Notes under the pieces: model-generated
What the model saw: only the letters and a program-made list of their open reading frames with translations
What the model was told of the DNA's origin: nothing
Databases searched by the model: none
Source: a virus
Virus record (IMG/VR): IMGVR_UViG_3300037780_000016
Coordinates: 1 to 64,000 of that record
Length of the DNA: 64,000 bases
Reading direction: 5' to 3' (one strand)
Shown: in pieces, positions 1-64,000 of the stretch
How positions within the stretch are numbered: the stretch's first letter is position 1
Layout: the number at the start of each line of letters is the position of its first letter
Translations under genes and position numbers: made by a program

Positions 1-1
1 C

Positions 2-214
2 GTCTCTTTCCTCCTCCCGCAGGGCATCGCCCCGCAGATGGCCACACCGCTCATTGAGAGCCACCCCGCCGTCAAGAGCGTGACGTGGGAGCGCCACCCG
101 TCATCGACCGCCGAGGTCACTGTCGAGGCCGACCGGTTCGATGTCGCCGAGTATTGGGGTTCCTTCGGGACCAAAGAGCAGCCGGACCTCCCGGCAGTTA
201 GGAAAGCAGCATGA
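2..214 (+). CDS. hypothetical protein, 5'-truncated by the window edge
   Basis: Open frame from base 2 to TGA 212-214, ATGA overlap with next gene. Confidence 0.6.
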   Translation, partial: VSFLLPQGIAPQMATPLIESHPAVKSVTWERHPSSTAEVTVEADRFDVAEYWGSFGTKEQPDLPAVRKAA

Positions 215-588
215 ACACGAGACCGACCAAGCATTGGCTCAGCGCCCATATTCAGGTGAGCTGGGTGACCGTCATGATGGGAGCCGTGGCAGCCGCCATG
301 TTCGCCCTGAATGTGATCCAGCTCGACCGCAACACGGCGCTGGTGGAAGACCTTCACGAGCTGCACCGGGACCGCATGTTCGCCCAATACAATCGCGGCG
401 AACTGTCCGGCCAGTTTCAGCTCTGCCTGACCTATTACCGCTGGACGATGCTCGCCCTCGACCGGGTCGAGACCATGGACCTGTGGTGCGACGAACTGGG
501 AGCCGCCGAGCCTATGGACTGGGAGACCTTCATGGAGCGCCGTGCGGAAGTGGCAGCCGAGATGGCGGAGGCCGTGGCCGATGAGTGA
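211..588 (+). CDS. hypothetical membrane-anchored protein
   Basis: 125 aa, N-terminal hydrophobic helix, overlaps neighbours. Confidence 0.7.
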   Translation: MNTRPTKHWLSAHIQVSWVTVMMGAVAAAMFALNVIQLDRNTALVEDLHELHRDRMFAQYNRGELSGQFQLCLTYYRWTMLALDRVETMDLWCDELGAAEPMDWETFMERRAEVAAEMAEAVADE

Positions 589-982
589 GGTTCTGAGAGC
601 CGTCCAGAAGAAGGCGTTCACCTTCAACGACAGCCCGGTCGGCTCAGGCCACCGCGTCTTTTACGACGTGACTGGCAACGAGGATGACGGGGCTCCGGTC
701 CTGTTCTACCTGCCCAACTTCGTGACGTTCCGGGTGCGGGACGAGATCGACGCCAAGGCGTTCAAGCAGGCTGACCCGATCCTCATGGACCCGGACGAGG
801 AGATCGCCCTGATCACCAATCGGATCGCCGAGGCCCGGAAGCATAAACGACCTTGCCCCATGGGCACGCTGAACATCATCCTGAAATGGCTGGAATACCT
901 GAAGGCCAACCCCCCAGCGAGCCGCGCACGGAAGCGTGTCAGGCCCGTCGCCCGGAAGCGGACCCGACCGCAAAAAAGTTGA
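581..982 (+). CDS. hypothetical protein with Arg-rich C-terminus
   Basis: ATG 581 after GGAGG; ends RARKRVRPVARKRTRPQKS. Confidence 0.7.
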   Translation: MSEVLRAVQKKAFTFNDSPVGSGHRVFYDVTGNEDDGAPVLFYLPNFVTFRVRDEIDAKAFKQADPILMDPDEEIALITNRIAEARKHKRPCPMGTLNIILKWLEYLKANPPASRARKRVRPVARKRTRPQKS

Positions 983-1001
983 ACCCGGGTGCATTTTCTT
1001 C

Positions 1002-1063
1002 TTGCGTTCGGCCTCGGACCTGCTATTCTAAGAATGTAAGGAAGAGGTCAACGCAAGGGAGAC
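1002..1063 (+). promoter_or_regulatory. early promoter/leader cassette
   Basis: TTGCGT-N16-TATTCT-AAGAATGTAAGG...AGGGAGAC. Confidence 0.8.
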
Positions 1064-1067
1064 GCAA

Positions 1068-1328
1068 ATGACCACCCAGATCGAAATCAACGGCAAAGTC
1101 CTGAAGGTCGGCGACAAGATCGTCGTCACCAACCGTGGCACGTACGGCAACACCTACGCCTACGGCGTGGTCACGGGCATCGGCACCGAGAACGGTGAGC
1201 CGGTCGTGGACTATACCGACGAAATCCGCAAGCGGGATAAGTGGTGCTGGGCCGAGCAGGTCATGAAGTTCCAAGACGAAGATGATCAGGCGCACGTCGT
1301 TCTGATGACCGAACCGATCACGGCATAA
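1068..1328 (+). CDS. hypothetical early protein
   Basis: First ORF behind cassette, strong RBS. Confidence 0.8.
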   Translation: MTTQIEINGKVLKVGDKIVVTNRGTYGNTYAYGVVTGIGTENGEPVVDYTDEIRKRDKWCWAEQVMKFQDEDDQAHVVLMTEPITA

Positions 1329-1339
1329 GGGAGAGCCAG

Positions 1340-1885
1340 ATGACGAAGATTTTCCGCACCGACAACCGTGGCGTGGCCAAGAACTACGCCGACCAACGCA
1401 ACACGAACGCCACACGCGGCTGCGTCTCCGGACCGAAGCTGTCCACTGAGATACTTGGGTTCTCCGGAGCCCGGTCGAGCAACGGCCAGTTCTACCACGA
1501 CAACGAGACGATCTACTCGTACGGCCCGCACTTCCCCATCGCGACCCGCCGGAACATCAACAGCTCCGAGCAGGTCATTCTGGTGCGTCCGTACGACGAC
1601 GCCCCGAGCAGCACGACGGCCCGGCACATGGGTATGGTATGCTCTGCGCTGGCTCTGGAAGGATTGAGCTATATCCGCGTGAAGAACATCTTCGCCAAGA
1701 CCACGGAAGAGCATGCCGAGAACCTTGTGTTCATGGCCGAGCAACGTGATCTGGTCGAGGGCAAGATGAACCGTGCCCGCAGCCCGCACATGCGCCGGGT
1801 GCACGCCACCGATTACCAGAAGTGGACGGACAACATGCGCCGGTATCGCATGTACTTCTTCGCGTTCACCCCGACCACGACTTAA
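1340..1885 (+). CDS. hypothetical early protein
   Basis: RBS AGGGAG, 181 aa. Confidence 0.8.
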   Translation: MTKIFRTDNRGVAKNYADQRNTNATRGCVSGPKLSTEILGFSGARSSNGQFYHDNETIYSYGPHFPIATRRNINSSEQVILVRPYDDAPSSTTARHMGMVCSALALEGLSYIRVKNIFAKTTEEHAENLVFMAEQRDLVEGKMNRARSPHMRRVHATDYQKWTDNMRRYRMYFFAFTPTTT

Positions 1886-1901
1886 CCTCCTCCCCAACTG
1901 A

Positions 1902-1943
1902 TGCACCCGGGCGAAAATAATTTGAACCCGGGTGCAATTTTTT
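1902..1943 (+). terminator. intrinsic terminator built from two palindrome copies
   Basis: TGCACCCGGG...CCCGGGTGCA stem then T-tract. Confidence 0.55.
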
Positions 1944-1954
1944 CAGTTTAGGGG

Positions 1955-2017
1955 TTGCGTTCTGCACGGGAACCTGTATTCTAAGAATGTAAGGAAACAG
2001 AACAGGTCAAGGGAGAC
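1955..2017 (+). promoter_or_regulatory. early promoter/leader cassette
   Basis: TTGCGT-N16-TATTCT-AAGAATGTAAGG...AGGGAGAC. Confidence 0.8.
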
Positions 2018-2023
2018 AGACCA

Positions 2024-2377
2024 ATGGAAAATCGTGGCAAGAGCATCGGCGTTTCGGCGAAGGGCATCGAGTACAAGACGGACAGCAAAGGCCGTACGGT
2101 ACGGGTTCCGACGCGTGACATGCCGGTCACCAAGGAAGAGGTTGTGTTCTTCTTCAAGTGCCGTCGCGGTTTCGACGAGGACGAGGCACTGGAAGCAGTT
2201 GGACCGAACGTCCTGCGCTTCTGGAAGGACAAGGGTTACGTCCGTGAGATCGGCCCGATCAAGGGCATGTTTGGGATCACGGTGAAGGCTCAGGCTCAAT
2301 ACGACCTGCCGGACCCGTACCTGCCGATGGCTGGCTGCACGGCGAAATACTTCCCCGCTGAGCCCGCCAAGAAGTAA
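2024..2377 (+). CDS. hypothetical early protein
   Basis: ORF behind cassette. Confidence 0.8.
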   Translation: MENRGKSIGVSAKGIEYKTDSKGRTVRVPTRDMPVTKEEVVFFFKCRRGFDEDEALEAVGPNVLRFWKDKGYVREIGPIKGMFGITVKAQAQYDLPDPYLPMAGCTAKYFPAEPAKK

Positions 2378-2386
2378 GGAGGCCAT

Positions 2387-2716
2387 ATGGCCCAATCGAA
2401 GATGAGCCGGGTCATCACCGGCCTTGGATTTACCGGTATCGCCTTGGTGGGCGGGGCACTCGCGGGTGCCCTGCTCGCCGCTTTCGTCTGGCCTGTCGTC
2501 GGGATGACGCTCGTGGTCGGCGCGGCGATCCATCTGACCGGCCACCACGCGACGATCCTGCTGGGTCACGCCAAGATGGCCACGGCTCTCAGGGACGGTC
2601 GGCTGAAGGCTGACGTGCAGCGCTCCCTCGGCGGGCACATCTGGAATTTCCTGAGACGCACCGCTATGATCTGGGCGGTCACCATCTATGGAGTATGGCA
2701 TGCGGTTCAAACCTGA
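2387..2716 (+). CDS. hypothetical membrane protein
   Basis: RBS GGAGG, 2-3 hydrophobic segments. Confidence 0.7.
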   Translation: MAQSKMSRVITGLGFTGIALVGGALAGALLAAFVWPVVGMTLVVGAAIHLTGHHATILLGHAKMATALRDGRLKADVQRSLGGHIWNFLRRTAMIWAVTIYGVWHAVQT

Positions 2717-3029
2717 AGACCTCGAAGGCGTCAGCATCGCCGAACTGAGGCAGCTCATCGACGAAACAGACGTGAAGCTGGTCACGCTCATCCACGAGCG
2801 CATGTCTCTGGCAGCCGCCATGACGCAGCACAAGCATGACGCCGGGATGCCGGTCGCCTGCCCGGACCGGGAAGACGCCGTGATCCAGAACGTCGTGGAC
2901 CGGGCGAACACGCTGGACGACAAGCACGGCACCTCCTACATGGCCCGGGTCACCCTGAGCGTCATCTGGACAGCCCTCTTCAATCAGGCGAAGGTTATCC
3001 AGCACACCCTATTGGCTGAAGATAATTGA
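2700..3029 (+). CDS. chorismate mutase (AroQ/type II)
   Basis: ELRQLIDETDVKLVTLIHERMSLAAAMTQHK...PDRE...AKVIQ reproduces the spacing of E. coli CM catalytic R11, R28, K39, R51, E52, plus a Q88-like residue. Confidence 0.85.
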   Translation: MRFKPEDLEGVSIAELRQLIDETDVKLVTLIHERMSLAAAMTQHKHDAGMPVACPDREDAVIQNVVDRANTLDDKHGTSYMARVTLSVIWTALFNQAKVIQHTLLAEDN

Positions 3030-3048
3030 ACCCGGGTGCAAATAATTG

Positions 3049-3108
3049 TTGACCCTGATGTCCGATGCTGTATTCTAAGAATGTAAGGCAACGGACATCA
3101 AGGGAGAC
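3049..3108 (+). promoter_or_regulatory. early promoter/leader cassette
   Basis: TTGACC-N16-TATTCT-AAGAATGTAAGGCAA...AGGGAGAC. Confidence 0.8.
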
Positions 3109-3112
3109 AACA

Positions 3113-3394
3113 ATGTCCTACACCACCAAGACGAAAACCGCCGAGCTGATCGCCAGCCTCGTGGACCAGATCGCCGAGAGCGAGACCGATGTTTCTGCTG
3201 TCAGCATGGACATCTGGATGTTCACTGAGGTTCGGGCCGCTGCGGAAAAGCTGCACGGCCATCGTCTGGACCACCACTCATCCAAAAACGCGGAGCGTGC
3301 GGCTGCCGGGCTGAAGAGCCTGCTCTTTGCCCTTGAGGAGGCATCCTACGGCGCTCTGGTGACCAGCGTGCCCGGCGGCAAGCTGATCAGCTAA
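3113..3394 (+). CDS. hypothetical early protein
   Basis: ATG behind cassette RBS. Confidence 0.8.
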   Translation: MSYTTKTKTAELIASLVDQIAESETDVSAVSMDIWMFTEVRAAAEKLHGHRLDHHSSKNAERAAAGLKSLLFALEEASYGALVTSVPGGKLIS

Positions 3395-3418
3395 GTTTGA
3401 ACCCGGGTTCAGAGGGGG

Positions 3419-3480
3419 TTGACTTAGCCTCCTCTGTCCCCTAGTCTAAGAATGTAAGGCAACCGCTCACATAGGGAGAC
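3419..3480 (+). promoter_or_regulatory. early promoter/leader cassette
   Basis: TTGACT-N17-TAGTCT-AAGAATGTAAGGCAA...AGGGAGAC. Confidence 0.8.
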
Positions 3481-3485
3481 ACATT

Positions 3486-3695
3486 ATGAGCACCATCTTC
3501 AACCGCTTTATGAACCTGATGCGCCGCAAGGAGCAGACCATGGAAGACATCTCGCGCGAGGCCGCTGAAGCCGCGCTGGCCGAGATCATGGGCAAGCCCA
3601 ACCTGAACGGCATCATCGAAGCCTCTGAGATCATCGGCGACTGGGAAGCGGAAGGGCAGATCGAGATCACCTCCACCGGGGACGTTCTGGCATGA
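3486..3695 (+). CDS. hypothetical early protein
   Basis: 69 aa behind cassette. Confidence 0.75.
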   Translation: MSTIFNRFMNLMRRKEQTMEDISREAAEAALAEIMGKPNLNGIIEASEIIGDWEAEGQIEITSTGDVLA

Positions 3696-3814
3696 TCGAC
3701 GCACTGATCCTGATCTGGTGCCTGTGCGCAGGCTTGGCCGCGCTGGGAACCATCGATAAGGTGATCCGCATGATCGCCAACCACAACCGGGAGGTTCGGG
3801 TATGGAAGCTCTGA
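3692..3814 (+). CDS. small hydrophobic peptide (40 aa)
   Basis: ATGA-coupled; MIDALILIWCLCAGLAALG... Confidence 0.5.
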   Translation: MIDALILIWCLCAGLAALGTIDKVIRMIANHNREVRVWKL

Positions 3815-3888
3815 TCGAAGTATCGGCGGCTCTGACCGCCATGGCCTTCGCGCTGTCAGCCTTCTGGCCGCGCAAGCACAAACGATAA
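3802..3888 (+). CDS. small hydrophobic peptide (28 aa)
   Basis: GGAGG RBS; MEALIEVSAALTAMAFALSAFWPRKHKR. Confidence 0.45.
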   Translation: MEALIEVSAALTAMAFALSAFWPRKHKR

Positions 3889-3933
3889 GATGAACCCGGG
3901 TGCAAAAAGTTTCGCATCCGGGTCATTTTTTTG

Positions 3934-3996
3934 TTGCGTCACGCCGGGGAAGGTGTATTCTAAGAATGTAAGGCAACAGCATCAGACAAGGGAGAC
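3934..3996 (+). promoter_or_regulatory. early promoter/leader cassette
   Basis: TTGCGT-N16-TATTCT-AAGAATGTAAGGCAA...AGGGAGAC. Confidence 0.8.
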
Positions 3997-4000
3997 GACG

Positions 4001-4306
4001 ATGCAAACCTACACGACCCTCTGGAACGAGCCCCACTGCCGCTTCACCGTCGAGCACAAGCGCAAGACGATGCCGGAAGGATACCCGGAAGCGAAGTACC
4101 AGCTCGACAGCTCCTTCCTGAACCGCGACGACGCGTTCAACATGGCCAAGGAAGACTTCGACGTCTGGGGCGATGTGAGTTTCATCCGCGTCCGCGACGC
4201 CGAGAACCCGGACGTCATGTGGATCGTCTGGCCGAACAGCGCTGGCGAGCCGACCATGGAGCGGATCGACATCCTCCGCAAAGAGATCACGTCGGAGGAG
4301 GCGTAA
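4001..4306 (+). CDS. hypothetical early protein
   Basis: ATG 4001 behind cassette. Confidence 0.8.
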   Translation: MQTYTTLWNEPHCRFTVEHKRKTMPEGYPEAKYQLDSSFLNRDDAFNMAKEDFDVWGDVSFIRVRDAENPDVMWIVWPNSAGEPTMERIDILRKEITSEEA

Positions 4307-4530
4307 TGGCCAACCACGACATCACAGGGAAGACCGGCGACACGCACTGGGTGGCCGCACGGTATTACTGCCGGGAGTTCCGGTGCTGGGTGACCTATCG
4401 GGCATCCGGCCCCTCCCCGGAGGAGCTGGATCAGATCGGTGAGTGCGAATACCACGGCACCCGGGCTGACGCCTGCGAGGAACAGGACGCGGACGTGAGC
4501 CGCCTCGATAACGGAGACTTCGGATCATGA
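4306..4530 (+). CDS. hypothetical protein
   Basis: TAATG coupling, GGAGG RBS. Confidence 0.65.
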   Translation: MANHDITGKTGDTHWVAARYYCREFRCWVTYRASGPSPEELDQIGECEYHGTRADACEEQDADVSRLDNGDFGS

Positions 4531-4871
4531 CCCTACCAATTCTCAAGCATTACGCGTTTATCGCTCCCGTCACGTCTGACACTCGCCCTGACGATTTGCA
4601 GATGTGCCAAACAGAGGCCGGGTTCGAGGGCTGGGCCGTATACCGGTTGGTCTACGACGAGACGAACTACGTGGACCCTATCGGGACTGAATGGGCCATG
4701 CACCACGAGATATTCGATTGCTATTGGCAGGCTACAGCGTGTGCCCTGCGGTTTCACGGTGAGATGTGTGAGACATTGTATCAGGCTCAGGGATGGAACT
4801 ACCCACGGAGGACGTCCCGCGAAAAAACATTGCGTCGGATGAAGAAAAAGGTTGCACCGCTCCCGTGGTAG
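4527..4871 (+). CDS. hypothetical protein
   Basis: ATGA coupling; less typical codon usage. Confidence 0.6.
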   Translation: MTLPILKHYAFIAPVTSDTRPDDLQMCQTEAGFEGWAVYRLVYDETNYVDPIGTEWAMHHEIFDCYWQATACALRFHGEMCETLYQAQGWNYPRRTSREKTLRRMKKKVAPLPW

Positions 4872-4911
4872 TGTATTCTAAGAATGTAAGGCAAGGCCAA
4901 CCAAGGGAGAC
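4852..4911 (+). promoter_or_regulatory. early promoter/leader cassette
   Basis: TTGCAC-N16-TATTCT-AAGAATGTAAGGCAA...AGGGAGAC. Confidence 0.8.
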
Positions 4912-4915
4912 GGAA

Positions 4916-5116
4916 ATGGCAACGCTTCGCACTCAGATCAAAGAAGCTCGCGCAGAGCTTGGCGCTGTGGCCAGCAAGGCTAAGGTCACGGCATTCTTCA
5001 AGGCTCGGGGCCTGAACGCCCAAGAGCGGATCACCAGCGCTGGGGTCATGAACCTCGCACACGTCGAGCTGCACCCAATCATGGGTGAGCAGGTTCGCTT
5101 TGTGGTGGGAGGATAA
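4916..5116 (+). CDS. hypothetical early protein
   Basis: ATG behind cassette. Confidence 0.75.
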   Translation: MATLRTQIKEARAELGAVASKAKVTAFFKARGLNAQERITSAGVMNLAHVELHPIMGEQVRFVVGG

Positions 5117-5117
5117 G

Positions 5118-5603
5118 ATGCCGAACGTTCTTGATCGCAGCCGCACCAAAGGCAACCACGGCTCTCAGCGCCAATTCCACGCGGACCCGGACTTCATCGA
5201 GCTGGTGGACAGCCAGCACGAGCTGCACGCCTTCCGAGCCCGCATGACCGGTGACCCGGAAGCCCACATCGTCGCAGTCCCGAACCAGTTGCGCCTCCTG
5301 CGCAGCCTGCTCAAGCGGAACCAGTACCCGACCGTGGAGTTCTACGTCCGCAAGGGCATCGGCTCCCTGAAGTGCGCCACCCCGACCGTCCGCCAACTGG
5401 AAGCGCTGGGGTACTGGAAAGAGCACTCTCGCTATTCCGGCGGCACCTGCGTCGAATACTGGGACGAGTACAGCGGCCCCAACCCGTTCATCCGGGAAGA
5501 GAACCGCACCATCTGGAAGGATGACAAACGCACCGTCCAGAAGCACCGCGAACTGATTGAACCCGGGTTCACGAGTGACCCCATCGAAGTGGACAGGGGG
5601 TAG
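5118..5603 (+). CDS. hypothetical protein
   Basis: GGAGG RBS, operon position. Confidence 0.75.
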   Translation: MPNVLDRSRTKGNHGSQRQFHADPDFIELVDSQHELHAFRARMTGDPEAHIVAVPNQLRLLRSLLKRNQYPTVEFYVRKGIGSLKCATPTVRQLEALGYWKEHSRYSGGTCVEYWDEYSGPNPFIREENRTIWKDDKRTVQKHRELIEPGFTSDPIEVDRG

Positions 5604-5605
5604 AG

Positions 5606-5866
5606 ATGCTGACGACCACCTTTGATCTTGTGGAGAGCAAATACGCTCTCCGCGACTTCGACGACGAGTTCGTTGCGCTGGACTACGACGCGCAGCAGCG
5701 CCTGATCGACGTCCTTCTGTCCATCGGCCCAATCACCGAGGTCGAGCACTACGACGGGATCGTGATCACCCTGAAGCATGAGCACGCCAGACCGGACGCT
5801 CAGCTCAAGGCCCAGATCGCGGTCATCATCAAACAATTCCTGCGCAAGGAGGAACCCCATGTCTGA
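5606..5866 (+). CDS. hypothetical protein
   Basis: Operon position, codon usage. Confidence 0.7.
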   Translation: MLTTTFDLVESKYALRDFDDEFVALDYDAQQRLIDVLLSIGPITEVEHYDGIVITLKHEHARPDAQLKAQIAVIIKQFLRKEEPHV

Positions 5867-6116
5867 CCACGAGACCATCCAAGACGCCGCCGACAAGATC
5901 ATCGACAACGCCGTGCCGGAATTGCGGGAAGCCATCGAGAAGCGAGCCTTGAACAACGCCGAGGTCGCCGAGCTGGCAGTCTACCGCAAGGTGGTGAACC
6001 GCACGACGAACCAAGTCCTGAACATCATCACCGCCCGTGTGGCCCTGTACGTCGCGATCTATCTGGTCGGCAAGTGGGCATGGGTCGAGGTCACGGCCCA
6101 ACTCGCGGGAGGCTAG
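5859..6116 (+). CDS. hypothetical membrane protein
   Basis: AGGAGG RBS, C-terminal hydrophobic helix. Confidence 0.7.
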   Translation: MSDHETIQDAADKIIDNAVPELREAIEKRALNNAEVAELAVYRKVVNRTTNQVLNIITARVALYVAIYLVGKWAWVEVTAQLAGG

Positions 6117-6117
6117 G

Positions 6118-6447
6118 ATGCAGGTCCGTGATCCCATAGCTGTCCGGGAGGCGAAACTGCGGGAACTCTCGCAACTCCCCCGGGGAACCGTCATCGAACT
6201 GATCGAGCACGCCCATGGGGTAGACACCGCCCAAGGCTATCGCGTCCACCTGAAACCGGGGCAGGTCTTGATGCTGGTGCAGGCGACAGACGAATACGCT
6301 CTGTTGCGCGACACCAGACTGAACCTGATCCGTATCGACCACCACAACATGATGCGGATCAAGGAACACGACCCCGAGCCGAAGAACAACTACCGCCCCC
6401 TCAAGGGACCGGAACGGAAGATGGAGTTCGACGATGATAGTTATTGA
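6118..6447 (+). CDS. hypothetical protein
   Basis: GGAGG RBS; ends RKMEFDDDSY. Confidence 0.7.
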   Translation: MQVRDPIAVREAKLRELSQLPRGTVIELIEHAHGVDTAQGYRVHLKPGQVLMLVQATDEYALLRDTRLNLIRIDHHNMMRIKEHDPEPKNNYRPLKGPERKMEFDDDSY

Positions 6448-6700
6448 CGTGAACCTGATCAGTGCGGTCTCCCGCACCCGTGACTGCAAACTGGGCACCA
6501 TGGTCATCTGCAACGTCGCGACCTCCCAGTGCGGCAACTACGGGGACTACAAGGTGGACGTCTATAAGAAAGGGACCAAGGACTTCAGAGAGGCCAAACC
6601 CTTTCGCTCTGGTCGCGTCTTCAACCACCCACGCAAGAGGGAACCCATCTGGAAGCTCCTCGCGAAAGCACTGGAAGCAGCAGGATACGAGACGATCTGA
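6434..6700 (+). CDS. hypothetical protein
   Basis: Overlapping start, operon position. Confidence 0.65.
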   Translation: MIVIDVNLISAVSRTRDCKLGTMVICNVATSQCGNYGDYKVDVYKKGTKDFREAKPFRSGRVFNHPRKREPIWKLLAKALEAAGYETI

Positions 6701-6853
6701 GCCCTGATCCCTCCGCCCATCTCCAATGAACCGGGGTTCAAAATCGTGTAAATCGAGTATCCTCAGCCCAAATCTGAAATCGCACCTGTGATTTGACGGC
6801 CCCCGAAAGGCCACCTAGAACTGACCACCAAGACGCCTGAGAGGAGGCCCCAC

Positions 6854-7060
6854 ATGCCGAGACGATCACCACAAGGAGGGACAGGGAGTGACATTGTCTG
6901 GCTGATGCTGGCGCTCTTCTTCTTCGTCCTGATCAGCGGATGCGCGACCACTATGAACATGATCCCCCGCTCAGAAGACCCGGGAGTGGAACCCGGCGGA
7001 TACGCGGAGATGTGCGCAGACCCTGAGCGCTACGAACCGACCCTGTGCCCTGAGCAATAA
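6854..7060 (+). CDS. small lipoprotein
   Basis: Hydrophobic stretch ending in lipobox ISGC; C-x10-C downstream. Confidence 0.65.
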   Translation: MPRRSPQGGTGSDIVWLMLALFFFVLISGCATTMNMIPRSEDPGVEPGGYAEMCADPERYEPTLCPEQ

Positions 7061-7070
7061 GGAGGAGCCC

Positions 7071-7247
7071 ATGCACAACCCGCTTCAGATGGCCTACAGC
7101 CTGTCACGGACAGGTGAGCCCGAGCCCGGCGACATCGTGACCCAGCGACAGCCCCGCACCAACGAGAAACGAGATCGCGGCATCATCCGAGAGGAATACC
7201 GTGACCCGGACCAGAACGACCCGTATCGCGGACAGGGGGAAGCCTGA
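7071..7247 (+). CDS. hypothetical protein (58 aa)
   Basis: AGGAGGAG RBS, TGATG coupling to next gene. Confidence 0.55.
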   Translation: MHNPLQMAYSLSRTGEPEPGDIVTQRQPRTNEKRDRGIIREEYRDPDQNDPYRGQGEA

Positions 7248-7684
7248 TGTCTGAGAACCCGAGCATCCGCCGAGCCTGCGAGGAAGTGAAGCGCCGAGTG
7301 GACCGCGCCCTCGAATGGAAAGACGACCGCGAGACCATGGGCATGCTGGAACACTGGCAATCCCACGCCCGGGAGATCATCGCGAACGAGGAGCACCGCT
7401 ATTACGACGACTGCGACGGTTTCGCCCTCACGTCGGCTCAGCTCCTCATGGAGCAGTATGACATCGATCCCGGGGCCGTCCGACTGGTCCTGTGCCTCAC
7501 CCCGGGTGGACATCACGTCTTCTGTGCGGTGGACGATGAGGAGGCCGGTGAGACGTACTGCCTCGACAACAACATGGACCGGGTGGTCTCCCCTGCCCGT
7601 CTACGCCGTGAAGAGTACAAACTGATGAGCTATATGGATTTTGCCCGCAAAGGCGTGTGGCGAGCGATTACGGACGTGGGCTAG
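7247..7684 (+). CDS. transglutaminase-like cysteine peptidase (BTLCP/C93, LapG-like)
   Basis: DCDGFAL...GHHVFCAV...YCLDNN catalytic Cys-His-Asp motifs. Confidence 0.75.
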   Translation: MSENPSIRRACEEVKRRVDRALEWKDDRETMGMLEHWQSHAREIIANEEHRYYDDCDGFALTSAQLLMEQYDIDPGAVRLVLCLTPGGHHVFCAVDDEEAGETYCLDNNMDRVVSPARLRREEYKLMSYMDFARKGVWRAITDVG

Positions 7685-7708
7685 TCTCCCCCTCGACCAC
7701 GTCCGTAG

Positions 7709-7755
7709 GAACCCGGGTGCTGTCTCCCTCCCATGCACCCGGGTTCATTTTTTTC
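7709..7755 (+). terminator. intrinsic terminator built from two palindrome copies
   Basis: GAACCCGGGTGC-loop-GCACCCGGGTTC then ATTTTTTT. Confidence 0.65.
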
Positions 7756-7765
7756 AGGATAGGGG

Positions 7766-7823
7766 TTGTATCATGTCCGTGATCGTGTATTCTAAGAATG
7801 TAAGGACACAGACCAAGGGAGAC
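7766..7823 (+). promoter_or_regulatory. early promoter/leader cassette
   Basis: TTGTAT-N16-TATTCT-AAGAATGTAAGG...AGGGAGAC. Confidence 0.8.
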
Positions 7824-7827
7824 GGTC

Positions 7828-8022
7828 ATGGATACGCAAGAGACACTGATCATCGTAGCAATCATGGTTCTGCTGAGCGGCGTCGCTATCGCCCTGCTGA
7901 GCTGCATGGCTGTCGAGGGTTACCGGGTTCTGGCCAACGCCATCGACCAGTATCGCTTGGACCACGGCAACATGGGCTACGGCAAGCGCCGCCAAATCCG
8001 CACCCGCATGATGCGCCGCTAG
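7828..8022 (+). CDS. small membrane protein
   Basis: N-terminal TM helix behind cassette. Confidence 0.7.
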   Translation: MDTQETLIIVAIMVLLSGVAIALLSCMAVEGYRVLANAIDQYRLDHGNMGYGKRRQIRTRMMRR

Positions 8023-8045
8023 GGAAACTTTTTTCAGTGTAGGGG

Positions 8046-8105
8046 TTGCATCCCACAGTGAAACGTGTATTCTAAGAATGTAAGGCAACAGAGACCAAGG
8101 GAGAC
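8046..8105 (+). promoter_or_regulatory. early promoter/leader cassette
   Basis: TTGCAT-N16-TATTCT-AAGAATGTAAGGCAA...AGGGAGAC. Confidence 0.8.
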
Positions 8106-8109
8106 GGTC

Positions 8110-8268
8110 ATGACTATCGACAGCACAGTGGAATTCCTGAACGACGACGACAAGGTCGTGGACACTCGCGAGATCGAGGCCACCGACGAACTGACCGTCG
8201 AAGATCAGGCAGTCGCTATCGCCACCTGCAACGAGTACACCTCGTTCCGCATCGACGGTGAGGACTAA
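8110..8268 (+). CDS. small acidic hypothetical protein
   Basis: 52 aa behind cassette. Confidence 0.7.
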   Translation: MTIDSTVEFLNDDDKVVDTREIEATDELTVEDQAVAIATCNEYTSFRIDGED

Positions 8269-8271
8269 GCG

Positions 8272-8511
8272 ATGAACACGAAGAACCGCTTCTCCACCAC
8301 GGGCCGCGCCGAGGCGACCATCCGCCGGTTCGGCCTCCGCCACATGAACTATAGCATCGCACGCGTCGATCTGGACAACCCGGAAGTCCCGCGTGAGGTG
8401 CAGCTCTCCAACCCGTTCGAGGTCACGTTCTACGTGCGCGGCCAGAACTTCTACAAGATGCTGACAGCCGCAGGCTTCAAGGCTGTGATCTGCGAGGACA
8501 GGGCAGCATGA
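8272..8511 (+). CDS. hypothetical protein
   Basis: GAGG RBS, operon. Confidence 0.7.
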   Translation: MNTKNRFSTTGRAEATIRRFGLRHMNYSIARVDLDNPEVPREVQLSNPFEVTFYVRGQNFYKMLTAAGFKAVICEDRAA

Positions 8512-8816
8512 CCAGTCTTCAGAAGCGCATACTGATCGCTCTGGCCGTCTTGGAGTGGGAGTGTCCGAACCGGGGCCTCACCGCCAAGGAGATCGCCAAG
8601 GTGCTGAAGCAACGCCCCCGCAAGGCGGCGAAGAGCGCAGCCGGTACGATCCAAGGGTGCCTGTCCGGGATGCGGAGAATGAAGAACCGCAACTGGGTGG
8701 AACAGATGAACCCGGGTTCAAACTGGGATGACCGCCGCTGGGTCATCACGAAGAAGGGACTGCTGACCCTCACCTTCGCGGCCAAGAACACGATCCACCG
8801 CAGGAGCTGGAAATGA
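8508..8816 (+). CDS. putative winged-helix DNA-binding protein
   Basis: LTAKEIAKVL...LSGMRRMKNRNWVE...WVITKKG wHTH pattern. Confidence 0.55.
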   Translation: MTSLQKRILIALAVLEWECPNRGLTAKEIAKVLKQRPRKAAKSAAGTIQGCLSGMRRMKNRNWVEQMNPGSNWDDRRWVITKKGLLTLTFAAKNTIHRRSWK

Positions 8817-9103
8817 GCCTACACACCGAAGCAGCCGAGAACCTGAAGCGTCTGGCCGACCTGTCTGAACAGAAGGCCGAGACCGCACGGAAGCTGGCCA
8901 GCGCCTTCCTGATCCAGTCCATCTGGCCGGAGGCGTTCAAGGACGACCAGAAGTGTGCCCTCCGCTTCAACACGCGCAAGAACGGGTATCACCGGACCGT
9001 GGTGACCCGCCGGTATCTGAGACGCGGCGATGGTGTCGAGTTCGAGATCACCCGGGCGCAACACAAGCTGATCATGGGAGACCGCTATGTCGAGCCGTCC
9101 TAA
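8813..9103 (+). CDS. hypothetical protein
   Basis: ATGA coupling. Confidence 0.7.
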   Translation: MSLHTEAAENLKRLADLSEQKAETARKLASAFLIQSIWPEAFKDDQKCALRFNTRKNGYHRTVVTRRYLRRGDGVEFEITRAQHKLIMGDRYVEPS

Positions 9104-9320
9104 CTTCCGCTCCGACTTCCCCAGCGTGTTGCACACGTCCATGACGATCTGCGCGGACAAGGCGATGGAGTATTTCCGCCTCCCCGTCCCTCAGATCGCT
9201 ATCGAGGGGAAGCCCTACGAGATCACCGCCGTTCTGATGAAGAAGGAATGGAACGACACCCTGTCTGACTTCGCCTTTCGCGGCGAGATGCAATTGAAAC
9301 CATGGGAGACATGCAGATGA
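9087..9320 (+). CDS. hypothetical protein
   Basis: GGGAGAC RBS. Confidence 0.6.
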   Translation: MSSRPNFRSDFPSVLHTSMTICADKAMEYFRLPVPQIAIEGKPYEITAVLMKKEWNDTLSDFAFRGEMQLKPWETCR

Positions 9321-9907
9321 TCACCAAAGACGAACAATGCGCGAGCTACACCCGCGAGATCAACTCCAACCTCGACGCCCTCACCGGCACGCTGGAAGGC
9401 ATGGACAAGGCCCATAAGATGGCTGGCGGCGATCTGGACCGCAAGCTCTTCGGAGACGACATCTGTCGCCTTGGCAACGTCCGGGCTCTGGTGCTGGAAC
9501 TGTCCACGGATGCGCAGGACGCACTGGGCGCTCTCCGCCACCACAAGCGAAAGGCCGAGGCCAAGGACGAAGAGTTCCGTGTGCTCCGCAAGGAGATGAA
9601 CCGGAAGCTCTCCGACGCGATGATGAAGGCACAGTTCAACATCGAAGGCTACGACAACCTCATGGACGTTCTCGTGGACGCCATTGAAGCGGTGGACCTG
9701 ACGTTGGACGACCTTGAGATGGCGAAGTCGAAGGGCGCTCTGAAGGCAAAACACGCAGGTATCTTGAACCCGAGCATCAGCCATCTGCGGGACCGACAGA
9801 AGCGCTTCAACGAAGTCTTCGAACACCACATCAAACGCCGTGCCAGCCTGTCTCAGGCGGTCATCGACAACTACCACGCCAACAAGGAGAGCGCCGATGA
9901 GAAGTGA
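9317..9907 (+). CDS. coiled-coil hypothetical protein
   Basis: Helical, charged; start uncertain (9302/9311/9317). Confidence 0.7.
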   Translation: MITKDEQCASYTREINSNLDALTGTLEGMDKAHKMAGGDLDRKLFGDDICRLGNVRALVLELSTDAQDALGALRHHKRKAEAKDEEFRVLRKEMNRKLSDAMMKAQFNIEGYDNLMDVLVDAIEAVDLTLDDLEMAKSKGALKAKHAGILNPSISHLRDRQKRFNEVFEHHIKRRASLSQAVIDNYHANKESADEK

Positions 9908-10451
9908 GCGCACCACCACCCAAGACACCGATATTGAGATCACGGAAAACGACAAGATCATAAAAGGGCTCCATGACGGCTCTGAGAGGGCGCGAAGGTT
10001 TCTGGGCCGGGTATCTGGCCTTCTCCTCGGTCTGAGGTTGTCCGACACGTCCTCCGACGAGAACGACCGGGGCGAGCTGGACACTATGCGTGATCAGGTG
10101 GAGCACGCTTCTCGGGTCATGTTAGGTCAGAGAGATTTGATCAGAGACATGAACCGGGTGCTTCGCAAGATGCGGGACGAGGCTACCGACCAGATGACCG
10201 CGATCCAGAAGCGCGATGACGATCTTCGTGCGTCGCTGGTCGAGGTCCGTGCGACCTACGAGATCGCAGAGGACATCCAGCGGAGCCTGCACACGCTCAA
10301 AGATCGGCTCAGGGGCAAGGACACTCCGATCACGAAGGAGCACGCCTCAGACGAAGTCCTACGGCTGGCTGTCCGCCTTCGCGCAGTCGAGGGCAACCTG
10401 AACTCTGTCATGGAGCGTATGGAGAAGAAGTTGGATCAGTCGGACGGCTGA
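9897..10451 (+). CDS. coiled-coil hypothetical protein
   Basis: AGGAG RBS, heptad-like pattern. Confidence 0.65.
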   Translation: MRSERTTTQDTDIEITENDKIIKGLHDGSERARRFLGRVSGLLLGLRLSDTSSDENDRGELDTMRDQVEHASRVMLGQRDLIRDMNRVLRKMRDEATDQMTAIQKRDDDLRASLVEVRATYEIAEDIQRSLHTLKDRLRGKDTPITKEHASDEVLRLAVRLRAVEGNLNSVMERMEKKLDQSDG

Positions 10452-10795
10452 GCAGCGACCGGGATGCCGGGGAGGATACTGGGGTCTCCGCCCAGTTCCG
10501 CCCAGCGAGAGACGAGACGTTCGCGTTCTGCAAGCATCCCGTCTCTCGCATCCCCGGACGGAAGACGAGTGAGTGCTTTGTCGATGTTCGTGATGGATAC
10601 GCGGGTGCGCTGGCGCTCTTCCCCGTTGTCGTAGACCGTGTGGACGTAGCCCCGGGTAGCCGGGCGATGTTCGGGGGGAATGAAGTTCCAGCCCGTGATC
10701 GCGCCCCCGATGATGGCAACTGACCCCGCGACCCCAGCGCCAATTTTCTTGATGCCTTCGCCGTGCTCTTTGAGCAGTTCGATGATGATCGCCAT
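10436..10795 (-). CDS. membrane-anchored hypothetical protein (only convincing minus-strand gene)
   Basis: GGAGG RBS on - strand, Gly-rich TM segment, fills a + strand gap. Confidence 0.65.
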   Translation of the reverse strand: MAIIIELLKEHGEGIKKIGAGVAGSVAIIGGAITGWNFIPPEHRPATRGYVHTVYDNGEERQRTRVSITNIDKALTRLPSGDARDGMLAERERLVSRWAELGGDPSILPGIPVAAQPSD

Positions 10796-10852
10796 GGGAG
10801 CCTCCGTCCAGTGACGCATCTATAGCGTTGAACCCGGGTTCACGCAACCGAC

Positions 10853-10909
10853 TTGACCCCGCCCCTGTGATGGGGTAGTATCAGAATGTAAGGCAACTGA
10901 AAGGGAGAC
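10853..10909 (+). promoter_or_regulatory. early promoter/leader cassette
   Basis: TTGACC-N17-TAGTAT-CAGAATGTAAGGCAA...AGGGAGAC. Confidence 0.8.
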
Positions 10910-10912
10910 CGC

Positions 10913-11857
10913 ATGGTGTACCGAAGAACTGAGGCTTGGACCGTGAACCTGAAGTGGGTCAAGAAAGGCGTCTTCGACGTCGATGACCCTGTGTTCGCGG
11001 AAGCCGCCCTGACGATCCGAAAGGACGAGGGGCAGAAACAATGGACCATCTGCACGCCGCATGGCCCGCTCTGCATTCAGTGGGGTGAAGGTCTGGCCAT
11101 TACGTCTGCTGGCGACGCGGTCTACAAGTCCGAAGAGCAATCCGAACACGGGAACCCGAACTACACCGAGTTCACGCGGACGCTGTTCAGGTTCAAGACC
11201 GCCAAGGAGGCCGCGTACTACCTGTACCGGATGCGCGACGACTGGGAGCGCTACTGCCGGTTCAACGCTGAGAAGCGCCTTGCGGTCATCGTGAAGCCCT
11301 TCAACCCGGCGGTTCAACTGCCGGAGGTCTTCCACAAACCTGTCGTGGGCATCCCCCTGACCGGTGTGCAATTGGTCAAGATCAAGGACGGCGAGTACGC
11401 GGTGATCCCGGGTGCATTCTTCCGGGGTACGATGTTCCGGGGCTACCCGCTCTTCTTCTCCGTCTACAAACTGGCGGACAGGCACTGGCACGCCCGGGCG
11501 TATGTTTACGAGGGCGGCGGATGGCGTCAGATGGACATTCGCTCCTACAACCCGAGCTGGGACCGCATGGGTATCTGGGTGCGCCAGACGCGGGTTGAGA
11601 TGATGGGATACGTGAAAGACCTCATGGTGCGCATCCTGAACACGCAGGAAGACGAGACCCACGTGGAACGGCTCTACACCGAGTACGCGGACTTCGGCGG
11701 ACAGCGGCAACACCGTTTGGTCCTCCGTCGGTTCCCGCGTGCCCTGCCCAAGGCGGCGACTGGCCGACCAACCCCGGACGAGGACGTGACCTGTCAGCCC
11801 ATGCTGGACAATGAGGAGAACATCTTCCTCAAGCTCTGGCGATGGTTCACGAACTAA
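10913..11857 (+). CDS. hypothetical protein (aromatic-rich)
   Basis: 314 aa behind cassette. Confidence 0.8.
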   Translation: MVYRRTEAWTVNLKWVKKGVFDVDDPVFAEAALTIRKDEGQKQWTICTPHGPLCIQWGEGLAITSAGDAVYKSEEQSEHGNPNYTEFTRTLFRFKTAKEAAYYLYRMRDDWERYCRFNAEKRLAVIVKPFNPAVQLPEVFHKPVVGIPLTGVQLVKIKDGEYAVIPGAFFRGTMFRGYPLFFSVYKLADRHWHARAYVYEGGGWRQMDIRSYNPSWDRMGIWVRQTRVEMMGYVKDLMVRILNTQEDETHVERLYTEYADFGGQRQHRLVLRRFPRALPKAATGRPTPDEDVTCQPMLDNEENIFLKLWRWFTN

Positions 11858-11871
11858 AGTGTGTGAGGGGG

Positions 11872-11928
11872 TTGACTTCGCCCCCTCCACCCCTTAGTCT
11901 AAGAATGTAAGGCAAGCGCAAGGGAGAC
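11872..11928 (+). promoter_or_regulatory. early promoter/leader cassette
   Basis: TTGACT-N17-TAGTCT-AAGAATGTAAGGCAA...AGGGAGAC. Confidence 0.8.
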
Positions 11929-11932
11929 GCGC

Positions 11933-12226
11933 ATGGAAAGAACAATTCGCACATTCACGGTCGGCGACATCCAGCTCATGACCGATCTGGGAGCCGAAGC
12001 CTGTATCGCCATCAGCGACTTCGAAGAGACCAAGGACTACAAGGACACGCTCCTTGACCGGCTCTCTGCCATCGGCTGCGAGAGCATCAGCTACGGCGAC
12101 CACAACACGAACCTGTTCGTCACGATCACGCAAGACGACGACAGCCCTGCATTCCGGGCGCTGATCTCGACCATCGTGGACAACTATCTCGACGAGGCCA
12201 AGGAGGCGGCACGTGAAACGGACTAG
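11933..12226 (+). CDS. acidic hypothetical protein
   Basis: Behind cassette. Confidence 0.75.
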   Translation: MERTIRTFTVGDIQLMTDLGAEACIAISDFEETKDYKDTLLDRLSAIGCESISYGDHNTNLFVTITQDDDSPAFRALISTIVDNYLDEAKEAARETD

Positions 12227-12593
12227 GACACGCCCCACCCCGATCTCGTTCGACGAGGCCCACGCACAGGCCCGGAAGTCTGGGTATGTGATCACCCTCA
12301 CCGAGCGGGGCTCTGGGTGGAACGCCTCATGCAGTGAACCCCGGTTCACGCCCATCTACTCGACCATCCCTTCCCCGCCTCTGGGCGTGGGCAAGACGGC
12401 TGGCGAGGCCATCGCAGACGCACACCGCAAGGCCAGCGAGTTCTACAACACCATGATCGGTAAGTGGACAGCCGCTGACTGGACGAGACTGCGCCGCCTC
12501 TGGGACTACCACAAGCGCCGGTTCCCGGAAGACGTCATCCCTGACCTCAAGGCACCGAAGCCGAAGGTCCGCAGACGCACGAGGGCAGCCTGA
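12213..12593 (+). CDS. hypothetical protein
   Basis: GTG start after AGGAGG; Arg-rich termini. Confidence 0.7.
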   Translation: MKRTRTRPTPISFDEAHAQARKSGYVITLTERGSGWNASCSEPRFTPIYSTIPSPPLGVGKTAGEAIADAHRKASEFYNTMIGKWTAADWTRLRRLWDYHKRRFPEDVIPDLKAPKPKVRRRTRAA

Positions 12594-13033
12594 TGTTCAA
12601 ACTGAAACGACCCTGCAACAACTGCCCATGGTCGAAGGGGAAGGGGAGCAAGTTCCTCCTCCCCCGGGACCGGCTCGAAGAGTTCGCGGCTGCGGACGCC
12701 TTCCAATGTCACAAGACCATCGACTATGGAGCGGGGCTCAAGGGCAAGAAGGTCTTCGACCGGCCCATCGACGAGAACACCGTGGACCCCGACGCTGGCC
12801 CGGGAGACAAGCCGCAGCAGTGCGCCGGGTATATGGCCGTCCTCGAACGCTCTGGTCGCCGCAACGCGATCATGGAGTTGGGGATCATGGCAGCCAACAG
12901 CACTGGCATGTTCGCAGACGGGGATGTCCCCGAGGAGTTCTGCTATCGGCCCGAGGAGCTGGACCCGGACAACGAAGCCTATGACGATCTGGATCAGGCG
13001 ATCCGGGCGCACACGGAAGGTATCGAACCATGA
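12593..13033 (+). CDS. Cys/His metal-binding protein (DUF6283-like)
   Basis: PCNNCPW...FQCH...QCAG. Confidence 0.6.
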   Translation: MFKLKRPCNNCPWSKGKGSKFLLPRDRLEEFAAADAFQCHKTIDYGAGLKGKKVFDRPIDENTVDPDAGPGDKPQQCAGYMAVLERSGRRNAIMELGIMAANSTGMFADGDVPEEFCYRPEELDPDNEAYDDLDQAIRAHTEGIEP

Positions 13034-13326
13034 CTGAGCAGTACGAACCTCTGGCCGACCACGTCGTGACACTGGCCATCTTGGACGCCGCCGATCAACT
13101 GCACATGGTGAGTATGCAGCTCAACGGATTGCAGAAGTCGGTCGCCGAGGAAAACGCCGAATTCTTGGCCCGGTCGAACGGGTATCTGCAAGAGGGTGAG
13201 CGCGTGGTGCAGGTGGCCTGCCTGACCATCGACCCCACCCAACTGGAAGTGAGAGACAGCCATGAGCGTAAGAGCCCGCACACGAACACGACCCGGGACG
13301 GCAAGCGCAAGCTCGACGTCAATTGA
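13030..13326 (+). CDS. hypothetical protein
   Basis: ATGA coupling; ends RKLDVN. Confidence 0.7.
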   Translation: MTEQYEPLADHVVTLAILDAADQLHMVSMQLNGLQKSVAEENAEFLARSNGYLQEGERVVQVACLTIDPTQLEVRDSHERKSPHTNTTRDGKRKLDVN

Positions 13327-13336
13327 ACCCGGGTTC

Positions 13337-13513
13337 ATGGAAGTGGTGAACCAGCTCAATGAGAAGGGATGGTTCGTGAACAACTGCTATCAGCGGCGGT
13401 TCGGCCACTGGACGATCAACATCCGCAGGCGGGATGATCCGGACGCCGTGGAGTACACGAACGCCGACAATCCGGTCGATGGCTTCAAGGCCCTACTGAA
13501 GAAAGTTGGTTGA
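13337..13513 (+). CDS. hypothetical protein
   Basis: Coding-like; start uncertain. Confidence 0.5.
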   Translation: MEVVNQLNEKGWFVNNCYQRRFGHWTINIRRRDDPDAVEYTNADNPVDGFKALLKKVG

Positions 13514-13538
13514 CTTACGATCTGGGATAGGGTAGCTA
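13510..13538 (+). promoter_or_regulatory. putative promoter for the 83-aa gene and ncRNA cluster
   Basis: TTGACT-N17-TAGCTA; spacer similar to those at 27424 and 30932. Confidence 0.5.
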
Positions 13539-13612
13539 TACTGTAGACGAGAAACGGGGGCCGTGCTAGGAATTGCGCTTCACCCTCACTGTGCACATAG
13601 AGGAATACGACA

Positions 13613-13864
13613 ATGATCCCTGCTGGTACTCTTTTCCGCGTCTCGAACGTGGGCATCAACGACGGTACGGCTGATCCGGAGAGCGGTATCGTCTCCAATC
13701 GCCTGAACGTCACTTTCAAGGAAATCGATCCGGCCACTGGTCGCTTCGCTCAGAACGGCATGCAGATGTCCGCTCAGTACGAAGCCGAGATCGCGGCCAG
13801 CTCCGTGGACGTCAACGCCGTCTACGACAGCTCTTTCGAGGTCACCACCTTCCCGCTGGCGTAA
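13613..13864 (+). CDS. hypothetical protein (strongly biased codon usage)
   Basis: GAGG RBS, 83 aa. Confidence 0.75.
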   Translation: MIPAGTLFRVSNVGINDGTADPESGIVSNRLNVTFKEIDPATGRFAQNGMQMSAQYEAEIAASSVDVNAVYDSSFEVTTFPLA

Positions 13865-13869
13865 GCCAC

Positions 13870-14212
13870 GGGTCCGAAGTCAGTCCACTCGCCTCTAGGA
13901 CTGAGGGGGACGTAGCAGCCATGGACAATGCTGCATCTGCGACCGAAAAACCATAGGCGCTCGCTGAGCCGGGGCGAGTAATAAGAAACCGGCTAGGAGA
14001 CTAACGACAGGGCGTCTCCGTTTGGTGCCTAACCGCACTGTGGCCATCCCTGTTGGCTCTCACCCGGCGAGCATGTCGGGAGCGACCTTAGCTGGCCCGA
14101 AAGGCCGATGGGTGACTGAGGGAGAGACCTCACCGAGATTTGGGGTATCCGCCGTCGTCACCTGAAGACATAGGCCGGGCGGATGAAAAGAATGGATGCG
14201 TGACTGCCCCAT
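13870..14212 (+). ncRNA. candidate structured non-coding RNA, family unassigned
   Basis: No credible ORF; many complementary stems; directly upstream of tRNA. Confidence 0.45.
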
Positions 14213-14214
14213 AT

Positions 14215-14291
14215 GCACCGGTCGTCTAAATGGTCAGGATACCGCTCTTTCACAGCGGCGATGTTGGGTTCGAGCCCCACCCGGTGTACCA
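14215..14291 (+). tRNA. tRNA-Glu (UUC)
   Basis: Acceptor GCACCGG/CCGGTGT, anticodon arm CCGCT-CTTTCAC-AGCGG, TTCGA T-loop, encoded CCA. Confidence 0.9.
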
Positions 14292-14296
14292 AATTC

Positions 14297-14374
14297 AAGC
14301 CTGTCGTCTAACACGCGATACAGGACACCACTGCGGAGCCGGTGGAGATACGGGTTCAACTCCCGTCGGGCTTG
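14297..14374 (+). tRNA. tRNA-like RNA (Glu-type body, non-canonical 8-nt anticodon loop, no encoded CCA)
   Basis: AAGCCTG/CGGGCTT acceptor, ACGGG-TTCAACT-CCCGT T-arm, CCACT-GCGGAGCC-GGTGG arm. Confidence 0.55.
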
Positions 14375-14383
14375 ATGAAAAAA

Positions 14384-14644
14384 CCTCCCGCGTCCCGCCC
14401 CTTCTGGCGGGCTAGTGGAGGGGAGAGATAGGACGAAGGCCCCACTGCGGAACGGGCTGGACAATCTAAGCGAGGCCGCAGCCTCCCGGGCATAAGGAGC
14501 CTTCAAGCTCTGGACCCCGCTCTCCAAGTCATACCGGGGGTTTGCCTTACACCCTCCCCCGGCTGGTGCGGTACGGCAAGCCCCCCCTGCCCCACGCACC
14601 CTGAGCCCCCTGACTGTCTCCCCATGGTCAGGGGGTTCTTCTTT
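14384..14644 (+). ncRNA. candidate structured sRNA(s), with a segment antisense to the early leader
   Basis: Nested hairpins, possible pseudoknots, loop TTTGCCTTACA, terminal terminator. Confidence 0.45.
14603..14644 (+). terminator. intrinsic terminator
   Basis: GAGCCCCCTGAC-loop-GTCAGGGGGTTC then TTCTTT. Confidence 0.65.
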
Positions 14645-14650
14645 GCGGGG

Positions 14651-14702
14651 TTGACTGGGAATGCTGATATGGTAGTCTCAGTTTGTAAGGCAATGGGAGA
14701 CA
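14651..14702 (+). promoter_or_regulatory. early promoter/leader cassette (variant)
   Basis: TTGACT-N16-TAGTCT-CAGTTTGTAAGGCAATGGGAGAC. Confidence 0.7.
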
Positions 14703-14705
14703 CAC

Positions 14706-15131
14706 ATGGACCTCATCAAAGAAATCGCGCCCATACACGCGGCCAACGACACCGACGACGGGAAGCTGGACATCAAGACGCCCCTGTCGATCCTGTTCCG
14801 TGGCTACCGCGACAAGGTCAGGAGCCGCCGCATCTATGGCACCGAGGAGTACGCCTACTCCGGCAACCGTGACATCAGCGAATGCCTCGACGGTGTCGGC
14901 CTCACCTACATGCTCGAAATGTACGATGGGAAGCGTGTCGGCTGGTGGGTCATCGAAGGGCTCACGGTGGACTACCACAAGGACTACTACGGCGAGGTGG
15001 ACGAGGAGTGGCACTGGACCCGCATGCGCCGGGCCACGATCCCTGAGATCATCCGCTGTCAGATCGGAGCAAAGTGGACAAACCTGCTGGACGACATCAA
15101 GGAAGGGCTGTTCCCATGGGTACTCCGCTGA
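14706..15131 (+). CDS. hypothetical protein
   Basis: Behind cassette. Confidence 0.75.
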   Translation: MDLIKEIAPIHAANDTDDGKLDIKTPLSILFRGYRDKVRSRRIYGTEEYAYSGNRDISECLDGVGLTYMLEMYDGKRVGWWVIEGLTVDYHKDYYGEVDEEWHWTRMRRATIPEIIRCQIGAKWTNLLDDIKEGLFPWVLR

Positions 15132-15451
15132 ACCTGACAGAGCGCTGGCACGAGACCCTGCAACGCATCATGTCCAACGTGGATATCACCGAGGACGGGT
15201 GCTGGCTCTGGAAGGGCGGAACGTCCGGTGATGGTCGTGGTGGCGGATACGCTCGCATGAGCCTCAACGGCTCCACTGTCGCGGTCCATCGCGTCATGTA
15301 TACCCACTTCAACGGGTACATCCCGGGGAAGAAACAAATCGATCACGTCTGCCGCAACCGAGCGTGTGTGAACCCGGCCCATCTGGAAATGGTGAGCCAT
15401 AAGGAAAACCAGAAGCGCCGCGACGCGGCCAGAGAAAGGGCAACGTCATGA
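15116..15451 (+). CDS. HNH endonuclease (HNH_3-type)
   Basis: GCWLWKG...GY...VHRV...IDHVCRNRACVNPAHLEMVSHKEN. Confidence 0.85.
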   Translation: MGTPLNLTERWHETLQRIMSNVDITEDGCWLWKGGTSGDGRGGGYARMSLNGSTVAVHRVMYTHFNGYIPGKKQIDHVCRNRACVNPAHLEMVSHKENQKRRDAARERATS

Positions 15452-16026
15452 TCATCATCGACGATTTCATCTCGACCAAACGCCAAGGGATGCTCCGCAA
15501 CCACCTGATGACGGAGATCGACTGGGAACGCCGAGAGGACGCCCCACGATCCGAATACTGGATGAACGAACTGGGCGAGGATTACACCTACGGCCAAGGT
15601 CGAGGCGTCCGCACCTACGAGCCCCACGAGATGACTGATCTGGTCAAGAACCTGCGTGAGGTGATCAGGCACTACTACCTCGCCGGAGGTTTCCGAGCCC
15701 CGTCTCTGGAAGGGTGCTTCCTGAACATGTATCGCGGTGGCCGCGACTGGCTGGGCTGGCACGCAGACGATGACCCGGGGATCAACCACGAAGACCCGAT
15801 TGCGATCATCACGCTGGGCAACTGCTCTCGGAAGATCGACTGGAAGGTCCAAGGCTCCAAGGGAATGGAAGCGATCAACAGCGCTGTCCTGCACCCGGGT
15901 TCATTGGCCCTCATGCCTGCCGGGATGCAGCAGACGCACTTCCACCGCATCCCCAAGGCCGTGGACCTCCCCGAGGACGCGTGGCGTATCTCTCTCACTT
16001 TCCGCAGCTTGATTGGTCAACAATGA
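15448..16026 (+). CDS. alkB: AlkB-family 2OG-Fe(II) dioxygenase (ALKBH2/3-like)
   Basis: LNMYRGG..LGWHADD (HxD), HRIPK, RISLTFR. Confidence 0.85.
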   Translation: MIIIDDFISTKRQGMLRNHLMTEIDWERREDAPRSEYWMNELGEDYTYGQGRGVRTYEPHEMTDLVKNLREVIRHYYLAGGFRAPSLEGCFLNMYRGGRDWLGWHADDDPGINHEDPIAIITLGNCSRKIDWKVQGSKGMEAINSAVLHPGSLALMPAGMQQTHFHRIPKAVDLPEDAWRISLTFRSLIGQQ

Positions 16027-16376
16027 TGAACCCGGATGTTATACTCTCGATACTTATGCTGACCGCTTCATCAGTTTTGATGTGGCTCCTCATCTCGAAA
16101 CCCCTCTACGAGATCATCAACGATCACCGCCGGAAACGGAACGCCCGGGACTGGGAAATCTGGCACGGTGAGTATGTGGCGTGGTTCGAGAAGCGGAGCC
16201 TGTTCATCAGCCAACGTGACCGCATGGTATGGAAACTGGACAGGCTGACAGGGGACATCACGGAGAAGCGCACCCTTGAGGTCGTCGAGGACAGCTACCC
16301 TGACCTGCAAGAGATCGTCCGCCGGAGACCTGTGCCCCGCAAGATGCTGCTGTGGCTCGGTCGCTTTCCCGTTTGA
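16023..16376 (+). CDS. membrane-anchored hypothetical protein
   Basis: ATGA coupling, N-terminal TM. Confidence 0.65.
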   Translation: MMNPDVILSILMLTASSVLMWLLISKPLYEIINDHRRKRNARDWEIWHGEYVAWFEKRSLFISQRDRMVWKLDRLTGDITEKRTLEVVEDSYPDLQEIVRRRPVPRKMLLWLGRFPV

Positions 16377-16428
16377 CATCGGACCCGTGATAGGCTAGTA
16401 TCAGAATGTAAGGCAAACCAAGGGAGAC
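16373..16428 (+). promoter_or_regulatory. early promoter/leader cassette
   Basis: TTGACA-N17-TAGTAT-CAGAATGTAAGGCAAA...AGGGAGAC. Confidence 0.8.
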
Positions 16429-16431
16429 GCC

Positions 16432-17070
16432 ATGACCAGCGAGATATCGCACGCATTCCCCACGACCCTAGTGCCCTCCGGAGCTGAAGACGGTTCCAAG
16501 GTGCACGCCCATGTCCTGACCTGCCACCTGTGCGGCAAGTCGGACAACATCCGGTCCTCGAACAGCAAGCCGCTGCCTGAAGAGGTAGTCCGGCGGAAGT
16601 TCCAGCAGAAGGACTGGATCGTCGGGAAGAACGACAAGCGCAAGCTGGACACCTGTCCGGCCTGCATCGCCGCTGCCAAGGACAACGGGGTCATCGACAC
16701 CGTGCCCGAACCTGAAGAGACCATGCCCATGACCGCACCACGCCCCGATCCATCCCGCTCCGACCGCCGGAAAATCCGGGACGCCCTCGACGAGCACTAC
16801 ATCGAAGACAAAGGCTACGCGAAGGACATGACCGACGCGAAGCTGGCCGACCGTCTGAACGTCCCGCGTATCTGGGTCGAGGAGATGCGGGTGATGCTCT
16901 ACGGCGACGAGACCACCAACGAGGAAGCCGAACAGATCAAGGCTGAGATGGCCAAGATCAAGAAGGCTCTCGTGGAGGCGGAGACCGAAGCGTACAAAGT
17001 CCTCACCACGCTGGACGACAAAATCAAATCCTTGCAGCAGCGCATGAGCAAGCTGGAAACCAAGGTCTGA
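16432..17070 (+). CDS. Zn-finger + HTH-like + coiled-coil protein
   Basis: CHLC...CPAC; TDAKLADRLNVPRIWVEEMR; C-terminal heptads. Confidence 0.65.
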   Translation: MTSEISHAFPTTLVPSGAEDGSKVHAHVLTCHLCGKSDNIRSSNSKPLPEEVVRRKFQQKDWIVGKNDKRKLDTCPACIAAAKDNGVIDTVPEPEETMPMTAPRPDPSRSDRRKIRDALDEHYIEDKGYAKDMTDAKLADRLNVPRIWVEEMRVMLYGDETTNEEAEQIKAEMAKIKKALVEAETEAYKVLTTLDDKIKSLQQRMSKLETKV

Positions 17071-17112
17071 CGATTGAACCCGGGTGCATACCCACAACCA
17101 AGGAGAAGCCTC

Positions 17113-17409
17113 ATGGGCATTTTCAAATCCACCCCGTTCTCGACCGTGATCCGCTCGAAGAACGGCCCCTTCCGTGAGACCGGCATTTATGTCGGTCCGG
17201 ACAGCCGCTATTACGTCAAGCACTCCGGCGGCTACGTCCCGATGACTTTGGGCGGGGACACTGGCATCGTCGGCCTGACGTGGTACGGCATCTATTCTGC
17301 CGACGACGAACGCTGGGCGGCGGTCGATGGCACCCTGTCCTACCTGTACACCCCGGACACCCCGAATGCGAAGCGCAGCGTGCGCATGGTCAAGGGGATG
17401 CAGGGATGA
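17113..17409 (+). CDS. hypothetical protein
   Basis: AGGAG RBS. Confidence 0.7.
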   Translation: MGIFKSTPFSTVIRSKNGPFRETGIYVGPDSRYYVKHSGGYVPMTLGGDTGIVGLTWYGIYSADDERWAAVDGTLSYLYTPDTPNAKRSVRMVKGMQG

Positions 17410-18008
17410 ACCTCGGGGACGGTTGCTGGACATACGAATTCCACAACGGCAACTACCCCCGGTGGACCCAGAACTTCCTGAACGGGAAACTGCGTGAACA
17501 CGGGCACCTCCGACCGCTCGTGTTCATCGCAGCCGTCGGGTGGATACTCATGGGGGAGCAGACGACAGGCTGGCGTGACCGTTGCGGCGACACCCCTGAA
17601 GGTGAGTTCGCATTCCCGGAAGGGTCGATCATGCACGACGCCATGTGCAGGTTCGTGGCTGGCCTCGATCTGGACCGCTGGTACGAAGAGATCGCCCACG
17701 CTCCCCGGAGTAGAGACGAGCACCCTGACATGACCGTCGCTGCGGGCATCGAAACCGAGACCATGCGGGTGCAGGCGGCTGGTGGTCGAACAGTGACCAC
17801 CCCGGGCCGTCGGTGGGCTTGGCTTGAGATCGCGGGCGTGCGTCGTACAGTGAACCTGATGGACGGGGACATCCAGCGCCTCTTCGATCAGGCGAAGACT
17901 ATCGACACCCCCAAGGCATCTGGGGCACCGACGAACAAGATCATCAAGGCGATGAAGGCACAGCAGGACGCACTCAGTCCCCCGATACGGAGGCTCGACT
18001 TTGGCTAG
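17406..18008 (+). CDS. hypothetical protein
   Basis: ATGA coupling; ends RRLDFG. Confidence 0.7.
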   Translation: MNLGDGCWTYEFHNGNYPRWTQNFLNGKLREHGHLRPLVFIAAVGWILMGEQTTGWRDRCGDTPEGEFAFPEGSIMHDAMCRFVAGLDLDRWYEEIAHAPRSRDEHPDMTVAAGIETETMRVQAAGGRTVTTPGRRWAWLEIAGVRRTVNLMDGDIQRLFDQAKTIDTPKASGAPTNKIIKAMKAQQDALSPPIRRLDFG

Positions 18009-18684
18009 ACGACACACAGACGGTATCCCGGCGGCGAACCCTCACGAGGCGCGACGCCAGAGACGTAACGAACGAGCCGAGGGGCGCATGGCGGAAGTCG
18101 AGCGTTCCTTGGCCGAGATGGACGCCCTTGCTGAACGCGTGGTCCCGGCCCGTAACGGCTTCGACGCGATGCGCCATCTGCTCAACAGCATGGAAGTCTC
18201 GCCGCAGCAACGAAACGATATCGAAGAATACCTGAACGAACCGGTGGGAGATATCGGGGCAGAGGTCTATTCCGGTTCCCGGACTGGGCGCTTCCGCTCT
18301 GGGGGGTATGTGAACGCGCAGCAAATTCCTGCCAGTGAAATACCTCACAGCCTTAGCACCCAAGTCCACGAGGCCATGAGGCGAGCCGTCGAGCGGGAGA
18401 GCCGTATTGGGGGCGAGCTGTTTGGTGGGTCAATCCAGACACGCCATCCTCCTGTGCCCGACATCCCGGCGGTCCTCAATGTCCAAGGCGTGCCCACGCT
18501 CGAACTGGGTGACAAGGTGCGTGTCGGAGAGATCAGCGAGCCGATCCCGATCTATGCGGGCACAGGCGAGAACCGCCGTCTGGTCGGACACTGGCACCCC
18601 TTGAACCCGGGTGCAGACGAAGACCCGTACGAGCACACAGAATTATCACAGCGTGGACTTGACTTGGATGACGGCCAAGGCTAG
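18001..18684 (+). CDS. hypothetical protein
   Basis: TTG start after GGAGG; ends RGLDLDDGQG. Confidence 0.6.
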   Translation: MARRHTDGIPAANPHEARRQRRNERAEGRMAEVERSLAEMDALAERVVPARNGFDAMRHLLNSMEVSPQQRNDIEEYLNEPVGDIGAEVYSGSRTGRFRSGGYVNAQQIPASEIPHSLSTQVHEAMRRAVERESRIGGELFGGSIQTRHPPVPDIPAVLNVQGVPTLELGDKVRVGEISEPIPIYAGTGENRRLVGHWHPLNPGADEDPYEHTELSQRGLDLDDGQG

Positions 18685-18713
18685 TATCAGAATGTAAGGC
18701 AAACGAAGAGGGA
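18659..18713 (+). promoter_or_regulatory. early promoter/leader cassette
   Basis: TTGACT-N17-TAGTAT-CAGAATGTAAGGCAAA. Confidence 0.75.
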
Positions 18714-18718
18714 AGCCG

Positions 18719-19390
18719 ATGGGAGAATTCCGTACCATGAAAGATGTGCCCATGCCGGGACGCATCGCCAAGCTGCCGACCGACAAGCGTGGTCTGCCGA
18801 TCCCTGTGATCGTCATGCGGGACATCGACGGTCGTCCGCACTTCACGGTCAACGATACCGCCATGGTGTCCAAGGTGATCGCGGAGAAGCGCTGCTCGAT
18901 CTGTGGCGGGAAGCTGGAACGCACCGCGTGGTTCGTGGGAGGCATCCTGTCCGCCATGCACCCGAACGGGGCGTATATCGACCCCCCGGCGCACAAGGAC
19001 TGCGCCACCTACGCCCTGAAGGTCTGCCCTTTCCTTGCCATCCGCCCGTACTCGAAGCGGATCGACACGAAGACCATCGACCCGAAGAAGCTGCCCATCC
19101 ACATGAAGCTCTTCGCGGACAACTCGCAAGACCCCGATCAGCCGGACGTGTTCGTGCTCGCGGAGACCAGCAAGTATTGGCTCCACACCCCGGACCCGGC
19201 TCAGCCGATCAACCGATACCTGATCCCCAAGCGCCCGTGGAAGACGGTGCAGTATTGGCGGGAAGGCAAGCAAATCACCGAGGCACAGGCACGTACTCTT
19301 CTGAGCCTTGGTGTTGACGGGCGCTCTCGCCCGGGCATCAAGAAAGAGTACAGCGAAATCGACTTCAAGAACGAGATGGCCAATGAGTAG
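18719..19390 (+). CDS. Cys/His-containing phage protein of unknown function
   Basis: RGLPIP...CSICG...DPPAHKDCATYALKVCPFL. Confidence 0.75.
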   Translation: MGEFRTMKDVPMPGRIAKLPTDKRGLPIPVIVMRDIDGRPHFTVNDTAMVSKVIAEKRCSICGGKLERTAWFVGGILSAMHPNGAYIDPPAHKDCATYALKVCPFLAIRPYSKRIDTKTIDPKKLPIHMKLFADNSQDPDQPDVFVLAETSKYWLHTPDPAQPINRYLIPKRPWKTVQYWREGKQITEAQARTLLSLGVDGRSRPGIKKEYSEIDFKNEMANE

Positions 19391-19691
19391 CAACATCCCC
19401 GCAGCCCGTGAGCGCATCGAGCGCTTGATTGCCGACCTTCGGGCAGGCACCCGTATCACCCCGACCGAAGCCGCTGACATTCTGGAAGACGAAGTCCTCC
19501 CGAAGATGACGCGGGACTTCAAAGGCCGGGTCTCTGTCCAGTCCAACCCGGTCACGGCCAGCCTCCGCGACAGTGTGTTGGCCCGCCGACTGGCGTTCCC
19601 GGATGAGCCCATTCAGACCACGGCCCAGCATTTCGGCTTGAACTCTGGCCGGGTCTCTGAAATCATCGCGGGCGATTACAGCGACCTCTAG
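19383..19691 (+). CDS. HTH domain protein
   Basis: IQTTAQHFGLNSGRVSEII. Confidence 0.6.
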   Translation: MSSNIPAARERIERLIADLRAGTRITPTEAADILEDEVLPKMTRDFKGRVSVQSNPVTASLRDSVLARRLAFPDEPIQTTAQHFGLNSGRVSEIIAGDYSDL

Positions 19692-19775
19692 GTCAATAGA
19701 ACCCGCCGCTCACGCTGAACAGGGCGCGTGACGGATAAGGGACCAAGCCCTGTCTTTGAGCCAATGGAGAGTGAA

Positions 19776-20087
19776 ATGGTGAAAGAACGTTTCTTCATCC
19801 TCGCGTCCATGGCGATCTCGATGCTGATGTTCGCGACCCTGCCGTCGCAAGCTGAGGCACTGGACTTCGAGCGAAGTATCGCGGTGACGGCTGACGTCGC
19901 CCCGGATTACCCGTTCGATCTTCTGGACGTGCGTGCCGACGCCGATGTGGTGGTCGAGCGCTTCACGGCCTACAGTACCGAGGGCGGTGAAGCCCTCTTC
20001 GAGACCGCCGACGTTTCTGCCCCTCAGCCGGTCCGCCTGACCAATGTTCAGGCCCGTGCGCCGCCGGGTTTCCATATGCTCTGTTAG
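19776..20087 (+). CDS. putative secreted protein
   Basis: Signal peptide ending AEA; GGAG RBS. Confidence 0.55.
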   Translation: MVKERFFILASMAISMLMFATLPSQAEALDFERSIAVTADVAPDYPFDLLDVRADADVVVERFTAYSTEGGEALFETADVSAPQPVRLTNVQARAPPGFHMLC

Positions 20088-20120
20088 CGAGCCACAGCTC
20101 ACGAACACAACCCCTCTTGC

Positions 20121-20156
20121 GGCCCCTGTCATTCACATGGCGGGGGTCGTTTTTAT
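20121..20156 (+). terminator. intrinsic terminator
   Basis: GGCCCCTGTCAT-TCAC-ATGGCGGGGGTC then GTTTTT. Confidence 0.55.
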
Positions 20157-20249
20157 AAACGATCCGCATGTCAAGCGAAAAGGGAGGTTGAACCCGGGTG
20201 CACGCCATGCAACTGATAAGCCAGTTAGTGAGACCCGAGGAGGTGGACT

Positions 20250-20966
20250 GTGAGCAAGCGGACTGCAAAAGGTAAGAGCAACGGACACAAGATCACACCT
20301 CTCTCGCCCCTCACTAACGCTCAATCCGACCTGATTGCTGCCATCCACGAAGCCATCACGACCGTCGTCTTCGGACCGGCGGGCACGGGTAAGACCTACG
20401 TCGCGGCCTGCAAGGCTGCTGAGATGGTCTACGACGGCGAGATCGACAGGATCATCCTCTCCCGCCCCAACGTATCTGCCGGTCGCCCGCTGGGTTTCCG
20501 CCCGGGCTCCGAGGAAGAGAAGATGGCAGACTGGGTTGTTCCCCTCATGGACGCGATCAAGACCCATATGGGCGGCGGCTGGTGGGGCGAGAACAAGAAG
20601 AAAATCCAAGTGATCCCCTTCGAGACCATGCGCGGTCGCTCCTTCAAGGACGCATTCGTCATTCTGGACGAGGCGCAGAACACCTCCCCGGCTGAAATGA
20701 AGATGTTCCTGACCCGTATCGGGGAAGGCTCCAAGGTCGTGGTGAACGGCGACATCATGCAGAAGGACATCCGGACCGGGTCTGGGCTCGAACATATGCT
20801 CGGGCTCATCGAAAAATACGACCTTCCGGTGCCGGTGATCGAGTTTGATATCAACGACATCGTCCGTTCGGGGCATTGTGCCATGTGGATCAAGGCGTTC
20901 GAGGGGGTCCAACCTGACCTGCCTGAGCAGGCGTTTCCGGCATTCCTGAAGGCCGACGCCGCATAA
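20250..20966 (+). CDS. phoH: PhoH-family ATPase
   Basis: GPAGTGKT, ILSRP, LGFRPG, MRGRSF, ILDEAQN, GDIMQKD, DIVRS. Confidence 0.92.
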   Translation: MSKRTAKGKSNGHKITPLSPLTNAQSDLIAAIHEAITTVVFGPAGTGKTYVAACKAAEMVYDGEIDRIILSRPNVSAGRPLGFRPGSEEEKMADWVVPLMDAIKTHMGGGWWGENKKKIQVIPFETMRGRSFKDAFVILDEAQNTSPAEMKMFLTRIGEGSKVVVNGDIMQKDIRTGSGLEHMLGLIEKYDLPVPVIEFDINDIVRSGHCAMWIKAFEGVQPDLPEQAFPAFLKADAA

Positions 20967-21076
20967 AAACGCTGAACCCGGGTGCAAATAGGGTTGCCAG
21001 CCGTTTATGCTTGTGTGTATTTTCGCCTCATCAGCCGGGCACTAACGGCGCAGCAGAGCGACTTGGAGACACCAGC

Positions 21077-21886
21077 ATGACCGCGAAGGTTTCGTTCGAG
21101 CATATCAAACCGGGGGACATTGTACCCTATGACAACAACCCCCGTGACAACGAAGCCGCCATCGAAGCGGTCCGTAACTCCATCGAAGAGTTCGGCTTTT
21201 TGGTCCCCGTGGTCGTTGACGACGACAACGTACTGGTCGCGGGCCACACCCGCCTTGAGGCCATCACCCGCATCCTGAAGGATGATCCGACCAAGACGGA
21301 CATCTACGAGACCATCCCCGCGATCCGTGCCCGTCACCTGACGAAAGAGCAGATCGACACCTTCCGCATCGTCGATAACAAGACTTCCGAACTGGCGGAC
21401 TGGGACTTCGACAAGCTGGCCACCGAGATCGCTGCCCTCACCAAGTCCGGCATCGACATGGTGCAGTTCGGCTGGAAGCAGGAAGAGCTGGACTGCCTGT
21501 CCAACGTGGTCGCTCTCGACTGTCTCGGTGATGGTGCTCTGGCCGGGCTGGCTGACGCTGACGACGCCACCTCTGGCCAGACCAACGCAACCCCGGACGG
21601 CATCAACACCGCCCATGGTGGCGGCTACGAAAACGGCAAGACCCGTGACGGCCTCTCTGCCCGCATCGCCTTCGGCGGCATGCTGGGCTTCTTCGTACTC
21701 ACCGAGGACTTCGACCACTGGTGGGACGAGCAGATGAAGGCCAACGACTACAACCCCGAGAAGACCCTCGAAAGCCTCGCTGAAAAGCTGGGCCTGAAGG
21801 AAGCCTACGACCGCCGCAAGGAGATGGTCTCGGCTCAGGACACCGAGGACGAGGGCGAGAAAGCCACGGAGAGCAACGCCGCCTAA
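21077..21886 (+). CDS. ParB/Srx N-terminal domain protein
   Basis: PYDNNPRDN...SIEEFGFLVPVVVD...AGHTRLEA...FRIVDNKTSE. Confidence 0.85.
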   Translation: MTAKVSFEHIKPGDIVPYDNNPRDNEAAIEAVRNSIEEFGFLVPVVVDDDNVLVAGHTRLEAITRILKDDPTKTDIYETIPAIRARHLTKEQIDTFRIVDNKTSELADWDFDKLATEIAALTKSGIDMVQFGWKQEELDCLSNVVALDCLGDGALAGLADADDATSGQTNATPDGINTAHGGGYENGKTRDGLSARIAFGGMLGFFVLTEDFDHWWDEQMKANDYNPEKTLESLAEKLGLKEAYDRRKEMVSAQDTEDEGEKATESNAA

Positions 21887-21913
21887 CCACGTTCAAGATC
21901 GGAGGCATCTGCC

Positions 21914-23506
21914 ATGGCGGAAGCAAAACTCATCTCCCTCGCCGACCTCGAACCTGCGGCGTACAACCCCCGAGAAGCCGACACGGAACGCCTCCGTCTG
22001 CTGGGTATGTCCCTGCGGAAGCTCGGCTTCATCCTGCCCCTGTACGCGGACCCCGATGGTCGGCTCCTGTCCGGGCACCAACGCCTGTTGACGGCGACCA
22101 ATCTGAACTGCACCCATGCGCCGGTCATGGAGATCAACCCCGAGGGCTCCCATGGTGAGACCGCGAAGACGCTGAACGTGATCTTCAACCGGGCGACCAA
22201 TGACATGGCCGGGACAGAGGACAGCCAGCAGCTCCTGAAGAAGCTCGGCCTGTACGACCTCCAAGCGAAGCTGGACGCGGTGCCGGACAAGGACGTGACC
22301 AGCGACGAGTTCTTCCGCTGCGTGAACCCCGAGATGGTCCCGCTGGCTGATCTGAAGGACGGGCTGACCCGGACCTACGACATGGGCGCGGTCTCTATGG
22401 CCACGAAGCTGTTCCGCCGGGGTGTCAAGATGAACGCCGTGGTGAACCGGGACACTGGCGAGATCGTGAACGGGAACTTCCGTATCATGGCTGCCATGGA
22501 GAACGCGGGCAAAATCCAAGGGCTCGATCCGTACCCGGTCGTCTACATCTCGAACGAGGAAGCTGAGCTGGCCGGGCTCCTCCTGAACATGATCAGCATG
22601 CGGTTCACGCTGGAAAAGCAGTACGCGGACGATCTGCGTTTCGGCTCCTTCCGCCGGACGACGCTGGTGGTGGAAGACCTGACGCTGGCCATGCGTGCGT
22701 GGGTGGACGGGGCTGCGAAGAGCGCCCACGAAAGCCTCGCCAATCCGATGAAGTTCTGGTCGAAGTTCCGCAAGATGTACGGCAACTCCGTACTGGACTT
22801 CGGGGCCGGACAACGCCGCCAAGGTCGCATCTTCGAGCAGAAGGGCATCCGTGCAACGGAATGGGAGCCCTACCCCTGTGACGTGCACCGGGAAATCCCG
22901 GGCTCCGACAGCACCCGCCCGAACCTTCAACTGGCCCGACAGGTCACAGATACGTTTCTGGAAGACGTCCGCAATGGGGTCGCGTGGGATGGCATCTTCC
23001 TGAGCGCCGTACTGAACTCTGTGCCCTTCCTCCGCGACCGGCTGATCGTCCTGACCGTGGTGCATTCGCTCTGCCACCTGCACACGAAAGTCGCGGGCAC
23101 CTGCCGGGACGCCCGGTACAAGGACGGGACGAAGCGCCTGAACCGGGTGCGCCAAGACGGCAAGATCGCCACCGCCGTATCGGTGTTCGACCTCGACTAC
23201 GAGGAGGACGTCGTGATCGGCGACATCAACCGGGCTCCCAAGGTGCAGAAGTACGAGCACCCCGAGGGCATGCGGGCGATGATGCACCCCTTCTTCGAGA
23301 CGGTCGAAATCAAAGCTGGGCAGGGCAAACTCCTGTTCCAGTGCCAGCACCCGAAGCGTGTGAACCTGTCCCTGTTGAAGACTGCTCTCCTGCACGAGTT
23401 CAATCTGCCCTATCCGGACGGGGAAAGCCTCGACCGGGGACAGCAGGCTCTGGACGCGTGGGGCGAACGTCTCGGCGTGGACTTCTCCAAGATTGAGGAA
23501 GCATAA
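21914..23506 (+). CDS. tandem ParB-like domains fused to a SAM-dependent (amino-type) DNA methyltransferase-like domain
   Basis: YNPR...GFILP...SGHQR; second unit EIVNGNFR; motif I VLDFGAG; strand-4 motif FLSAVLNSVPF. Confidence 0.75.
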   Translation: MAEAKLISLADLEPAAYNPREADTERLRLLGMSLRKLGFILPLYADPDGRLLSGHQRLLTATNLNCTHAPVMEINPEGSHGETAKTLNVIFNRATNDMAGTEDSQQLLKKLGLYDLQAKLDAVPDKDVTSDEFFRCVNPEMVPLADLKDGLTRTYDMGAVSMATKLFRRGVKMNAVVNRDTGEIVNGNFRIMAAMENAGKIQGLDPYPVVYISNEEAELAGLLLNMISMRFTLEKQYADDLRFGSFRRTTLVVEDLTLAMRAWVDGAAKSAHESLANPMKFWSKFRKMYGNSVLDFGAGQRRQGRIFEQKGIRATEWEPYPCDVHREIPGSDSTRPNLQLARQVTDTFLEDVRNGVAWDGIFLSAVLNSVPFLRDRLIVLTVVHSLCHLHTKVAGTCRDARYKDGTKRLNRVRQDGKIATAVSVFDLDYEEDVVIGDINRAPKVQKYEHPEGMRAMMHPFFETVEIKAGQGKLLFQCQHPKRVNLSLLKTALLHEFNLPYPDGESLDRGQQALDAWGERLGVDFSKIEEA

Positions 23507-23508
23507 GA

Positions 23509-24234
23509 ATGGAAAACCACGACCCCCACTTCCCGAAGAGCAACTTTGCCTTCGACGAGACCGTCGCCCCGATCTTCGACAGCATGGCTGCTCGTTCGAT
23601 CCCGGGGTACGCGCTGGCACATCAGCACATCACCGAATACATGAGCGTCGCTGACCTGACCCCGTTCGACGCGGTCTGGGACTTCGGGTGCTCGACCGGG
23701 GCGGGGCTGGTCGCTGCACGTAAAGGTGCTGGCCAGACCCCGTTGCGCTATATCGGTGTCGATCCCTCTCAGCCGATGCTGGACATCGTCAAGGAGCGCT
23801 ATCCGTGGGTGCAGACGATCCAAGGTGAGCTGCCCCGGGCAGAAGCCTTCCCGTGGTCGGACATGCAGACGTTCGGCTCCGCCACGGCCTGCATCTTTGC
23901 CTACACGCTCCAATTCATGCCGAACCCTGACGACCGCCGGAAGATGCTGCAACAGGCATACGCGGCTCTTCAGCCCGGCGGCATGCTGTTCGTGTTCGAG
24001 AAGTGGAAGATCGACGGCATCTTCGAGGACATCGAAAACCAGCGCTATTGGAAGTGGCGTATGGACAACGGCTACACCGGTCACGAGATCGAGCACAAAA
24101 CCGAAGCGCTCAAGGGGTCCATGTGGCCGTGGCGCGAGACTGACCTGACCGATGCCCTCCAAGCGGCGGGCTTCACGAGGATCAACCAACTGTATCGCCA
24201 GTTCATGTTTGGCGGATACGTAGCAGTGAAGTGA
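23509..24234 (+). CDS. cmoA: CmoA-like carboxy-S-adenosyl-L-methionine synthase
   Basis: FAFDETVAPIFDSMAARSIPGY, DFGCSTG, YTLQF, LQPGGMLFVFEK, NGY..EI..K, AGF..LYRQFMFGG track CmoA end to end. Confidence 0.8.
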   Translation: MENHDPHFPKSNFAFDETVAPIFDSMAARSIPGYALAHQHITEYMSVADLTPFDAVWDFGCSTGAGLVAARKGAGQTPLRYIGVDPSQPMLDIVKERYPWVQTIQGELPRAEAFPWSDMQTFGSATACIFAYTLQFMPNPDDRRKMLQQAYAALQPGGMLFVFEKWKIDGIFEDIENQRYWKWRMDNGYTGHEIEHKTEALKGSMWPWRETDLTDALQAAGFTRINQLYRQFMFGGYVAVK

Positions 24235-24244
24235 ACCCGGGTTC

Positions 24245-25057
24245 ATGACAACGGAGAACGGTAGTCCACGTCCAAGGTGGCGACCGCGACCCGGAACACA
24301 GCCTTCTAGCCCGCTGTCGCCCGATGATCGCAGACGCTTCCTTGAGATGGCCAACAGCTCAGACCCTGTCGTGTCGGAGACCGGGAGAGCTGTGCTTGAA
24401 GGCCGTCCCCCGGACCACCGTAATCTGTTGTCCACCACCCCGGCTGAAGTCCTCGGCCCTGACCCGGTCGCCGAAGCGAACGCAGAACGCGCCCTAGCGA
24501 CGGCGGAAGAAAACCCCGGGCGTGCTCTGTCCCCGTCGGGCGGCAAGGAAGCCAAGCTCCGTATGCTCGCCATGCTGGAACCGGCTCGCCTGTCCGATGA
24601 AGCGGTCGCGAACCAGCTCGGGGTCAGCATAAACACGCTGAGGAACTATTACGTCGAACTGCGACGCCGACGCCGTGAGAAGCTGGCCTACACCGATCCG
24701 CAACAGATGGTCGCCGACCTCCTGATGCCGCTCGGGAATATCATGGCCGGTGTACAGCGCGACCTGATCAACCTGCCGTCCAATGCGACCAACGCGGAGA
24801 AGACAGCCCTCCGCCGTCTGGTGCTGGAAACGCAGCAGCGCATGGTGTCTACGCTCCTGAACTCCAAATACTTCGACTTCGCCCCGCTCATCGTGCAGAG
24901 CGATATCGAGGAGAGCGCCGGTACGGACATGGCGAAGATCGACCGCCTCTTGGCTATCGCTGTGCGTGACGACGTCGAGAGCGAGGAGGACTTCAAGGAG
25001 AAGCTGGGCGAACTGGAAACCTCCACTCTCGAAGAGCGTGAGAAGGGGCTGTTCTGA
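24245..25057 (+). CDS. putative terminase small subunit
   Basis: HTH-like AVANQLGVSINTLRNY, helical; coupled directly upstream of TerL. Confidence 0.55.
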   Translation: MTTENGSPRPRWRPRPGTQPSSPLSPDDRRRFLEMANSSDPVVSETGRAVLEGRPPDHRNLLSTTPAEVLGPDPVAEANAERALATAEENPGRALSPSGGKEAKLRMLAMLEPARLSDEAVANQLGVSINTLRNYYVELRRRRREKLAYTDPQQMVADLLMPLGNIMAGVQRDLINLPSNATNAEKTALRRLVLETQQRMVSTLLNSKYFDFAPLIVQSDIEESAGTDMAKIDRLLAIAVRDDVESEEDFKEKLGELETSTLEEREKGLF

Positions 25058-27012
25058 TGTTCGTAGACAAGTCCCTGAACGTCGAGGCGAAGCGGCTGGC
25101 GGAAGCCATGCTGAAGGTCTCCCAGCATCTCGGCCCCCGGATCGGGAAGGCTCACGAGTGGGCTGCCGAAGAGTGTATCGAGAACGACAACCCGTGGCCC
25201 CTCTTCCACCTCCGGATGCTGAACAAGTTCCCGGTGCAGATCGAAGAGTTTCTGGACAGCCCGGAATTCCTCGGTGGTCAGGTCCAAATCTGGCCGAAGC
25301 TGCGGGAAGAGATCATCGCCATGGCTCCGGACGTCTGGACTGGGGCGACGCACAATCACGAAGTCCTACTCGGCGGTGCGACTGGTACGGGCAAGACGAC
25401 CATGAGCTTCGCGCTCAATGCGTACCACTGGTATCTGACGACCTGCCTGAAGAGCCCCCAGCGCTATTTCGGCATGGCGTCGGTGACCGACATCGTGTTC
25501 GCGTTCATGTCCGTGTCGATGAAGGTCACGGAGCGAGTGATCTATGGCCCACTGCGTAAGGCCATCGAGAACATGCCGTACGCGAAGAAGCACACCAACT
25601 GGGACCGCTACACGACCCGGGAGATGAAGTTCTCCAACGGTGTCCGTCTGGTGCCCATGCTGGCGCTGCACGAGGCGATCCTCGGCCAGAACATCATCGG
25701 CGGCATGATCGACGAGATCAACTTCATGTCGATCATCGAGAAGTCCAAGCAGGTGGCAGGTGCCCGGGGCGAAGGCGGCTTCTACGATCAGGCCGAGATC
25801 ATCTACAACGAGACATCACGTCGTCGTGAGCGTACCTATCAGACGCCGGGCATCAACATGGGTGCTCTGTGCGTCCTGTCCTCGACCCGATACGAAGACG
25901 ACTTCATGGACCGCCGTATGCGCGAGGTACAGCAGGGGGACACGAAGAAGAAGTCTGGCGTCTACGTCTTCCGCAAGCGACGCTTCGACGTGGTGCCGTC
26001 GGCGAACCTGTCCAAGACCAAGTTCAAGTTCCTCGTGGGCTCGGCAGACTATCAGCCCATGATCATTGAAGACGGCATGGTCGAAGGCCGGGACTACCCC
26101 GACGGCGGCACGATCATGGAGGTGCCGGACAACTTCCTCGACAGCTTCGAGCGTGACCCGGCGGGTGCCCAGCGAGACATCCTCGGCGTGGCGACCGACG
26201 CGATCAGCCCGTTCATCACGAACCGCGTGAAGATCGTGGACAGCATCATGCGCTGGCGGGAGCGTGAGCAAATCCTGTTCGTCAAGAAGCAGAATGTGAA
26301 CTACGGCAAGGATGGCATGCCCGCCGTGGAAGAAGACCTGCTGCCGTACAAGGACGAGATGGAGCGGGACCACTGGGTGCACGTTGACTTGGCCATCTCC
26401 GGGGATAGCTGCGGCATCGCCATCGTCCGGCATGAGGGCTTCTCTGCGGTCAACGACCCTGACGACCCGACCATGGTGCACAACCTGCCCATGTTCACGG
26501 TAGTCGGAGCGTTCGGTATCGAGCCGTCGAAGGCACACCCGATTGAGGTCTCGGCTGTCCGGGACTGGGTGCTTCAGCTCGCCAATTACTGGGGCTTCAA
26601 CATTCGCCAGATCAGCTATGACGGCTTCCAGTCCACGGAGAGCCTGCAACTGATCCGGAAGGCTGGCATCCGGGCGAAGGAAGTCTCGGTGGACCGGACG
26701 GTCGAGCCGTACATGACCCTGCGCGACGCCATCTACCAGAACCGCCTCGACATGGTGGACAACGATATGCTTCGGCACGAACTGTCCACTCTGGAATTCA
26801 ACGCTGAGAAGTCCATCGTGGATCACCCGCCGAAGGGCTCCAAGGACGTGGCCGATGCCGTGGCCGGTGCGGTATTCGCAGCGACGAGCTTCCCGAAAAT
26901 CCGTGCCCAGATCAAATCCTACAAGGCAGACGGCAACCGCGTACGGAGCCCGGGCTTCACCAAGCGGAACGCGAACCGGAACCGCCCGCTCAATCTGGGG
27001 AGGAAGGCGTGA
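25057..27012 (+). CDS. terL: terminase large subunit
   Basis: Walker A GATGTGKT, Walker B GMIDE, nuclease HVDLA, YDGFQS, DHPPKGSKDVADA. Confidence 0.9.
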   Translation: MFVDKSLNVEAKRLAEAMLKVSQHLGPRIGKAHEWAAEECIENDNPWPLFHLRMLNKFPVQIEEFLDSPEFLGGQVQIWPKLREEIIAMAPDVWTGATHNHEVLLGGATGTGKTTMSFALNAYHWYLTTCLKSPQRYFGMASVTDIVFAFMSVSMKVTERVIYGPLRKAIENMPYAKKHTNWDRYTTREMKFSNGVRLVPMLALHEAILGQNIIGGMIDEINFMSIIEKSKQVAGARGEGGFYDQAEIIYNETSRRRERTYQTPGINMGALCVLSSTRYEDDFMDRRMREVQQGDTKKKSGVYVFRKRRFDVVPSANLSKTKFKFLVGSADYQPMIIEDGMVEGRDYPDGGTIMEVPDNFLDSFERDPAGAQRDILGVATDAISPFITNRVKIVDSIMRWREREQILFVKKQNVNYGKDGMPAVEEDLLPYKDEMERDHWVHVDLAISGDSCGIAIVRHEGFSAVNDPDDPTMVHNLPMFTVVGAFGIEPSKAHPIEVSAVRDWVLQLANYWGFNIRQISYDGFQSTESLQLIRKAGIRAKEVSVDRTVEPYMTLRDAIYQNRLDMVDNDMLRHELSTLEFNAEKSIVDHPPKGSKDVADAVAGAVFAATSFPKIRAQIKSYKADGNRVRSPGFTKRNANRNRPLNLGRKA

Positions 27013-27293
27013 TCCATCTGGCCAAGTCCTCCCGCACCGTCATCGTAATGCGCCAAAGACGGCACCTTACGGATATGGAGACGGTGTTATGCGCCATATT
27101 TGTCGCACGTGAACCCGGGTGCATCGTGTCCATGGACGACATCTTGGACGAGATGTATCCGAACCCGGACATGGAACCCCCGAACTCTGTGGCTGTGATG
27201 CGCACCCTGATCATGCGCCTGCGCAAGAAGATCGCGCCGTACCGGATCAAGAATGTGCGGGGTCGGGGTTACATGCTCTTGACCGAGGCATGA
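27009..27293 (+). CDS. stand-alone OmpR/PhoB(CtrA)-type winged-helix DNA-binding domain
   Basis: HLTDME...ILDEMY...LIMRLRKKI...IKNVRGRGYML; no receiver domain. Confidence 0.75.
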   Translation: MIHLAKSSRTVIVMRQRRHLTDMETVLCAIFVAREPGCIVSMDDILDEMYPNPDMEPPNSVAVMRTLIMRLRKKIAPYRIKNVRGRGYMLLTEA

Positions 27294-27371
27294 CACCTAT
27301 GTATAAACCTGCATCCCCGGACTGCGCGGTCCCTGACTGAGTTGCCCTACTACAGTTTCTGCGCTGGCCAT

Positions 27372-27406
27372 GAAGACCCGGTTTCTCTCACGAGGGCCGG
27401 GTCTTC
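27372..27406. terminator. strong intergenic hairpin (no clear U-tract)
   Basis: GAAGACCCGG...CCGGGTCTTC. Confidence 0.4.
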
Positions 27407-27538
27407 GCGTATCAGGACACCGCTTGACTTACAATCTAGGTGTGGTATGGTGTTCTTGATCAGGCCCCCAACGCCTCTCGAAGAAGCGCACCATGGGGGC
27501 TATTCATGCGCGTAAGTTCGAGCTACAAAGGGGACCAT

Positions 27539-28015
27539 ATGGGCAACTACAGACCGGGTGTTATGGACGACGACGATCAAGAGATGGAGTTCCGCGAGGA
27601 GTGCGCCAGCTACGCGCATTTCCATGGTGGGGACTTCTACATTCGCGGGGACGAGTATCATATCCACCTCTCCCCTCCCGCACGGCAAGGTGAGCTGTTC
27701 AACAAGGGCTCCCTGCAAGAAGGTCTCTTGGAGCTGGTCTCCTACCTGAGCCAGACCTCCGAGGAAGACGTCTTCCGTGTCTTGGCTGAACAACCCAGCG
27801 TCTACATGCCCGAGCTGGTCATGCACTGGAACCAGCGCATCGTGTTCCCTGATGGCAGGAGCTACCTCTACCACAACTCGGTGACCGGCGACCTGACCAT
27901 CCAGAGCCGGGACAACGAGATCATCAAGCGCTGGAACGATCTGGAACCTGACAGCATGGCGACCATGGGTCAGATGTTCCTTGCGTATGTCACTCCGTTC
28001 AACGGGTATCACTAG
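27539..28015 (+). CDS. hypothetical protein
   Basis: AGGGA RBS; putative promoter TTGACT at 27424. Confidence 0.7.
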   Translation: MGNYRPGVMDDDDQEMEFREECASYAHFHGGDFYIRGDEYHIHLSPPARQGELFNKGSLQEGLLELVSYLSQTSEEDVFRVLAEQPSVYMPELVMHWNQRIVFPDGRSYLYHNSVTGDLTIQSRDNEIIKRWNDLEPDSMATMGQMFLAYVTPFNGYH

Positions 28016-28027
28016 AAAGGAAACCCC

Positions 28028-28468
28028 ATGAAGGTCCAAGTCAAACGCCTCACCCCGACGGCGGTCATTCCCGCGTACCAATCCGAAGGTGCCGCCGGGT
28101 TCGACTTCCACGCCGATCTGGGCAAAGACCCCGCCGTCTTGATCAACCCCGGGCAGACAGTGCTGGTCGCCACCGGCCTCGCGTTCGCGGTTCCGAAGGG
28201 TTACGAGATGCAAGTCCGTGCCCGTTCGAGTATGGCGCTCAAGAAGGGCCTCACGGTCCAGAACTCCCCGGGCACCGTGGACAGCGACTATCGCGGCGAA
28301 GTTCACGTGATGCTGCACAACAACTCCGGCAAACTGCAAATGGTCAACCATGGTGACCGCATCGGTCAGGGCCTGATCAAGGAAGTCCCTCCGGTCGAAT
28401 TCGAGGAAGTCGATACGCTGGACGAAACGGCTCGCGGTTCCGGCGGCTATGGGTCCACCGGCCAATGA
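28028..28468 (+). CDS. dut: dUTPase (trimeric)
   Basis: AAGFD, RSS, GTVDSDYRGE, RIGQ, RGSGGYGSTG. Confidence 0.95.
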   Translation: MKVQVKRLTPTAVIPAYQSEGAAGFDFHADLGKDPAVLINPGQTVLVATGLAFAVPKGYEMQVRARSSMALKKGLTVQNSPGTVDSDYRGEVHVMLHNNSGKLQMVNHGDRIGQGLIKEVPPVEFEEVDTLDETARGSGGYGSTGQ

Positions 28469-29268
28469 TCGGGGCAGAAGAGCAGTATCTGGCCCTCCTG
28501 CGGACCATCTTCCACACAGGGGACAAGGTCGAGGAGCGAACCGGCGTGGGCACGCGCTCTATTCTGGGCGCACAGCTCCGCTATGACATCTCCGAACGCT
28601 TCCCCCTCCTGACCACCAAGAAGGTCTACTGGAAGGGCGTCGCTGAGGAGCTGTTCTGGTTCCTGCGCGGGGCGACCAACGTGCGGCCCCTACAAGCGAA
28701 GGGCGTCCATATCTGGGACGCATGGGCCGACGAGAACGGTGATCTCGGCCCGGTCTACGGGGCGCAGTGGCGTAACTGGCGCAGCGGCGGGCTCCGGTAT
28801 GATCAGGTGACACACCTGATGGACCAGCTCGAAGTGAACCCGGGTTCACGACGCCATATCCTGACGGCGTGGAATGTGGCCGACCTGAGCAACATGGCAC
28901 TTCCGCCCTGTCACCTTCTGACCCAATTCCATGTCCGGGATGGCAAGCTCTCGGCTCATCTGTATCAGCGGTCGGCTGACATGTTCTTGGGCGTGCCCTT
29001 CAACATCGCCAGCTACTCGCTTCTGGTGTACCTCATGGCGTACAAGCTGGGGCTTCAGCCGGGTGAGCTGATCCACACGTTCGGCGACGTTCACATCTAT
29101 GAGAACCACATGGAACAGGTGAACGAGCAGTTGACCCGCGATCCTCGGCCTCTGCCGACCCTTGAGGTCTCCGGCGAGTTCGATGACCTCTGTGAGGCGA
29201 CCATGGACAATCTCACCCTGACTGGCTACGATCCGCACCCGGCGATCAAAGCTCCGGTCGCAGTATAA
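28465..29268 (+). CDS. thyA: thymidylate synthase ThyA
   Basis: RTGVGT, PLLTTK, EELFWF, LGPVYGAQWR, SRR, ALPPCH, YQRSADMFLGVPFNIASY, HIYENH. Confidence 0.97.
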   Translation: MIGAEEQYLALLRTIFHTGDKVEERTGVGTRSILGAQLRYDISERFPLLTTKKVYWKGVAEELFWFLRGATNVRPLQAKGVHIWDAWADENGDLGPVYGAQWRNWRSGGLRYDQVTHLMDQLEVNPGSRRHILTAWNVADLSNMALPPCHLLTQFHVRDGKLSAHLYQRSADMFLGVPFNIASYSLLVYLMAYKLGLQPGELIHTFGDVHIYENHMEQVNEQLTRDPRPLPTLEVSGEFDDLCEATMDNLTLTGYDPHPAIKAPVAV

Positions 29269-29284
29269 ACGAGGAGGTGACATC

Positions 29285-29602
29285 ATGGGCATCAAAACCC
29301 CTGTCACTGTTGATGGCGTGAACGTCATTGACGCCGAAGGCAAGCGCATCGCTCTGTGCGGTAAGGACGACGGCATCGCCCGTACCGGTCCGGGTATCGC
29401 CAAAGAGATCGCTGCCGCCCTGAATGGCGAAGAGGCTCCGGCCCCTGAAGCCGAAGAAGCCCCTGTCGAGGAAGCCCCGGCAGAGGACAGCTCTGACAAA
29501 GAGCTGGTGACCCGCCCCGACGAGGCTGCGGACGAGGCTGCGGACGAGGCTGAAGAAGCCGAAGCTCCGAAGTCGCGTCGTCGCAGTCGCAAGGGCTCGT
29601 AA
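29285..29602 (+). CDS. hypothetical protein with acidic disordered tail
   Basis: GAGGAGGT RBS. Confidence 0.75.
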   Translation: MGIKTPVTVDGVNVIDAEGKRIALCGKDDGIARTGPGIAKEIAAALNGEEAPAPEAEEAPVEEAPAEDSSDKELVTRPDEAADEAADEAEEAEAPKSRRRSRKGS

Positions 29603-29622
29603 CCTAGAAGGAACTTCTCGCC

Positions 29623-29859
29623 ATGCCCGAGAACAAATTCGCTCTTCGCTCCAAGACCATCTGGGGCGCGATCCTCGCCTTCATCGGCTTCGTCGGTCCG
29701 GCTCTGTTCGGCGTCGAGATCGATCCGGCGGAGATCGAAAACGCCAACGAGATGTTCGCGGCTGCTGCCACGGGTATCTCTGGTGTCGTCGGCTTCGTGC
29801 TGACGATCTGGGGCCGGTTCACTGCCAAAGGCAATGTGACCGCAACCCCGAACTCGTAA
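29623..29859 (+). CDS. small two-TM membrane protein (holin-like)
   Basis: SKTIWGAI...TIWGRFTA, two hydrophobic helices. Confidence 0.55.
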   Translation: MPENKFALRSKTIWGAILAFIGFVGPALFGVEIDPAEIENANEMFAAAATGISGVVGFVLTIWGRFTAKGNVTATPNS

Positions 29860-29867
29860 ACGGGAGT

Positions 29868-29885
29868 GGGGGCTTCGGCCCCCCT
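29868..29885 (+). terminator. hairpin with C(UUCG)G tetraloop
   Basis: GGGGGC-TTCG-GCCCCC. Confidence 0.45.
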
Positions 29886-29930
29886 TCCACCTGACATCCT
29901 GTCACCAACCCCGCGTAGGAGACGGTTCAT

Positions 29931-30410
29931 ATGACCGCAAAACCCACCAAGCGTTCGCGTCCGGCTGCCAAGAAGCCTGCTGCGAAACCCAACAGTGTCG
30001 CTCCCAAGGCCGACCCGAAAGCGGACACCGCTATGTCGTCCGGCACTGTCCCCGCCCCTGCCGCTCAGGCTGAAGGCCCCATGCGCTTCGACAACCCGGA
30101 AGCTCTGGAAGAGTACCGCAAGGACAATCCGGACGTCGGCCTGAAGTATTTCGTCGTCGTCGAGAGCGTCGATGGCGTTTCCGAGCACGCCGCGATCATG
30201 ACCGTCCATGGGGACATGTTCCTCCTGATGGCGGACTATAAGGACCACGGCATTCAGGACTACATCTGTGCGGCTATGAACAAGGCCATGGTTCGCGGCC
30301 ACAAGCTGGGCTTCATGGATTGCCGCCAGACGCTCGCCGCCACGCTTGGCTTCGGCCAAGACAAGGAAGGGAACACCGTCTTCGACCCGACGGTCGGTCT
30401 CAAGGGGTAA
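29931..30410 (+). CDS. hypothetical protein
   Basis: AGGAGAC RBS; basic N-terminus. Confidence 0.75.
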   Translation: MTAKPTKRSRPAAKKPAAKPNSVAPKADPKADTAMSSGTVPAPAAQAEGPMRFDNPEALEEYRKDNPDVGLKYFVVVESVDGVSEHAAIMTVHGDMFLLMADYKDHGIQDYICAAMNKAMVRGHKLGFMDCRQTLAATLGFGQDKEGNTVFDPTVGLKG

Positions 30411-30413
30411 CCC

Positions 30414-30935
30414 ATGAACCGTAGGGAGGGGTGGTATCTCGCGGGAACGCCTTCGCAGCCGAACGCACCCGGGCTGCAAGAGGGCTCCGTATCCGACGTG
30501 GAAGTCTACATCAACCCGCACACCAACCAGTGTGTGGTCGATTACGCCGCCGTCAATGAGTACGGCGTCGAGGTGACCCGGACGATACGGTCCCGTGGAT
30601 GGACCCCTCCCCCCGCCTCTGTCAGCTCTGCCCATATGCAGATCGAGCAGAATATGGACACCCGCCAACGCCGAGTGACGATTGTCGCCCATGTCGATAT
30701 GGACGAGGATTGCCTGATCAGTCAGTTGGAGCACTACGCCCCGGAACGCGTTCAGCAGCAAATGCAGGCTGCCATGAGCCGGGTGTTCGAAGAACTATTC
30801 CCCACCCCTGCGTATGCGCAGCCTGCGACCATGGTTCCCGAGCCTGACCTCCCTGAAGATGCACCTGTGAACCCGGGTTCACCCACGCCGGATGCCCCCG
30901 CTCCGAGCCGGATGATCGACTTCGACGGGGATTGA
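30414..30935 (+). CDS. hypothetical protein
   Basis: Operon position; ends RMIDFDGD. Confidence 0.7.
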   Translation: MNRREGWYLAGTPSQPNAPGLQEGSVSDVEVYINPHTNQCVVDYAAVNEYGVEVTRTIRSRGWTPPPASVSSAHMQIEQNMDTRQRRVTIVAHVDMDEDCLISQLEHYAPERVQQQMQAAMSRVFEELFPTPAYAQPATMVPEPDLPEDAPVNPGSPTPDAPAPSRMIDFDGD

Positions 30936-30977
30936 CATACATTCTGGGATAGGGTATTGTTCTTAAAGTAAGGCAAT
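30932..30977 (+). promoter_or_regulatory. promoter with degenerate early leader
   Basis: TTGACA-N17-TATTGT...AAAGTAAGGCAA. Confidence 0.6.
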
Positions 30978-30993
30978 AACCCGGGGATACAGA

Positions 30994-32718
30994 ATGTTCA
31001 TAGGCATCAAGGTCGGCCAGCGCTCCGACTACTATTCCAGAAATGCAAAGACCCAAGGCTTCAGCGCCCCCTACTGGGCGTATAAGAACTGGGTCTATAT
31101 CGACTTCGACATGGACGACATCATCGGCACGTTTCGTGCTCCTCAAGTGGGGACGATGATGCCGCTGTTCCGCCATGAGAAGGCCCAAGAGATCATCGAA
31201 CTGATCGAGGGGTATGGCTGGCATGTGGACGGTGACCGGTTCTGGCCGGTGGTCGAGGCGGTGGCCATGCGCCAATATCTCGGTAACCGGGACAGCTCGC
31301 ACAAGCAGCGCATAGCGACCCACAAAGAGCGCCCCGGTGAAGGCCGTCGCTTGGTCGGCGATAGCGCCCTCTCGGAGCGGTGGGACAGCGACATTTGCGT
31401 CATCTGCATGTCGGACGAAGAGGCCAAGAGCTTCCCGGCGTGGATGACCTACACACATTGGCGCGGCTATGAAGCGATTATTGTTCAGGCGCAGAGAGAC
31501 CTGCCCAAGGCCACGACGATGCACCCGTCCATGGACAGCAACACCCGAATGCGGTCTCGCACAGGGTGGAGCGACATGGGCCTCGACGCGGGACATCTGG
31601 CCGAATGGTTCGAGCGCCCTCTGGAACGTCGGCATGTCACGCTCTGGGATATGTACAAGCGTGCACGGGAGATCGCGGCGTTCGAGATCGACAAGGGACC
31701 GTCGTCTGACGTGGAGGCCGGTTGCCGCCAATTGGCCAGCCGACCGCTCGCCCGGGAGGCCGTGAAGCAGACCAAACTGTCCGAGGAAGAGTGGGAGCGT
31801 AAGAAAGCCCACACGGTACGGGCAACCACCCGGAAGCGGGGCTTCGACTTCGAGGAGTTGGACAGCCTGCGTGAGGTGACCAGTTCGGCGACCCTGCCCG
31901 AAGGCTACGGCATGGGGTTCCCCGACCGGGTGCTGAACAACTGGAAGACGGTCGCCTATCTGCCTGTGGCTCACGACTTGTCCGGGTTCACCGATAAGAC
32001 CCGCATGCACGAGAAGCGCTACATGGTGGGCAACGGTGGTTACGCCTACCAGAACATCACGCTCCCGGTCAGAACCAAGTCGTTTCCGGCGGACCCTGAG
32101 ATCATCAATCTCAGGAATGTTCAGCGTCATGTGAGCAGCGACAAGGGCAGAGGCCGGGTGATCGCCCGCTTGCAACCGTTCGTCCTGATCGGGCAGGGCC
32201 GGGGCACGAACGAGCCCATCGCTATGATCGGCTACGCGTTCCCCGTGGGTGGTGGCCCGGAAGAGCCGCGCAAGGATTACGTCTATGCGTTGAAAATCAT
32301 CGAACTGGGGAACCTTCCCTCGACCCCGGCCACGGTGAACGTGTACGACCGTCAAGTCCGCCGAGCGTTCACCCGTGCACCGAGGCTGGCGCATGCAGCG
32401 AACATCTGCCTGAACTACCTGCGCGGTCTGGCGAAATCTGTGGAACCTCTTCGGGAGCCCGGTGCCAAGCTGGACAATCCGAGCTGGTCCCGCCGGGGTA
32501 TCCAGTTTGCGGCCCCGCACTTGGGCATGTTCAAGTGGACCCGCCGACGGTACGGCTCCCGGCGTGGGAACGAGCCCTTGAACACTCGTGAGTGCATCCA
32601 GACTTTCGCCAAGGAAGTGTGCGGTCACGGCCTCTTTCGGGAGGTGGAGCGGGAAGAGGAGACCGTGAACCCGGGTGCAAATGTTCCGGTGCGACGGTTC
32701 GAACTCGACAATGACTGA
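30994..32718 (+). CDS. large hypothetical protein
   Basis: 574 aa, no motif recognised; ends RRFELDND. Confidence 0.75.
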   Translation: MFIGIKVGQRSDYYSRNAKTQGFSAPYWAYKNWVYIDFDMDDIIGTFRAPQVGTMMPLFRHEKAQEIIELIEGYGWHVDGDRFWPVVEAVAMRQYLGNRDSSHKQRIATHKERPGEGRRLVGDSALSERWDSDICVICMSDEEAKSFPAWMTYTHWRGYEAIIVQAQRDLPKATTMHPSMDSNTRMRSRTGWSDMGLDAGHLAEWFERPLERRHVTLWDMYKRAREIAAFEIDKGPSSDVEAGCRQLASRPLAREAVKQTKLSEEEWERKKAHTVRATTRKRGFDFEELDSLREVTSSATLPEGYGMGFPDRVLNNWKTVAYLPVAHDLSGFTDKTRMHEKRYMVGNGGYAYQNITLPVRTKSFPADPEIINLRNVQRHVSSDKGRGRVIARLQPFVLIGQGRGTNEPIAMIGYAFPVGGGPEEPRKDYVYALKIIELGNLPSTPATVNVYDRQVRRAFTRAPRLAHAANICLNYLRGLAKSVEPLREPGAKLDNPSWSRRGIQFAAPHLGMFKWTRRRYGSRRGNEPLNTRECIQTFAKEVCGHGLFREVEREEETVNPGANVPVRRFELDND

Positions 32719-32770
32719 GACGTGAGTTAGTTTCGGCCCGAGATTTACCAGCTTAGGCCGAGGCTGCCCC

Positions 32771-34576
32771 ATGTCCGATACCACCGAGCAGAAGAAAAAG
32801 AACACGAAAGCCAAGAACGATCTGTTCAAGGCTGCCGCCAAAGAGCCGATGATCATTCAGGCTTTCCGCGATGCCGAAGGCAGTCAGCAGGTGGACGACG
32901 TGTTCGCGGCCAAGCAAGGTCGGTATGGCGGACAGGTCGGCGAGATGCAGGTCATCAAGCCGCCCTACAACCCGTCCTTCTTGCAGCGCCTGCCTATCGA
33001 AAGCTCGATCCTGCGCCAGTGCATCGACGCCACTGTCACCAACACTGAGGCCCACGGCTATATGCTGGACTTCGATGAGGAGTATTACATCGAGACCGAG
33101 GATGGTGAGAGCACCATCCCCGAGGCGGCTGAGCAGGAAAAGAAGCGCATCGAACAGCTCATGGATTACCCGAACGAGGATTACACGGGACAGGAGCTGC
33201 GTGAACGCCTCCGCCGTGACCTTGAGAACACGGGCAACGCCTACATCGAAGTGGTGCGCAACAAGAAGGGCGAGGTGGACCGGTTCTACCATCTGCCTTC
33301 TGCCACGACCCGTCTGACCTCCAAGGAGAAGACGGCGGTCGAGGTGGACGTATTCCTGCCCCGTTCGGACGGCGACACCAAAAAGGTGCCGAAGAAGTTC
33401 AAGCGGTTCGTGCAGCAGATCGGCACCAAGAAAATCTGGTTCAAGGAGTTCGGCGATCCCCGCAAGGTGAGCTGGGAGAACGGCAAAGCCGCCGAGACCC
33501 TGAAGCCCGAGGACGAGGCGACTGAGATCATCCACGTCCGCCTGTATGACAGCGACACGCCGTACGGCCTGCCCCGGTGGATCAACCAGCTCCCGAACAT
33601 TCTGGGTCTTCGCCAGTCCGAGCTGACGAACCTCGACTTCTTCAAGGACAACGCCATCCCGGCGCTGGCCGTTCTTGTGTCTGGTGGCTCCCTGACCGAG
33701 CGCGGTATGCGTGCTCTGGAAGAAACCCTGACGCAGGTCCGTGGACGTGACGCGGTGAACCGGGTGCTCCTGCTGGAAAGCACCTTCGACGAGGAAGCCC
33801 AGACTGACACGGGCGCGGCCCCTGTCCCGCGTCTGGACATCAAGCCCCTCGCTGGCGAGCGCCAGTCGGACGCGATGTTCCAAGAGTACGAGAACCGCAT
33901 CGCCGACAAAATCCGGTCCAGCTTCCGTCTGGCTCCGCTCTTCATCGGCCTGACCACGGACTACACGTACGCAACCGCCAAGACGTCGTTCGAGGTGACC
34001 GAGAGCCAGCTCTTCGAGCCGGAGCGCCGACGCTTTGACGACATCGTGAACTTCAAGCTCCTGCCGACGCTGGGGGTGAAGTATTGGACCTTCAAGTCCA
34101 AGTCTCCGACCCTGACCGACCCGCAGGACATCGTCTCGGCTCTGAACACTCTGGCGACGACCGGTGCCATGACGCCGAACCAAGCCATCGCCATCGCCAA
34201 CGAGCACTTCAACCTTGAGATCGACCTGATCGCCCATGCGTGGGGCAACTACCCGATGGAAATCGTCCGGATGCTGGCCAACAAGGTCACCCTGTCCGGC
34301 TCCGAGGAAGTCGGCGAGGCTCTGGACAACGCGGTGGAAGACCTCAACGACGAAAGTGAAGAGGGCGCGGAGACCGACGAGACCGCCGTCGAGGAAGGCG
34401 AAGAGGCGGAAGCCGTCGAGCCTGACCCGAACGCGGAGCCCGAAGAGGAAGACGCGAACAAGGTCATGCGCAAAGCGCTTCAGGCTATCGCTGACACCGT
34501 GCGCACCAAGGCAGAGTTCGACGTGCGGACCAACATGACCGTTCGCAAGCGGACCCGCCCCGATGTGCAGCAGTAA
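32771..34576 (+). CDS. portal protein (PBSX/P2-like)
   Basis: TGNAYIEVVRN, YGLPRW, FFKDNAIP, FRLAPLFIG; first head gene. Confidence 0.88.
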   Translation: MSDTTEQKKKNTKAKNDLFKAAAKEPMIIQAFRDAEGSQQVDDVFAAKQGRYGGQVGEMQVIKPPYNPSFLQRLPIESSILRQCIDATVTNTEAHGYMLDFDEEYYIETEDGESTIPEAAEQEKKRIEQLMDYPNEDYTGQELRERLRRDLENTGNAYIEVVRNKKGEVDRFYHLPSATTRLTSKEKTAVEVDVFLPRSDGDTKKVPKKFKRFVQQIGTKKIWFKEFGDPRKVSWENGKAAETLKPEDEATEIIHVRLYDSDTPYGLPRWINQLPNILGLRQSELTNLDFFKDNAIPALAVLVSGGSLTERGMRALEETLTQVRGRDAVNRVLLLESTFDEEAQTDTGAAPVPRLDIKPLAGERQSDAMFQEYENRIADKIRSSFRLAPLFIGLTTDYTYATAKTSFEVTESQLFEPERRRFDDIVNFKLLPTLGVKYWTFKSKSPTLTDPQDIVSALNTLATTGAMTPNQAIAIANEHFNLEIDLIAHAWGNYPMEIVRMLANKVTLSGSEEVGEALDNAVEDLNDESEEGAETDETAVEEGEEAEAVEPDPNAEPEEEDANKVMRKALQAIADTVRTKAEFDVRTNMTVRKRTRPDVQQ

Positions 34577-35510
34577 TTTCGACGACGCCTATGTGGCTCA
34601 AACGGAGGAGGAGTACCACGAGCACTATGTGTCTCGCATGGACCTCCTCCTGACGAACTGGCTCGATAACGACGAACGCCGGAAACTTGACCCCGGGTTC
34701 ACTGGCGGTCTGGAATTCTCCCCGGAAGAGGCGGCTATCGCGGCCAGCCTGACCCAAGCCACCGAAGACGAAGCGGCTCTGGCCCTCTCTCGCTGGGATG
34801 TGGTTGAGCGCCAAGGCATCACCATCGCACGAATGAATGATTTCATCGCTGCGACCAACCGCTCCTTCGAGGACCGAGCCAAGACACTGGAAGACGAGAT
34901 GGAAGCCCTCGCCATGGGCTCCTTTGTTCTGGGCTCCGCGACGCGGACCCGGGCGGTGAAGTTCAGCCTGACCGACCTGCCGATTGTCGGCTCTGTCGTG
35001 AAGGCGTTCTCGTCTCTGGCGACGTGGGCCTTCTCCCGGTTCTTCAACCAGTTCGTGGCCCCCTCCCTCGAAGCGGAAATCCTGAAGGCCATCAACACGG
35101 CTGGTCTGGACAGTCCGGACTTCTCTGAGATCAGGGCTCTTCTGACCAAGCGGTTCCGGTCGTCTCCGTACTGGTTCACCGTGGCCAACAACATCGCCAG
35201 CCGGGCGTATCACTATGGCTATGTGAAGAGCGCCGAAGCTCTGGGCTTCCGGACTGTCACGTACCGGGCGACCATCGACGAGGTCACCTCTGAAATCTGC
35301 CAGTATCTGGACGGCATGGTGTTCCAAGTCGCGACTGTGATCCGGATCGCAGAACGCGCTGCGAACTCCTCCCCCGAAGAGATTATGGAACAGGCCCCCT
35401 TCCGGCCCGCCGAAGACATTGTCGGCAAGACCAACGCTGAGCTGGAACGCATGGGCGTCGTCGTACCTCCCCAACATTTCAACTGCCGGTCCACTCTCGA
35501 AGTGAATTGA
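34563..35510 (+). CDS. head morphogenesis protein (SPP1 gp7/Mu F-like)
   Basis: ATIDEVTSEICQYLDG...VPPQHFNCRSTL. Confidence 0.85.
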   Translation: MCSSNFDDAYVAQTEEEYHEHYVSRMDLLLTNWLDNDERRKLDPGFTGGLEFSPEEAAIAASLTQATEDEAALALSRWDVVERQGITIARMNDFIAATNRSFEDRAKTLEDEMEALAMGSFVLGSATRTRAVKFSLTDLPIVGSVVKAFSSLATWAFSRFFNQFVAPSLEAEILKAINTAGLDSPDFSEIRALLTKRFRSSPYWFTVANNIASRAYHYGYVKSAEALGFRTVTYRATIDEVTSEICQYLDGMVFQVATVIRIAERAANSSPEEIMEQAPFRPAEDIVGKTNAELERMGVVVPPQHFNCRSTLEVN

Positions 35511-35583
35511 ACCCGGGTTCACTGTTGACCCTCGCGCGGGCGTGGAGTAGTTTGCGCTTCATGTTTACGCATCGGGCACGGAC

Positions 35584-36162
35584 ATGACCGAGAAAAAGAC
35601 CACATTTGTACGCATCGCGAATATCGACCACGAGCGTCGCATGGTCTACGGCGTGGTCTACGAGCCCTATGTGCTGGACACCTACGGCGAGATCATGCTG
35701 CCGGAAGACATCGAGAAGATGGCTCACCGGTTCATGCAGCTCCCGGAGCTTCATCGCACCATCGACGTGAACCACGACAATGAGGCGATCAAGGCGCACC
35801 CCATCGAAAGCTGGATCGTTCGCGAGACTGGCGGAGACTACCCCGTCGGCAGTTGGGTACTGGGTGTGAAGATCGACGACCCCTTCATCTGGGAGAAGAT
35901 CAAGTCCGGCGAACTGAATGGTTTCTCGTTCGAAGCCCTTGTCAAAGCCGTCGAAGTTGATATTGAATACGACATCGTCCGCGATCACGTGGGGCAGACC
36001 GAAGAGAACGATGACCATACGCACCTGTTTTTCGTCCAACTGGACGACATCGGACGCGTAGCACGAGGATGGACCTCGGTGGTCAACGGGCACTCCCATA
36101 AAATTCGTCACGGTACGGCGACCGAAAAGACCGATGGTCATGGTCACCGGCTGTTTTTGTAG
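35584..36162 (+). CDS. XkdF-like putative prohead protease
   Basis: VYGVVYEP..DTYGE, IEKMAHRFM, IDVNHD, GSWVLGVK, IKSGELNGFS. Confidence 0.85.
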   Translation: MTEKKTTFVRIANIDHERRMVYGVVYEPYVLDTYGEIMLPEDIEKMAHRFMQLPELHRTIDVNHDNEAIKAHPIESWIVRETGGDYPVGSWVLGVKIDDPFIWEKIKSGELNGFSFEALVKAVEVDIEYDIVRDHVGQTEENDDHTHLFFVQLDDIGRVARGWTSVVNGHSHKIRHGTATEKTDGHGHRLFL

Positions 36163-36177
36163 GAGAGGCTTAGGCCA

Positions 36178-37542
36178 ATGAAGCGCAACGCTATCACCAC
36201 ACGGGCTCGGGTACGGGCTCTCACCGATCCGGAACCGAAGTTCGTGTCGATTGTGAAGGCTGGCGCGAACCAAGTCCCGTTCCTGACTGTCAAGCTGGAC
36301 CCCAGCGCCCTCAAGGAGAACGACATCATGTCCCTGAAAACCGCTCTGGCCGCTAAGGGCCATGACATCGCCGTCCTGAATTTCTCTTCCGACAAGTTTG
36401 ACAGCGAAGCCGCTGTTCAGAAGTGGCTGGAAGAAGGCGGCTACACCGACGTCACGGTCGAAAAGACCGACGCCGGTTTCACCGTGGTCAACAAGACCAC
36501 CGAGTTCGACGGCGAGCCGGAAGAGATCGACACCGATTTCGCTGGCGTCTCCGTTCTGGTCGGCAAGGTCGCTGGCGCTGAAGTCGAAGCTGACGACGAA
36601 GACACCGAGACGGAAGTTGACGGTGGCTCCGCAGTGAAGACCGTCGATGACGAACCCGCTGTCGTCCGCAAGGGCGAAGAAGACGGCGAGGAAGTCCCGG
36701 CTGAAGAGACCATCGTCGAAGACGAAACGGCGGAAGACGCCGCCAAGTCCGAAGACGAGCCGGAAGCCGAAGAGGCTACCGCCGAAGACGAGACCGCCGA
36801 GAAGTCCGACGAGCCGGAAGCGGAAGACACCCCGGAAGTCACGGACGAAGACGTCGAGGTCGCCAAGTCCATCATCGCTGAGACGTCCCGCAAGGGCCTG
36901 TACGACGTGATGAACCTCGCCGAACTGGTCGCGCACTGCCGCTGGGTGGTCGCTGACTTCGAATACTCCGGTATGCCGGAAGACGTGATGGCCGCTCTCA
37001 AGGGCGCTGGTCAGAACCTTCTGGACGTCATGGCTTCTGCCATGGAGATGACGGTCGAAGAGCTGACGGAAGTCTTCCGCAAGGCTCGCGACACCGCTGA
37101 AAAAGGTCAGGGCATCGTGTCCGTGACCGACGTTGAGACCGAAGTGATCTCGACCAGCGACGAAGACAAGGTCGAGGCTGAAGCCGAGACCACCGAGAAA
37201 GCTGACGCGGAGGCCGATGCCGACGCTGATGCTGAAAAGACCCAACCCGCCGACGACGAAGTCGCCGCGCTGAAAGCTCAGGTCGAAGCCCTTACGGCCA
37301 AGATCGACGAGCTGACCGCCGCCGACGACGCCGACGATGGCGAGGGCGACGCCAGCACCACCGCCGAGAAGGCAGAGGAGCAGGATGACGGTCGGGAAGA
37401 CATTGCTCGTTCCCGGAATGGTGCAGACATCGACGAAGATGATGAAGGCAGTGAAGAGGAAGCGAAACGTGCTGAAGCTCGCAAGTCGAGCGATGAGCTG
37501 CGTATTCGCGGTTTCCTCGGACGGTCGAAGCCTCTTCGTTAA
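36178..37542 (+). CDS. putative capsid scaffolding protein
   Basis: Very acidic, between protease and capsid genes. Confidence 0.65.
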   Translation: MKRNAITTRARVRALTDPEPKFVSIVKAGANQVPFLTVKLDPSALKENDIMSLKTALAAKGHDIAVLNFSSDKFDSEAAVQKWLEEGGYTDVTVEKTDAGFTVVNKTTEFDGEPEEIDTDFAGVSVLVGKVAGAEVEADDEDTETEVDGGSAVKTVDDEPAVVRKGEEDGEEVPAEETIVEDETAEDAAKSEDEPEAEEATAEDETAEKSDEPEAEDTPEVTDEDVEVAKSIIAETSRKGLYDVMNLAELVAHCRWVVADFEYSGMPEDVMAALKGAGQNLLDVMASAMEMTVEELTEVFRKARDTAEKGQGIVSVTDVETEVISTSDEDKVEAEAETTEKADAEADADADAEKTQPADDEVAALKAQVEALTAKIDELTAADDADDGEGDASTTAEKAEEQDDGREDIARSRNGADIDEDDEGSEEEAKRAEARKSSDELRIRGFLGRSKPLR

Positions 37543-37591
37543 GCGGCAGCACCCCACCTCAACTTTCGACGACTAGGAAAGGAACACCACA

Positions 37592-38533
37592 ATGTCGAAG
37601 GAACTCTCCCAACGCGCCGACCTCGCCCTGTCCAACCTGACGGCGGACGGTGGCCTTCTGGATGCGGAACAGAACGACACGTTCATCCGCAAGCTCATCG
37701 ACCAGCCGACCCTGCTGAACGCGGTTCGTACGGTTCCGATGAACACCCCGGATGCGAAGATCAACAAGATCGGCTTCGGCTCTCGTATCCTGAAAGCGGC
37801 TTCGCAGGGCTCGTCTCCGTTCGCGGCTGACGACGGCACCAACGACCGTTATCTGGCCGCTGCTGATCGCAGCAAGCCGACGACCGAGCAGCTCTCCATG
37901 AGCACGCAGGAAGTCATCGCGGAAATTCGTATCCCGTACGAAGTCTTCGAGGACAACATCGAGCGTGACAATCTGGAAGACACCATCCTCGCGCTCATCG
38001 CTGAGCGTGCGGCTCTGGACCTCGAAGAGCTGTTCATCCTCGGTGACACCGCTTCCGGCGACGCCTACCTCGCCCTGCACGACGGTATCCTGAAGCGTAT
38101 CACGACCAACGTCGTTGACGCCGCTTCCGGCACCATCGACGCTCCGAAGTTCAACGCCCTGCGCAAGGCTGTTCCGACCCGCTATCGCCGGAACATCAAC
38201 GCGTACCGTTACTTCTCGCACCCGGACATCGAGAGCGATTACCGCCTCGCCGTGTCCCAGCGTGGCACCGACCTCGGTGATGCTGTCCTGACGGGCAACC
38301 AGCCGCTGCCGGTTCTGGGCTCCCGCCTCGAAGGTGTGGCTCTGATGCCGTCTGCGAACCTCGTGTTCACGGACCCGCAGAACCTGATCTTCGGCGTTCA
38401 GCGCAACGTGCGCATCGAACAGGACCGCGACATCCGTTCGCGTGAGGTCATCATCGTCCTCACCGCTCGCGTGGCGATCCAGATCGAAGAAGAAGCGGCT
38501 TGCTCCAAGCTGATCAATCTGACTTCTGCTTAA
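37592..38533 (+). CDS. major capsid protein
   Basis: GGLLDAEQNDTFI, EDNIERDNLEDTI, DLEELFILGD; position and codon bias. Confidence 0.88.
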   Translation: MSKELSQRADLALSNLTADGGLLDAEQNDTFIRKLIDQPTLLNAVRTVPMNTPDAKINKIGFGSRILKAASQGSSPFAADDGTNDRYLAAADRSKPTTEQLSMSTQEVIAEIRIPYEVFEDNIERDNLEDTILALIAERAALDLEELFILGDTASGDAYLALHDGILKRITTNVVDAASGTIDAPKFNALRKAVPTRYRRNINAYRYFSHPDIESDYRLAVSQRGTDLGDAVLTGNQPLPVLGSRLEGVALMPSANLVFTDPQNLIFGVQRNVRIEQDRDIRSREVIIVLTARVAIQIEEEAACSKLINLTSA

Positions 38534-38615
38534 TCGAACTCCGGTGATGGGGGAGCCTAACGGCTCCTCCTGAACCCGGGTTCAAACTGGGAACTTCGAG
38601 AGAAGGATAAGGACC

Positions 38616-39320
38616 ATGAAAAATGTGAAGCTCACCGCTTCTCCGGTGCACAGCGCTGTCAAGCAAGGCACGACTGAGGACGTTCTCGTCGCTCTCGCTC
38701 GTTCCCACGCTCGCGTGCAGGCTGCCGGTGTTGCGGACCTGACCAACAGCTCCGGTGGTTCCGGCACTGCGGTCAACCTCGTCGAAACGGCCTTCGCGAA
38801 CGAAGCCGCTTCTGGCTCCTCTCTGGCTGGTGAAGCTACGGTCGAAGCGGCCAACGCCAAGCTCGCCAACGCTGTTGCCACTCTGGCTGCCAAGGCGAAT
38901 GCAGCGGCTGCTGCGATTGGCGTCTCTGCTCTGACCGACAACTCCGGCGGCACGTCTGGTGGCGATACGCTGGCTGCGGTTGATCAGTCTGTCACGGGTG
39001 CCGCTACCGGCGCTCAGGCCACTCAGGCGAACGTCACGCGTCTGGCTGTCAACAACGCCCTCTATGAGGTCGCTGTGAAGGTCAACGAACTGGCTGTCGC
39101 TACCGGTCATGACGTGCTGGTCGTGGACAACTCCGACGGCTACGCTGCCGACGGCACCATCGCTGTCATCGCTACCGATGCTGGCACGGTTGCTGACCCG
39201 GGCGTGGGCAAGGCTGAGTTCGACGCCGCTCTGGTCATCTGGGCCAACACCATCGACGCCATTGCTGACAAGCTGGCAACCATCGTTTCTACGTCGGCCC
39301 CGCTGGTCGTCGTCGAATAA
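38616..39320 (+). CDS. putative head decoration/fibre protein
   Basis: Ala-rich, internal repeat LT(N/D)(S/N)SGG; follows capsid gene. Confidence 0.55.
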   Translation: MKNVKLTASPVHSAVKQGTTEDVLVALARSHARVQAAGVADLTNSSGGSGTAVNLVETAFANEAASGSSLAGEATVEAANAKLANAVATLAAKANAAAAAIGVSALTDNSGGTSGGDTLAAVDQSVTGAATGAQATQANVTRLAVNNALYEVAVKVNELAVATGHDVLVVDNSDGYAADGTIAVIATDAGTVADPGVGKAEFDAALVIWANTIDAIADKLATIVSTSAPLVVVE

Positions 39321-39356
39321 TCAACACTCACATCACAGGCAGTTTAGGAACAACCC

Positions 39357-39785
39357 ATGACTGACAAGCAGCCTCAAGAAACGAAGCAAGAAGAAGCTCT
39401 CTACGCGGTCCTGAACCGTGGTCGCGTTTACAGCTTTCTCGGTGAGCCGCGTATGGACTTCTTCTTCCTTCAGCCGGTGAAAGTCACCGACGACACCGCC
39501 GACTATCTCGACGAGCACGCCACCGACGTCGTCACTGTCGGCAATGAAGAAGACGGCGTCTCTGAGACCCGGGCCAAGTTCGAGTTCTTCACGTCCCTCA
39601 AGGCCGCGAATGACTTCTGTGCCCAGCGTCTTCGCAAACTGAAACTTCGCCCTGAAGACTTCATGGGCGTTGAGACCGAAGAGAGTGATGCTCCGGCGAA
39701 GGGTACGGCACGTGCCCGGGCTCGCTCTGATACTGGCAAGACCGCCGCTCGCGCACGTCCTCGCGGTCGCGCACGGGCTCGCTAA
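39357..39785 (+). CDS. hypothetical protein with (RA)n C-terminal tail
   Basis: Ends ARARPRGRARAR. Confidence 0.7.
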   Translation: MTDKQPQETKQEEALYAVLNRGRVYSFLGEPRMDFFFLQPVKVTDDTADYLDEHATDVVTVGNEEDGVSETRAKFEFFTSLKAANDFCAQRLRKLKLRPEDFMGVETEESDAPAKGTARARARSDTGKTAARARPRGRARAR

Positions 39786-39805
39786 TTCCACCGGATGGTG
39801 GTAGG

Positions 39806-39844
39806 AAGGGGCACGGTCCATACCCGGGCCGTGCCTTTTTTCTT
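39806..39844 (+). terminator. intrinsic terminator
   Basis: GGCACGGTCC-loop-GGGCCGTGCC then TTTTTT. Confidence 0.7.
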
Positions 39845-39855
39845 AGGAGGACGTG

Positions 39856-40563
39856 ATGACTGCTCTGATCAATCTTGACACGGCCAAGGCTCTCATGCCG
39901 ATCCGTGCCAACGACAATTCGCAGGACGACCTGCTGAAGTCCCTGATCGAAATCGCGTCCAACCAGTTGGAGCGGTACTGCCGCCGCTCGTTCGCCTCCC
40001 AAGAATACACCGAGCTGTTCCACACGCAGGACACTCGCACGACGCGCTACAACGTCGCTGGAAGCGTTGGCTATCAGGCCGCGACCCGGGTGGAAGGGCA
40101 AGCACGCTCATTCTTCCTGAAGGGCTGGCCGGTTGCCACTTCCCCGGCGATCACGGTCAATTACGACCCCCGCCGAGATTTCAACGCCCAGACCCTGCTG
40201 AACGTGGCGGACAAGGGCTACTACCTCGAAGCTGACGACGGCATCCTGAACCTGTATATCGCGACCGCAAAGGGCGCGGACTTCCTGAAGGTGGTCTACA
40301 CGGCGGGCTTTGCCTCTCAGGACGACAGTGGCTTCACGAACCTGAACGACGCAGTGGTCGCCAGCGCTCCGGCTCTGGCTGAAGCCTGTGCCCGTCAGGT
40401 CGCCTTCCTGTACAAGACCCGGGCCATCGAGAATATCGGCACCGGTCAAGATCGCACCTCCAAGGGTGAGGACAATGCCGTCGATCTGATGGGCACCGAT
40501 CTCGCCAACGAAGCCGCCGCGATGGTCCGCCATCTGGTTCGGCCCCTGCACGGAAAGGGCTAA
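39856..40563 (+). CDS. head-tail adaptor
   Basis: DDLLKSLIEIASNQLERYCRRSF, VVYTAGF. Confidence 0.75.
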   Translation: MTALINLDTAKALMPIRANDNSQDDLLKSLIEIASNQLERYCRRSFASQEYTELFHTQDTRTTRYNVAGSVGYQAATRVEGQARSFFLKGWPVATSPAITVNYDPRRDFNAQTLLNVADKGYYLEADDGILNLYIATAKGADFLKVVYTAGFASQDDSGFTNLNDAVVASAPALAEACARQVAFLYKTRAIENIGTGQDRTSKGEDNAVDLMGTDLANEAAAMVRHLVRPLHGKG

Positions 40564-41270
40564 TGTCGAACCGTCCTGACTATATCAAGGTCCGGGCATT
40601 CGGACGCGACTTCGAGGATATCTTCTCCGCAATGGCCTATTGGGTCACGTGGATGTTCGGATACCAGAAGCGCTACATGAAGGAGTATGAGCGCGGGGCC
40701 AAAAAGGCGATGAACACCGTCTACAAGGAGATGCGCAACCTGCACAGCTCCAAGTGGAACGGCCAGACCGTCAACCCGACCGACCGCCTTCAGAAACGTT
40801 CCGGCAAGGGCCTGAAGTCTATCGGCGACAGCCGGTATTTCGCGTACACCTCTGGCAAGGGCGCGACAGGGCGGAACTACGGCCAGAACCAATTCACCGA
40901 GTTTGGCATGTCCACGGGGACCATGAGCATCCACGAGACTGGCGGAGTGATCACCCCCCGCCGGTCGAAGTATTTGACGGTGCCCCTCCCCGCCGCCCTG
41001 AACCGGGACGGCACCCCGAAGAAAAAGTCCGCCCGCAAGTGGAAGAATACGTTCGTGATCAAGTCCAAGAAGGGCAACCTGATCATCATGCAAAACCGGG
41101 GACGCGGTAAGAAGCCGGTCCCGCTGTACGTCCTGAAGCCGTCGGTCCGCATTCGTCCCCGTCTGGGTATGAACAACGCGTGGGACCGGCATGTTGGCCT
41201 GTTCCTCTCCAAGTGGGGAAAGAAGGTCGCCGACACTATTGAGAGAGGCCCGTCGGGTTCCTCCGCGTGA
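40563..41270 (+). CDS. neck/virion morphogenesis protein
   Basis: Basic; IHETGGVITPRRSKYLTVP, VRIRPR. Confidence 0.65.
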   Translation: MSNRPDYIKVRAFGRDFEDIFSAMAYWVTWMFGYQKRYMKEYERGAKKAMNTVYKEMRNLHSSKWNGQTVNPTDRLQKRSGKGLKSIGDSRYFAYTSGKGATGRNYGQNQFTEFGMSTGTMSIHETGGVITPRRSKYLTVPLPAALNRDGTPKKKSARKWKNTFVIKSKKGNLIIMQNRGRGKKPVPLYVLKPSVRIRPRLGMNNAWDRHVGLFLSKWGKKVADTIERGPSGSSA

Positions 41271-41288
41271 ACCCGGGTGCAATAAGCC

Positions 41289-41753
41289 ATGCCGATCCAA
41301 GATGAGACAGTACGCCAAGCCATCGTTCAGAACCTGATCGACCGCTTCGAGGCGTATCAGGTGGACAGTACGACGTACTGGAACCACGTCACCAACGACG
41401 ATATCGAAGATCACGCCCTCTCGCAGCGGGATACCCGTGCGGTGGCGATCATCGACGTGGGCGAGCAGAAGGACTTGGAAGTCCAGCACTATCGCTCGAA
41501 CCTCCGGGTGGACATCGAGTTCGAAGCCCGGGCGTACACGGGTGAACCCATCCGTGAACAGTGCCGCGATATCCTCAAACACGTCCAGTTCCTGATTGCT
41601 CAGGACGTGTATTGCGGTGGAAACAGTTTGAATGTTATAGAGGTCGGGAACGAGTTTGACGTGGAGACGTCGGACGACGTGATTATTCGTGGCATCGTGC
41701 AGTACGTAGTCACCTATCGCCATCAAGTTTCCGATCCCACTCGGATCAACTAA
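41289..41753 (+). CDS. putative tail terminator
   Basis: Size, acidity, position before tail tube gene. Confidence 0.55.
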   Translation: MPIQDETVRQAIVQNLIDRFEAYQVDSTTYWNHVTNDDIEDHALSQRDTRAVAIIDVGEQKDLEVQHYRSNLRVDIEFEARAYTGEPIREQCRDILKHVQFLIAQDVYCGGNSLNVIEVGNEFDVETSDDVIIRGIVQYVVTYRHQVSDPTRIN

Positions 41754-41769
41754 GTAGGAGACCGCCAAA

Positions 41770-42987
41770 ATGAGCCTCATGACCTCGAAGGCCGTTCTGC
41801 TCGCCAAGCACGAAGTGACCCCCGGCACGGCGGTCGCTCTGGATGCCGCCGCAGACGCCGCCCTTGTGGGAGAACCGGAATACTCCGTGGACCCGCAAGT
41901 TCTGGAACGCAACTTTTCCCGGGACACCTTCTCCCCGCTGGAACACAAGATGGGTCGCATCCTCGGTTCCATGTCTTTCCAGCATGAAATCCGGGGCAAC
42001 TCGCCGATGCTTCGCCGCCTGCTCGCGGCCTGTGGCATGGTCGAGACGACCCTGACCGGCAACGACATGGTTCGTGCCGTCAACCCGGGTCCGGACAACG
42101 TCAACTCTATCACGTGGGCGAAAGGTGGCACCGCCGCCGTTTCCAGCCCGGTCCTGTACACTCTGACGGTGACTGACACTGACGAGCTGACGATCACGAA
42201 CAACAACCCGACCGAAGATGATCTGTCCACACCGCAGGTCACCGGTTCCATCGTGTCTGGTACGACCGCTGTCGCCCTCGGCGGCTCCGGCGCTACCCTG
42301 ACCCCGACCGGCACCTTCAACACCGGGGACAGCTTCACCGTTCTGGTGGTCCCGGCTAACACGAAGGGCTTCGCTCCGACGTCTGTTCTGGCCAACATGA
42401 AGACCATGACCATGGCTCTGAACCGTGATGGCCTGAAGTTCGGTCTGGTCAACGCTCAGGGCACCGTGTCGATCACGGGTGAGGCCGGTGGTTACGCCAT
42501 CGCCAACTTCACCTTCACTGGTCAGCACCAGACGGTCGTCGATCAGGCGTTCCCGAATGCGACCTATGAGCAGGGCCTCCCGCCGTGCGTCGAGCAGTCG
42601 CTCCTGACGTGGGGTTCCAGCACCAGCCTGATCGCGGCTGGCTTCGAACTGGACCTCGCCAACTCCATCGCACCGCGCCCGGACGTCAACTCCGCTCAGG
42701 GCTACAACGGTGTTCGCATCAACGGTCGCACGCCGACCGGCTCCTTCTCTCCGGAAGCGACGCTGGAAGGCACCAACCCGTTCTGGGGTGACTTCGAGGC
42801 TGCCAAGTCTCGCAGCTTCTTCAGTCGTGTCGGTACGTCGGCGGGCAACATGGTGGCGTTCTACGCTCCCAAGGCCCAGTCCTCCGGCCTCACTCCGGGT
42901 GACCGCGACAACATCATGACCTACGACGTGGCGTTCGGCCTGAAGGGCTTCAACGGTGACGACGAGGTCGAAATCCTCTTCATGTAA
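41770..42987 (+). CDS. major tail (tube) protein
   Basis: Thr/Gly-rich, position before chaperone and tape measure. Confidence 0.75.
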   Translation: MSLMTSKAVLLAKHEVTPGTAVALDAAADAALVGEPEYSVDPQVLERNFSRDTFSPLEHKMGRILGSMSFQHEIRGNSPMLRRLLAACGMVETTLTGNDMVRAVNPGPDNVNSITWAKGGTAAVSSPVLYTLTVTDTDELTITNNNPTEDDLSTPQVTGSIVSGTTAVALGGSGATLTPTGTFNTGDSFTVLVVPANTKGFAPTSVLANMKTMTMALNRDGLKFGLVNAQGTVSITGEAGGYAIANFTFTGQHQTVVDQAFPNATYEQGLPPCVEQSLLTWGSSTSLIAAGFELDLANSIAPRPDVNSAQGYNGVRINGRTPTGSFSPEATLEGTNPFWGDFEAAKSRSFFSRVGTSAGNMVAFYAPKAQSSGLTPGDRDNIMTYDVAFGLKGFNGDDEVEILFM

Positions 42988-42997
42988 GGAACTCAAC

Positions 42998-43180
42998 ATG
43001 TCGAGCAGTAAGAAGAGCATGACCGTGAAGACATATGTGGTCTTGCAGCGCGACAACATTCGGGGCACTGAGAGCGTCATCGCGGTCAAACTGACCGCAG
43101 ACGCCGCCCAGAAGATTGTTGACAAGACCCCGGGAACGCGTGTGCAGAAGTTTATCGCCGATAAGCTCCCCCACGCGTGA
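42998..43180 (+). CDS. small hypothetical protein
   Basis: AAGGA RBS, 60 aa. Confidence 0.6.
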   Translation: MSSSKKSMTVKTYVVLQRDNIRGTESVIAVKLTADAAQKIVDKTPGTRVQKFIADKLPHA

Positions 43181-43223
43181 ACCCGGGTTCACCCTTAGAG
43201 CCAGCAGCAGGAGAAAAGCAGTT

Positions 43224-43670
43224 ATGGCCATTCGTACCCTCAGCCTCAAAGCTATCGAGAAGTTCACCCCGTCGAGCGACCCGGACAAGGGCAAGCCCGG
43301 CGCTACGGTGTTTCACCTTCGCACCCTCCCGAGCCGTGTCTTCGGCGCTATTGTGGACGGCTCCATGACGTTCACCGTGGACACCTCCGGACAGGCGGAT
43401 GAGAACGCTGAAGCGTCCTCCCAGATGAACATGAAGCAGGCCAACTACGAGCTGGCCGCGTTCGCCATGGTCGGCTTCGACAACCTCCCGGACCCGGAAG
43501 CGGACGAGGGTTCTCTGACCTTCAAGGACATCGGTTCCAACGTCGGCGGCAAGTCGTATCGCCGTTGCCGTTCGGAAATCATGGACGTGATCCCGGCTGA
43601 CGTGATCGACGAGATCGCCGCGAAAGTCCGTGAGATGAATGGGGTCAGCGAGGAAGAAGAAAAAAACTAA
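43224..43670 (+). CDS. tail assembly chaperone (gpG-like)
   Basis: Ends EEEEKN on slippery A AAA AAC. Confidence 0.75.
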   Translation: MAIRTLSLKAIEKFTPSSDPDKGKPGATVFHLRTLPSRVFGAIVDGSMTFTVDTSGQADENAEASSQMNMKQANYELAAFAMVGFDNLPDPEADEGSLTFKDIGSNVGGKSYRRCRSEIMDVIPADVIDEIAAKVREMNGVSEEEEKN

Positions 43671-44035
43671 TCCTCTGGGTTCTCGGTCTCGAACTCCTCC
43701 CGGATAGAGACTGCGCTACGTGCACCTCCGCTAAGCAGAAAAAGTGGGGGTGCCACGAGCCCATCGAGAACCCAACGGATGGCTTCACAATTCCGGGCGG
43801 AAAGCGTATACCGGTATCGCGGTGCCCGCTCCGTCCGAATTATGAAGACCCGGAGAAGGCCGAGGAGCTATTCTGGCTCTACGCGCAGTTCGAGAAAGGC
43901 AACCTACCTGAAGACGGTGGACTTTCCGAGCAGCCTGCAAAGCTCATGAAGGTGTTTCGCGTGATCGCACGAGCGAGATCGTGGGCAGCGGAAGAGAAGA
44001 AAAAGCGGGAAGATCGGAAACGGAAGCGACAGTAG
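43661..44035 (+). CDS. tail assembly chaperone gpT part, reached by -1 frameshift
   Basis: -1 frame open 43667-44035 without its own upstream start; LPEDGGLSEQPA. Confidence 0.75.
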   Translation, partial: KKLILWVLGLELLPDRDCATCTSAKQKKWGCHEPIENPTDGFTIPGGKRIPVSRCPLRPNYEDPEKAEELFWLYAQFEKGNLPEDGGLSEQPAKLMKVFRVIARARSWAAEEKKKREDRKRKRQ

Positions 44036-44039
44036 GGCC

Positions 44040-47000
44040 ATGAAGAACCGCGAAATCACCTTCATCGTCAAGATGCGCAACGAAGCCTCCAAGGCTTTGA
44101 AGCAGATGCGCGAAGAGGCCAAGTCGGGTGCCCGGGCTGCCAAAGAGCAGGCTCGGGCTCTTCGCGAGAGCGGTGTATCTCAGGACAAACTGAAGAACGA
44201 CACCAAGGCCGCGACTGCTGCGACCCGGGAAAACAAGAACGCTCTCAATCAGCAGAAGCGGGCCGCGAAGGAAAACACCGACGCGATCAACCGCAACAGC
44301 AATTCCAAGCGCCGGGGGGTTCGGGACACCCGTATCTTCAAGGGCGCTTCGGATCAGCTCGCCAGTTCCATGCGCCGGACGGCCACGACCATCGCGATCC
44401 TTGACGGTCCGCTGGGTGGTATCGCGTCCCGCTTCTCGGCACTGGGCACCCTCCTGTCGAATACCGGCATCCTGTTCGGTGCTCTGGCTCTGGCGGTCTC
44501 AGGTGCCATTGCGACGTTCGGGCAGTTCGCGCGTACAGGTGCCAATTTCGAACGACAGATGCTCCGCATGCAGTCCCTGCTCCGGGCGACCGGCAATGTC
44601 ACGAATACGTCCGTGGCGGAGCTTGAGGAGTTGGCGGTTAGTGTGGGGCGTTCCACGCTGGCTTCCACTCAGGAGGTCCGTGACGCCATCGGCATCATGC
44701 TGACCTTCCGGGGTGTGGGCCGCGACGCCTTCGAGCCGTCGATCCGTCTGGCCCAAGACCTTGCCGAAGTGATGGGCACGGACATCCGTTCTGCCGCTCA
44801 GCAGCTTGGCCGTGCGCTGGAAGACCCGGTGCGTGGTATGACCGCCCTCCGTCGCTCTGGTGTGTCCTTCACGGATAGCCAGAAAGAAATGGTCGAGGCG
44901 ATGGTCCGGGCCGGTGATACCGCCGGGGCTCAGCAGTACATCCTCGAACGCCTCGAACAACAGTTTGGTGGTGCCGGTGAGGCTGCCGCTCAGGGTCTGG
45001 CCGGTGGACTGGACACTTTCCGAGAGAACTTCGTCAATTTCTTCGAGCTGTTCTCCGTCATGTCCGGGTCTGTGTATAGTTTGGCTCAACTCTTCCACAC
45101 CAATCTGAACGTGGCTCTTGAGTTTCTGATCAACAACATGGAACAGGTGGTCGCTGGCTTCCACCGCTTCATGGACGTGCTTCGTGGTGTGGTCGCGGCC
45201 ATGATCACCTATCGCGTGACGATCCTCGCTGCCCGCACCGCGACGATGCTCTGGACCCGTACGACCCAGATCGCGGCGATCACATCTGCGGCGTTCGGTA
45301 CGGCTATGGGCACGACCACGACCCGGGTCAACGCATTCACCCGCATGCTGGTGGTGGCACGTCGTGGCGTCCGCCTGTTCACGGCGGCTCTGGCTGCCAA
45401 CCCGCTCGGTGCGGTCGCAGTGGCAATCTCGCTTCTGGTCGGCTGGCTGGTGACCCTGCGCAACGAAACGTTCCAGCTCAATGGAGAGATGGTCTCCCTG
45501 AACGGCATCGTGCAGGAAGCATGGTCTCGCATCTGGGATTACATCACTCGGGCGGTCGGCGCGATCCGTGACGCACTGCAAGGTCTCTGGCAGGGCATCC
45601 AAGACGTCGCTACCCAGTTCGGCATCTCCGGCGACAACATGATCCAGACGGTGCTCGCCTTCGTAAACGTGACGGCTGGACTGATGGTCAATCTGCCTCA
45701 GCTCTGGACTGGTGCTTTCCGGCTGATCACCGAGACCGTCGTGGATGCACTGACGGCTATGGTGACCAAGGTCCGTCAGTTCGGTGACGTGTTCTCCAAT
45801 CTCCTGTCTGGTGACTTCGGTGCCGCTCGTGAGGCTGCCGAGAGCTTCCTGTCTGCTGACGGACTGGACTTCTCTGACACGTCCGAGGCGGCTGCGGCTC
45901 TGGCGTCAACCTTCGACGACGCTTTGTCCACGGAGCTGGTCGCTTATTCCCGCGAGAACGGCCTTACTGTGGCTGGTGAGTGGGCTGACGGCTTCAGAGA
46001 CGGCGCTGCTGCCCGCACGTCGGCTATCCAAGCAGCAGCACGTCAACAACGTGCGGCTATCGACGCTATGCTCAACCCGGAAGCGCCCTTCAGCGTGACC
46101 GGTGGTGCTGGCGACACGGAAGGCCCGGACTTCGATCACTACCGCTCTCTGATCCAAGGCATCGCCGGGGAATACGACCCCCTGCTTGTTCGCCAGATGA
46201 CCCTGAACCAGCAGATGGATGAATTCGGTGAACTCCTCGCGGCTGTTCAAGGCGAACGCGGCACTGCAATCATGGAAGAGCTGGGCCTCACCATGGAACA
46301 GGTGCTCACGATCCAGCAGGAGATGATCGAAGCACAGGAGCGATTGAACCTTGAGTTGGGCGTCCGGAACAACGACGTCATGGCCGGTCTGCGTCTGGGC
46401 ATCGTCAACTTCATGGAAGACGCCAAGAACATGGCGGAGATCGTGCAGGAGAGCGTGGGCGGCGTCCTGAACAAGATGAGCGATGCTTTCGCCGAGTTCG
46501 TGACCACGGGTAAGCTGAATTTCAAAGAGCTGGCCCGGTCCATCATCGCAGACCTCGCACGTATTGCTGCACAGCAGGCGTTCTTCGCAGTCCTGAACAT
46601 GGTCCTGCCGGGTTCGGGTTCCTTCCTGAATATGGCGTCTCAGGGTGGCAAGGTTTTCCACACTGGTGGTCTCGTCGGTGCGGGTGGTGCTGGTCAGCGC
46701 CAGCTCTCCCAAGGCGCTCAGATGGCCTTCTCCATGGCACCCCGGTTCCACTCCGGCGGCGGCTTCTTCAAGCCGGGTGAAGTCCCGGCGATCCTTCAGA
46801 CTGGCGAGCGTGTCCTGAACCGTCGGGAGACGGCACGCTACCACTCGACCATGGCCCGTGGCGCGATGACCATGGCACCGAACGTCTCGGTATCCGTAAA
46901 CGGCAACTTCGGAGGAGGTGGCGGTCTGGGCGGCGGCGATGACGGTCAAGACGAGATGATGTCCAAGATCGGTGACCTGCTCGGAGAGGAAGTCCAGAAG

Positions 47001-47072
47001 ACCGTGCACCAAGTCCTGCAAGACGAGGCTCGCCCGGGTGGCATGCTCGACGTCTCTCAGATGAGGAACTAA
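44040..47072 (+). CDS. tail tape measure protein
   Basis: 1010 aa, helical Ala-rich; LGRALEDPVRGMTALRRSG; FKELARSIIADL; FHTGG. Confidence 0.92.
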   Translation: MKNREITFIVKMRNEASKALKQMREEAKSGARAAKEQARALRESGVSQDKLKNDTKAATAATRENKNALNQQKRAAKENTDAINRNSNSKRRGVRDTRIFKGASDQLASSMRRTATTIAILDGPLGGIASRFSALGTLLSNTGILFGALALAVSGAIATFGQFARTGANFERQMLRMQSLLRATGNVTNTSVAELEELAVSVGRSTLASTQEVRDAIGIMLTFRGVGRDAFEPSIRLAQDLAEVMGTDIRSAAQQLGRALEDPVRGMTALRRSGVSFTDSQKEMVEAMVRAGDTAGAQQYILERLEQQFGGAGEAAAQGLAGGLDTFRENFVNFFELFSVMSGSVYSLAQLFHTNLNVALEFLINNMEQVVAGFHRFMDVLRGVVAAMITYRVTILAARTATMLWTRTTQIAAITSAAFGTAMGTTTTRVNAFTRMLVVARRGVRLFTAALAANPLGAVAVAISLLVGWLVTLRNETFQLNGEMVSLNGIVQEAWSRIWDYITRAVGAIRDALQGLWQGIQDVATQFGISGDNMIQTVLAFVNVTAGLMVNLPQLWTGAFRLITETVVDALTAMVTKVRQFGDVFSNLLSGDFGAAREAAESFLSADGLDFSDTSEAAAALASTFDDALSTELVAYSRENGLTVAGEWADGFRDGAAARTSAIQAAARQQRAAIDAMLNPEAPFSVTGGAGDTEGPDFDHYRSLIQGIAGEYDPLLVRQMTLNQQMDEFGELLAAVQGERGTAIMEELGLTMEQVLTIQQEMIEAQERLNLELGVRNNDVMAGLRLGIVNFMEDAKNMAEIVQESVGGVLNKMSDAFAEFVTTGKLNFKELARSIIADLARIAAQQAFFAVLNMVLPGSGSFLNMASQGGKVFHTGGLVGAGGAGQRQLSQGAQMAFSMAPRFHSGGGFFKPGEVPAILQTGERVLNRRETARYHSTMARGAMTMAPNVSVSVNGNFGGGGGLGGGDDGQDEMMSKIGDLLGEEVQKTVHQVLQDEARPGGMLDVSQMRN

Positions 47073-47075
47073 CCC

Positions 47076-47423
47076 ATGCCGACTTTCTCCCCTCCCCGGA
47101 ACCCGACGTACGGGTACAACCGTAAACGGAAGCCCAAGATGCTCATGGCCGAGTTCGGCGATGGGTACGCTCAGCGTGCAGGCGACGGCATCAACAACAA
47201 CCCCCGCACTCTGAGCCTGAATTGGGGCATGCTCTCCAAGACGGAGATGGAAGCGATCATCGCGTTCTTCGACACCCGGTCGGAGGATGCGAGTTCGTTT
47301 GACTACACCCTGCCGGATGAGGCATCTTCGAAGAAGTACATCGTCACGGAATACGAAGACGTCCATGACGAGTTCGACAATTACGAAGTCAAGGCCAAGT
47401 TCCAAGAGGTGTTCGAGCCGTGA
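47076..47423 (+). CDS. minor tail protein (lambda M-like)
   Basis: FGDGYAQRAGDGINN, AKFQEVFEP. Confidence 0.85.
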   Translation: MPTFSPPRNPTYGYNRKRKPKMLMAEFGDGYAQRAGDGINNNPRTLSLNWGMLSKTEMEAIIAFFDTRSEDASSFDYTLPDEASSKKYIVTEYEDVHDEFDNYEVKAKFQEVFEP

Positions 47424-48175
47424 GTACACTAGCAGACGTCCGCAAGTATTCGCTGGGTCAGACCGTCACGCTCTTCCAGATCGTGGCGACGTCTGCCGGT
47501 GCACCTGCGAACTATCACTTCACGAACACGGTTTTCGAGGAAGGGTTCGCCATCAAGTTCGGTGGCAACACCTATCAGCATCTGGCCTGCCAGCTCACGG
47601 GTGTATCGGCCCGGGGTGACGGCAAGCCTGCCAATCCGTCCTTCAAGATCGCGACCGGCGGTGGCCCTGTCACCTCGATCCTCCAACAGTACAACGACCT
47701 GAAGGGCGTCTGGCTGTGGCGCTATGAGACGCTGGCCAAATATCTGGACGAGCGCCCTGACGGCAACGGTGACCCCGAGGTGAACCCGGGTGCAGATAGC
47801 AGCGCGATCATTCGCCGTGAGCTGTACGTGATCGACCAGAAGGTCGCCTCCGACAACGTCTTCGCCGAGTTCAAGCTGGTTCCGCCGACCGACATTGCCG
47901 GGGCGAAGCTCCCGGGCCGGATCGCGGTCAAGAACTACTGCGACAAGCTGTACCGGTACTGGAACGGTTCGAGCTTCGAGAATTACGACCCCGAGACCGA
48001 GAACGGTTGCCCGTACAACGGCTCCGACTATTACGACGATCAGGACCAGACTGTGGTCGGAGCGGCCAACGACGTCCCGTCCAAATCTCTGGATTGCTGC
48101 ATCGCCCGGTTCGGGTATGGCGTCGATCTGCCCTTCGGCGGCACCCCGGGCATCAAACGAGCAGGCACTGCATAA
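47420..48175 (+). CDS. minor tail protein (lambda L-like)
   Basis: TLAKYLD, LPGR, conserved Cys pattern, LPFGGTPG. Confidence 0.85.
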   Translation: MSTLADVRKYSLGQTVTLFQIVATSAGAPANYHFTNTVFEEGFAIKFGGNTYQHLACQLTGVSARGDGKPANPSFKIATGGGPVTSILQQYNDLKGVWLWRYETLAKYLDERPDGNGDPEVNPGADSSAIIRRELYVIDQKVASDNVFAEFKLVPPTDIAGAKLPGRIAVKNYCDKLYRYWNGSSFENYDPETENGCPYNGSDYYDDQDQTVVGAANDVPSKSLDCCIARFGYGVDLPFGGTPGIKRAGTA

Positions 48176-48930
48176 TGACGTACACAGCGAGGCACCCGGA
48201 CCCGTATCCGGGAAGCGTCCTGAAGGACATCCGAGATCACGCCCGTTTACGCTTCCCCTTCGAGAGTTGCGGCGTCGTGATCAACGGCACCTACGTCCCC
48301 TGCGAGAACGTCCACGAGAAGCCGTGGGAAGCCTTCCGTATTGACCCCGGGTTCATCTCCAAGCACTGGGATGATATCGAGGCGATCATCCATTCCCACC
48401 CGAACGGGAACGGATACCCGAGCAAAGCCGACATGCGGTCCGCGATCCCCTCTGGAAAAATCTGGGGCCTGATCCCGGTCCAAGATGGGTTCCCCATGGA
48501 GATCACATGGTGGGGCGACCCGCTCCCGATCCCGCCCCTGACCCGGCGGTCATTCATCTGGAATGTGTTCCATTGCCTTCAGCTCTATCGGGACTGGTGG
48601 CGGATGGAGCGGGGCATCAACATCCCCAATTTCCCTGTTGCCAAGCTGGACTTCTGGCGGCGTGATGTCTTCGGAGAGCATTGCTTGGAAAGTGGGCACA
48701 TCGACCTCGGCAAGCCTAAGTCTCCTGTGGACCTCGAAATTGGCGACATGCTTCTGACGAAGATCAATTGCAGAAACCCGAACCATTGTGCTATCTACGT
48801 CGGTGACGACGTTTTCATACACCACCCGGCAGACGCTCTTTCCCAACGAGGCAGTGTCATTCGAGAGTGGGACAGACTTGATCGGGTGTTCCGCTATGAC
48901 CTTCGCAACACAGGAAGCTCCTCTCCGTAA
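48175..48930 (+). CDS. tail assembly protein K (JAB + NlpC/P60)
   Basis: ESCGV, HSHP...PSKAD, HCLQL, PNHCAIYVG. Confidence 0.85.
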   Translation: MTYTARHPDPYPGSVLKDIRDHARLRFPFESCGVVINGTYVPCENVHEKPWEAFRIDPGFISKHWDDIEAIIHSHPNGNGYPSKADMRSAIPSGKIWGLIPVQDGFPMEITWWGDPLPIPPLTRRSFIWNVFHCLQLYRDWWRMERGINIPNFPVAKLDFWRRDVFGEHCLESGHIDLGKPKSPVDLEIGDMLLTKINCRNPNHCAIYVGDDVFIHHPADALSQRGSVIREWDRLDRVFRYDLRNTGSSSP

Positions 48931-49633
48931 CCTGCACATTCACGGCCCTCTGGGTGACCGTTACGGGAAGACGCACCGGGTTGCAGCGGCCACGGTTCCT
49001 GACGCTCTCCGCATCATCGCCTGCAATGTGGACCGTGCTTTCGAGCGCGATATGTCCCGGGGCGACTGGCATGTGACGCTGGGCGAAGAAGAGCTGATGG
49101 CCGAAGAGCTGAACTTTCCTCGCTCCAAGGCCGACGACTTCCACCTGTATCCGGCCATCGAAGGCCAAGGCGGTGGCGGTGGTCGCGGCAAAGCGATCCT
49201 GTCCATCGTGATCGGTGGCGTCCTGCTCTTCACGGGTGTCGGTGGTGCTCTCGGCGCTCAGATCGCGGGCAAGGGTCTGGCGTCCGGCTTCGCCGCATCG
49301 GCTGCGAGCTTCGGTGGCCTGTCCATTTCGTATTCCACGGTGACCCTTCTGGGTGCCGCGTTCGCCCTCGGGGGTCTGGCTCGCCTTATGGCACCGGGCG
49401 TCCCGCAAGACACGGGTAAGAACGATCCGACCAATTTCACTTTCTCCGGGGCTCCGACCACTGATAAGGAAGGCTCCCCTATCCCGATTTGCTACGGTCT
49501 CGTGTGGACCGGCGGATTGCTGGCAGCAGCAGGTATCGAAGTTACCGGCGGCGGCTATGGAGGAGGCTACGGCTCCGGCGGTGTCGGCGGTGGCGGTGGC
49601 GTCTTCGATAACCTGTTCAACCAGCTCCTGTAA
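48896..49633 (+). CDS. tail assembly protein I
   Basis: HGPLGDRYG, hydrophobic core, EGSPIPICYG. Confidence 0.85.
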   Translation: MTFATQEAPLRNLHIHGPLGDRYGKTHRVAAATVPDALRIIACNVDRAFERDMSRGDWHVTLGEEELMAEELNFPRSKADDFHLYPAIEGQGGGGGRGKAILSIVIGGVLLFTGVGGALGAQIAGKGLASGFAASAASFGGLSISYSTVTLLGAAFALGGLARLMAPGVPQDTGKNDPTNFTFSGAPTTDKEGSPIPICYGLVWTGGLLAAAGIEVTGGGYGGGYGSGGVGGGGGVFDNLFNQLL

Positions 49634-49642
49634 GGTAGACCT

Positions 49643-52600
49643 ATGAAGTCGGAAATCGATCTCTCTGTAGAGTTCCACAAACCCGTAGCTATCGAAGGCG
49701 CTGGCGGTAAGGGCGGCGGTGGCGGAGGCAAGGAAGCCCCCGACAGCCTGCGCTCGAACTCGTCTGGCAAGCTGCAACACATCCTGTCCGAAGGTCCGTG
49801 CGGCGGCATCGAAGGCGGTCTTGAAGGCGTCCATTACAACGAGACGCCGCTGATGGTGGGCTCCCAGAAAAACTTCAAGGGCGTCCTGATGTACGAGAAC
49901 TTTGGCCGGGGCGATCAAGCGTCCATGCCGGGGTTCGACGCAGTCACGAACGTCGTACAGGTTCAGCAGGCCGTGACGCAGGCATCCGGCGGTTACGCCG
50001 TGGCCTTCACGGACGCTCAGGTCACCGCTGTCAAAGTCACGATCTCCACGTCCAGCTTCTTCGAGGCTGACGACAAGGGCAATGTGAACGGCTCCTCCGT
50101 CACCTTCGCTATCGACCTGTCTCTGGGCGGTGGTGCGTTCAATCAGGTTGCCACGGGCACCATCACGGGTAAGACGCGCACGAAGTACGAGCGCGACATC
50201 CGTATCCCGATTGACAGCCCCGGTCAGGTCTCCGTACGCCTTCGCCGCGTCACGGCTGACAGCTCGTCCCTGAAGATCGAAAACACGATCAGCTTCGAGC
50301 GCTATACGCGTGTGATCGAGCATCGCCTGAACTACCCGTTCCTCGCGACGGCTGGCCACATCTTCGACGCCAAGCAGTTCGGCAACCGCATCCCGCAGGT
50401 CCAGTACCGCTTCAAGGGTCGGAAGGTGAAAGTCTTCTCGAACATGGACGGTGCAGCCCGGACGTTCTCCGGCAACTGGGATGGCACGTTCAAGGTGGCT
50501 GAAGAGTGGACCACGTGTCCCGTCCTGATCTTCCGCGATCTGGTCCTGAACAAGCGCTATGGTCTGGGCAAGCATGTCCCGGAAAGCCTGCTCGATGGGC
50601 CGACCCTCTATCAGCTCTCGCAGTTCTGTGCCGAGCTGGTCCCCGATGGTAGCGGTGGGCAGGAACACCGTTTCAGCACCAACGTCGTCCTGAACCGCCG
50701 CTCTGAGGCGTTCAACCTGCTGCAACAGCTCACCGCTGCCTTCCGTTCCATGCTCTTCTGGATGGACGCCAAGCTGTGGCTCCTGTCCGACCAAGATCGC
50801 GACCCGGTCAAGGTGGTGACCAACGCCAATGTGATCGGCGGCAAGTTCACCTATGCGGGCGAGAGCAACAAGCAACGCTACTCCGTCGTCAACGTCTCCT
50901 ACACCCGGGATGACGATTACTTCCGCAAGGGCGTGGAAGTGGTCGAGGACCGTGAGTTGATCAAGGAGCTGGGCTGGAAACCGACCGACCTCGGCACGCT
51001 GGGCGTCTCCTCGCGCGGTCAGGCCCGCCGTCTCGGCCTCTACCTGCTGAACGATCAGGAGCGTGAAGGCGAACTGGTCACCTATCAGGCGTCCTTCGAT
51101 CACCTGCAAGTCGCGGCTGGCGATGGCCCCTCTGGCGTTGCACCCGGTTCACGCATCCTGATCGCGGACAAAGAACGCGGCAACGCTCTGGTGCAAGGCC
51201 GGGCGACCGGCGTGTCTGGCTCTGACATCACGCTGGACCGCGACACGGGCGAGACGGGCACCGGCAACGGCACTCTCTACATGGAGACCGACGAAGGTGT
51301 CATGGAGAGCGTGGCGTGTACCTACACCGGCTCTGTGGTCACCGCGACCGAAGCGTTTACCGGCACCCCGGCGTCGGGCAACCTGTTTATCCTTGTGACC
51401 GGTGTTTCGGTCGCGGAGGAGTTCACGGTCGTCAACGTCACCGAGAAGGACAAGAACACCATTGAGGTGGTCGCCAAGAAGTTCGACAGCACGAAGTGGG
51501 CGCGTATCGACAACGATACCCCGACCGTCGGCCCGGACATCATGCAGCGCCCCTCCCCTGAGTATGTCGAGGCCCCGACGGCTTTCGACGCTCAGATCAA
51601 CTGGGTGACGCACACCGACCACCTCGAAAAGAAACTGGACATCGACTGGACCGACAGCACCGATGAGTTGCTGGACAACTACATGGTCCTGTACCAGCAC
51701 AACAACGGGAACTGGAAGGTTCTCGAAGCGTCCACGTCCACCTCCAACATCATCTTGGAGAAGGCGGAGACGGGCACCTACAATTTCCAGATTTACGCGG
51801 TGAACAGCGCTGGTCGCCAGTCTCTGCCTCTGGAAGGTTCCATCGTGGTCCCGGCGGTCCCGCCGACCGTGGACAACGCCGTGGGCACCGTCTCCAATCT
51901 GGCTCTGGACGAAGGCGGCACCGAGTTCACCGGCCATTCCGCCAAGTTCAACTGGAACGTCAATTCCCCGACCGGCGTGGCAATCCAAGACGAGATCGGT
52001 GGAACGCAGAACACGGGCGCTATCGACCCGAATTTCCGCGACTGTCTGGTCACGGTGAAGCGCACCGACGATACGGTTCTGCGCACCGAGAGCGTCGTGG
52101 GTAACCACTACGTTTATACTTCTGAGAAGAACACCGAAGACAATTTCGAGCTGGACGCCTCGGCCCCGGTCCGTAATTTCAAGGTCGAGGTCCAGTACCG
52201 CGACAAGTTCAACCGGGTATCCACGGCGGAGGTGATCACCGTCAGCAACCCGGCTCCGGCTGCTCCGACCCTGTCCACCGAGACGGTCCCGCGTGGCGTC
52301 ATGCTGACCGCGACGTCCCCGACCGATCTGGACTGGGCGGGTGCTCGCGTCTGGACGAAGGACACGGCCAGCATCAACCCGGCCTCCGACCCGTACACCG
52401 ACTATGGCCGGGTCAACGCCTTCTTCATCCCCGTGAACCCGGGTGCAACGAAATACTTCCGCGTGGCCTTCTTCGACGAGTTCGGCAAGACCACGGGCGA
52501 ACTGAACGTCTCCGCTGAAGGTTCGGCGTCTGTCCCGCTTGTCGGCAATACCGACATCGGCGCTGGCGTCATCGCCATCGACCGGCTGGTGCAGACGGCT

Positions 52601-55600
52601 CAGGACCGTATCAACGCGATCCCGAATATCGAAAGCGATATCTCCACGCTGCAATCCGATCTGGGCACGGCTCAGTCTGATCTGGACGCAGCGGAACGTC
52701 TGCTCGATGCGACGAACTGGGGCGCTATCGTCGCCAACATGGAACCGATCCACCCGGACCTGCAATGGTCTGGCGGCACGGAGTTGTCCGCTGTCCTGAC
52801 GTCCGGGGGGAGCCGGGCTACTGAGAGCACGGTGAACGGTGATCTGCAACTGGTTACGAACGCGACCGGCTCGCAGTACCTGTACCTCGACAATCTCGTC
52901 GCTAATGGCCTGCCTGCCGAGGTGGCTGGTGACCTGTCGTATGCTGACGCTCGTTATCTGGTGTTGGAGTTCACGCCGACGGTCGATGCCGGTAACGACT
53001 TCACGACGCACCTCCGGGCGGCGTTCCGTACGAATAGCGCGGACAGTGCGAACTGGTTTGACCCGGTCACGGGAACGTCCAACGACCAGCTCGTGGTTGG
53101 TCGTCGCTACACGGTTGTCTGGGACTTGTTCGGCAAGACTGCCACGTCTGGTCAGGTGTGGGGCTCCGCCGCCCCGGATCGCATCTGGTTCGAGTGGCAG
53201 GACGGTAACGCCATTGGCAACACGGCGATCATCCATAAGGTCGCCCTGATGTCCTCCGGCGATGTCATGACGGCGTATAGCCGCGCTCGTATCACGGACA
53301 ATGAAACGCTGACCGCTGACCACGCTTCCCGTATCAATACGCTGGAAGCGTCGGACGGAACGAACACGTCCGCGATCAGTTCGCTTCAGAGTGTGCAGTC
53401 GGACCACGCGACCCGCATCAACAATATCGAGACGACGCAAGGCACCTACGGTTCTCGCATCACGACGGTCGAGAACACGACGGCCTCGCAGGCGACGGCG
53501 ATCACGAACCTCGAAACCACGTCGGCGTGGGTAGCTGGCGGGACGATCCCGCCGGGGCACGGCCATGTCGGTATGACGGGCGACCTGACGTTCGAAGCCA
53601 ATATGCTGACCACCGGGGCGAATGACGGTGAGATCAAGGTCACGGGCACGTACTACGAGCACCCGACCGCTGGTCGCCGCTCGACGAGCGCCGCGTTCGA
53701 TATCAACACGCCGTATGAAGGAAACACGTCTGGCTTCCAGACCCGGGCGTACCTGATCTGCTCGAATGTCGCCTGTCCGACCCGTTTCTCTGGCTGGGAC
53801 GGTGTGTCCTCGAACGGTGCGGAACACTTCTTCCTCGCTGTGTACTACGAGAGCAGTGGCTCTTGGACGGCCTTCGGCAACACGACCTCGCATCCGTACA
53901 CGCCTCTTGATAGCGATGTCGTCGTCGCGGTCCTGACCAAGCCGAACACTGCCTCCGGCGGTATCGATACTCTGACGTCTCTGGTCACCCAGACCGGTAA
54001 TCTGGACGGTCGCGTAGGCTCCGCCGAGAGTTCCATCACGATCCTGAACACTACGACGGGCAATCAGGCGACGGCAATCAGCAACCTTGAGACCGCAGTC
54101 GGCACCCCGTCTGGCGGTGACCTGTTCTCCCGCATCGCAACGGTAGAAACGACGTCTGTCGGTAACGCGAGCCGCCTGTCTCTGGTGGAGGTCGGCCAGT
54201 ACGAGCAATATCGCACCGGCCTGTCCATGAACGCAGTGGACCAGCGGATCGTCATGGACGATTACGCCATCGTGGACATTGTGGCGATGGAAGACAACGT
54301 CACGGTCTACCAGAACGGCTCTGTGCTCACGACCCTGACGAACCGTGGTGACGTTTACTCGCTGTCGGTCGGCAACCAGACCAAGGGCGATATCCTGACG
54401 TCTGACAAGCCGACAGCGATGTATGATCGTGGTGGTTACCCGCTCCCGCATCTGGGCTTCAAAGGACGCCAATTCATCGCCAAGCAGACCCGTGCGGCGA
54501 ACATCGAGCTGAACATCTACTCGGAAGAAGACGCTTTCGCTCTGATCTACGTCCGGAACAACACCAACTCCGAAGCACACCCGAACCCTGCCCGCGTCCC
54601 GACCCCGACGGCGGACCTGTCTGCTGGCTTGTCTGGTGGTGCCGTGACGACGATCACGCTGGATGCGGCCACGTATGGGTTTGTCGATGGCGACAACGTC
54701 TCCGTTTACATTCAAGCCTCGACCGACGTCGTCGTTATGTGCCGGGATGGAGACAGCGCCGACGACCACAGCATCGTCCCGCCGGTCTCCCGCCGCGTCC
54801 TGAACGCTCGGGCCAACGAGTTCAATACGTTTGACAGCGTCGCGACGTGGACGACCAACTCGTCTAGCGCTACGGCAAACGGCGACATCTACTATTTCTA
54901 CGACAGCGACGTACCGGGCTCCACGTTTGAAGCAGGTGACGGCTCTGGCACCGCCAACGCTCACGGCCTTCCGTACGAGGCTCTGGGTGACACGTACATC
55001 ATCCCGGCAAACACGGCGCTGGAAGTGACCGTTGTCGCGGTTGAGCCGTGTATCGTGGACGTCACGAATGTCGGCAACACGATCCAGCAGTCGCTGGATT
55101 TCACGGCAGCCTCCTTTACGAACCCTGTTGCGATCAGCATCGAAGAGCAAACCACCGGGACTTATCCGTGGTCCGGACAGGCTGTCACCCTGAAGTCCCG
55201 GGACGGCACCCCGTTCGGTGTCCGCATCGACGACAATGACGCTGACGAGATGTGGCTGCTCGGGTATCGCGAGAGCCTTCAGCAGAACTTCGTCGGTGGT
55301 CGCGTCGGCGTGGTCGAGAAGGTCACGAAAGATAACGCCTCTCGCCTGACCACGGTCGAGACCACGGCGGGCAACAACAGCTCCGCTATCTCGACGCTTC
55401 AGACGACGACTGGTAACAACGCCACAGCTATCAGTGCGATCCAGACGTCTATCGGCACCGACGACGCTCAGGGCAACTTGTTCAGTCGTATCGCGACGGT
55501 CGAGAGCACCAGCGCGGCCAACGCGTCCCGGATCACCACGACGGAAATCCAGATCAACGGTGCTCTGCCTCTGCTCCCCCAAGGTGGCAATCTGGCTCAG

Positions 55601-58600
55601 GACGCCTCGCACTGGTACATGCCGACGACGAATGACAGCTCGGGAACGTTCACGGGCGCTGACCTCGACGCCCACGCGAACATGACGGCAGCGACGGTCG
55701 GTACGGCGACGGCGGGCTCGGATACCGGCACCGGTCTCCAAGGATACGACGGTCGCTGGATGTTTACCCGTTACGCGATCCCTGTGGACACGAGCCGTCG
55801 CTACCGCATGCGGGTGAAGGTTCTGTTCCCGACGGGTGTTGGCGGCAACTTCTATGCCGGTCTGGCGACGCTGGACGGCAGCTACAACGCCATCACGGGC
55901 GGAGCTGGTACGCACCGCTATTTCGTCGGTTCGTTCTCGCAGTCCAGCAACGCCGGGACGATTGCCACGTTCGAAGGCGAAATCACGGGCGAAGGCGATC
56001 TGGCGACCCAGTTCCGGGCTGGTACGCAGTACGTCCGCCCGATGATCATCACGTCCTACAACACGACGGCAACTCCGCAGCCCATCGTCCTGTCTATCGA
56101 CTTCGACGATGTGACTGAGGAAGTGAACCTCGGTTCACGGACGGCGATTGTCGAGGAAGCACTTTGGGACGGCTCTGAGACGCGGGCTCGTATCATGTTC
56201 CTCGCGGACGCCGGTACGGGTGCAGTGGCTGCTGGGTGGCTGACCAGTTCGGCTAACCCTAACGGCGTGGTGCAGTCCGAAGTCGGCTGGGCCGCTGACA
56301 AGTTCCTCGTCTACAACTCGCAGACCACGAACAACGACCCGGTCTTCGCTATTGACACGCAGGCCAACAAGGTCCGCATTCTAGGCGACCTGATTGCAGA
56401 CGGCTCCATTGAGGGTACGTCCATCAAGGCTGGCTCGATTGTACAGGTCGGTACGGGTGACCTGATCTCTGGCACGTCGATCTACGACCGTGCTTCCATG
56501 GCGGGCCACAACAACGGCGACTACCGCTTCTGGGCCGGTGGCCTGTCCGGCGCTGGTGCGAACTTCTCGGTTGACCGGGAAGGCGCTATCACCGCTCGCA
56601 AGATCACGATCCTGTCCGAAGACGGTACGACTGTCTGGTTCGACAGCGTCAACGGCTTCTCTGCGGTGGCCATCGCTCAGATCAATGCGAACACTGCGAC
56701 CCGGGTCTCGTCCGTTGTTGGCACCCCGGCGAACAACACGACGCACACGGACTTCTCTCTGACGGATGACCCGGCCTCGACCAATGTCCGCATGAACGCG
56801 TCTGTGAACACGACGGGTATGTCCCTCACGCAGACGTGGCTCTGGGGCAATTCGGAACCGTCTGAAATCTTCCCGTCCTCCCTGACCATCGTGATCAAGT
56901 ATCGCGACAAGGACGTGGGTGGCGCGTATACGACCGGGGTCACCAAGACCCTGACGAAGATCACGTCCGGCACTCCGACGTCCAACCAGTTCCGCGTCAC
57001 CATCACGACGCAGGCTCCGTATTACGAGCCGGACCTCGAACTGGGAGGGCAGCCGATCAACATCCCGGGCTGGAAGACGGAAACGATCACCGACCCGTCG
57101 GCGCTGGTCGCGGAGTTCACCCAGTCTCTGGCGGGTGACAGCGATGGCCGCACGTGGGAGGTTCTGGTCGAACTGACCCCGACCGGCGGTGACCTCGCCT
57201 TCGATACCAAGACGCGTACCCTGACCGTTGACACGACCGACGGCGGCAAGCCGTTCGTGATCCTCGACAACGGTGCGGTCCCGGGTGACGGTAACGCGGA
57301 CACGCTGGACGGCTTCAACAGCTCTGACTTCGGTCGTCTTGCGTCTGCTCAGACGTGGACGCAGGAGAACACGTTCAACGCCAAGGCGTACTTTGGTGAC
57401 GGCATCATTGTGTCGGGTCCGGGTTCGTACAGCAGCACCAATGACACCCGCACGGATGTCGGTATCGTCCTCCCGTCTGGTGCAGCGATCCATGGTGACA
57501 GCGGCACGGGCTACCTGCGCTACCTGTTCGAGTGGAACAACAACGACAAGATTGTCATTGGCCAGACCGGCACGTCCTTGATCACTGGCGTTTCGCTGCA
57601 AGGCGGTTCTGCTGGCGGCGTAGATATGTATCACGCCGGTATTAAGCAGTGGGAGACGATCACGAACGGTTTCCAGTTCGGTGACGTGTCCACACGCACG
57701 TCGATCACGTCCTCCGGCGGCGGGTTCATCCTGAACCACGCTGACAACTCGGACCTGCACTTCCGGACGCAGGGTAATGACCGCCTGATCTATGACCACA
57801 GCGCGAACTATTGGCAGATCGCGAACAACGGCGGTCTGCGGTTCTCCACGAACAGCTCCCGGGTGAAGGTCAGCCTGTACAGCACCACGTCCACGTACGG
57901 CATCGGTATGCAGTCGGGCATGACCTACGGGCACCTGAACGACTGGGCGATGACGTTCTGCTTCAACAACGAGAGCGACCGTGGCTTCTGGTGGGGCCAC
58001 GAGAGCCACCTGAACTCTGAAGGCGCGATGTCCCTGACGACGGACGGCCAGCTCTGGCTCCACAACACCCTGACTGTGTCTGGTGCGTGGAACTCGACGA
58101 GCAACCTCACGGTCGCCAAATTCCGCCCGTCGAACTACGCCGTCGGAAACCCTGAGCTGAACATCAAGAAAGCGGGCACCGCCAATCAGTGGAATATCGA
58201 ACTCTGGGACGGCTCTTCTCAGGGTGGCGTGATCAACTTCGGTTCGACGTCGTTGCAGCACCAAGGCAACGAGATCGCAACGCAGAGCTGGGTGAACTCC
58301 CAGATCGGGGGCAGCGCAACCCTCGCCGGAACGAACACGTGGACGGGCAGTAATACGTTTGACGCAGGTATTCTGATCGGAAACTTGGGTACGGGTATCG
58401 ATCACCGTTTCGTGAGCTACAACGATGGGGGAGCGGGCACGCTGATCATGGCGTGGTCGAACTCTGATTGGTCGAACAGTTTCCGCCTCACTGCGTCGAT
58501 TGCTCAGGTTTATGCCGGAAATCAGGCGTACAACTTTAGCAGCTCGGCCTTTGATCTGAACAACAAGAACGTCGTTGACGTGAACCGTCTTCAGGTCGGT

Positions 58601-60763
58601 AACGGTGCAGGCGATGTCCACGCCAATTATTGGACCTATGTGTATGGTCGGGAGAACCAGAACGAAGACGCCCACAAGTACGGCATTTACACTCGCCTCG
58701 ATATTGAAGGGGAAGTCTCTAACTTCACGCAGGATCGGACCCGCGCGGCTATTTACGGCTATGCACTGCTGGAAGACAATTCGACCACGGCAGACACACA
58801 CGTCTCCTCCCCCGTAGGTGTTTACGGCTACGCTCTGGGGTCCAAAGGCCATGCCGACACCATGTATGGTGTGTACGGCTTTGCCAACAACAATGGCGGG
58901 GCCGACACCGATGTGAACACGATCTACGGCGGCTATTTTGAAAGCCGCGTAGACAACGCGGGTTCGACGGCGGGCACGCTTTACGGTATCCGGGCCGTGA
59001 CGCGACTGACGAACGAGGTTGACGGCAGCGTGGTGGCCAATGCGGTCCACGGCCTGTTGAACGTGGACGGCGGCACCATGTCCACCGCCCGCATGCTGTA
59101 CGGCACGGCAGACGTCGAGGTAGGTGCTACGGTAACGACCCTGTACGGCCTGCACCTCGACATGCAGAACAGAATGGACGGTACGGTCACGAACCGTCGG
59201 GGTATCTGGCTCGAAGGAAACACGACGTACCTGACCAACTCGATTGGCGGTCGGACGTACTTCGGCAACGCTGAAGGCTACGTCAACCCGGACAGCCCCT
59301 ACGTCGCGCACTTCGAGAATGAAGCCAACGTCCTCGTGACCCTGATCCAAGGTCCGTCCGACGGATCTGGTGTTTATACCCGGTATAGCCGAGGCACGGC
59401 GTATTCGTGGGATGTCGGCTTCGACAGCACGTCGGACTTCTTGTTCCGCCCGAACGGCACATCGACTGCGATGAAGTTCGACTACGACATGCTGCCGATT
59501 TCGTTCAACACCGTCGGTCTGGTGATGGACGGGAAGCAGGCGCTCAGTGGCACCGATAGCTGGCTGCGCCTTAACAGCGGTGGCCAGTTCACGTCCGGCA
59601 TCTACTGTGCCAGCTCTCAGGTCCGCACGGACAACGAGTTCCGGGTCCGGGGCCTCGGTGCCACGTATTTCCGTGGACACGAGCTGACGATCCAATCTGA
59701 CAGCGGGGTCTTGAACCGCATCCGGGTCCGTGGCCAAGGCACCGGTTACACGACCGCCAACGTCCTTCTCGAAGATGATAGCGGCTCGACCGTTCGCGGT
59801 ATGGGCATGTTCATGTACAACCGGGCCTCGGGCAAGGAGTGGTACTTCGGACAGCCGTATAACGGCGACGAGACGTACTCCGGCGTCTACTACTCGTATC
59901 AGTCCAACGGCTCTGAGGGTGCGGAGACTTCCGACGTTTCGAACTATATCGTCGAGTTCCACAACAATGGTCAGGTGCGGTTCCAGAACGGCACGTCCAG
60001 CCTTCCGTCCATCGCGTTCCATGACAATCCGGACTGCGGCTTCCGCCTGTCTTCCAATGAAATCATCGTCGGCTCGGACGGCAACAACGTCATGGGCTGG
60101 AAGCCGGGTCGGATTGAGGTCTACAACAACTCGATCATCGACTTCAATTCGCACACCGGCTCCCGCACGATGATGGAGCTTGAAGGCCGGGCGATCATGA
60201 ACCAGATGTCGGATCGGGGTGCACTGCTGCTTCGCTCTGCTGATGACAGCTTGAACCTGTACGCAGGTGACAGCCACGCAAACATGACGGACAACGTCGG
60301 TCTGACCGGTGAAGACATTCACATGGGCGCTGAAGGTCAGTTCGAGTTGTACACGAACCTTCAGAACGGCTGGGCGAACCGGGAGAGCCTGACGTTCTCG
60401 GCAGCCGGTGTTCTGACGTCGTCCGGTACGGTGGTTCAGCAATCGGACCAGCGCCTGAAGCATTCTATCCGGGACTGGGACTTCGATGTCTCCGCGATCA
60501 TCGACGGTATCCGCCCCCGCCGGTATGGCTGGAACAACGCGTTCAAGTCTCAGGATGATTTCGGTCTGATCGCTCAGGAACTTCAAGAAGTGTTCCCCAG
60601 CGCGGTCCAAGAAGACGAAGACGGCACCCTGTCCGTGGATTACAGCCGCCTCTCTGTGGTCGCCATCGCGGCGATCAAGGAGGAGCGAACCCGGGTTCAA
60701 AAGCTGGAAGACAAGGTCGCTGAGCTGGCAGAGGTGGTCGCGAAGCTGGTGGAGGCCGCGTAA
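49643..60763 (+). CDS. giant tail-tip protein: lambda J-like hub + FN3 + coiled-coil/binding modules + fibre + S74-type intramolecular chaperone
   Basis: LSEGPCGG, NKRYGLG, QARRLG; RITTVE heptads; GNADTLDG; SDQRLKHSI...GLIAQELQEVFP...VDYSRL. Confidence 0.88.
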   Translation: MKSEIDLSVEFHKPVAIEGAGGKGGGGGGKEAPDSLRSNSSGKLQHILSEGPCGGIEGGLEGVHYNETPLMVGSQKNFKGVLMYENFGRGDQASMPGFDAVTNVVQVQQAVTQASGGYAVAFTDAQVTAVKVTISTSSFFEADDKGNVNGSSVTFAIDLSLGGGAFNQVATGTITGKTRTKYERDIRIPIDSPGQVSVRLRRVTADSSSLKIENTISFERYTRVIEHRLNYPFLATAGHIFDAKQFGNRIPQVQYRFKGRKVKVFSNMDGAARTFSGNWDGTFKVAEEWTTCPVLIFRDLVLNKRYGLGKHVPESLLDGPTLYQLSQFCAELVPDGSGGQEHRFSTNVVLNRRSEAFNLLQQLTAAFRSMLFWMDAKLWLLSDQDRDPVKVVTNANVIGGKFTYAGESNKQRYSVVNVSYTRDDDYFRKGVEVVEDRELIKELGWKPTDLGTLGVSSRGQARRLGLYLLNDQEREGELVTYQASFDHLQVAAGDGPSGVAPGSRILIADKERGNALVQGRATGVSGSDITLDRDTGETGTGNGTLYMETDEGVMESVACTYTGSVVTATEAFTGTPASGNLFILVTGVSVAEEFTVVNVTEKDKNTIEVVAKKFDSTKWARIDNDTPTVGPDIMQRPSPEYVEAPTAFDAQINWVTHTDHLEKKLDIDWTDSTDELLDNYMVLYQHNNGNWKVLEASTSTSNIILEKAETGTYNFQIYAVNSAGRQSLPLEGSIVVPAVPPTVDNAVGTVSNLALDEGGTEFTGHSAKFNWNVNSPTGVAIQDEIGGTQNTGAIDPNFRDCLVTVKRTDDTVLRTESVVGNHYVYTSEKNTEDNFELDASAPVRNFKVEVQYRDKFNRVSTAEVITVSNPAPAAPTLSTETVPRGVMLTATSPTDLDWAGARVWTKDTASINPASDPYTDYGRVNAFFIPVNPGATKYFRVAFFDEFGKTTGELNVSAEGSASVPLVGNTDIGAGVIAIDRLVQTAQDRINAIPNIESDISTLQSDLGTAQSDLDAAERLLDATNWGAIVANMEPIHPDLQWSGGTELSAVLTSGGSRATESTVNGDLQLVTNATGSQYLYLDNLVANGLPAEVAGDLSYADARYLVLEFTPTVDAGNDFTTHLRAAFRTNSADSANWFDPVTGTSNDQLVVGRRYTVVWDLFGKTATSGQVWGSAAPDRIWFEWQDGNAIGNTAIIHKVALMSSGDVMTAYSRARITDNETLTADHASRINTLEASDGTNTSAISSLQSVQSDHATRINNIETTQGTYGSRITTVENTTASQATAITNLETTSAWVAGGTIPPGHGHVGMTGDLTFEANMLTTGANDGEIKVTGTYYEHPTAGRRSTSAAFDINTPYEGNTSGFQTRAYLICSNVACPTRFSGWDGVSSNGAEHFFLAVYYESSGSWTAFGNTTSHPYTPLDSDVVVAVLTKPNTASGGIDTLTSLVTQTGNLDGRVGSAESSITILNTTTGNQATAISNLETAVGTPSGGDLFSRIATVETTSVGNASRLSLVEVGQYEQYRTGLSMNAVDQRIVMDDYAIVDIVAMEDNVTVYQNGSVLTTLTNRGDVYSLSVGNQTKGDILTSDKPTAMYDRGGYPLPHLGFKGRQFIAKQTRAANIELNIYSEEDAFALIYVRNNTNSEAHPNPARVPTPTADLSAGLSGGAVTTITLDAATYGFVDGDNVSVYIQASTDVVVMCRDGDSADDHSIVPPVSRRVLNARANEFNTFDSVATWTTNSSSATANGDIYYFYDSDVPGSTFEAGDGSGTANAHGLPYEALGDTYIIPANTALEVTVVAVEPCIVDVTNVGNTIQQSLDFTAASFTNPVAISIEEQTTGTYPWSGQAVTLKSRDGTPFGVRIDDNDADEMWLLGYRESLQQNFVGGRVGVVEKVTKDNASRLTTVETTAGNNSSAISTLQTTTGNNATAISAIQTSIGTDDAQGNLFSRIATVESTSAANASRITTTEIQINGALPLLPQGGNLAQDASHWYMPTTNDSSGTFTGADLDAHANMTAATVGTATAGSDTGTGLQGYDGRWMFTRYAIPVDTSRRYRMRVKVLFPTGVGGNFYAGLATLDGSYNAITGGAGTHRYFVGSFSQSSNAGTIATFEGEITGEGDLATQFRAGTQYVRPMIITSYNTTATPQPIVLSIDFDDVTEEVNLGSRTAIVEEALWDGSETRARIMFLADAGTGAVAAGWLTSSANPNGVVQSEVGWAADKFLVYNSQTTNNDPVFAIDTQANKVRILGDLIADGSIEGTSIKAGSIVQVGTGDLISGTSIYDRASMAGHNNGDYRFWAGGLSGAGANFSVDREGAITARKITILSEDGTTVWFDSVNGFSAVAIAQINANTATRVSSVVGTPANNTTHTDFSLTDDPASTNVRMNASVNTTGMSLTQTWLWGNSEPSEIFPSSLTIVIKYRDKDVGGAYTTGVTKTLTKITSGTPTSNQFRVTITTQAPYYEPDLELGGQPINIPGWKTETITDPSALVAEFTQSLAGDSDGRTWEVLVELTPTGGDLAFDTKTRTLTVDTTDGGKPFVILDNGAVPGDGNADTLDGFNSSDFGRLASAQTWTQENTFNAKAYFGDGIIVSGPGSYSSTNDTRTDVGIVLPSGAAIHGDSGTGYLRYLFEWNNNDKIVIGQTGTSLITGVSLQGGSAGGVDMYHAGIKQWETITNGFQFGDVSTRTSITSSGGGFILNHADNSDLHFRTQGNDRLIYDHSANYWQIANNGGLRFSTNSSRVKVSLYSTTSTYGIGMQSGMTYGHLNDWAMTFCFNNESDRGFWWGHESHLNSEGAMSLTTDGQLWLHNTLTVSGAWNSTSNLTVAKFRPSNYAVGNPELNIKKAGTANQWNIELWDGSSQGGVINFGSTSLQHQGNEIATQSWVNSQIGGSATLAGTNTWTGSNTFDAGILIGNLGTGIDHRFVSYNDGGAGTLIMAWSNSDWSNSFRLTASIAQVYAGNQAYNFSSSAFDLNNKNVVDVNRLQVGNGAGDVHANYWTYVYGRENQNEDAHKYGIYTRLDIEGEVSNFTQDRTRAAIYGYALLEDNSTTADTHVSSPVGVYGYALGSKGHADTMYGVYGFANNNGGADTDVNTIYGGYFESRVDNAGSTAGTLYGIRAVTRLTNEVDGSVVANAVHGLLNVDGGTMSTARMLYGTADVEVGATVTTLYGLHLDMQNRMDGTVTNRRGIWLEGNTTYLTNSIGGRTYFGNAEGYVNPDSPYVAHFENEANVLVTLIQGPSDGSGVYTRYSRGTAYSWDVGFDSTSDFLFRPNGTSTAMKFDYDMLPISFNTVGLVMDGKQALSGTDSWLRLNSGGQFTSGIYCASSQVRTDNEFRVRGLGATYFRGHELTIQSDSGVLNRIRVRGQGTGYTTANVLLEDDSGSTVRGMGMFMYNRASGKEWYFGQPYNGDETYSGVYYSYQSNGSEGAETSDVSNYIVEFHNNGQVRFQNGTSSLPSIAFHDNPDCGFRLSSNEIIVGSDGNNVMGWKPGRIEVYNNSIIDFNSHTGSRTMMELEGRAIMNQMSDRGALLLRSADDSLNLYAGDSHANMTDNVGLTGEDIHMGAEGQFELYTNLQNGWANRESLTFSAAGVLTSSGTVVQQSDQRLKHSIRDWDFDVSAIIDGIRPRRYGWNNAFKSQDDFGLIAQELQEVFPSAVQEDEDGTLSVDYSRLSVVAIAAIKEERTRVQKLEDKVAELAEVVAKLVEAA

Positions 60764-61938
60764 TGTCCGCCCCTACCGGCGTCACAGTCGGCACGATCTC
60801 CGGAAGCACAGTTCCCCTCAGTTGGACGAATGGCTCTGTCACCTCGTCCTCTGACGGGGCCTGTACGGCTGCATTCCGACAGGAGAACCGCATCGAGCGG
60901 AGCCTCGACGGCTCAACGAACTGGATCAGCAACGGTGTTGTGGGTCCAACGGTCACCAGCACCAACGCGAATGTTCCCGACGGGAACTGGTATTTCCGCG
61001 TCGTGGCGGTCGAGCACTGGTACGTCGATCTGGGCGGCGGTTGTAACCTGATCGTCTCGGATTGGGGAAGTTCGGTTGTCGGGCCTCACCTGATCGGGGA
61101 CGACACCTATCCCGACGCGTTCGATTTCACGGATGTCGCAAACCAAGAGAAAAGCGCTGTTGTAACGTCGAACACGATCACTGTGACCGGCATCACCGCA
61201 GCCACCCCGATCTCGATCTCCGGAGGCATTTCCCCTGAATACCGGATCAACGGAGGGTCATGGACCAGCGCTGCCGGTAACGTGAACAACAACGACACTG
61301 TTCAGATCAGGGCGACGAGTGCCAGTACGTTTTCTACGACGACTACCACGACGCTGGATATCGGCACGCGCACAGACGACTGGGCTATCACCACTCAGAA
61401 CCTCGGAGGCTCAGTAACCGCCCCAGCGTCCGGGACGATCAGTTACGACGACATCCGAGCATGTTGGGGGCCGAGCACGGCGACCGATGTGGACATGAAC
61501 GATTGGCGGAAGAATGGCCCGTACTGGCAGGACTTGCCGGAGAACGCGTCAGTCCCTACCGGCAACCCCTTCGACCTGTCCGACTTCTATGGCATCAAGG
61601 GCATCTGGCAGTTGTCCACCCCTGCCCCGGTGGTTATGTCGGGCGCCTCCGGAACGGGGCAAACTGCTAGTGCCAGCTACCTACCGACGACCGCAGGTGT
61701 GGTGCCTCTGGAATTCAAGATCAGCGTCGTGTCTGGCTCGACGGCGGGATGCACGTTCAACTTGACCAACCCGTTGGACACATGGCGGGCGTTCACGACG
61801 TGGCAAATCAGCTACACTGACACCGAAGATAGCAGTATCGGGGCGACACTCCGACTGCACATTCGCCCTGTCGGTTCGACGACTGAGGTCACGCAAGACA
61901 TCACCCTGAGCCTCGTTATCGGTCTCGGCGGTCCGTAA
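60763..61938 (+). CDS. tail fibre-associated/adhesin protein
   Basis: FN3-like N-terminus, Thr-rich Ig-like unit, SGTISYDDI...DLSDFYG attachment-like motif. Confidence 0.65.
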   Translation: MSAPTGVTVGTISGSTVPLSWTNGSVTSSSDGACTAAFRQENRIERSLDGSTNWISNGVVGPTVTSTNANVPDGNWYFRVVAVEHWYVDLGGGCNLIVSDWGSSVVGPHLIGDDTYPDAFDFTDVANQEKSAVVTSNTITVTGITAATPISISGGISPEYRINGGSWTSAAGNVNNNDTVQIRATSASTFSTTTTTTLDIGTRTDDWAITTQNLGGSVTAPASGTISYDDIRACWGPSTATDVDMNDWRKNGPYWQDLPENASVPTGNPFDLSDFYGIKGIWQLSTPAPVVMSGASGTGQTASASYLPTTAGVVPLEFKISVVSGSTAGCTFNLTNPLDTWRAFTTWQISYTDTEDSSIGATLRLHIRPVGSTTEVTQDITLSLVIGLGGP

Positions 61939-62035
61939 AGGGCTTGAACCCGGGTGCAATCTCGCCTAGTGTCGGTCCCCATCTGGAAGCCGCAAGGCAA
62001 CCCGGGCTTAACCCTTGGCGAACAATGGCGAACAG

Positions 62036-62293
62036 ATGGACCCCACGAGCTACTTCCTTGACAACCCCAACCTGCTGGTCGGGATGGTGATTGTCATTGT
62101 GACGCTGACAGGTTCGGTCGGCTTCCTGTTCCGTTCTCTCCTGAAGTCCAAGGACGACCGGCTGTCTGACGAGCAGGAGAGAAGTCGTGAAGTCATTGAA
62201 GCCCTCAACCGGAACACTATCGCCCTCGACAACCTACGGGTTGCTATCTCCTCCTTGCGTGCTGCCTCGAACGGAGGTAACAATGTGGGATAA
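62036..62293 (+). CDS. single-TM protein (holin-like)
   Basis: One TM helix plus short coiled coil; start 62015 or 62036. Confidence 0.5.
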   Translation: MDPTSYFLDNPNLLVGMVIVIVTLTGSVGFLFRSLLKSKDDRLSDEQERSREVIEALNRNTIALDNLRVAISSLRAASNGGNNVG

Positions 62294-62468
62294 ATTCTGG
62301 GCATCCATCAAAGACCTGTTCGCGTATAAGCACCCCGCAGCCTGCAAAGACTGCGAGGTTTATCGCACAGAACAACGGCAGGCAGTCCAAGCGAACCGCG
62401 AAGCAAGCCGCCTCCTTGAAGAGGCCATTGCACAAATGGAACCTGTTGGAGGCCCTGTGGCGAAATGA
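62283..62468 (+). CDS. hypothetical protein
   Basis: GGAGGT RBS. Confidence 0.6.
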   Translation: MWDKFWASIKDLFAYKHPAACKDCEVYRTEQRQAVQANREASRLLEEAIAQMEPVGGPVAK

Positions 62469-63016
62469 ACTGGAAGACTGTAGCCCTTCGAACGGCAGCC
62501 GCATTCGGCCTGCTGGTCCTGTTTGCCCATATCGCGACGCAAATCGTCGAGGGTATGTCGGGCACGCTGGCGAACCTCTTTGGTGTCAATCTCATTCAGG
62601 CAACCGCTGGCGCGTATGCTGTCGAGGCTTTGGCGACGTGGTCTGCCGCGATCCTGTTCGCGTTGAAGTTGGTCACGTCCAGTTACCATCTGCCGAACTG
62701 GCGCTCTCGTCTGGATTTTCTTCGTCACTCCGCCACGCAATTCGGCGTCCTCTGGGTCGCGATCCTCTGGCTGGTGTTCTCGAACCGTATGTTCTGGCTG
62801 TTCGCGATCTATGACGACCCAAGCCTGTACGCCCAGTTTACTGACTACGAAGCCGCCGCCCGGTCGAACGTCCACGGTCTTATCGGTCTGTGGCTCAGCT
62901 TCCTGACGCAGTACATGGAGACCCATAATTTTCGACGAGCCGCGTGCGTGACCTTTGGCCTTACGGTTATGGTCGTGATCGCATTCTGGGCAGCCGCCCT
63001 CACCATCCCAGTATGA
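62465..63016 (+). CDS. multi-pass membrane protein
   Basis: About 5 hydrophobic segments, ATGA coupling. Confidence 0.7.
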   Translation: MNWKTVALRTAAAFGLLVLFAHIATQIVEGMSGTLANLFGVNLIQATAGAYAVEALATWSAAILFALKLVTSSYHLPNWRSRLDFLRHSATQFGVLWVAILWLVFSNRMFWLFAIYDDPSLYAQFTDYEAAARSNVHGLIGLWLSFLTQYMETHNFRRAACVTFGLTVMVVIAFWAAALTIPV

Positions 63017-63020
63017 CTTG

Positions 63021-63050
63021 ACCCCGGGTTCACCGCCCGGGGTTTTCTCT
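63021..63050 (+). terminator. intrinsic terminator overlapping a palindrome variant
   Basis: ACCCCGGG-TTCACCG-CCCGGGGT then TTTCTCT. Confidence 0.5.
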
Positions 63051-63116
63051 AACCTGCTTTGGTAGAAGCCCCTTGGACCGGGCATCGGTTAAAGCGCCCC
63101 ACGTAGGAGCGCCAAC

Positions 63117-64000
63117 ATGGCTGAAGACAATACCCCTGAGAATGAAACGCCGGAAGCAACGCCGGAACATATCGCAATGTTGCAAGAGGCCGTGGACCTC
63201 GACTACTCCATGCCCAGCGCGGCCACCGCTGCTGCTGGTCTGGGTGTGACCCCTTCCACCTTCAAGGCCCTGCTCAAGGAAGCCAAAGAGCTGAACCTGA
63301 CGCACAGCCCGGGCCTGCACCAATTCTCCATCCTGCATGAAGACCCAAGCAAGCAGACGTATGAGGCGAGCGCCGCCGACGTGATCGCTGACCTCCGCCG
63401 GGTGCAGGAACAGAACCCTGAACGGTACATCTCCCGAAATTACTATCGGGCCGTCGGTCGCTTCGCCGAGAGCGTATGGACCCGTTATTACGGCACCTTC
63501 AACGAGTTCCGGGCTCAGGCTGGCATCGTCACGAGCCGCCACGTCAAGAAGCTGGAACGGGACATCGCCAAGCACGCCAGCGTGTCGAACTATCGCCACC
63601 TGACGCAGCTCAAGGGCGACTATGAAGGAAAGTTCCTGAAACCGTCCACGAGCCTGATCAAGACGTTGGTCGCCTGCTCTGACCTCCACGACAAGCGCTG
63701 CGACCCGTTCATGCGCCGGGTGTTCATCGACCACGTTCGCCGCGTCCAGCCGGACGTCATCTGTCTGGCCGGTGACATCTTCGACCTGTACGAGTTCGGC
63801 AAGTACACCCAAGACCCCCGCGAGTGCGACATCATGGGTTCGATCCAGTGGGTCCATGCCTTCCTCGCCGATCTGCGCGACGTCGCCCCCAACGCGGAAA
63901 TCTGGTTCATCGAAGGCAACCACGAATTCCGTCTGCTCCGGCACCTGTCCGAAGCGACCCCGTTCATGAAGATCATCCTGTCCGAACTGCATGACATGAC
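63117..64000 (+). CDS. calcineurin-like metallophosphoesterase, 3'-truncated by the window edge
   Basis: Hand translation from ATG 63117: SDLHD, GDIFD, EGNHE. Confidence 0.85.
   Translation, partial: MAEDNTPENETPEATPEHIAMLQEAVDLDYSMPSAATAAAGLGVTPSTFKALLKEAKELNLTHSPGLHQFSILHEDPSKQTYEASAADVIADLRRVQEQNPERYISRNYYRAVGRFAESVWTRYYGTFNEFRAQAGIVTSRHVKKLERDIAKHASVSNYRHLTQLKGDYEGKFLKPSTSLIKTLVACSDLHDKRCDPFMRRVFIDHVRRVQPDVICLAGDIFDLYEFGKYTQDPRECDIMGSIQWVHAFLADLRDVAPNAEIWFIEGNHEFRLLRHLSEATPFMKIILSELHDM

Follow-up and report, generated by a model that had tools for sequence, protein, structure and literature searches.

A palindrome dispersed throughout the phage genome

The window analysed here, a 64-kb stretch of a 91,687-bp phage record, carries portal, prohead protease, major capsid and tail genes together with a 14-bp palindrome that recurs within and between genes (Table 1), at a density of about one copy per 2 kb through the phage genome. 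The complete record holds 36 exact TGMACCCGGGTKCA copies and a further 8 with one mismatch; the inner bases of the palindrome in this phage are ACCCGGGT. A sequence-only reading of the window had reported more than 30 copies, and we recover 27 exact matches, or 35 when near-copies are included. None of 100 dinucleotide shuffles of the window yielded an exact match, and at up to two mismatches from the symmetric form the 35 window matches compare with 0.22 expected. The codon-preserving background against which that reading had proposed to count the motif leaves the excess intact: shuffling synonymous codons within each gene gave a mean of 0.16 copies (maximum 2) against the 36 present, and shuffling codon order gave none. 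Perfect symmetry is seen in 16 of the 36 exact copies, while the asymmetric variant shows a 17:3 strand bias at one position.

Table 1. Palindromic sites and associated genes, in window coordinates (genome coordinates for the last entry)
Feature	Position	Strand	Context
Site, exact	980..993		TGA is stop of ORF 581-982
Site, exact	1923..1936		Intergenic
Site, exact	3027..3040		TGA is stop of chorismate mutase gene 2700-3029; -35 box TTGACC starts 8 nt downstream
Site, exact	3398..3411		3 nt past stop codon; -35 box TTGACT starts 7 nt downstream
Site, exact	3891..3904		Intergenic
Site, exact	5558..5571		Within ORF 5118-5603
Near-copy, 1 mismatch	6727..6740		Intergenic
Site, exact, rarer TGC...TTCA orientation	7734..7747		Intergenic
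Site, exact	8707..8720		Within ORF 8508-8816
Site, exact	10829..10842		Intergenic; -35 box TTGACC starts 10 nt downstream
Near-copy, 1 mismatch to degenerate consensus	11403..11416		Within ORF 10943-11857
Near-copy, 1 mismatch	12335..12348		Within ORF 12213-12593
Site, exact	13324..13337		TGA is stop of ORF 13030-13326
Site, exact	15890..15903		Within AlkB-like 2OG-Fe(II) oxygenase gene 15448-16026
Site, exact	17075..17088		4 nt past stop of ORF 16432-17070
Site, exact	18602..18615		Within ORF 18088-18684; promoter-like element 43 nt downstream
Site, exact	20189..20202		Intergenic, 5' of PhoH-like gene
Site, exact	20973..20986		6 nt past PhoH-like stop; 90 nt upstream of ParB_N-type gene 21077-21886
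269-aa protein, ParB N-terminal-type domain	21077..21886	+	PF02195 E 4.3e-4, below family cut-off
530-aa protein	21914..23506	+	By eye, two ParB_N-like segments and a Rossmann methyltransferase-like motif
Site, exact	24232..24245		TGA is stop of class I methyltransferase gene 23509-24234
Site, exact	27110..27123		Within 94-aa OmpR-type winged-helix ORF 27009-27293
Site, exact	28835..28848		Within thyA 28465-29268
Site, exact	30868..30881		Within ORF 30498-30935
Site, exact	32666..32679		Near 3' end of ORF 30994-32718; 91 nt upstream of portal gene
Near-copy, 1 mismatch	34688..34701		Within ORF 34563-35510
Site, exact	35508..35521		TGA is stop of ORF 34563-35510; TTGACC starts 3 nt downstream
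Site, exact	38571..38584		37 nt past stop of major capsid gene
Site, exact	41268..41281		TGA is stop of ORF 40563-41270
Site, exact	43178..43191		TGA is stop of ORF 42998-43180
Site, exact	47781..47794		Within tail L gene 47420-48175
Near-copy, 1 mismatch	48342..48355		Within ORF 48277-48930
Site, exact	52434..52447		Within J-like tail gene 49643-60763 (3706 aa)
Near-copy, 2 mismatches	56124..56137		Within J-like gene
Near-copy, 1 mismatch	60686..60699		3' end of J-like gene
Site, exact	61945..61958		6 nt past stop of ORF 60763-61938
Near-copy, 1 mismatch	63019..63032		2 nt past stop of ORF 62465-63016
Candidate binder, 441 aa, core protein	84306-85631		Outside window

About half of the sites are intragenic, and most of the others lie just 3' of a stop codon, apart from eight in which the TGA of the motif is itself the stop; seven of these had already been recognized in the window, and the eighth lies outside it at 84207. 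The intragenic copies fall in two reading frames, 12 in one and 8 in the other, both avoiding a TGA stop and translating as NPG or EPG, and the palindrome is therefore not a protein motif; its occurrence inside conserved genes, as first described, is confirmed for thyA, the AlkB-like oxygenase, tail L and the J-like gene.

Intergenic copies lie 0–6 nt past the upstream stop codon in all genomes, a placement that would suit an RNA hairpin at the 3' end of a cistron, serving as terminator, stabiliser or processing signal. Against this, the hairpin is weak (-3.3 kcal/mol), the commonest variant in this phage (17 copies) is unfolded at 0.0 kcal/mol, no consistent T-run follows the site, half of the copies lie within genes, and the sequence itself is conserved beyond what pairing alone would entail; we regard an RNA element as extremely unlikely.

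Promoter association

Many copies had also been described as lying just upstream of -35 boxes. This holds for the sites at 3027, 3398, 10829 and 35508, where TTGAC starts 3–10 nt downstream, whereas the boxes proposed after those at 980, 1923, 3891 and 7734 are not convincing. In the present phage and its relatives G001 and L338C, TTGAC occurs 5–13 nt after a site at 18–25 times its expected frequency, an excess confined to the downstream side. Conserved promoters with a site ending no more than 13 nt from the -35 box number 5 of 9 in the present phage, 6 of 19 in G001 and 9 of 22 in L338C; the rest of the 44 sites in the present phage are remote from -35 boxes or intragenic. The promoter association is genuine, and limited to a minority of sites.

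Conservation across a phage lineage

Each of seven complete relatives, as well as RcZahn and most of 44 metagenomic loci, has its own TG[C/A]A-N6-T[G/T]CA palindrome. Phages of this lineage infect Rhizobium, Rhodobacter, Agrobacterium, Aeromonas, Pseudomonas and Stenotrophomonas, and site density is alike throughout, with 36–68 sites per 80–110 kb. The inner bases differ by phage—AATCGATT in RcTiptonus, AAACGTTT in JP1, AACNNGTT in G001, L338C and HJ05, and AARCGYTT in SM1—and the CCCGGG core is peculiar to the present phage, being absent from the relatives. Although the inner bases vary between lineages, dyad symmetry is retained; around the sites, we found no sequence conservation past ~16 bp. 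Spacing is more even than chance, with a coefficient of variation of 0.43–0.72 against ~0.97 for random placement (p≤0.014 in all seven genomes). The position of the site at 35508..35521, 62 nt upstream of the prohead protease gene, is occupied in five of the seven. A literature search found no published description of such a palindrome system.

Even spacing and the presence of sites within genes, together with a rich set of recombination genes (RecA, two resolvases and a Cas4-like exonuclease) and the modest strand bias at one position, might suggest targets of a DNA-processing enzyme: T5-like single-strand nicks, Chi-like recombination hotspots, or sites at which resolvases or endonucleases gain entry in recombination-dependent replication. 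T5-type nick sites would show a strand-specific, asymmetric consensus and a physical nick; the consensus here is symmetric save for the one biased position. We consider a DNA-processing role highly improbable. Nick and Chi sequences known to date are short and lack symmetry. A subset of sites holds a fixed position relative to -35 boxes, and on a palindromic target a nickase would be prone to cleave both strands. The persistence of dyad symmetry through changes of the inner bases points instead to a symmetric reader of double-stranded DNA.

A candidate binding protein

The sequence-only reading had suggested sites for a dimeric phage protein, and the sites do resemble binding targets of a sequence-specific, dimeric DNA-binding protein encoded by the phage. 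As one option, it had linked them to a module beside the terminase genes, comprising a ParB_N-type protein, a double-ParB_N-methyltransferase fusion and a CmoA-like methyltransferase, for which they would be loading or modification marks. ParB_N-type proteins occur, or are annotated, in all of the relatives, the module adjoins packaging genes, and a CCCGGG core is a plausible enzyme target. The module itself, however, is restricted to the present phage, HJ05 and SM1, the only relatives with orthologues of the 530-aa fusion and the 241-aa methyltransferase (BLASTP), whereas palindromes occur in every relative examined: a glycosyltransferase-like gene takes its place in RcTiptonus and JP1, and in L338C ParB-like genes lie next to a PAPS-reductase-like gene, yet all three carry the lattice. 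The motif context accounts for only 42 of the 157 CCCGGG occurrences, and the module proteins have no recognisable sequence-specific DNA-binding domain. We judge the link to the module improbable. The 269-aa protein gives the sole ParB_N signal in the genome (21095-21379) and lacks any identifiable DNA-binding domain; we see it as a possible accessory factor, not as the proposed binder. The 530-aa protein has no Pfam match. Among the other genes initially put forward, those at 8508, 16432, 19383 and 27009 lack clade-wide orthologues (16432 has a weak match in L338C only), that at 24245 is a probable small terminase, and those at 21077 and 21914 offer ParB N-terminal-type domains only.

A 441-aa protein encoded outside the window is a core protein in all seven genomes by BLASTP (orthologues include SM1 gp050, RcTiptonus gp82, JP1_074, L338C gp074 and DLP5 gp066), is found in RcZahn by profile search, and is the only one of the examined core proteins of the seven genomes to have a DNA-binding fold. 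It has no family assignment. Structural modelling predicts an SH3/KOW-like N-terminal domain, a HeH-like motif and a central helix-turn-helix domain of ParB/KorB-type fold. In a structure search with the full-length model, residues 1–83 resemble SH3, KOW and Tudor-like folds. The central domain was modelled at pLDDT 91, and 8 of its 12 top matches are ParB-superfamily DNA-binding domains, the best being ParB-parS 6s6h (Z 7.8, rmsd 4.8 over 107 residues), with Spo0J 1vz0 (Z 7.6, rmsd 2.5 over 89 residues), KorB 8qa8 (Z 6.3) and KorB-OB 1r71 (Z 5.6) also among them; further top matches are P1 ParB, SopB and VirB (PDB 1zx4, 3mkw and 3vwb), and Z falls to 3.0 at rank 50. The full-length model returned the same top matches, and the sole geometrically credible Foldseek match was the Noc DNA-binding domain. 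With Z values of 7.6–7.8, moderate for a helical domain, we assign the candidate a predicted ParB-type helix-turn-helix fold with moderate confidence, and the ParB-family connection first drawn from sequence is supported. Profile methods were silent: the genome contains no Pfam HTH_ParB (PF17762) match even at E≤10, and a search of PDB sequences with the candidate returned none. The polypeptide has no ParB_N CTPase domain, and a KorB-style sliding clamp therefore cannot be assumed. A search for ParA-type ATPases, covering the one family PF13614, gave no match in the genome at E≤1.

The only site position common to all seven genomes lies upstream of the gene for this protein, at 82–130 nt, and in five of them a -35-like hexamer (TTGACA, TTGACT or TTGCCA) follows 8–11 nt after the site. 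At 34 further loci, a site occurs within 260 nt upstream of the gene in 27 and is lacking in 7; as a baseline, the share of all genes preceded by a site at no more than 150 nt is only 18.5%.

The upstream site could also reflect regulation of the candidate gene by the true binder, and candidate and motif could both simply mark the same clade. The 441-aa protein would then be only a regulated target of a different dimeric binder, either a small, rapidly evolving phage regulator or a host factor. The palindrome architecture suits many helix-turn-helix dimers, several variants match the LacI/PurR-type operator pattern TGNAANCGNTTNCA, and literature matches to the JP1 motif core were confined to PurR-box papers. 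Covariation with the candidate's recognition helix is also weak: JP1 and a metagenomic locus (L109) share the same motif with divergent recognition regions, and RcTiptonus, JP1 and SM1 keep TGCAA without the YRKAMYL helix. Nor does a symmetric dimer account for the strand bias of the asymmetric variant. Set against this, the architecture persists in phages infecting both alpha- and gammaproteobacteria even as the inner bases diverge from lineage to lineage, a pattern more readily explained by a co-evolving phage protein than by a host factor; BLASTP finds no other conserved DNA-binding protein across the seven genomes, and the one fully conserved site position is that upstream of the candidate gene. 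We think a different binder unlikely.

Comparison with known systems

The nearest parallels among described systems are KorB with its OB operators on plasmid RK2 and the unexplained 17-bp dyad repeats found in Cluster O mycobacteriophages. In the IncP plasmid RK2, OB is a dispersed short palindrome, with some copies directly upstream of -35 boxes and others far from promoters (PMC11790492). The phage palindrome is likewise dispersed over a mobile genome, with some copies at -35 boxes and others remote; KorB structures 1r71 and 8qa8 are among the top fold matches to the candidate's predicted ParB-type helix-turn-helix domain, and the site preceding the candidate's gene hints at autoregulation, which a KorB-OB-type network would include. 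RK2 has about a dozen OB sites, unlike the 36–68 evenly spaced and often intragenic sites of these phages, and KorB differs from the candidate in having the ParB_N CTPase domain that makes it a sliding clamp; the phage system is also set apart by having no HTH_ParB match, no PF13614 ParA-type ATPase and no known KorA-like partner.

Cluster O phages such as Corndog carry more than 30 copies of TGTTCGG-N3-CCGAACA across a siphophage genome, roughly one in three of them within coding regions and the majority away from promoters; the authors expected a dimeric protein to bind the repeats, left the function unknown and proposed no binder. A protein with a ParB-like domain and an AAA ATPase are encoded by these phages, which have neither integrase nor parAB (PMC4351075). 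The likeness is one of layout—more than 30 dyads through a siphophage genome, partly intragenic and mostly off promoters. Sequence and host phylum differ, and here a candidate binder is backed by fold and by a conserved upstream site.

The Noc sites (NBS) of Bacillus subtilis are a genome-scattered 14-bp palindrome that also has a CCCGGG core, and Noc (PDB 6y93), whose DNA-binding domain is the candidate's sole credible Foldseek match, is a ParB paralogue. Unlike the candidate, Noc carries a ParB_N domain; it also has a membrane-targeting helix and functions in the control of cell division, and the CCCGGG core is limited to the present phage. Cluster A stoperators (L5 gp71) are described in PMC4351075 as dozens of short repressor sites along the phage genome, some off promoters. 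They resemble the present sites in number and scatter, but are asymmetric and oriented with transcription, in contrast to the palindromes found here, and a search of the present phage found neither an integrase nor an immunity repressor.

Proposed role

We propose, with a probability of roughly 55%, that the genome-wide array consists of docking sites for a dimeric phage protein, most likely the 441-aa candidate. Each subunit of such a double-stranded-DNA-binding protein would read one half-site, the two outer TG(C/A)A blocks lying one helical turn apart. The 441-aa protein probably controls its own expression from the site that immediately precedes the -35 box of its promoter, and is also likely to act on some strong sigma70-type promoters, those with a site 7–12 nt upstream of the -35 element. 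The other sites, evenly spaced at gene ends or within genes, would leave no part of the genome far from the bound protein. Such an arrangement might serve to silence transcription globally or to time it, or to organise the genome physically.

More tentatively, and with the odds against it, these elements may amount to a ParA-less, possibly 'split ParB' system in a large clade of 80–110 kb Proteobacteria siphophages, in which a CTPase-less ParB-type DNA-binding protein and an evenly spaced lattice of 30–70 palindromes, perhaps with separate ParB_N proteins, coat, silence or organise the chromosome. If so, the lattice could double as a centromere in plasmid prophages such as DLP5, and would represent a mode of whole-genome management undescribed for phages.

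A dispersed palindrome in the phage genome

All 27 matches in the window to the palindrome TGMACCCGGGTKCA lie where the sequence-only reading had placed them, against none in 100 dinucleotide-preserving shuffles. Counted in its symmetric form with up to two mismatches, the motif gives 35 sites where 0.22 are expected. The window makes up the opening 64 kb of a 91,687-bp IMG/VR phage record, which contains 36 exact copies in all and carries a terminal repeat of 127 bp, suggesting that the assembly is circular. Codon-aware controls gave the same picture: permuting synonymous codons within each gene left a mean of 0.16 copies (maximum 2), and permuting codon order left none. We consider the observation of a repeated palindrome lattice robust. 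Essentially all genes lie on the + strand, and the 44 sites with no more than one mismatch divide into 21 intragenic copies, 8 in which the TGA of the motif serves as a stop codon and 15 intergenic copies. Because the intragenic copies occupy both of the frames that avoid an in-frame TGA, the motif is a DNA word rather than a peptide, as had been proposed; Pfam likewise agrees with the naming of thyA, an AlkB-like oxygenase and tail L among the site-bearing genes.

Several features of this genome's sites were recorded alongside these counts (coordinates are collected in the table below). An asymmetric variant, TGAACCCGGGTGCA, occurs 17 times on the coding strand and 3 times in reverse, a bias that composition skew does not account for, since an A/T ratio of ~1.2 predicts only ~1.2:1; in the relatives checked the orientation bias is nowhere as strong (11 versus 10 in SM1, 14 versus 10 in G001). 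CCCGGG occurs 157 times genome-wide, where codon-aware shuffles give 55–62, and just 42 of the 157 stand in the context of the motif. There are also about 20 half-sites, GAACCCGG, that stand alone and may be either decayed or functional. The double-TGCA form is absent from this phage genome, and the longest site-free stretch (~8.3 kb if copies with two or more mismatches are disregarded) falls within a single J-like tail gene.

Coordinates of features in the phage genome (L064 and L065 are parts of this genome past the window)
Feature	Position	Remarks
TGAACCCGGGTGCA, coding strand (examples)	window 980, 1923, 3027	
TGAACCCGGGTGCA, reverse orientation (examples)	window 7734, 15890	
CCCGGG occurrences and isolated half-sites (examples)	window 1902-1915, 7708-7721	
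Type II chorismate mutase	window 2700-3029	early region; Pfam CM_2, E 3e-13
269-aa protein	window 21077	ParB_N match below threshold
530-aa fusion protein	window 21914	by eye, two ParB_N segments and a Rossmann methyltransferase motif
241-aa protein	window 23509-24234	class I SAM methyltransferase; adjoins terminase genes
94-aa winged-helix protein	window 27009-27293	stand-alone, OmpR/PhoB-type (Trans_reg_C, E 4e-9); directly after large terminase gene; motif copy inside gene
J-like tail gene	window 49643-60763	3706 aa
AAA ATPase gene and small genes behind it	genome 66239-69674 (L064:2239-5674)	conserved clade-wide; two of these genes DUF1257-like and DUF2997-like in the sequence-only reading
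Candidate reader protein	genome 84306-85631	441 aa; no assigned family
Asparagine-synthase/QueC-like PP-loop protein	genome 89321-90562 (L065:5321-6562)	413 aa; orthologue only in HJ05

Related phages carry words of their own

Searched by nucleotide sequence with 20 kb of the window, the phage collection gave no match. Outside this phage, the exact symmetric 14-mer turns up in 42 unrelated IMG/VR contigs and never more than once in any of them. By portal protein, the phage falls near Rhizobium phage vB_RleS_L338C, with the Rhodobacter RcF phages, Agrobacterium JP1, Aeromonas HJ05 and Pseudomonas Samunavirus more distant. All relatives examined nonetheless have words of their own, built on the same plan, the general form being TG(C/A)A-N6-T(G/T)CA, with TGAA outer blocks in this phage and other lineages. 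The word of Stenotrophomonas DLP_5 is TGCAATYRATTGCA; RcZahn has a degenerate version (12 TGCA-N6-TGCA in 50 kb versus 1.0 expected), and Vibrio SIO-2 shows only a weak site signal. In L338C (L048, L053 and L063), 13-bp TGCAAC-N-GTTGCA and 14-bp TGCAAC-NN-GTTGCA sites are both in use, their centres free, so that the reader must tolerate a 1-bp shift in half-site spacing. No phage paper came up in literature searches for these words, and the paper on the RcF cluster leaves the repeats unmentioned.

Words and site numbers in the relatives
Phage	Word	Sites
G001 (93-kb IMG/VR relative)	TGCAAC-SS-GTTGCA	34
L338C	TGCAAC-N1-2-GTTGCA	68
RcTiptonus	TGCAATCGATTGCA	48
JP1	TGCAAACGTTTGCA	35
HJ05	TGCAACNNGTTGCA	24
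SM1	TGCAARCGYTTGCA	32

In all seven complete genomes, the sites are spaced more evenly than at random, with coefficients of variation of 0.43–0.72 against ~0.97 in simulation (p from <0.0002 to 0.014). About half of the sites are intragenic, though non-coding DNA makes up only 8–22% of each genome. In each genome, 0–6 nt separate the intergenic sites from the stop codon before them, and the gap from the site to the next start is either ~60–75 nt, enough for a promoter and leader, or ~10–20 nt, enough for a ribosome-binding site; in the flanks tested, no conservation extends past ~16 bp. Some of the sites in this phage, G001 and L338C have a strong -35 box, TTGAC, 7–12 nt away on the downstream side only, a pairing 18–25 times above expectation. 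Roughly 30–55% of conserved sigma70-like promoters have such an adjacent site and the others have none; of 9 early promoters, only 3–5 have one, and no single promoter geometry fits all sites. Sites thus occur away from promoters, and promoters can do without them. A role as RNA hairpins is unlikely on folding energy, the best value being -3.3 kcal/mol and the commonest variant here unfolded.

A conserved candidate for the reader

As one of several options, the sequence-only reading had taken the palindromes for loading or modification sites of the module of ParB_N proteins and methyltransferase, which lies beside the terminase genes. By BLASTP, the 530-aa fusion and the methyltransferase occur in no relatives other than HJ05 and SM1; in other lattice-bearing phages different genes adjoin the ParB-like gene, so the reader that these phages share is not this module. 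All members of the clade do have ParB_N proteins, which could act together with the candidate described below. The OmpR-type winged-helix protein was rejected as binder, since it has no orthologues in the relatives. Searches for a ParA-type ATPase (PF13614) and for a tyrosine integrase found none. Elsewhere in the genome, the chorismate mutase had been tied, with the class I methyltransferase, to carboxy-SAM chemistry, a proposal for which the analysis covered the domain calls; the PP-loop protein could be a nucleotide or DNA modification enzyme.

Among the proteins common to all seven genomes that we examined, only the 441-aa candidate has a DNA-binding fold. It is encoded beyond the end of the window. 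A family profile search found its homologues in RcZahn, in 62 GenBank phage records and in 44 IMG/VR loci, and Vibrio SIO-2-like phages encode one as well. The AlphaFold models (mean pLDDT 77 at full length and 91 for the central domain by itself) have an N-terminal domain resembling SH3/KOW folds and a helical domain in the centre, together with a short HeH-like motif and disordered linkers. Of the 12 best structural matches to this central domain, 8 are ParB-superfamily DNA-binding domains, among them ParB–parS (6s6h, Z 7.8), Spo0J (1vz0, Z 7.6, rmsd 2.5 over 89 residues), KorB (8qa8 and 1r71), P1 ParB, SopB and VirB; by rank 50, Z has fallen to 3.0. In Foldseek, the Noc DNA-binding domain was the only geometrically credible match, and the full-length model matched through its N-terminal SH3-like domain only. 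ESM Atlas offered a weak lead (clusters with Plasmid_parti_N and DUF3102, score 0.89), while a Pfam HTH_ParB search and profile searches of PDB sequences gave no match. Given structural matches that lack sequence support, we describe the domain as having a ParB/KorB-type fold but do not assign it to the family.

The candidate gene is also the only one of 21 conserved genes with a site at the same relative position in all seven genomes: 82–130 nt before the start codon, where a RuvC-like gene ends or shortly past that point, and followed after 8–11 nt by a -35-like hexamer (TTGACA, TTGACT or TTGCCA) in five of them. Among further distinct loci, 27 of 34 have a site within 260 nt upstream of the candidate homologue; at baseline, only 18.5% of all genes have one within 150 nt. 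The upstream word is always that of the lineage itself, so that the site has persisted while the specificity changed. Such a pattern would be expected of an autoregulated DNA-binding protein, and it would also fit if the gene were a conserved target for some other binder. A possible covariation of helix-turn-helix residues with motif variants is seen in one lineage, in which TGCA-to-TGAA accompanies GWTKA-to-GWAKA: in the helix after the helix-turn-helix, the TGAAATCGATTTCA lineage has GWAKA where TGCAATCGATTGCA relatives have GWTKA or GWTKC (L069-L077 versus L073, L085 and L090). The position may be a specificity residue, on the strength of a single evolutionary event.

Discussion

In the best reading, the lattice is a set of sites at which a dimeric DNA-binding protein encoded by the phage docks. 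This is probably the core protein with the ParB/KorB-type fold, and we infer its role to be global transcription control, genome organisation or both. KorB of plasmid RK2, a ParB-family protein, loads onto DNA at OB sites, which are palindromic and dispersed, and represses both nearby and distant promoters (PMC11790492). The phage system resembles it in the dispersed palindrome, the copies beside promoters and the fold of the candidate, and differs in the number and evenness of sites, in the intragenic copies and in the candidate's lack of a CTPase domain. The nearest published phage precedent is that of the Cluster O mycobacteriophages, in which a 17-bp dyad repeat of unexplained function is present in more than 30 copies and a dimeric binder was predicted by the authors (PMC4351075). 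DLP5, a clade member with both the candidate protein and the sites, reportedly persists as a phagemid (PMC5834331, PMC7326821), making a centromere-like role of the lattice possible in some members.

If this reading holds, one protein and one short DNA word manage an entire 90-kb genome in a widespread phage group, whose cultured and uncultured members include Pseudomonas Samunavirus, Stenotrophomonas Delepquintavirus, and Rhizobium, Rhodobacter and Agrobacterium phages. The hosts of several are strains in laboratory use. A conserved protein now labelled hypothetical would gain a function, the Cluster O dyad repeats a testable explanation, and the lineage-specific words would constitute a natural set of orthogonal protein–DNA pairs. 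The idea of dispersed ParB-type sites, known from KorB and Noc, would then reach tailed phages with no detected ParA-type or integrase gene.

What the first reader, a model, noticed from the sequence alone, without database searches (positions are those of the whole stretch)
2700..3029. Phage chorismate mutase with intact active site, a likely prephenate supply for the CmoA homologue
Seen: an AroQ-type sequence with residues spaced like E. coli R11, R28, K39, R51 and E52, a Q88-like residue, and a position in an early transcription unit. Established: the product prephenate is the CO2 donor for CmoA, and host P/T-proteins are feedback-regulated. Inference: a stand-alone mutase raises free prephenate for carboxy-SAM synthesis rather than for aromatic amino acids.
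Basis: partly seen in the sequence, partly recalled or inferred. Interest (0 to 1): 0.8.

Follow-up and report, generated by a model that had tools for sequence, protein, structure and literature searches.

The report
Phage chorismate mutase feeding carboxy-SAM synthesis
A 92-kb uncultivated phage carries a small, apparently intact chorismate mutase whose product, prephenate, has only one recognisable user in the phage, a CmoA-type carboxy-SAM synthase, so it most likely tops up the precursor for a DNA carboxymethylation system, an unpublished add-on that other phages have acquired independently.

Summary
ORF 2700-3029 (+) is a genuine AroQ/CM_2 chorismate mutase: Pfam 49.9 bits, a confident three-helix model closest to E. 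coli EcCM, and R11/R28/K39/R51/E52 plus a Q88-like Gln all present.

The phage is a complete 91.7-kb siphovirus. It also encodes a CmoA homologue (23509-24234) that scores like the biochemically validated phage SpCmoA, next to a ParB-fused methyltransferase-like protein. It has no prephenate dehydratase, prephenate dehydrogenase, CmoB, U32 hydroxylase or DAHP synthase, so CmoA is the only recognisable prephenate user.

The co-occurrence test is asymmetric:
- None of 90 CmoA- or ParB-transferase-bearing phage records has a CM, including the closest relatives.
- Of 44 viral contigs found through a CM motif alone, 10 carry CmoA, 7 of them within 1.5 kb. They show several gene orders, unrelated CM sequences, and sometimes a DAHP synthase.
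- Two complete phages have CM but no CmoA.

Prephenate supply for carboxy-SAM is therefore the best reading (about 0.65), but here it rests on inference. The gene lies 20.5 kb from cmoA and nothing has been measured. The CmoA/CmoX paper (Yang 2025) leaves prephenate supply open, and I found no paper on phage CM. This scan had already noted CM-CmoA operons on other DNA.

The parts
2700..3029 (+). Chorismate mutase gene (AroQ/CM_2, 109 aa; an alternative in-frame ATG lies at 2688)
   Evidence: Pfam CM_2 49.9 bits. EcCM catalytic residues are aligned. AF2 pLDDT 87.9 with three helices. Foldseek top hits are all AroQ mutases. GC 60.3% and GC3 0.82 match the genome.
2690..2693 (+). GGAG ribosome-binding site, 6 nt before ATG 2700
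   Evidence: Read from the sequence. The 93%-identical homologue P0001 is 109 aa, which agrees with this start.
1977..1994 (+). Recurrent promoter -10/leader motif TATTCTAAGAATGTAAGG at the head of the transcription unit that ends with the CM gene
   Evidence: Nine copies with at most one mismatch in the first 12 kb and three weaker ones, against 0 expected. Sequence context. Its promoter function and early timing are inferred.
2024..2377 (+). First gene of the unit (117 aa, no family match)
   Evidence: ORF list. No NCBIfam or PHROG hit.
2387..2716 (+). Second gene of the unit (109 aa, hydrophobic, no family match); it overlaps the CM start by 17 nt
   Evidence: ORF list. No NCBIfam or PHROG hit.
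3027..3040 (.). Near-copy of the genome-wide 14-bp palindrome TGAACCCGGGTTCA; its TGA is the CM stop codon
   Evidence: 33 copies in the window against 0.06 expected. A copy at 24232 likewise supplies the cmoA stop codon.
3049..3088 (+). Next sigma70-like promoter (TTGACC, 16 nt, TATTCT) plus leader motif; it marks the end of the CM unit
23509..24234 (+). CmoA homologue (241 aa), the proposed consumer of prephenate
   Evidence: TIGR00740 118 bits over positions 13-239 of 239. H. influenzae YecO 1im8 E 1e-26 and E. coli CmoA 4gek E 2e-19, both full length. phrog_4752 E 2e-45. The validated SpCmoA scores 115.6 bits on the same model.
21914..23506 (+). 530-aa ParB-fused methyltransferase-like protein directly upstream of cmoA, the candidate carboxymethyl transferase
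   Evidence: phrog_5475 E 2e-85 with an N-terminal ParB-like region. It is a full-length homologue (30% identity, E 4e-75) of the G083 protein that hits ParB_N and Methyltransf_23, and the DFGAG motif is conserved.
21011..21886 (+). ParB-like protein (291 aa) heading the module
   Evidence: phrog_620 E 3e-44. SM1 and HJ05 have the same gene order.

Best explanation
The gene encodes a cytoplasmic, stand-alone AroQ chorismate mutase that converts host chorismate to prephenate. The phage CmoA homologue then uses prephenate plus SAM to make carboxy-SAM, releasing phenylpyruvate and water. The adjacent ParB-fused methyltransferase-like enzyme presumably transfers the carboxymethyl group to phage DNA. 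The mutase has no allosteric domain. It sits in a promoter-rich left-end unit that looks early, so it would raise free prephenate before and during DNA replication. It is an optional booster, not a core part of the system. Shown here: the fold, the catalytic residues, the CmoA homologue, the absence of other prephenate users, and the cross-phage linkage. Inferred: enzyme activity, timing, flux effect and the DNA product.
For: (1) The mutase looks intact. (2) The CmoA homologue is full length and scores like the experimentally validated SpCmoA, 118 versus 115.6 bits on TIGR00740. (3) The genome has no prephenate dehydratase, prephenate dehydrogenase, CmoB-type enzyme, U32 (TrhP-type) hydroxylase or type I DAHP synthase, so CmoA is the only recognisable prephenate consumer. 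(4) A CM-motif scan of viral contigs, blind to CmoA, found 44 true CM_2 records. Ten carry CmoA, 7 within 1.5 kb. At a CmoA base rate of 0.15-1%, P is at most 2e-11, and at most 2e-6 after collapsing to lineages. (5) The linked arrangements differ: CmoA-CM-DAHPS, CmoA-[DAHPS-CM fusion]-CmoX-type MTase, CM-MTase-CmoA, and MTase-CmoA-CM. One of these MTases is SpCmoX-like with the Cx-SAM-binding Arg350 kept. The CM domains are only 16-42% identical between groups, which points to repeated independent recruitment. (6) The same ParB-transferase/CmoA module as here occurs in the complete phage G083 with a DAHPS-CM fusion 6 kb upstream, and in Aeromonas phage HJ05 with a DAHP synthase just after the terminase. 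(7) Yang et al. 2025 name prephenate availability as an open issue for phage CmoA.
Against: The CM is 20.5 kb from cmoA and in a different transcription unit. None of 90 CmoA- or ParB-transferase-bearing phage records has a CM, including the nearest relatives, so host prephenate normally suffices. Complete phages G061 and G065 have a CM but no CmoA, so phage mutases have at least one other use. In vitro, spontaneous chorismate rearrangement was enough to feed CmoA (Herbert 2020, PMC7496830). The mutase scores below every NCBIfam equivalog cut-off. No activity, timing or DNA chemistry has been measured.
Confidence: 0.65

Rival explanations
1. The mutase is a general metabolic helper unrelated to CmoA. 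It boosts or redirects aromatic metabolism during infection, either by supplying Phe/Tyr or by draining chorismate away from host products such as folate, quinones, siderophores and tryptophan.
For: 34 of 44 CM-bearing viral contigs show no CmoA. Two of them are complete genomes (G061, G065), where the CM sits among replication genes such as RecA and other genes unrelated to CmoA. Here the CM is not next to cmoA.
Against: The phage encodes no prephenate dehydratase or dehydrogenase to carry prephenate on to Phe or Tyr. Many CmoA-negative contigs are small fragments or proviruses with host-like P-protein-sized genes. This reading does not explain why CmoA is enriched more than 20-fold beside phage CM genes.
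Confidence: 0.2
2. The protein has the AroQ fold but a different job. It could be an isochorismate-pyruvate lyase (PchB-like, making salicylate), or a weak or non-catalytic AroQ that binds and deregulates host DAHP synthase, as the small mycobacterial AroQ and the B. subtilis AroA regulatory domain do.
For: PchB and the B. subtilis DAHPS CM-like domain are among the top sequence and structure hits. The protein is below all NCBIfam chorismate mutase equivalog cut-offs and weakly hits the isochorismate lyase model at 23.6 bits. D48 and S84 are replaced.
Against: The best family scores go to canonical mutase models. All invariant catalytic residues are kept, and positions 48 and 84 vary among the aligned homologues. 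Helix 3 is full length, unlike what I recall of the partner-dependent small AroQ type (the comparison is from my own knowledge). Nothing in the genome points to isochorismate or salicylate use.
Confidence: 0.1
3. The gene is a neutral or decaying passenger with no role in infection.
For: It is rare: only one close homologue among 1.84 billion representative proteins, and it is absent from related phages.
Against: The frame is open with a good RBS, the catalytic residues are kept, composition is fully adapted to the phage (GC3 0.82), and a 93%-identical copy exists elsewhere.
Confidence: 0.05

Closest known systems
E. coli chorismate mutase domain EcCM (AroQ alpha, PDB 1ecm) and other stand-alone AroQ mutases such as M. 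jannaschii MjCM
   Same: Three-helix AroQ fold (TM 0.73/0.83 to 1ecm). Equivalents of R11', R28, K39, R51, E52 and Q88 are present. About 100 aa with no signal peptide.
   Different: About 23% identity to 1ecm in the structural alignment. It is stand-alone rather than fused to a dehydratase with an ACT regulatory domain. D48 is Cys and S84 is Ala. It is an orphan lineage: the next relatives after one 93% copy have E of about 7e-6 or worse. It is phage-encoded.
CmoA-CmoX-CmoY DNA 5-carboxymethylcytosine pathway of Synechococcus phage S-B43 (Yang et al., Nat Commun 2025, PMC12783734)
   Same: A phage CmoA homologue of equal model score, a ParB-domain neighbour, and an AsnB-like PP-loop enzyme elsewhere in the genome.
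   Different: There is no C5-cytosine methyltransferase (CmoX) in this genome; a ParB-fused, Methyltransf_23-like 530-aa protein sits beside cmoA instead. S-B43 has no chorismate mutase, and the paper never mentions one. The product here is unknown.
CM-containing cmoA operons in other uncultivated phages (G069, G074, G089, G091, G103; G083 group), verified here
   Same: A phage-encoded AroQ domain together with CmoA. G083 shares the same ParB-transferase/CmoA module.
   Different: In those phages the CM lies within 0-6 kb of cmoA, often with overlapping stop and start codons or fused to DAHP synthase. Here it is 20.5 kb away in the left-end unit, and it is at most 27% identical to any of them.
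Engineered in vitro cascade of chorismate mutase, CmoA and a methyltransferase (Herbert et al. 2020, PMC7496830)
   Same: The same logic: chorismate to prephenate to carboxy-SAM to a carboxymethylated product.
   Different: It is a synthetic in vitro system. The authors found the mutase dispensable there because chorismate rearranges spontaneously.

Membership tests
AroQ / CM_2 chorismate mutase (PF01817) | Match to the family profile above the curated threshold | tested here: met
   49.9 bits against a cut-off of 27, E 3.7e-13. The six-frame search of the genome gives the same result.
AroQ / CM_2 chorismate mutase (PF01817) | All-helical three-helix AroQ fold | tested here: met
   The AF2 model has pLDDT 87.9 and helices 13-47, 55-69 and 79-108. 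The top Foldseek hits are all AroQ mutases or PchB; 1ecm gives TM 0.73/0.83. The dimer was not modelled.
AroQ / CM_2 chorismate mutase (PF01817) | Catalytic residues equivalent to EcCM R11', R28, K39, R51, E52 and Q88 | tested here: met
   The pairwise alignment to 1ecm and the invariant columns of a 30-sequence alignment agree. The register for Q88 is ambiguous between two Gln residues five positions apart.
AroQ / CM_2 chorismate mutase (PF01817) | Secondary ligand contacts D48 and S84 of EcCM | tested here: not met
   They are Cys and Ala here. Both columns vary among the aligned homologues, so this is weak evidence against activity.
AroQ / CM_2 chorismate mutase (PF01817) | Assignment to a named equivalog subfamily (NCBIfam) | tested here: not met
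   The best hit is TIGR01791 at 43.1 bits against a cut-off of 66.95. All 21 hits fall below their cut-offs.
AroQ / CM_2 chorismate mutase (PF01817) | Chorismate-to-prephenate activity | not testable with these tools
   This needs an enzyme assay or complementation of a mutase-deficient strain.
CmoA carboxy-SAM synthase (TIGR00740) | Full-length match to the CmoA model and to solved CmoA structures | tested here: inconclusive
   118 bits over positions 13-239 of 239 is below the cut-off of 193.3. The biochemically validated SpCmoA scores 115.6 bits. 1im8 gives E 1e-26 and 4gek E 2e-19, both full length.
CmoA-CmoX-CmoY system (Yang 2025) | C5-cytosine methyltransferase homologue with the SPPC motif and Arg350 (CmoX) | tested here: not met
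   The 91.7-kb genome has no PF00145 match at E up to 10.
CmoA-CmoX-CmoY system (Yang 2025) | AsnB-like ATP-dependent amide ligase (CmoY) | tested here: inconclusive
   A 413-aa Asn_synthase-domain protein lies at genome 89321-90562, outside the window. It matches SpCmoY only over a 64-aa PP-loop stretch at 39% identity, and it is not near cmoA.

The most novel reading that the evidence does not exclude
Some phages add a precursor-supply tier to carboxy-SAM-dependent DNA modification: a chorismate mutase, a DAHP synthase, or both, recruited independently many times. In this phage an early-expressed, unregulated mutase would prime the prephenate pool for a CmoA coupled to a ParB-guided transferase that is not a C5-methyltransferase, yielding a DNA modification not yet described.
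Probability: 0.4. Interest if true: 0.8.

Novelty: new variant of a known kind. Interest (0 to 1): 0.62.

Why it matters
Phage DNA carboxymethylation through carboxy-SAM was described only in December 2025, and its authors left open where enough prephenate comes from. A phage-encoded chorismate mutase, and in other phages a DAHP synthase, gives a direct and testable answer. It would mean phages can reach into the shikimate pathway to fuel a DNA modification. That would be a new class of auxiliary metabolic gene, tied to genome protection rather than to energy or nucleotide supply. It would also offer a compact natural gene set (CM, CmoA, transferase) for making carboxy-SAM and carboxymethylated DNA in cells. 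The asymmetry found here, where CM is rare among CmoA phages but CmoA is common beside phage CMs, suggests the booster matters only in certain hosts or at high modification loads. That can be tested experimentally.

Tried and rejected
1. I first took the 3706-aa ORF and the hairpin-like leader motif for an N4-like phage with a virion RNA polymerase. That was wrong: the ORF is a lambda-J-type central tail fibre and the promoters look sigma70-like.

2. Close relatives of the CM gave almost nothing.
- tblastn against 50,697 phage records found no match.
- The word-indexed protein search found one hit.
- A full phmmer scan of 1.84 billion representatives found one 93% copy, then only remote hits.
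- The search for related loci with the CM found nothing.
- CM alignments were too variable for that tool.

I shortened it with a fixed gap and it ran.

4. From memory I expected E. coli CmoA Arg199 to be essential. The phage protein has Thr there, but so do SM1 (Thr) and HJ05 (Asn), and the validated SpCmoA has Glu. I dropped this as an argument. The original 2013 CmoA paper was not held.

5. I looked for a second prephenate-dependent step (a TrhP/U32 hydroxylase) and for CmoB. Both are absent.

6. I looked for a consistent alternative partner around CMs in CmoA-less phages and found none.

7. DAHP synthase is not a general companion of CmoA: 1 of 50 and 0 of 25 contigs.

Full report
**What is at 2700-3029**

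The + strand carries an ORF from 2688 to 3029. The in-frame ATG at 2700 has a GGAG 6 nt upstream, and the only close homologue found anywhere is 109 aa long.

Several lines of evidence identify it as an AroQ chorismate mutase.
- It matches Pfam CM_2 (PF01817) at 49.9 bits, E 3.7e-13, against a cut-off of 27.
- phmmer against solved structures returns almost only AroQ chorismate mutases and the related PchB.
- The alignment to E. coli EcCM (1ecm) pairs R11, R28, K39, R51 and E52 with identical residues, and Q88 with a Gln.
- In a 30-sequence alignment with the best remote homologues, the R, R, K and E columns are invariant and the R51 column nearly so.

Two weaker points remain.
- D48 and S84 of EcCM are Cys and Ala here, but both columns vary among the homologues.
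- The register of helix 3 is ambiguous. Two Gln residues lie five positions apart: phmmer picks one and MAFFT the other.

An AlphaFold2 model built from that alignment has mean pLDDT 87.9 and three helices.

The protein falls below every NCBIfam equivalog cut-off. It is an orphan lineage: a full phmmer scan of 1.84 billion representative proteins finds one 93% copy, and after that no genuine CM better than E 7e-6. Its GC content (60.3%) and GC3 (0.82) match the genome, so it is not a recent arrival.

**The phage and the transcription context**

The window is the first 64 kb of a 91,687-bp IMG/VR virus record with 127-bp direct terminal repeats, rated complete. All convincing genes are on the + strand. 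My first guess of an N4-like phage was wrong. The 3706-aa ORF is a lambda-J-type central tail fibre, so this is a siphovirus.

An 18-nt motif, TATTCTAAGAATGTAAGG, recurs nine times with at most one mismatch in the first 12 kb, against 0 expected by chance. Its TATTCT acts as a -10 box 16 nt after TTGACC at 3049-3076. The copy at 1977 heads a unit of three genes: 2024-2377, 2387-2716 and the CM. The next promoter begins 20 nt after the CM stop codon. The two upstream genes match no family.

'Early' is a reasonable inference from the position and the promoter array, but it has not been shown. The CM stop codon lies inside a near-copy of the genome-wide palindrome TGAACCCGGGTTCA. So does the cmoA stop codon, at 24232.

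**The proposed partner**

A six-frame search with the CmoA model TIGR00740 finds one match, at 23539-24231: 118 bits, E 2e-35, covering model positions 13-239 of 239. The ORF 23509-24234 aligns over its full length to H. influenzae YecO (1im8, E 1e-26) and E. coli CmoA (4gek, E 2e-19).

The score is below the curated cut-off of 193 bits. The CmoA of Synechococcus phage S-B43, shown biochemically to make carboxy-SAM (PMC12783734), scores 115.6 bits on the same model. The sub-threshold score is therefore not an argument against function.

The neighbours of cmoA are:
- upstream, a ParB-like gene and a 530-aa protein with an N-terminal ParB-like region (phrog_5475);
- downstream, a 270-aa ORF and then the large terminase.

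Pseudomonas phage SM1 and Aeromonas phage HJ05 have the same gene order.

The genome has no C5-cytosine methyltransferase, so this is not the published CmoX arrangement. An Asn-synthase-domain protein lies at genome 89321-90562, after the ribonucleotide reductase genes. It shares only its PP-loop stretch with SpCmoY.

The phage encodes none of the other enzymes that make or use prephenate: prephenate dehydratase, prephenate dehydrogenase, a CmoB-type enzyme, a U32 (TrhP-type) enzyme, or type I DAHP synthase. It therefore has one producer of prephenate and one recognisable consumer.

**Does CM go with CmoA across phages?**

*Starting from CmoA or its ParB-fused neighbour: no.* No CM_2 domain was found in any of 90 records.

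| Records searched for CM_2 | With CM_2 |
|---|---|
| HJ05, SM1 | 0 of 2 |
| Erwinia phage Y3, Pseudomonas phage PaBG, a faecal phage contig | 0 of 3 |
| S-B43 | 0 of 1 |
| IMG/VR contigs with the closest CmoA relatives (two complete ~100-kb genomes) | 0 of 9 |
| Contigs of the PaBG/Y3 CmoA clade (nine at least 90% complete) | 0 of 50 |
| Contigs carrying the 530-aa protein family, including the nearest large relative (96 kb, 46% identity) | 0 of 25 |

The mutase is a rare add-on, and host prephenate must normally be enough.

*Starting from CM: yes.* I scanned the viral contigs with a degenerate AroQ motif that contains no information about CmoA.
- Of 48 records searched, 44 have a true CM_2 domain.
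- Ten of these also carry a CmoA homologue at E 1e-10 or better.
- The two genes lie within 1.5 kb in seven records and 5-6 kb apart in three.
- Only 75 of 50,697 reference phage records (0.15%) match this CmoA. At base rates of 0.15-1%, ten of 44 has a binomial probability of 2e-11 or less. After collapsing to about six lineages it is still 2e-6 or less.

Pfam annotation of the neighbourhoods shows several different arrangements.

| Contig | Arrangement |
|---|---|
| G091 | CmoA, CM, DAHP synthase, with the CM stop overlapping the DAHPS start |
| G074 | CmoA, a DAHPS-CM fusion, then a C5-methyltransferase |
| G089 | CM, C5-MTase, CmoA |
| G069 and G103 | C5-MTase, CmoA, CM |
| G083 group | a DAHPS-CM fusion 6 kb upstream of a ParB_N + Methyltransf_23 protein and CmoA |

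Three further results strengthen this picture.
- The G074 methyltransferase is SpCmoX-like: 8yf3 at E 9e-84, against 4e-23 for the next structure. It keeps the GSPPC motif and the Arg350 that binds the carboxy group.
- The G083 ParB-fused protein is a full-length homologue of the 530-aa protein here (30% identity, E 4e-75, DFGAG motif conserved). The same module type as in this window has therefore acquired a mutase independently.
- HJ05, which has that module too, carries a DAHP synthase directly after its terminase.

The CM domains linked to CmoA share only 16-42% identity between groups, and the one studied here is at most 27% identical to any of them. The association therefore arose repeatedly.

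*Limits of the association.* Thirty-four CM-bearing contigs show no CmoA. Many are small fragments, or proviruses with host-like P-protein-sized frames. But G061 (109 kb) and G065 (223 kb) are complete and have no CmoA even at E 0.01. Their mutases sit among replication and other genes unrelated to CmoA. Phage mutases therefore have at least one other use.

**Mechanism proposed**

The steps are:
1. Chorismate is converted to prephenate by the phage mutase.
2. Prephenate plus SAM is converted by CmoA to carboxy-SAM, phenylpyruvate and water. This chemistry is established for CmoA (reviewed in PMC10491745; shown for a phage enzyme in PMC12783734).
3. The carboxymethyl group is transferred to DNA, presumably by the ParB-fused enzyme.

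From general knowledge of the pathway, two points follow. The stand-alone AroQ domain lacks the ACT domain through which Phe controls the bifunctional P-protein. And phenylpyruvate still feeds Phe, so the carbon cost of the detour is small.

As a rough scale, the genome has 7,544 GC dinucleotides per strand. If the target were as frequent as the GC motif reported for CmoX, about 15,000 carboxy-SAM molecules per genome copy would be needed. That makes a flux argument plausible. The true target here is unknown.

Against necessity, Herbert et al. found that spontaneous rearrangement of chorismate sufficed to feed CmoA in vitro.

**Comparison with what is known, and novelty**

The CmoA/CmoX/CmoY pathway is published (Yang et al. 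2025). That paper never mentions chorismate or a mutase, and it states that prephenate availability needs investigation. Searches of the paper library found no article that combines chorismate mutase, CmoA and phage, and none using phrases such as 'phage chorismate mutase'.

Earlier notes of this scan had already flagged CM-CmoA operons on other genomes and the ParB-transferase module on this one. I treated them as leads and re-derived the linkage from an independent motif scan.

The gene is a new, divergent member of the AroQ family. The system is a new variant of a known kind: a known cofactor pathway, an unpublished precursor-supply add-on, and a transferase that is not CmoX.

**Verdict**

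The best explanation is prephenate supply for carboxy-SAM, at about 0.65. The rivals are a CmoA-independent metabolic role (0.2), an AroQ-fold protein with another activity (0.1) and a passenger gene (0.05). Interest is moderate to high. Everything beyond sequence, fold and gene linkage still needs an enzyme assay and a measurement of the DNA modification.

Noticed in passing
L007 (Aeromonas phage HJ05, OQ594355.1) 6257-7420: A DAHP synthase (PF00793, 169.5 bits) lies directly after the large terminase of the same ParB / ParB-transferase / CmoA module. The record annotates it as hypothetical. It suggests that shikimate-pathway entry is boosted in a cultured phage that could be tested.
   Followed up: partly
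L239 (G091) 3820-5851, minus strand: A compact operon of CmoA, a 106-aa chorismate mutase and DAHP synthase. The CM stop and the DAHPS start overlap by 4 bp. This is a phage-encoded two-step push from central metabolism to prephenate.
   Followed up: partly
window 3027-3040 and 24232-24245: The stop codons of both the CM gene and cmoA are the TGA of copies of the genome-wide 14-bp palindrome TGAACCCGGGTTCA (33 copies in the window against 0.06 expected).
   Followed up: partly
L006 10606-12562 (genome 88606-90562, beyond the window): A 244-aa protein matching phrog_4786 ('cysteine dioxygenase') overlaps the start of a 413-aa Asn-synthase-domain protein, just after the ribonucleotide reductase genes. 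It may be a second-step (amide-forming) modification pair, or unrelated.
   Followed up: partly
L248 (G061) 4035-4322 and L251 (G065) 3851-4105: Two complete phage genomes (109 kb and 223 kb) carry small stand-alone chorismate mutases but no CmoA. The mutases sit among RecA and other genes with no link to CmoA, so their role is unexplained.
   Followed up: partly
L240, L241, L243, L245-L247 (DAHPS-CM fusions in phages): The CM domains fused to DAHP synthase have Arg-Tyr or Arg-Trp where EcCM has R51-E52. They may be a distinct AroQ subtype or regulatory domains.
   Followed up: no
viral contigs: The 530-aa ParB-fused transferase family is common: 266 relatives in the viral contig collection. 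Many lie on the same contigs as the CmoA hits.
   Followed up: partly
window 49643-60763: A 3706-aa ORF whose N-terminal 780 residues match lambda-J-type central tail fibre families. That is unusually long for a siphovirus tail tip protein.
   Followed up: no

Follow-up and report, generated by a model that had tools for sequence, protein, structure and literature searches.

The shut-off of early mRNAs in bacteriophages is usually the work of proteins, one example being RegB, a T4 nuclease that acts at GGAG sites. Stable small RNAs are also released from tRNA units, as exemplified by E. coli 3'ETS-leuZ and by two small stable RNAs of the T4 tRNA cluster, which all lie within the 3' trailer of their tRNA unit, extend to the operon terminator and are freed by tRNA processing. 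The former is a sponge for sRNAs; the T4 RNAs have, to our knowledge, no assigned function, and we know of no case in which either type targets a shared mRNA leader.

In one preprint, the phage sRNAs discussed have as their targets either host genes or a single phage transcript (10.1101/2024.10.31.621285). In a summary of the C4 antisense RNA of phages P1 and P7, RNase P cuts an RNA with three stem-loops out of a longer transcript, with one loop partly occluding an RBS and another binding an upstream sequence for specificity (PMC5320573). RNAs of the cuckoo/ar14 family, which includes RSs0680 (CcsR) and is found in Rhizobiales and Rhodobacterales, are built from 2-4 hairpins side by side, variable in their stems and bearing C-rich anti-SD loops; they are sometimes co-transcribed with an upstream gene, and are closed by a terminator-like hairpin (PMC4615179). 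The sX13 RNA of Xanthomonas, of ~115 nt, is an Hfq-independent molecule with three stable stems and apical C-rich loops, through which it represses mRNAs carrying G-rich RBS motifs (PMC3771888).

The locus compared with these systems here is encoded by an uncultivated phage whose IMG/VR record comprises 91,687 bp, with direct terminal repeats and 60% G+C; the window, meaning the whole stretch of DNA that was analysed, is its first 64 kb (64,000 nucleotides). The portal, terminase and tape-measure proteins assign the phage to the siphoviruses. Judged by the portal, its closest cultured kin are the Rhizobium phages L338C, P11VFA and RHph_I4, at no more than 46% identity, followed by phages of Rhodobacter and Agrobacterium, and the host is therefore probably an alphaproteobacterium. 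Rhizobium and Rhodobacter, the hosts of these portal kin, fall in the clades that possess cuckoo sRNAs (PMC4615179).

A shared 5' box and extended RBS in the early cassettes

The early genes are preceded by cassettes that follow one layout (n = 13): TTGNNN, 16-18 nt, TA(G/T)T(C/A)T, (A/C)AGAAT, GTAAGG(CAA), 1-15 nt, (AA)GGGAGAC, 4-7 nt and ATG. The elements downstream of the promoters are distributed as follows.

3083-3091, + strand: 5' box GTAAGGCAA, one of 11 copies (other starts 3454, 3968, 4886, 8080, 10888, 11907, 14685, 16408, 18694 and 30968)
1036, 1989 and 7800 (starts), + strand: box variants GTAAGGAAG, GTAAGGAAA and GTAAGGACA
3102-3108, + strand: cassette RBS box GGGAGAC, one of 12 copies (other starts 1057, 2011, 3474, 3990, 4905, 7817, 8099, 10903, 11922, 14695 and 16422)

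Every sense copy of the box keeps a single register, in which the -10 hexamer of a sigma70-like early promoter is followed by 6 nt and then by GTAAGGCAA. The first G of the box is consequently the seventh base past the -10 hexamer, where sigma70 promoters most often start transcription. Given this fixed 6-nt distance, the box is predicted to form the 5' end of the early mRNAs, nt +1 to +9, with the start deduced from spacing only. A fourteenth promoter, at 30932, is of another class, and keeps the box at an equal distance while lacking AGAAT and the cassette RBS.

The 10-nt form of the box, TGTAAGGCAA, has 10 copies on the + strand and one on the - strand (14542-14551), counts that are identical in the window and in the 91,687-bp genome; allowing up to one mismatch gives 15 matches, against 1.2 expected from shuffles. 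The original prediction had held that an RNA acting through this common leader would explain why the transcribed sequence is so conserved. Such an RNA is insufficient alone as an explanation, as the AGAAT just upstream of the predicted start is conserved equally with the box, and a promoter-level constraint must therefore exist besides any RNA. The GAC extension of the cassette RBS appears, from its sequence, to add nothing to pairing with 16S rRNA.

The candidate RNA and its complementarity to the leaders

The single antisense copy of the box lies within a + strand segment of 114 nt (14531-14644), which folds into three hairpins at -56.7 kcal/mol (z = -5.16).

14534-14562, + strand: hairpin 1, a 7-bp G:C stem with the 15-nt loop UUUGCCUUACACCCU, in which 14542-14551 is antisense to TGTAAGGCAA
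14565-14600, + strand: hairpin 2, which has a C-rich loop (AGCCCCCCC) and whose 5' side, GGCAAGCCCCC (14575-14585), can alternatively pair with GGGGGUUUGCC, hiding the seed
14603-14647, + strand: hairpin 3, an intrinsic terminator in which the loop CUCCCC caps a 15-bp stem and a U-rich tail follows; the RBS box GGGAGACA has its complement in UGUCUCCC (14615-14622)

Hairpin 1 is formed as had been described, with the stem CCGGGGG (14534-14540)/CCCCCGG (14556-14562) presenting the loop TTTGCCTTACACCCT (14541-14555), and the exact antisense of the early-cassette box claimed for this loop is confirmed: TTGCCTTACA, at 14542-14551, is the sole antisense copy of TGTAAGGCAA in the genome. Under a first-order Markov model, TTGCCTTACA should occur 0.015 times on the entire + strand and 4e-5 times within the 266-nt non-coding stretch; the complementarity between loop 1 and the box is far beyond chance. 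The loop is predicted to be accessible, with an opening cost of about 0.5 kcal/mol, being mostly unpaired in the ensemble, and still mostly unpaired when the fold takes in either the upstream 156 nt or the downstream leader. Its complementarity begins at the predicted -1/+1 position and stops short of AGAAT, and hence an RNA target fits better than a DNA site.

Net pairing energies were computed assuming a start at the G, and include the opening costs of both partners. When pairing with the leaders was predicted in this way, as had been proposed as a check, loop 1 reached -8.5 to -13.3 kcal/mol with the 11 GUAAGGCAA leaders. Values were weaker for the variant leaders, at -6.8 and -7.9 kcal/mol for the two of the three that were computed (7800 was left out). 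When duplex length was left unrestricted, an energy scan across the genome failed to pick out the leaders, returning artefactual long GC-rich duplexes; scans restricted to the loops were used in its place. In the loop-restricted scan of the whole + strand, cassette leaders account for 10 of the 12 best sites for loop 1, a ranking that partly follows from how the finding was made and that shows there to be few competing off-targets. Two off-target sites score level with the leaders.

The second site of complementarity is in the terminator, a Rho-independent one by its 15-bp stem with 8 G:C pairs and its tail TTCTTCTTT. A complement of the shared RBS exists there, as the original prediction had stated, but the sequence TGTCTCCCCATG (14615-14626) does not form the free 12-nt loop that it had envisaged. 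Rather, only CUCCCC (14618-14623) is left as the loop in the predicted fold, with three weak pairs (U-A, G-U and U-G) closing it, and half of the 8-nt RBS complement (TGTCTCCC) is therefore buried in the terminator stem. Opening this contact costs 3.7-8.1 kcal/mol, and the net energy is -1.7 to -7.1 kcal/mol; pairing of the candidate RNA with the RBS is thus predicted to be weak. With the region at 41% C, an RBS complement is expected 0.009-0.04 times in 114 nt at local composition, making its presence mildly unlikely by itself. The two complementary sites follow one another in identical order in the RNA and in the leader, and so both could be used only as two separate loop contacts.

The alternative stem that had been proposed to hide the seed, GGGGGTTTGCC (14536-14546) with GGCAAGCCCCC, can also be drawn, and the best fold containing it has an energy of -55.6 kcal/mol. 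This lies just 1.1 kcal/mol above the minimum-energy fold, and a two-state RNA is therefore plausible in the energy model, making the suggestion of a switchable RNA thermodynamically tenable.

Other identities for this locus were considered and rejected. An inverted cassette remnant would not account for a - strand with the 10-mer only, and no -10 box, AGAAT or following gene; a small protein gene is contradicted by the absence of any ORF with an RBS; for tmRNA or any other known family of RNA, nothing reached gathering score; and a consensus scan found no promoter of the RNA's own directly upstream of 14531.

A second module with anti-RBS loops

A single-sequence covariance model built on the candidate RNA detected a second element at 7638-7752. 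Its core, at 7668-7754 in the 3' UTR of the ORF at 7247-7684, is made up of a pair of perfect 12-bp hairpins followed by a U7 tail (z = -5.4).

7668-7708, + strand: hairpin A, whose loop GCUAGUCUCCCCCUCGA, on a 12-bp stem, carries the anti-RBS GUCUCCC and holds the stop codon of the ORF at 7247-7684
7709-7754, + strand: hairpin B, a terminator with a U7 tail and the loop UGUCUCCCUCCCAU, its 12-bp stem being made from the repeated GAACCCGGGTGC motif

GUCUCCC is present in both loops of this module. The two terminators have near-identical loops (CUGUCUCCCUCCCAUG in the second module, CUGUCUCCCCAUGG in the candidate RNA) on unrelated stems, a comparison of the covariation type made within one genome; hence the conserved part is the loop, not the helix. 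As the motif recurs in this second terminator (7709-7746), the RBS complement of the candidate RNA is not a chance occurrence. Across the genome, three of the eight + strand copies of GTCTCCC fall in these three loops, and no other strong hairpin carries a C-rich loop. The GUC of all three, in the candidate's terminator and in the two second-module hairpins, matches the GAC extension of the RBS. For the second-module loops, pairing with cassette RBS boxes is predicted at -10 to -13 kcal/mol, and such boxes make up 9 of the 25 top sites. The original prediction of one RNA acting on the whole regulon is probably too narrow in its number, as two modules exist. A second module with two anti-RBS loops, which by its sequence resembles ar14/cuckoo RNAs, raises the prior that these elements are real riboregulators.

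Surroundings and presumed origin of the transcript

The candidate RNA forms the end of an ORF-free stretch of 775 nt, and its surroundings include the following features.

11872-11929, + strand: early cassette promoter and leader, most likely the source of the unit containing the tRNA and the candidate RNA
13865-14214: structured ORF-free region of 350 nt
14215-14291, + strand: tRNA-Glu (UUC), the first gene of the RNA cluster (called by ARAGORN; Rfam tRNA, 48.5 bits)
14297-14374, + strand: tRNA-like element (Rfam tRNA, 35 bits, gathering score 29; not called by ARAGORN)
14375-14530, + strand: structured 5' part of the post-tRNA non-coding RNA, with a purine box (156 nt; no ORF with an RBS)
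14651-14708, + strand: early cassette after the candidate RNA (-35 TTGACT; -10 TAGTCT at 14673-14678; predicted +1 at G14685; box GTAAGGCAA; RBS GGGAGAC at 14695; ATG at 14706)

A consensus scan found no sigma70-like promoter inside the 775-nt stretch, and no + strand terminator between the cassette at 11872 and position 14603. The terminator at 14603 is the only clean intergenic one on the + strand listed by the consensus scan in the first 20 kb; a wider hairpin scan added terminators with larger loops at 1902, 3894, 7709 and 20119. The tRNA-like element has intact acceptor and T arms, oversized D and anticodon loops (with 10-nt inserts) and no encoded CCA. It is likely to be an RNase P/RNase E processing signal, by which the downstream RNA would be released.

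The structured region at 13865-14214, upstream of the tRNAs, has a minimum free energy of -134 kcal/mol and no Rfam match. Two G-rich boxes, GACUGAGGGGGAC (~13899) and GACUGAGGGAGAGACC (~14116), are among the best predicted partners of the second module's C-rich loops. The repeat TGAACCCGGGT(G/T)CA is abundant in this genome, with 16-17 copies per form, and provides both arms of three U-tailed hairpins (1902-1936, 3894-3923 and 7709-7746) situated just 5' of early cassette promoters; part of this repeat family therefore serves as terminator stems. A further + strand terminator-like hairpin, at 20119-20150, is formed by GCGGCCCC and GGGGTCGT followed by TTTTAT. Its loop, UGUCAUUCACAUGGCG, has the UGUC...CAUGG frame in common with the two anti-RBS terminator loops, without their C-run.

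Comparison with described RNA families

No Rfam family reaches its gathering score for either the candidate RNA or the second module. On the model and motif comparisons below, the candidate RNA belongs to none of the cuckoo/ar14, sX13 and C4 families, and works like them at most.

The overall architecture is that of the cuckoo/ar14 RNAs, which have 2-4 hairpins and a terminator: three hairpins lie at 14534-14638 and two at 7668-7746, and the last hairpin of each set is U-tailed. The ar14 model aligns with the second module from end to end (7636-7750), scoring 34.6 bits, below the gathering score of 58.8; the E-value of 2.4e-5 was obtained in a 151-nt search, and is ~0.01 for the whole window. 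The loops of the second module fall at the CCUCCUCCC positions of ar14, whereas the candidate RNA (14380-14660) gave no ar14 match at E <= 10. Every loop in the cuckoo family carries CCUCCUCCC (PMC4615179), in contrast to the loops found here (UUUGCCUUACACCCU, AGCCCCCCC, CUCCCC, GCUAGUCUCCCCCUCGA and UGUCUCCCUCCCAU), which are C-rich and anti-SD-like; in place of the family motif stand GUCUCCCCC, UGUCUCCCUCCC and CUCCCC. Loop 1 of the candidate additionally carries a seed that is not C-rich, UUGCCUUAC, unlike the cuckoo family. Moreover, the cuckoo family is cellular, whereas both modules here are phage-encoded.

The sX13 model matches the candidate RNA weakly over its full length (14530-14643), at 20.2 bits against a gathering score of 50, with E = 0.07-0.26 and many non-canonical pairs. 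This RNA belongs to another lineage and genomic context, and has no counterpart of the loop directed against the 5' box. Other weak full-length matches of the candidate were to Rhizobiales-2, NsiR1 and BjrC80, in which the aligned model loops are C-rich.

Set against this account of C4 (PMC5320573), the candidate RNA is likewise phage-encoded, on the same strand as its putative target and upstream of it, and it is directly preceded by tRNA-type structures. It also offers two sites of contact, of 9-10 nt at the box and 7-8 nt at GGGAGAC(A), the latter partly in a stem. As judged from these sequences, the two-site resemblance shows likeness of mechanism, not membership; the C4 model was absent from the Rfam matches at E <= 10 for 14380-14660 and 7600-7800. 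Whereas C4 serves immunity in a temperate phage through a single downstream operon, the candidate would target ~10-13 dispersed early leaders. The specificity site would be at the very 5' end of the mRNA here, unlike in C4, and the order of the sites and the embedding of the RBS loop in a terminator differ too. By analogy, C4 appears to be the closest known mechanism to the candidate RNA, while in genomic position and presumed release the candidate resembles 3'ETS-leuZ and the RNAs of the T4 tRNA cluster.

A proposed mechanism and its alternatives

The sequences, the folds, the complementarity with its statistics and the paralogous module are the observations from which an interpretation has to start. 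Our preferred reading, to which we give a probability of about 40%, is that the locus encodes a processed, terminator-ended phage sRNA, one of two cuckoo-like modules, that would pair in trans with the 5' end and RBS of early mRNAs. Regarding its transcription, processing, pairing in vivo and direction of effect, we infer the following course of events. The segment 14531-14644 would be the 3' domain of a non-coding RNA transcribed, together with the tRNA-Glu and the tRNA-like element, from an early promoter, probably that of the cassette at 11872. Processing of the tRNA type would then free a stable 3' fragment of roughly 110-270 nt. The two hairpin-modular RNAs with C-rich loops in the early region would resemble the anti-SD elements of the cuckoo/ar14 kind, with their loops retuned to phage signals. 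Loop 1 would confer specificity by pairing with the first 9-10 nt (GUAAGGCAA) of ~10 early mRNAs, and the GUCUCCC loops would pair with the shared extended RBS GGGAGAC, in a two-site logic as in the C4 RNA of P1/P7. Being stable and made by the early regulon itself, the RNA would accumulate and damp the translation of the early mRNAs, perhaps also altering their 5'-end-dependent decay, and thereby act as a delayed negative feedback. The near-isoenergetic alternative fold could meanwhile hide the seed.

A more elaborate scenario is doubtful as a whole: a phage of virulent type would time the shut-off of its early regulon with two retuned cuckoo-type sRNAs made from early transcripts, one of them bistable, positioned at the end of a tRNA cluster and reading both a 5'-terminal 9-nt tag and the extended RBS of about ten dispersed mRNAs, which would be silenced or undergo altered 5'-end-dependent decay. 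If this is true, regulation would be laid out in a new way, with one RNA reading the shared 5'-terminal tag and the RBS of an entire early regulon, and the unusual conservation seen in the transcribed leader would have a reason; it would also mean that anti-SD modules of the cuckoo type can be retuned by a phage to its own signals.

Each of the alternatives accounts for part of these observations. The hairpins might have no regulatory role, serving the termination, 3'-end protection or processing of the tRNA operon and of the upstream gene, while the complementarity came from chance, C-rich composition and terminator duplication. Consistent with this are the 41% C of the region, an RBS complement that taken alone is only mildly unlikely, the sub-threshold Rfam matches, the lack of evidence for conservation and the post hoc nature of the finding. 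Yet the one antisense 10-mer found, where 0.015 were expected genome-wide, sits in an apical loop; the two terminators share a loop and not a stem, whereas simple duplication and drift, or selection for termination only, should leave the reverse pattern; and the genome has no other strong hairpins with C-rich loops. Neither pure chance nor a simple terminator function sits easily with the statistics or with loops that are conserved across unrelated stems, and we consider such an explanation unlikely. It is very unlikely that the box acts at the level of DNA, with TGTAAGGCAA being part of an operator for a protein of the early promoters, and the inverted copy at 14542 an auxiliary site, for instance looping to the promoter 142 bp downstream. 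The conserved block AGAATGTAAGG does span the predicted start, a classical operator position, and the inverted copy lies ~140 bp upstream of the start of the promoter P14651. However, this copy mirrors only the part predicted to be transcribed, omitting AGAAT, which is the best-conserved half; that it falls exactly within the loop of a strong RNA hairpin beside a terminator would be a coincidence; and a single inverted site would have to serve 13 promoters.

The remaining two alternatives grant the hairpins a function as RNA, and each seems to us improbable. The modules, whether captured or convergent, could be cuckoo-like anti-SD mimics that repress host mRNAs with a G-rich RBS, leaving the match between loop 1 and the leaders secondary or incidental. 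The ar14 match, which runs end to end though it is sub-threshold, and the C-rich loops of all five hairpins would suit such a role, as would the use of cuckoo sRNAs by the presumed host clade (PMC4615179) and the action of sX13-type C-rich loops on many G-rich RBS regions (PMC3771888). Nevertheless, this would leave the unique 10-nt antisense box without a reason, and the GUCUCCC of three loops fits the phage-specific GAC extension, not the family motif CCUCCUCCC; a host-directed anti-SD role is compatible with the data, and is not exclusive of other roles. Alternatively, the loops could insulate the next gene in cis: on read-through past the terminators ending at 7746 and 14638, they would pair with the following leader (7800 or 14685), such that only transcripts from that gene's own promoter are translated. 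Both modules do lie 20-50 nt upstream of a cassette promoter, the accessibility of the RBS falls in the read-through context for 8 of the 13 cassettes, and cis anti-RBS pairing is predicted in relatives, as a 13-bp hairpin in one portal relative (G001) and between promoter spacer and RBS in several cassettes of Rhizobium phage L338C. Insulation is harder to square with the minimum-energy fold of the read-through RNA (14531-14760), in which loop 1 stays free and the RBS is taken up by the -10 region, and with other cassette-preceding terminators (1902 and 3894), which have no such loops. Read-through may, in addition, be limited by the terminator-type stems with their U-rich tails (U7 at 7746), and one antisense box against 10 dispersed copies suits action in trans better.

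Searches for relatives and local pairing at other promoters

A blastn search of 14000-15200 against phages returned only matches to the tRNA-Glu. Scans seeded with the protein of the gene downstream of the candidate RNA found nothing among viral or metagenome contigs; the sole homologue of this gene is P0002, encoded on a Logan contig of 6.9 kb and 69% identical. When the leader was used as a search pattern, as a 14-mer and an 18-mer, viral, metagenome and genome collections gave single chance matches only, and a contig scan for multi-copy carriers of the repeat TGAACCCGGGTGCAA, a hallmark of this genome, retrieved none. A portal-profile search recovered kin of no more than 49% identity. The box was absent from five of these portal kin (G001 and G005-G008, of which G008 is Rhizobium phage L338C), which also gave no DNA match to the RNA region; in four of them (G001 and G005-G007), no convincing structural match to the RNA and no tRNA were found. 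Hence the phage, viral-contig, metagenome and genome collections searched yielded no relative with the box or the RNA. When the relatives were searched for an analogous arrangement, in which their own leader box would have an antisense copy in a loop, a cis hairpin was seen in G001 only, and G006 gave nothing convincing.

Local pairing of RBSs recurs in predicted folds of the studied genome. One predicted pairing, in the read-through RNA, joins the RBS of the P14651 cassette (GGGAGAC, 14695) to GUCUC in its own -10 region (14675-14679), and in several other cassettes the promoter spacer or the -10 region likewise pairs with the RBS. In Rhizobium phage vB_RleS_L338C, ~23 promoters share TTGACAAAGGATCGGTTCT (for example at 50652, 69875 and 107178), and their conserved spacer CGGTTCT is complementary to a conserved RBS box, (G)GAGAACCG, ~40 nt downstream, with which it is paired in the folds of several cassettes. 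This pairing may, as modelled, be a cis anti-RBS device for read-through transcripts. Two tandem TTGACA promoters lie on the - strand of G001 at ~15400-15470, and a transcript from the upstream one would hold UCCCUUUCGACCU, forming the 13-bp hairpin with the gene's RBS box AGGUCGAAAGGGA. All the portal kin (G001 and G005-G008) have a frequent palindrome of their own, of the type TGCAAC(N2-3)GTTGCA, with 10-23 copies each. They also have promoters that are conserved in the -35 box and the start of the spacer, whereas in the studied genome the conserved part sits after the -10 box.
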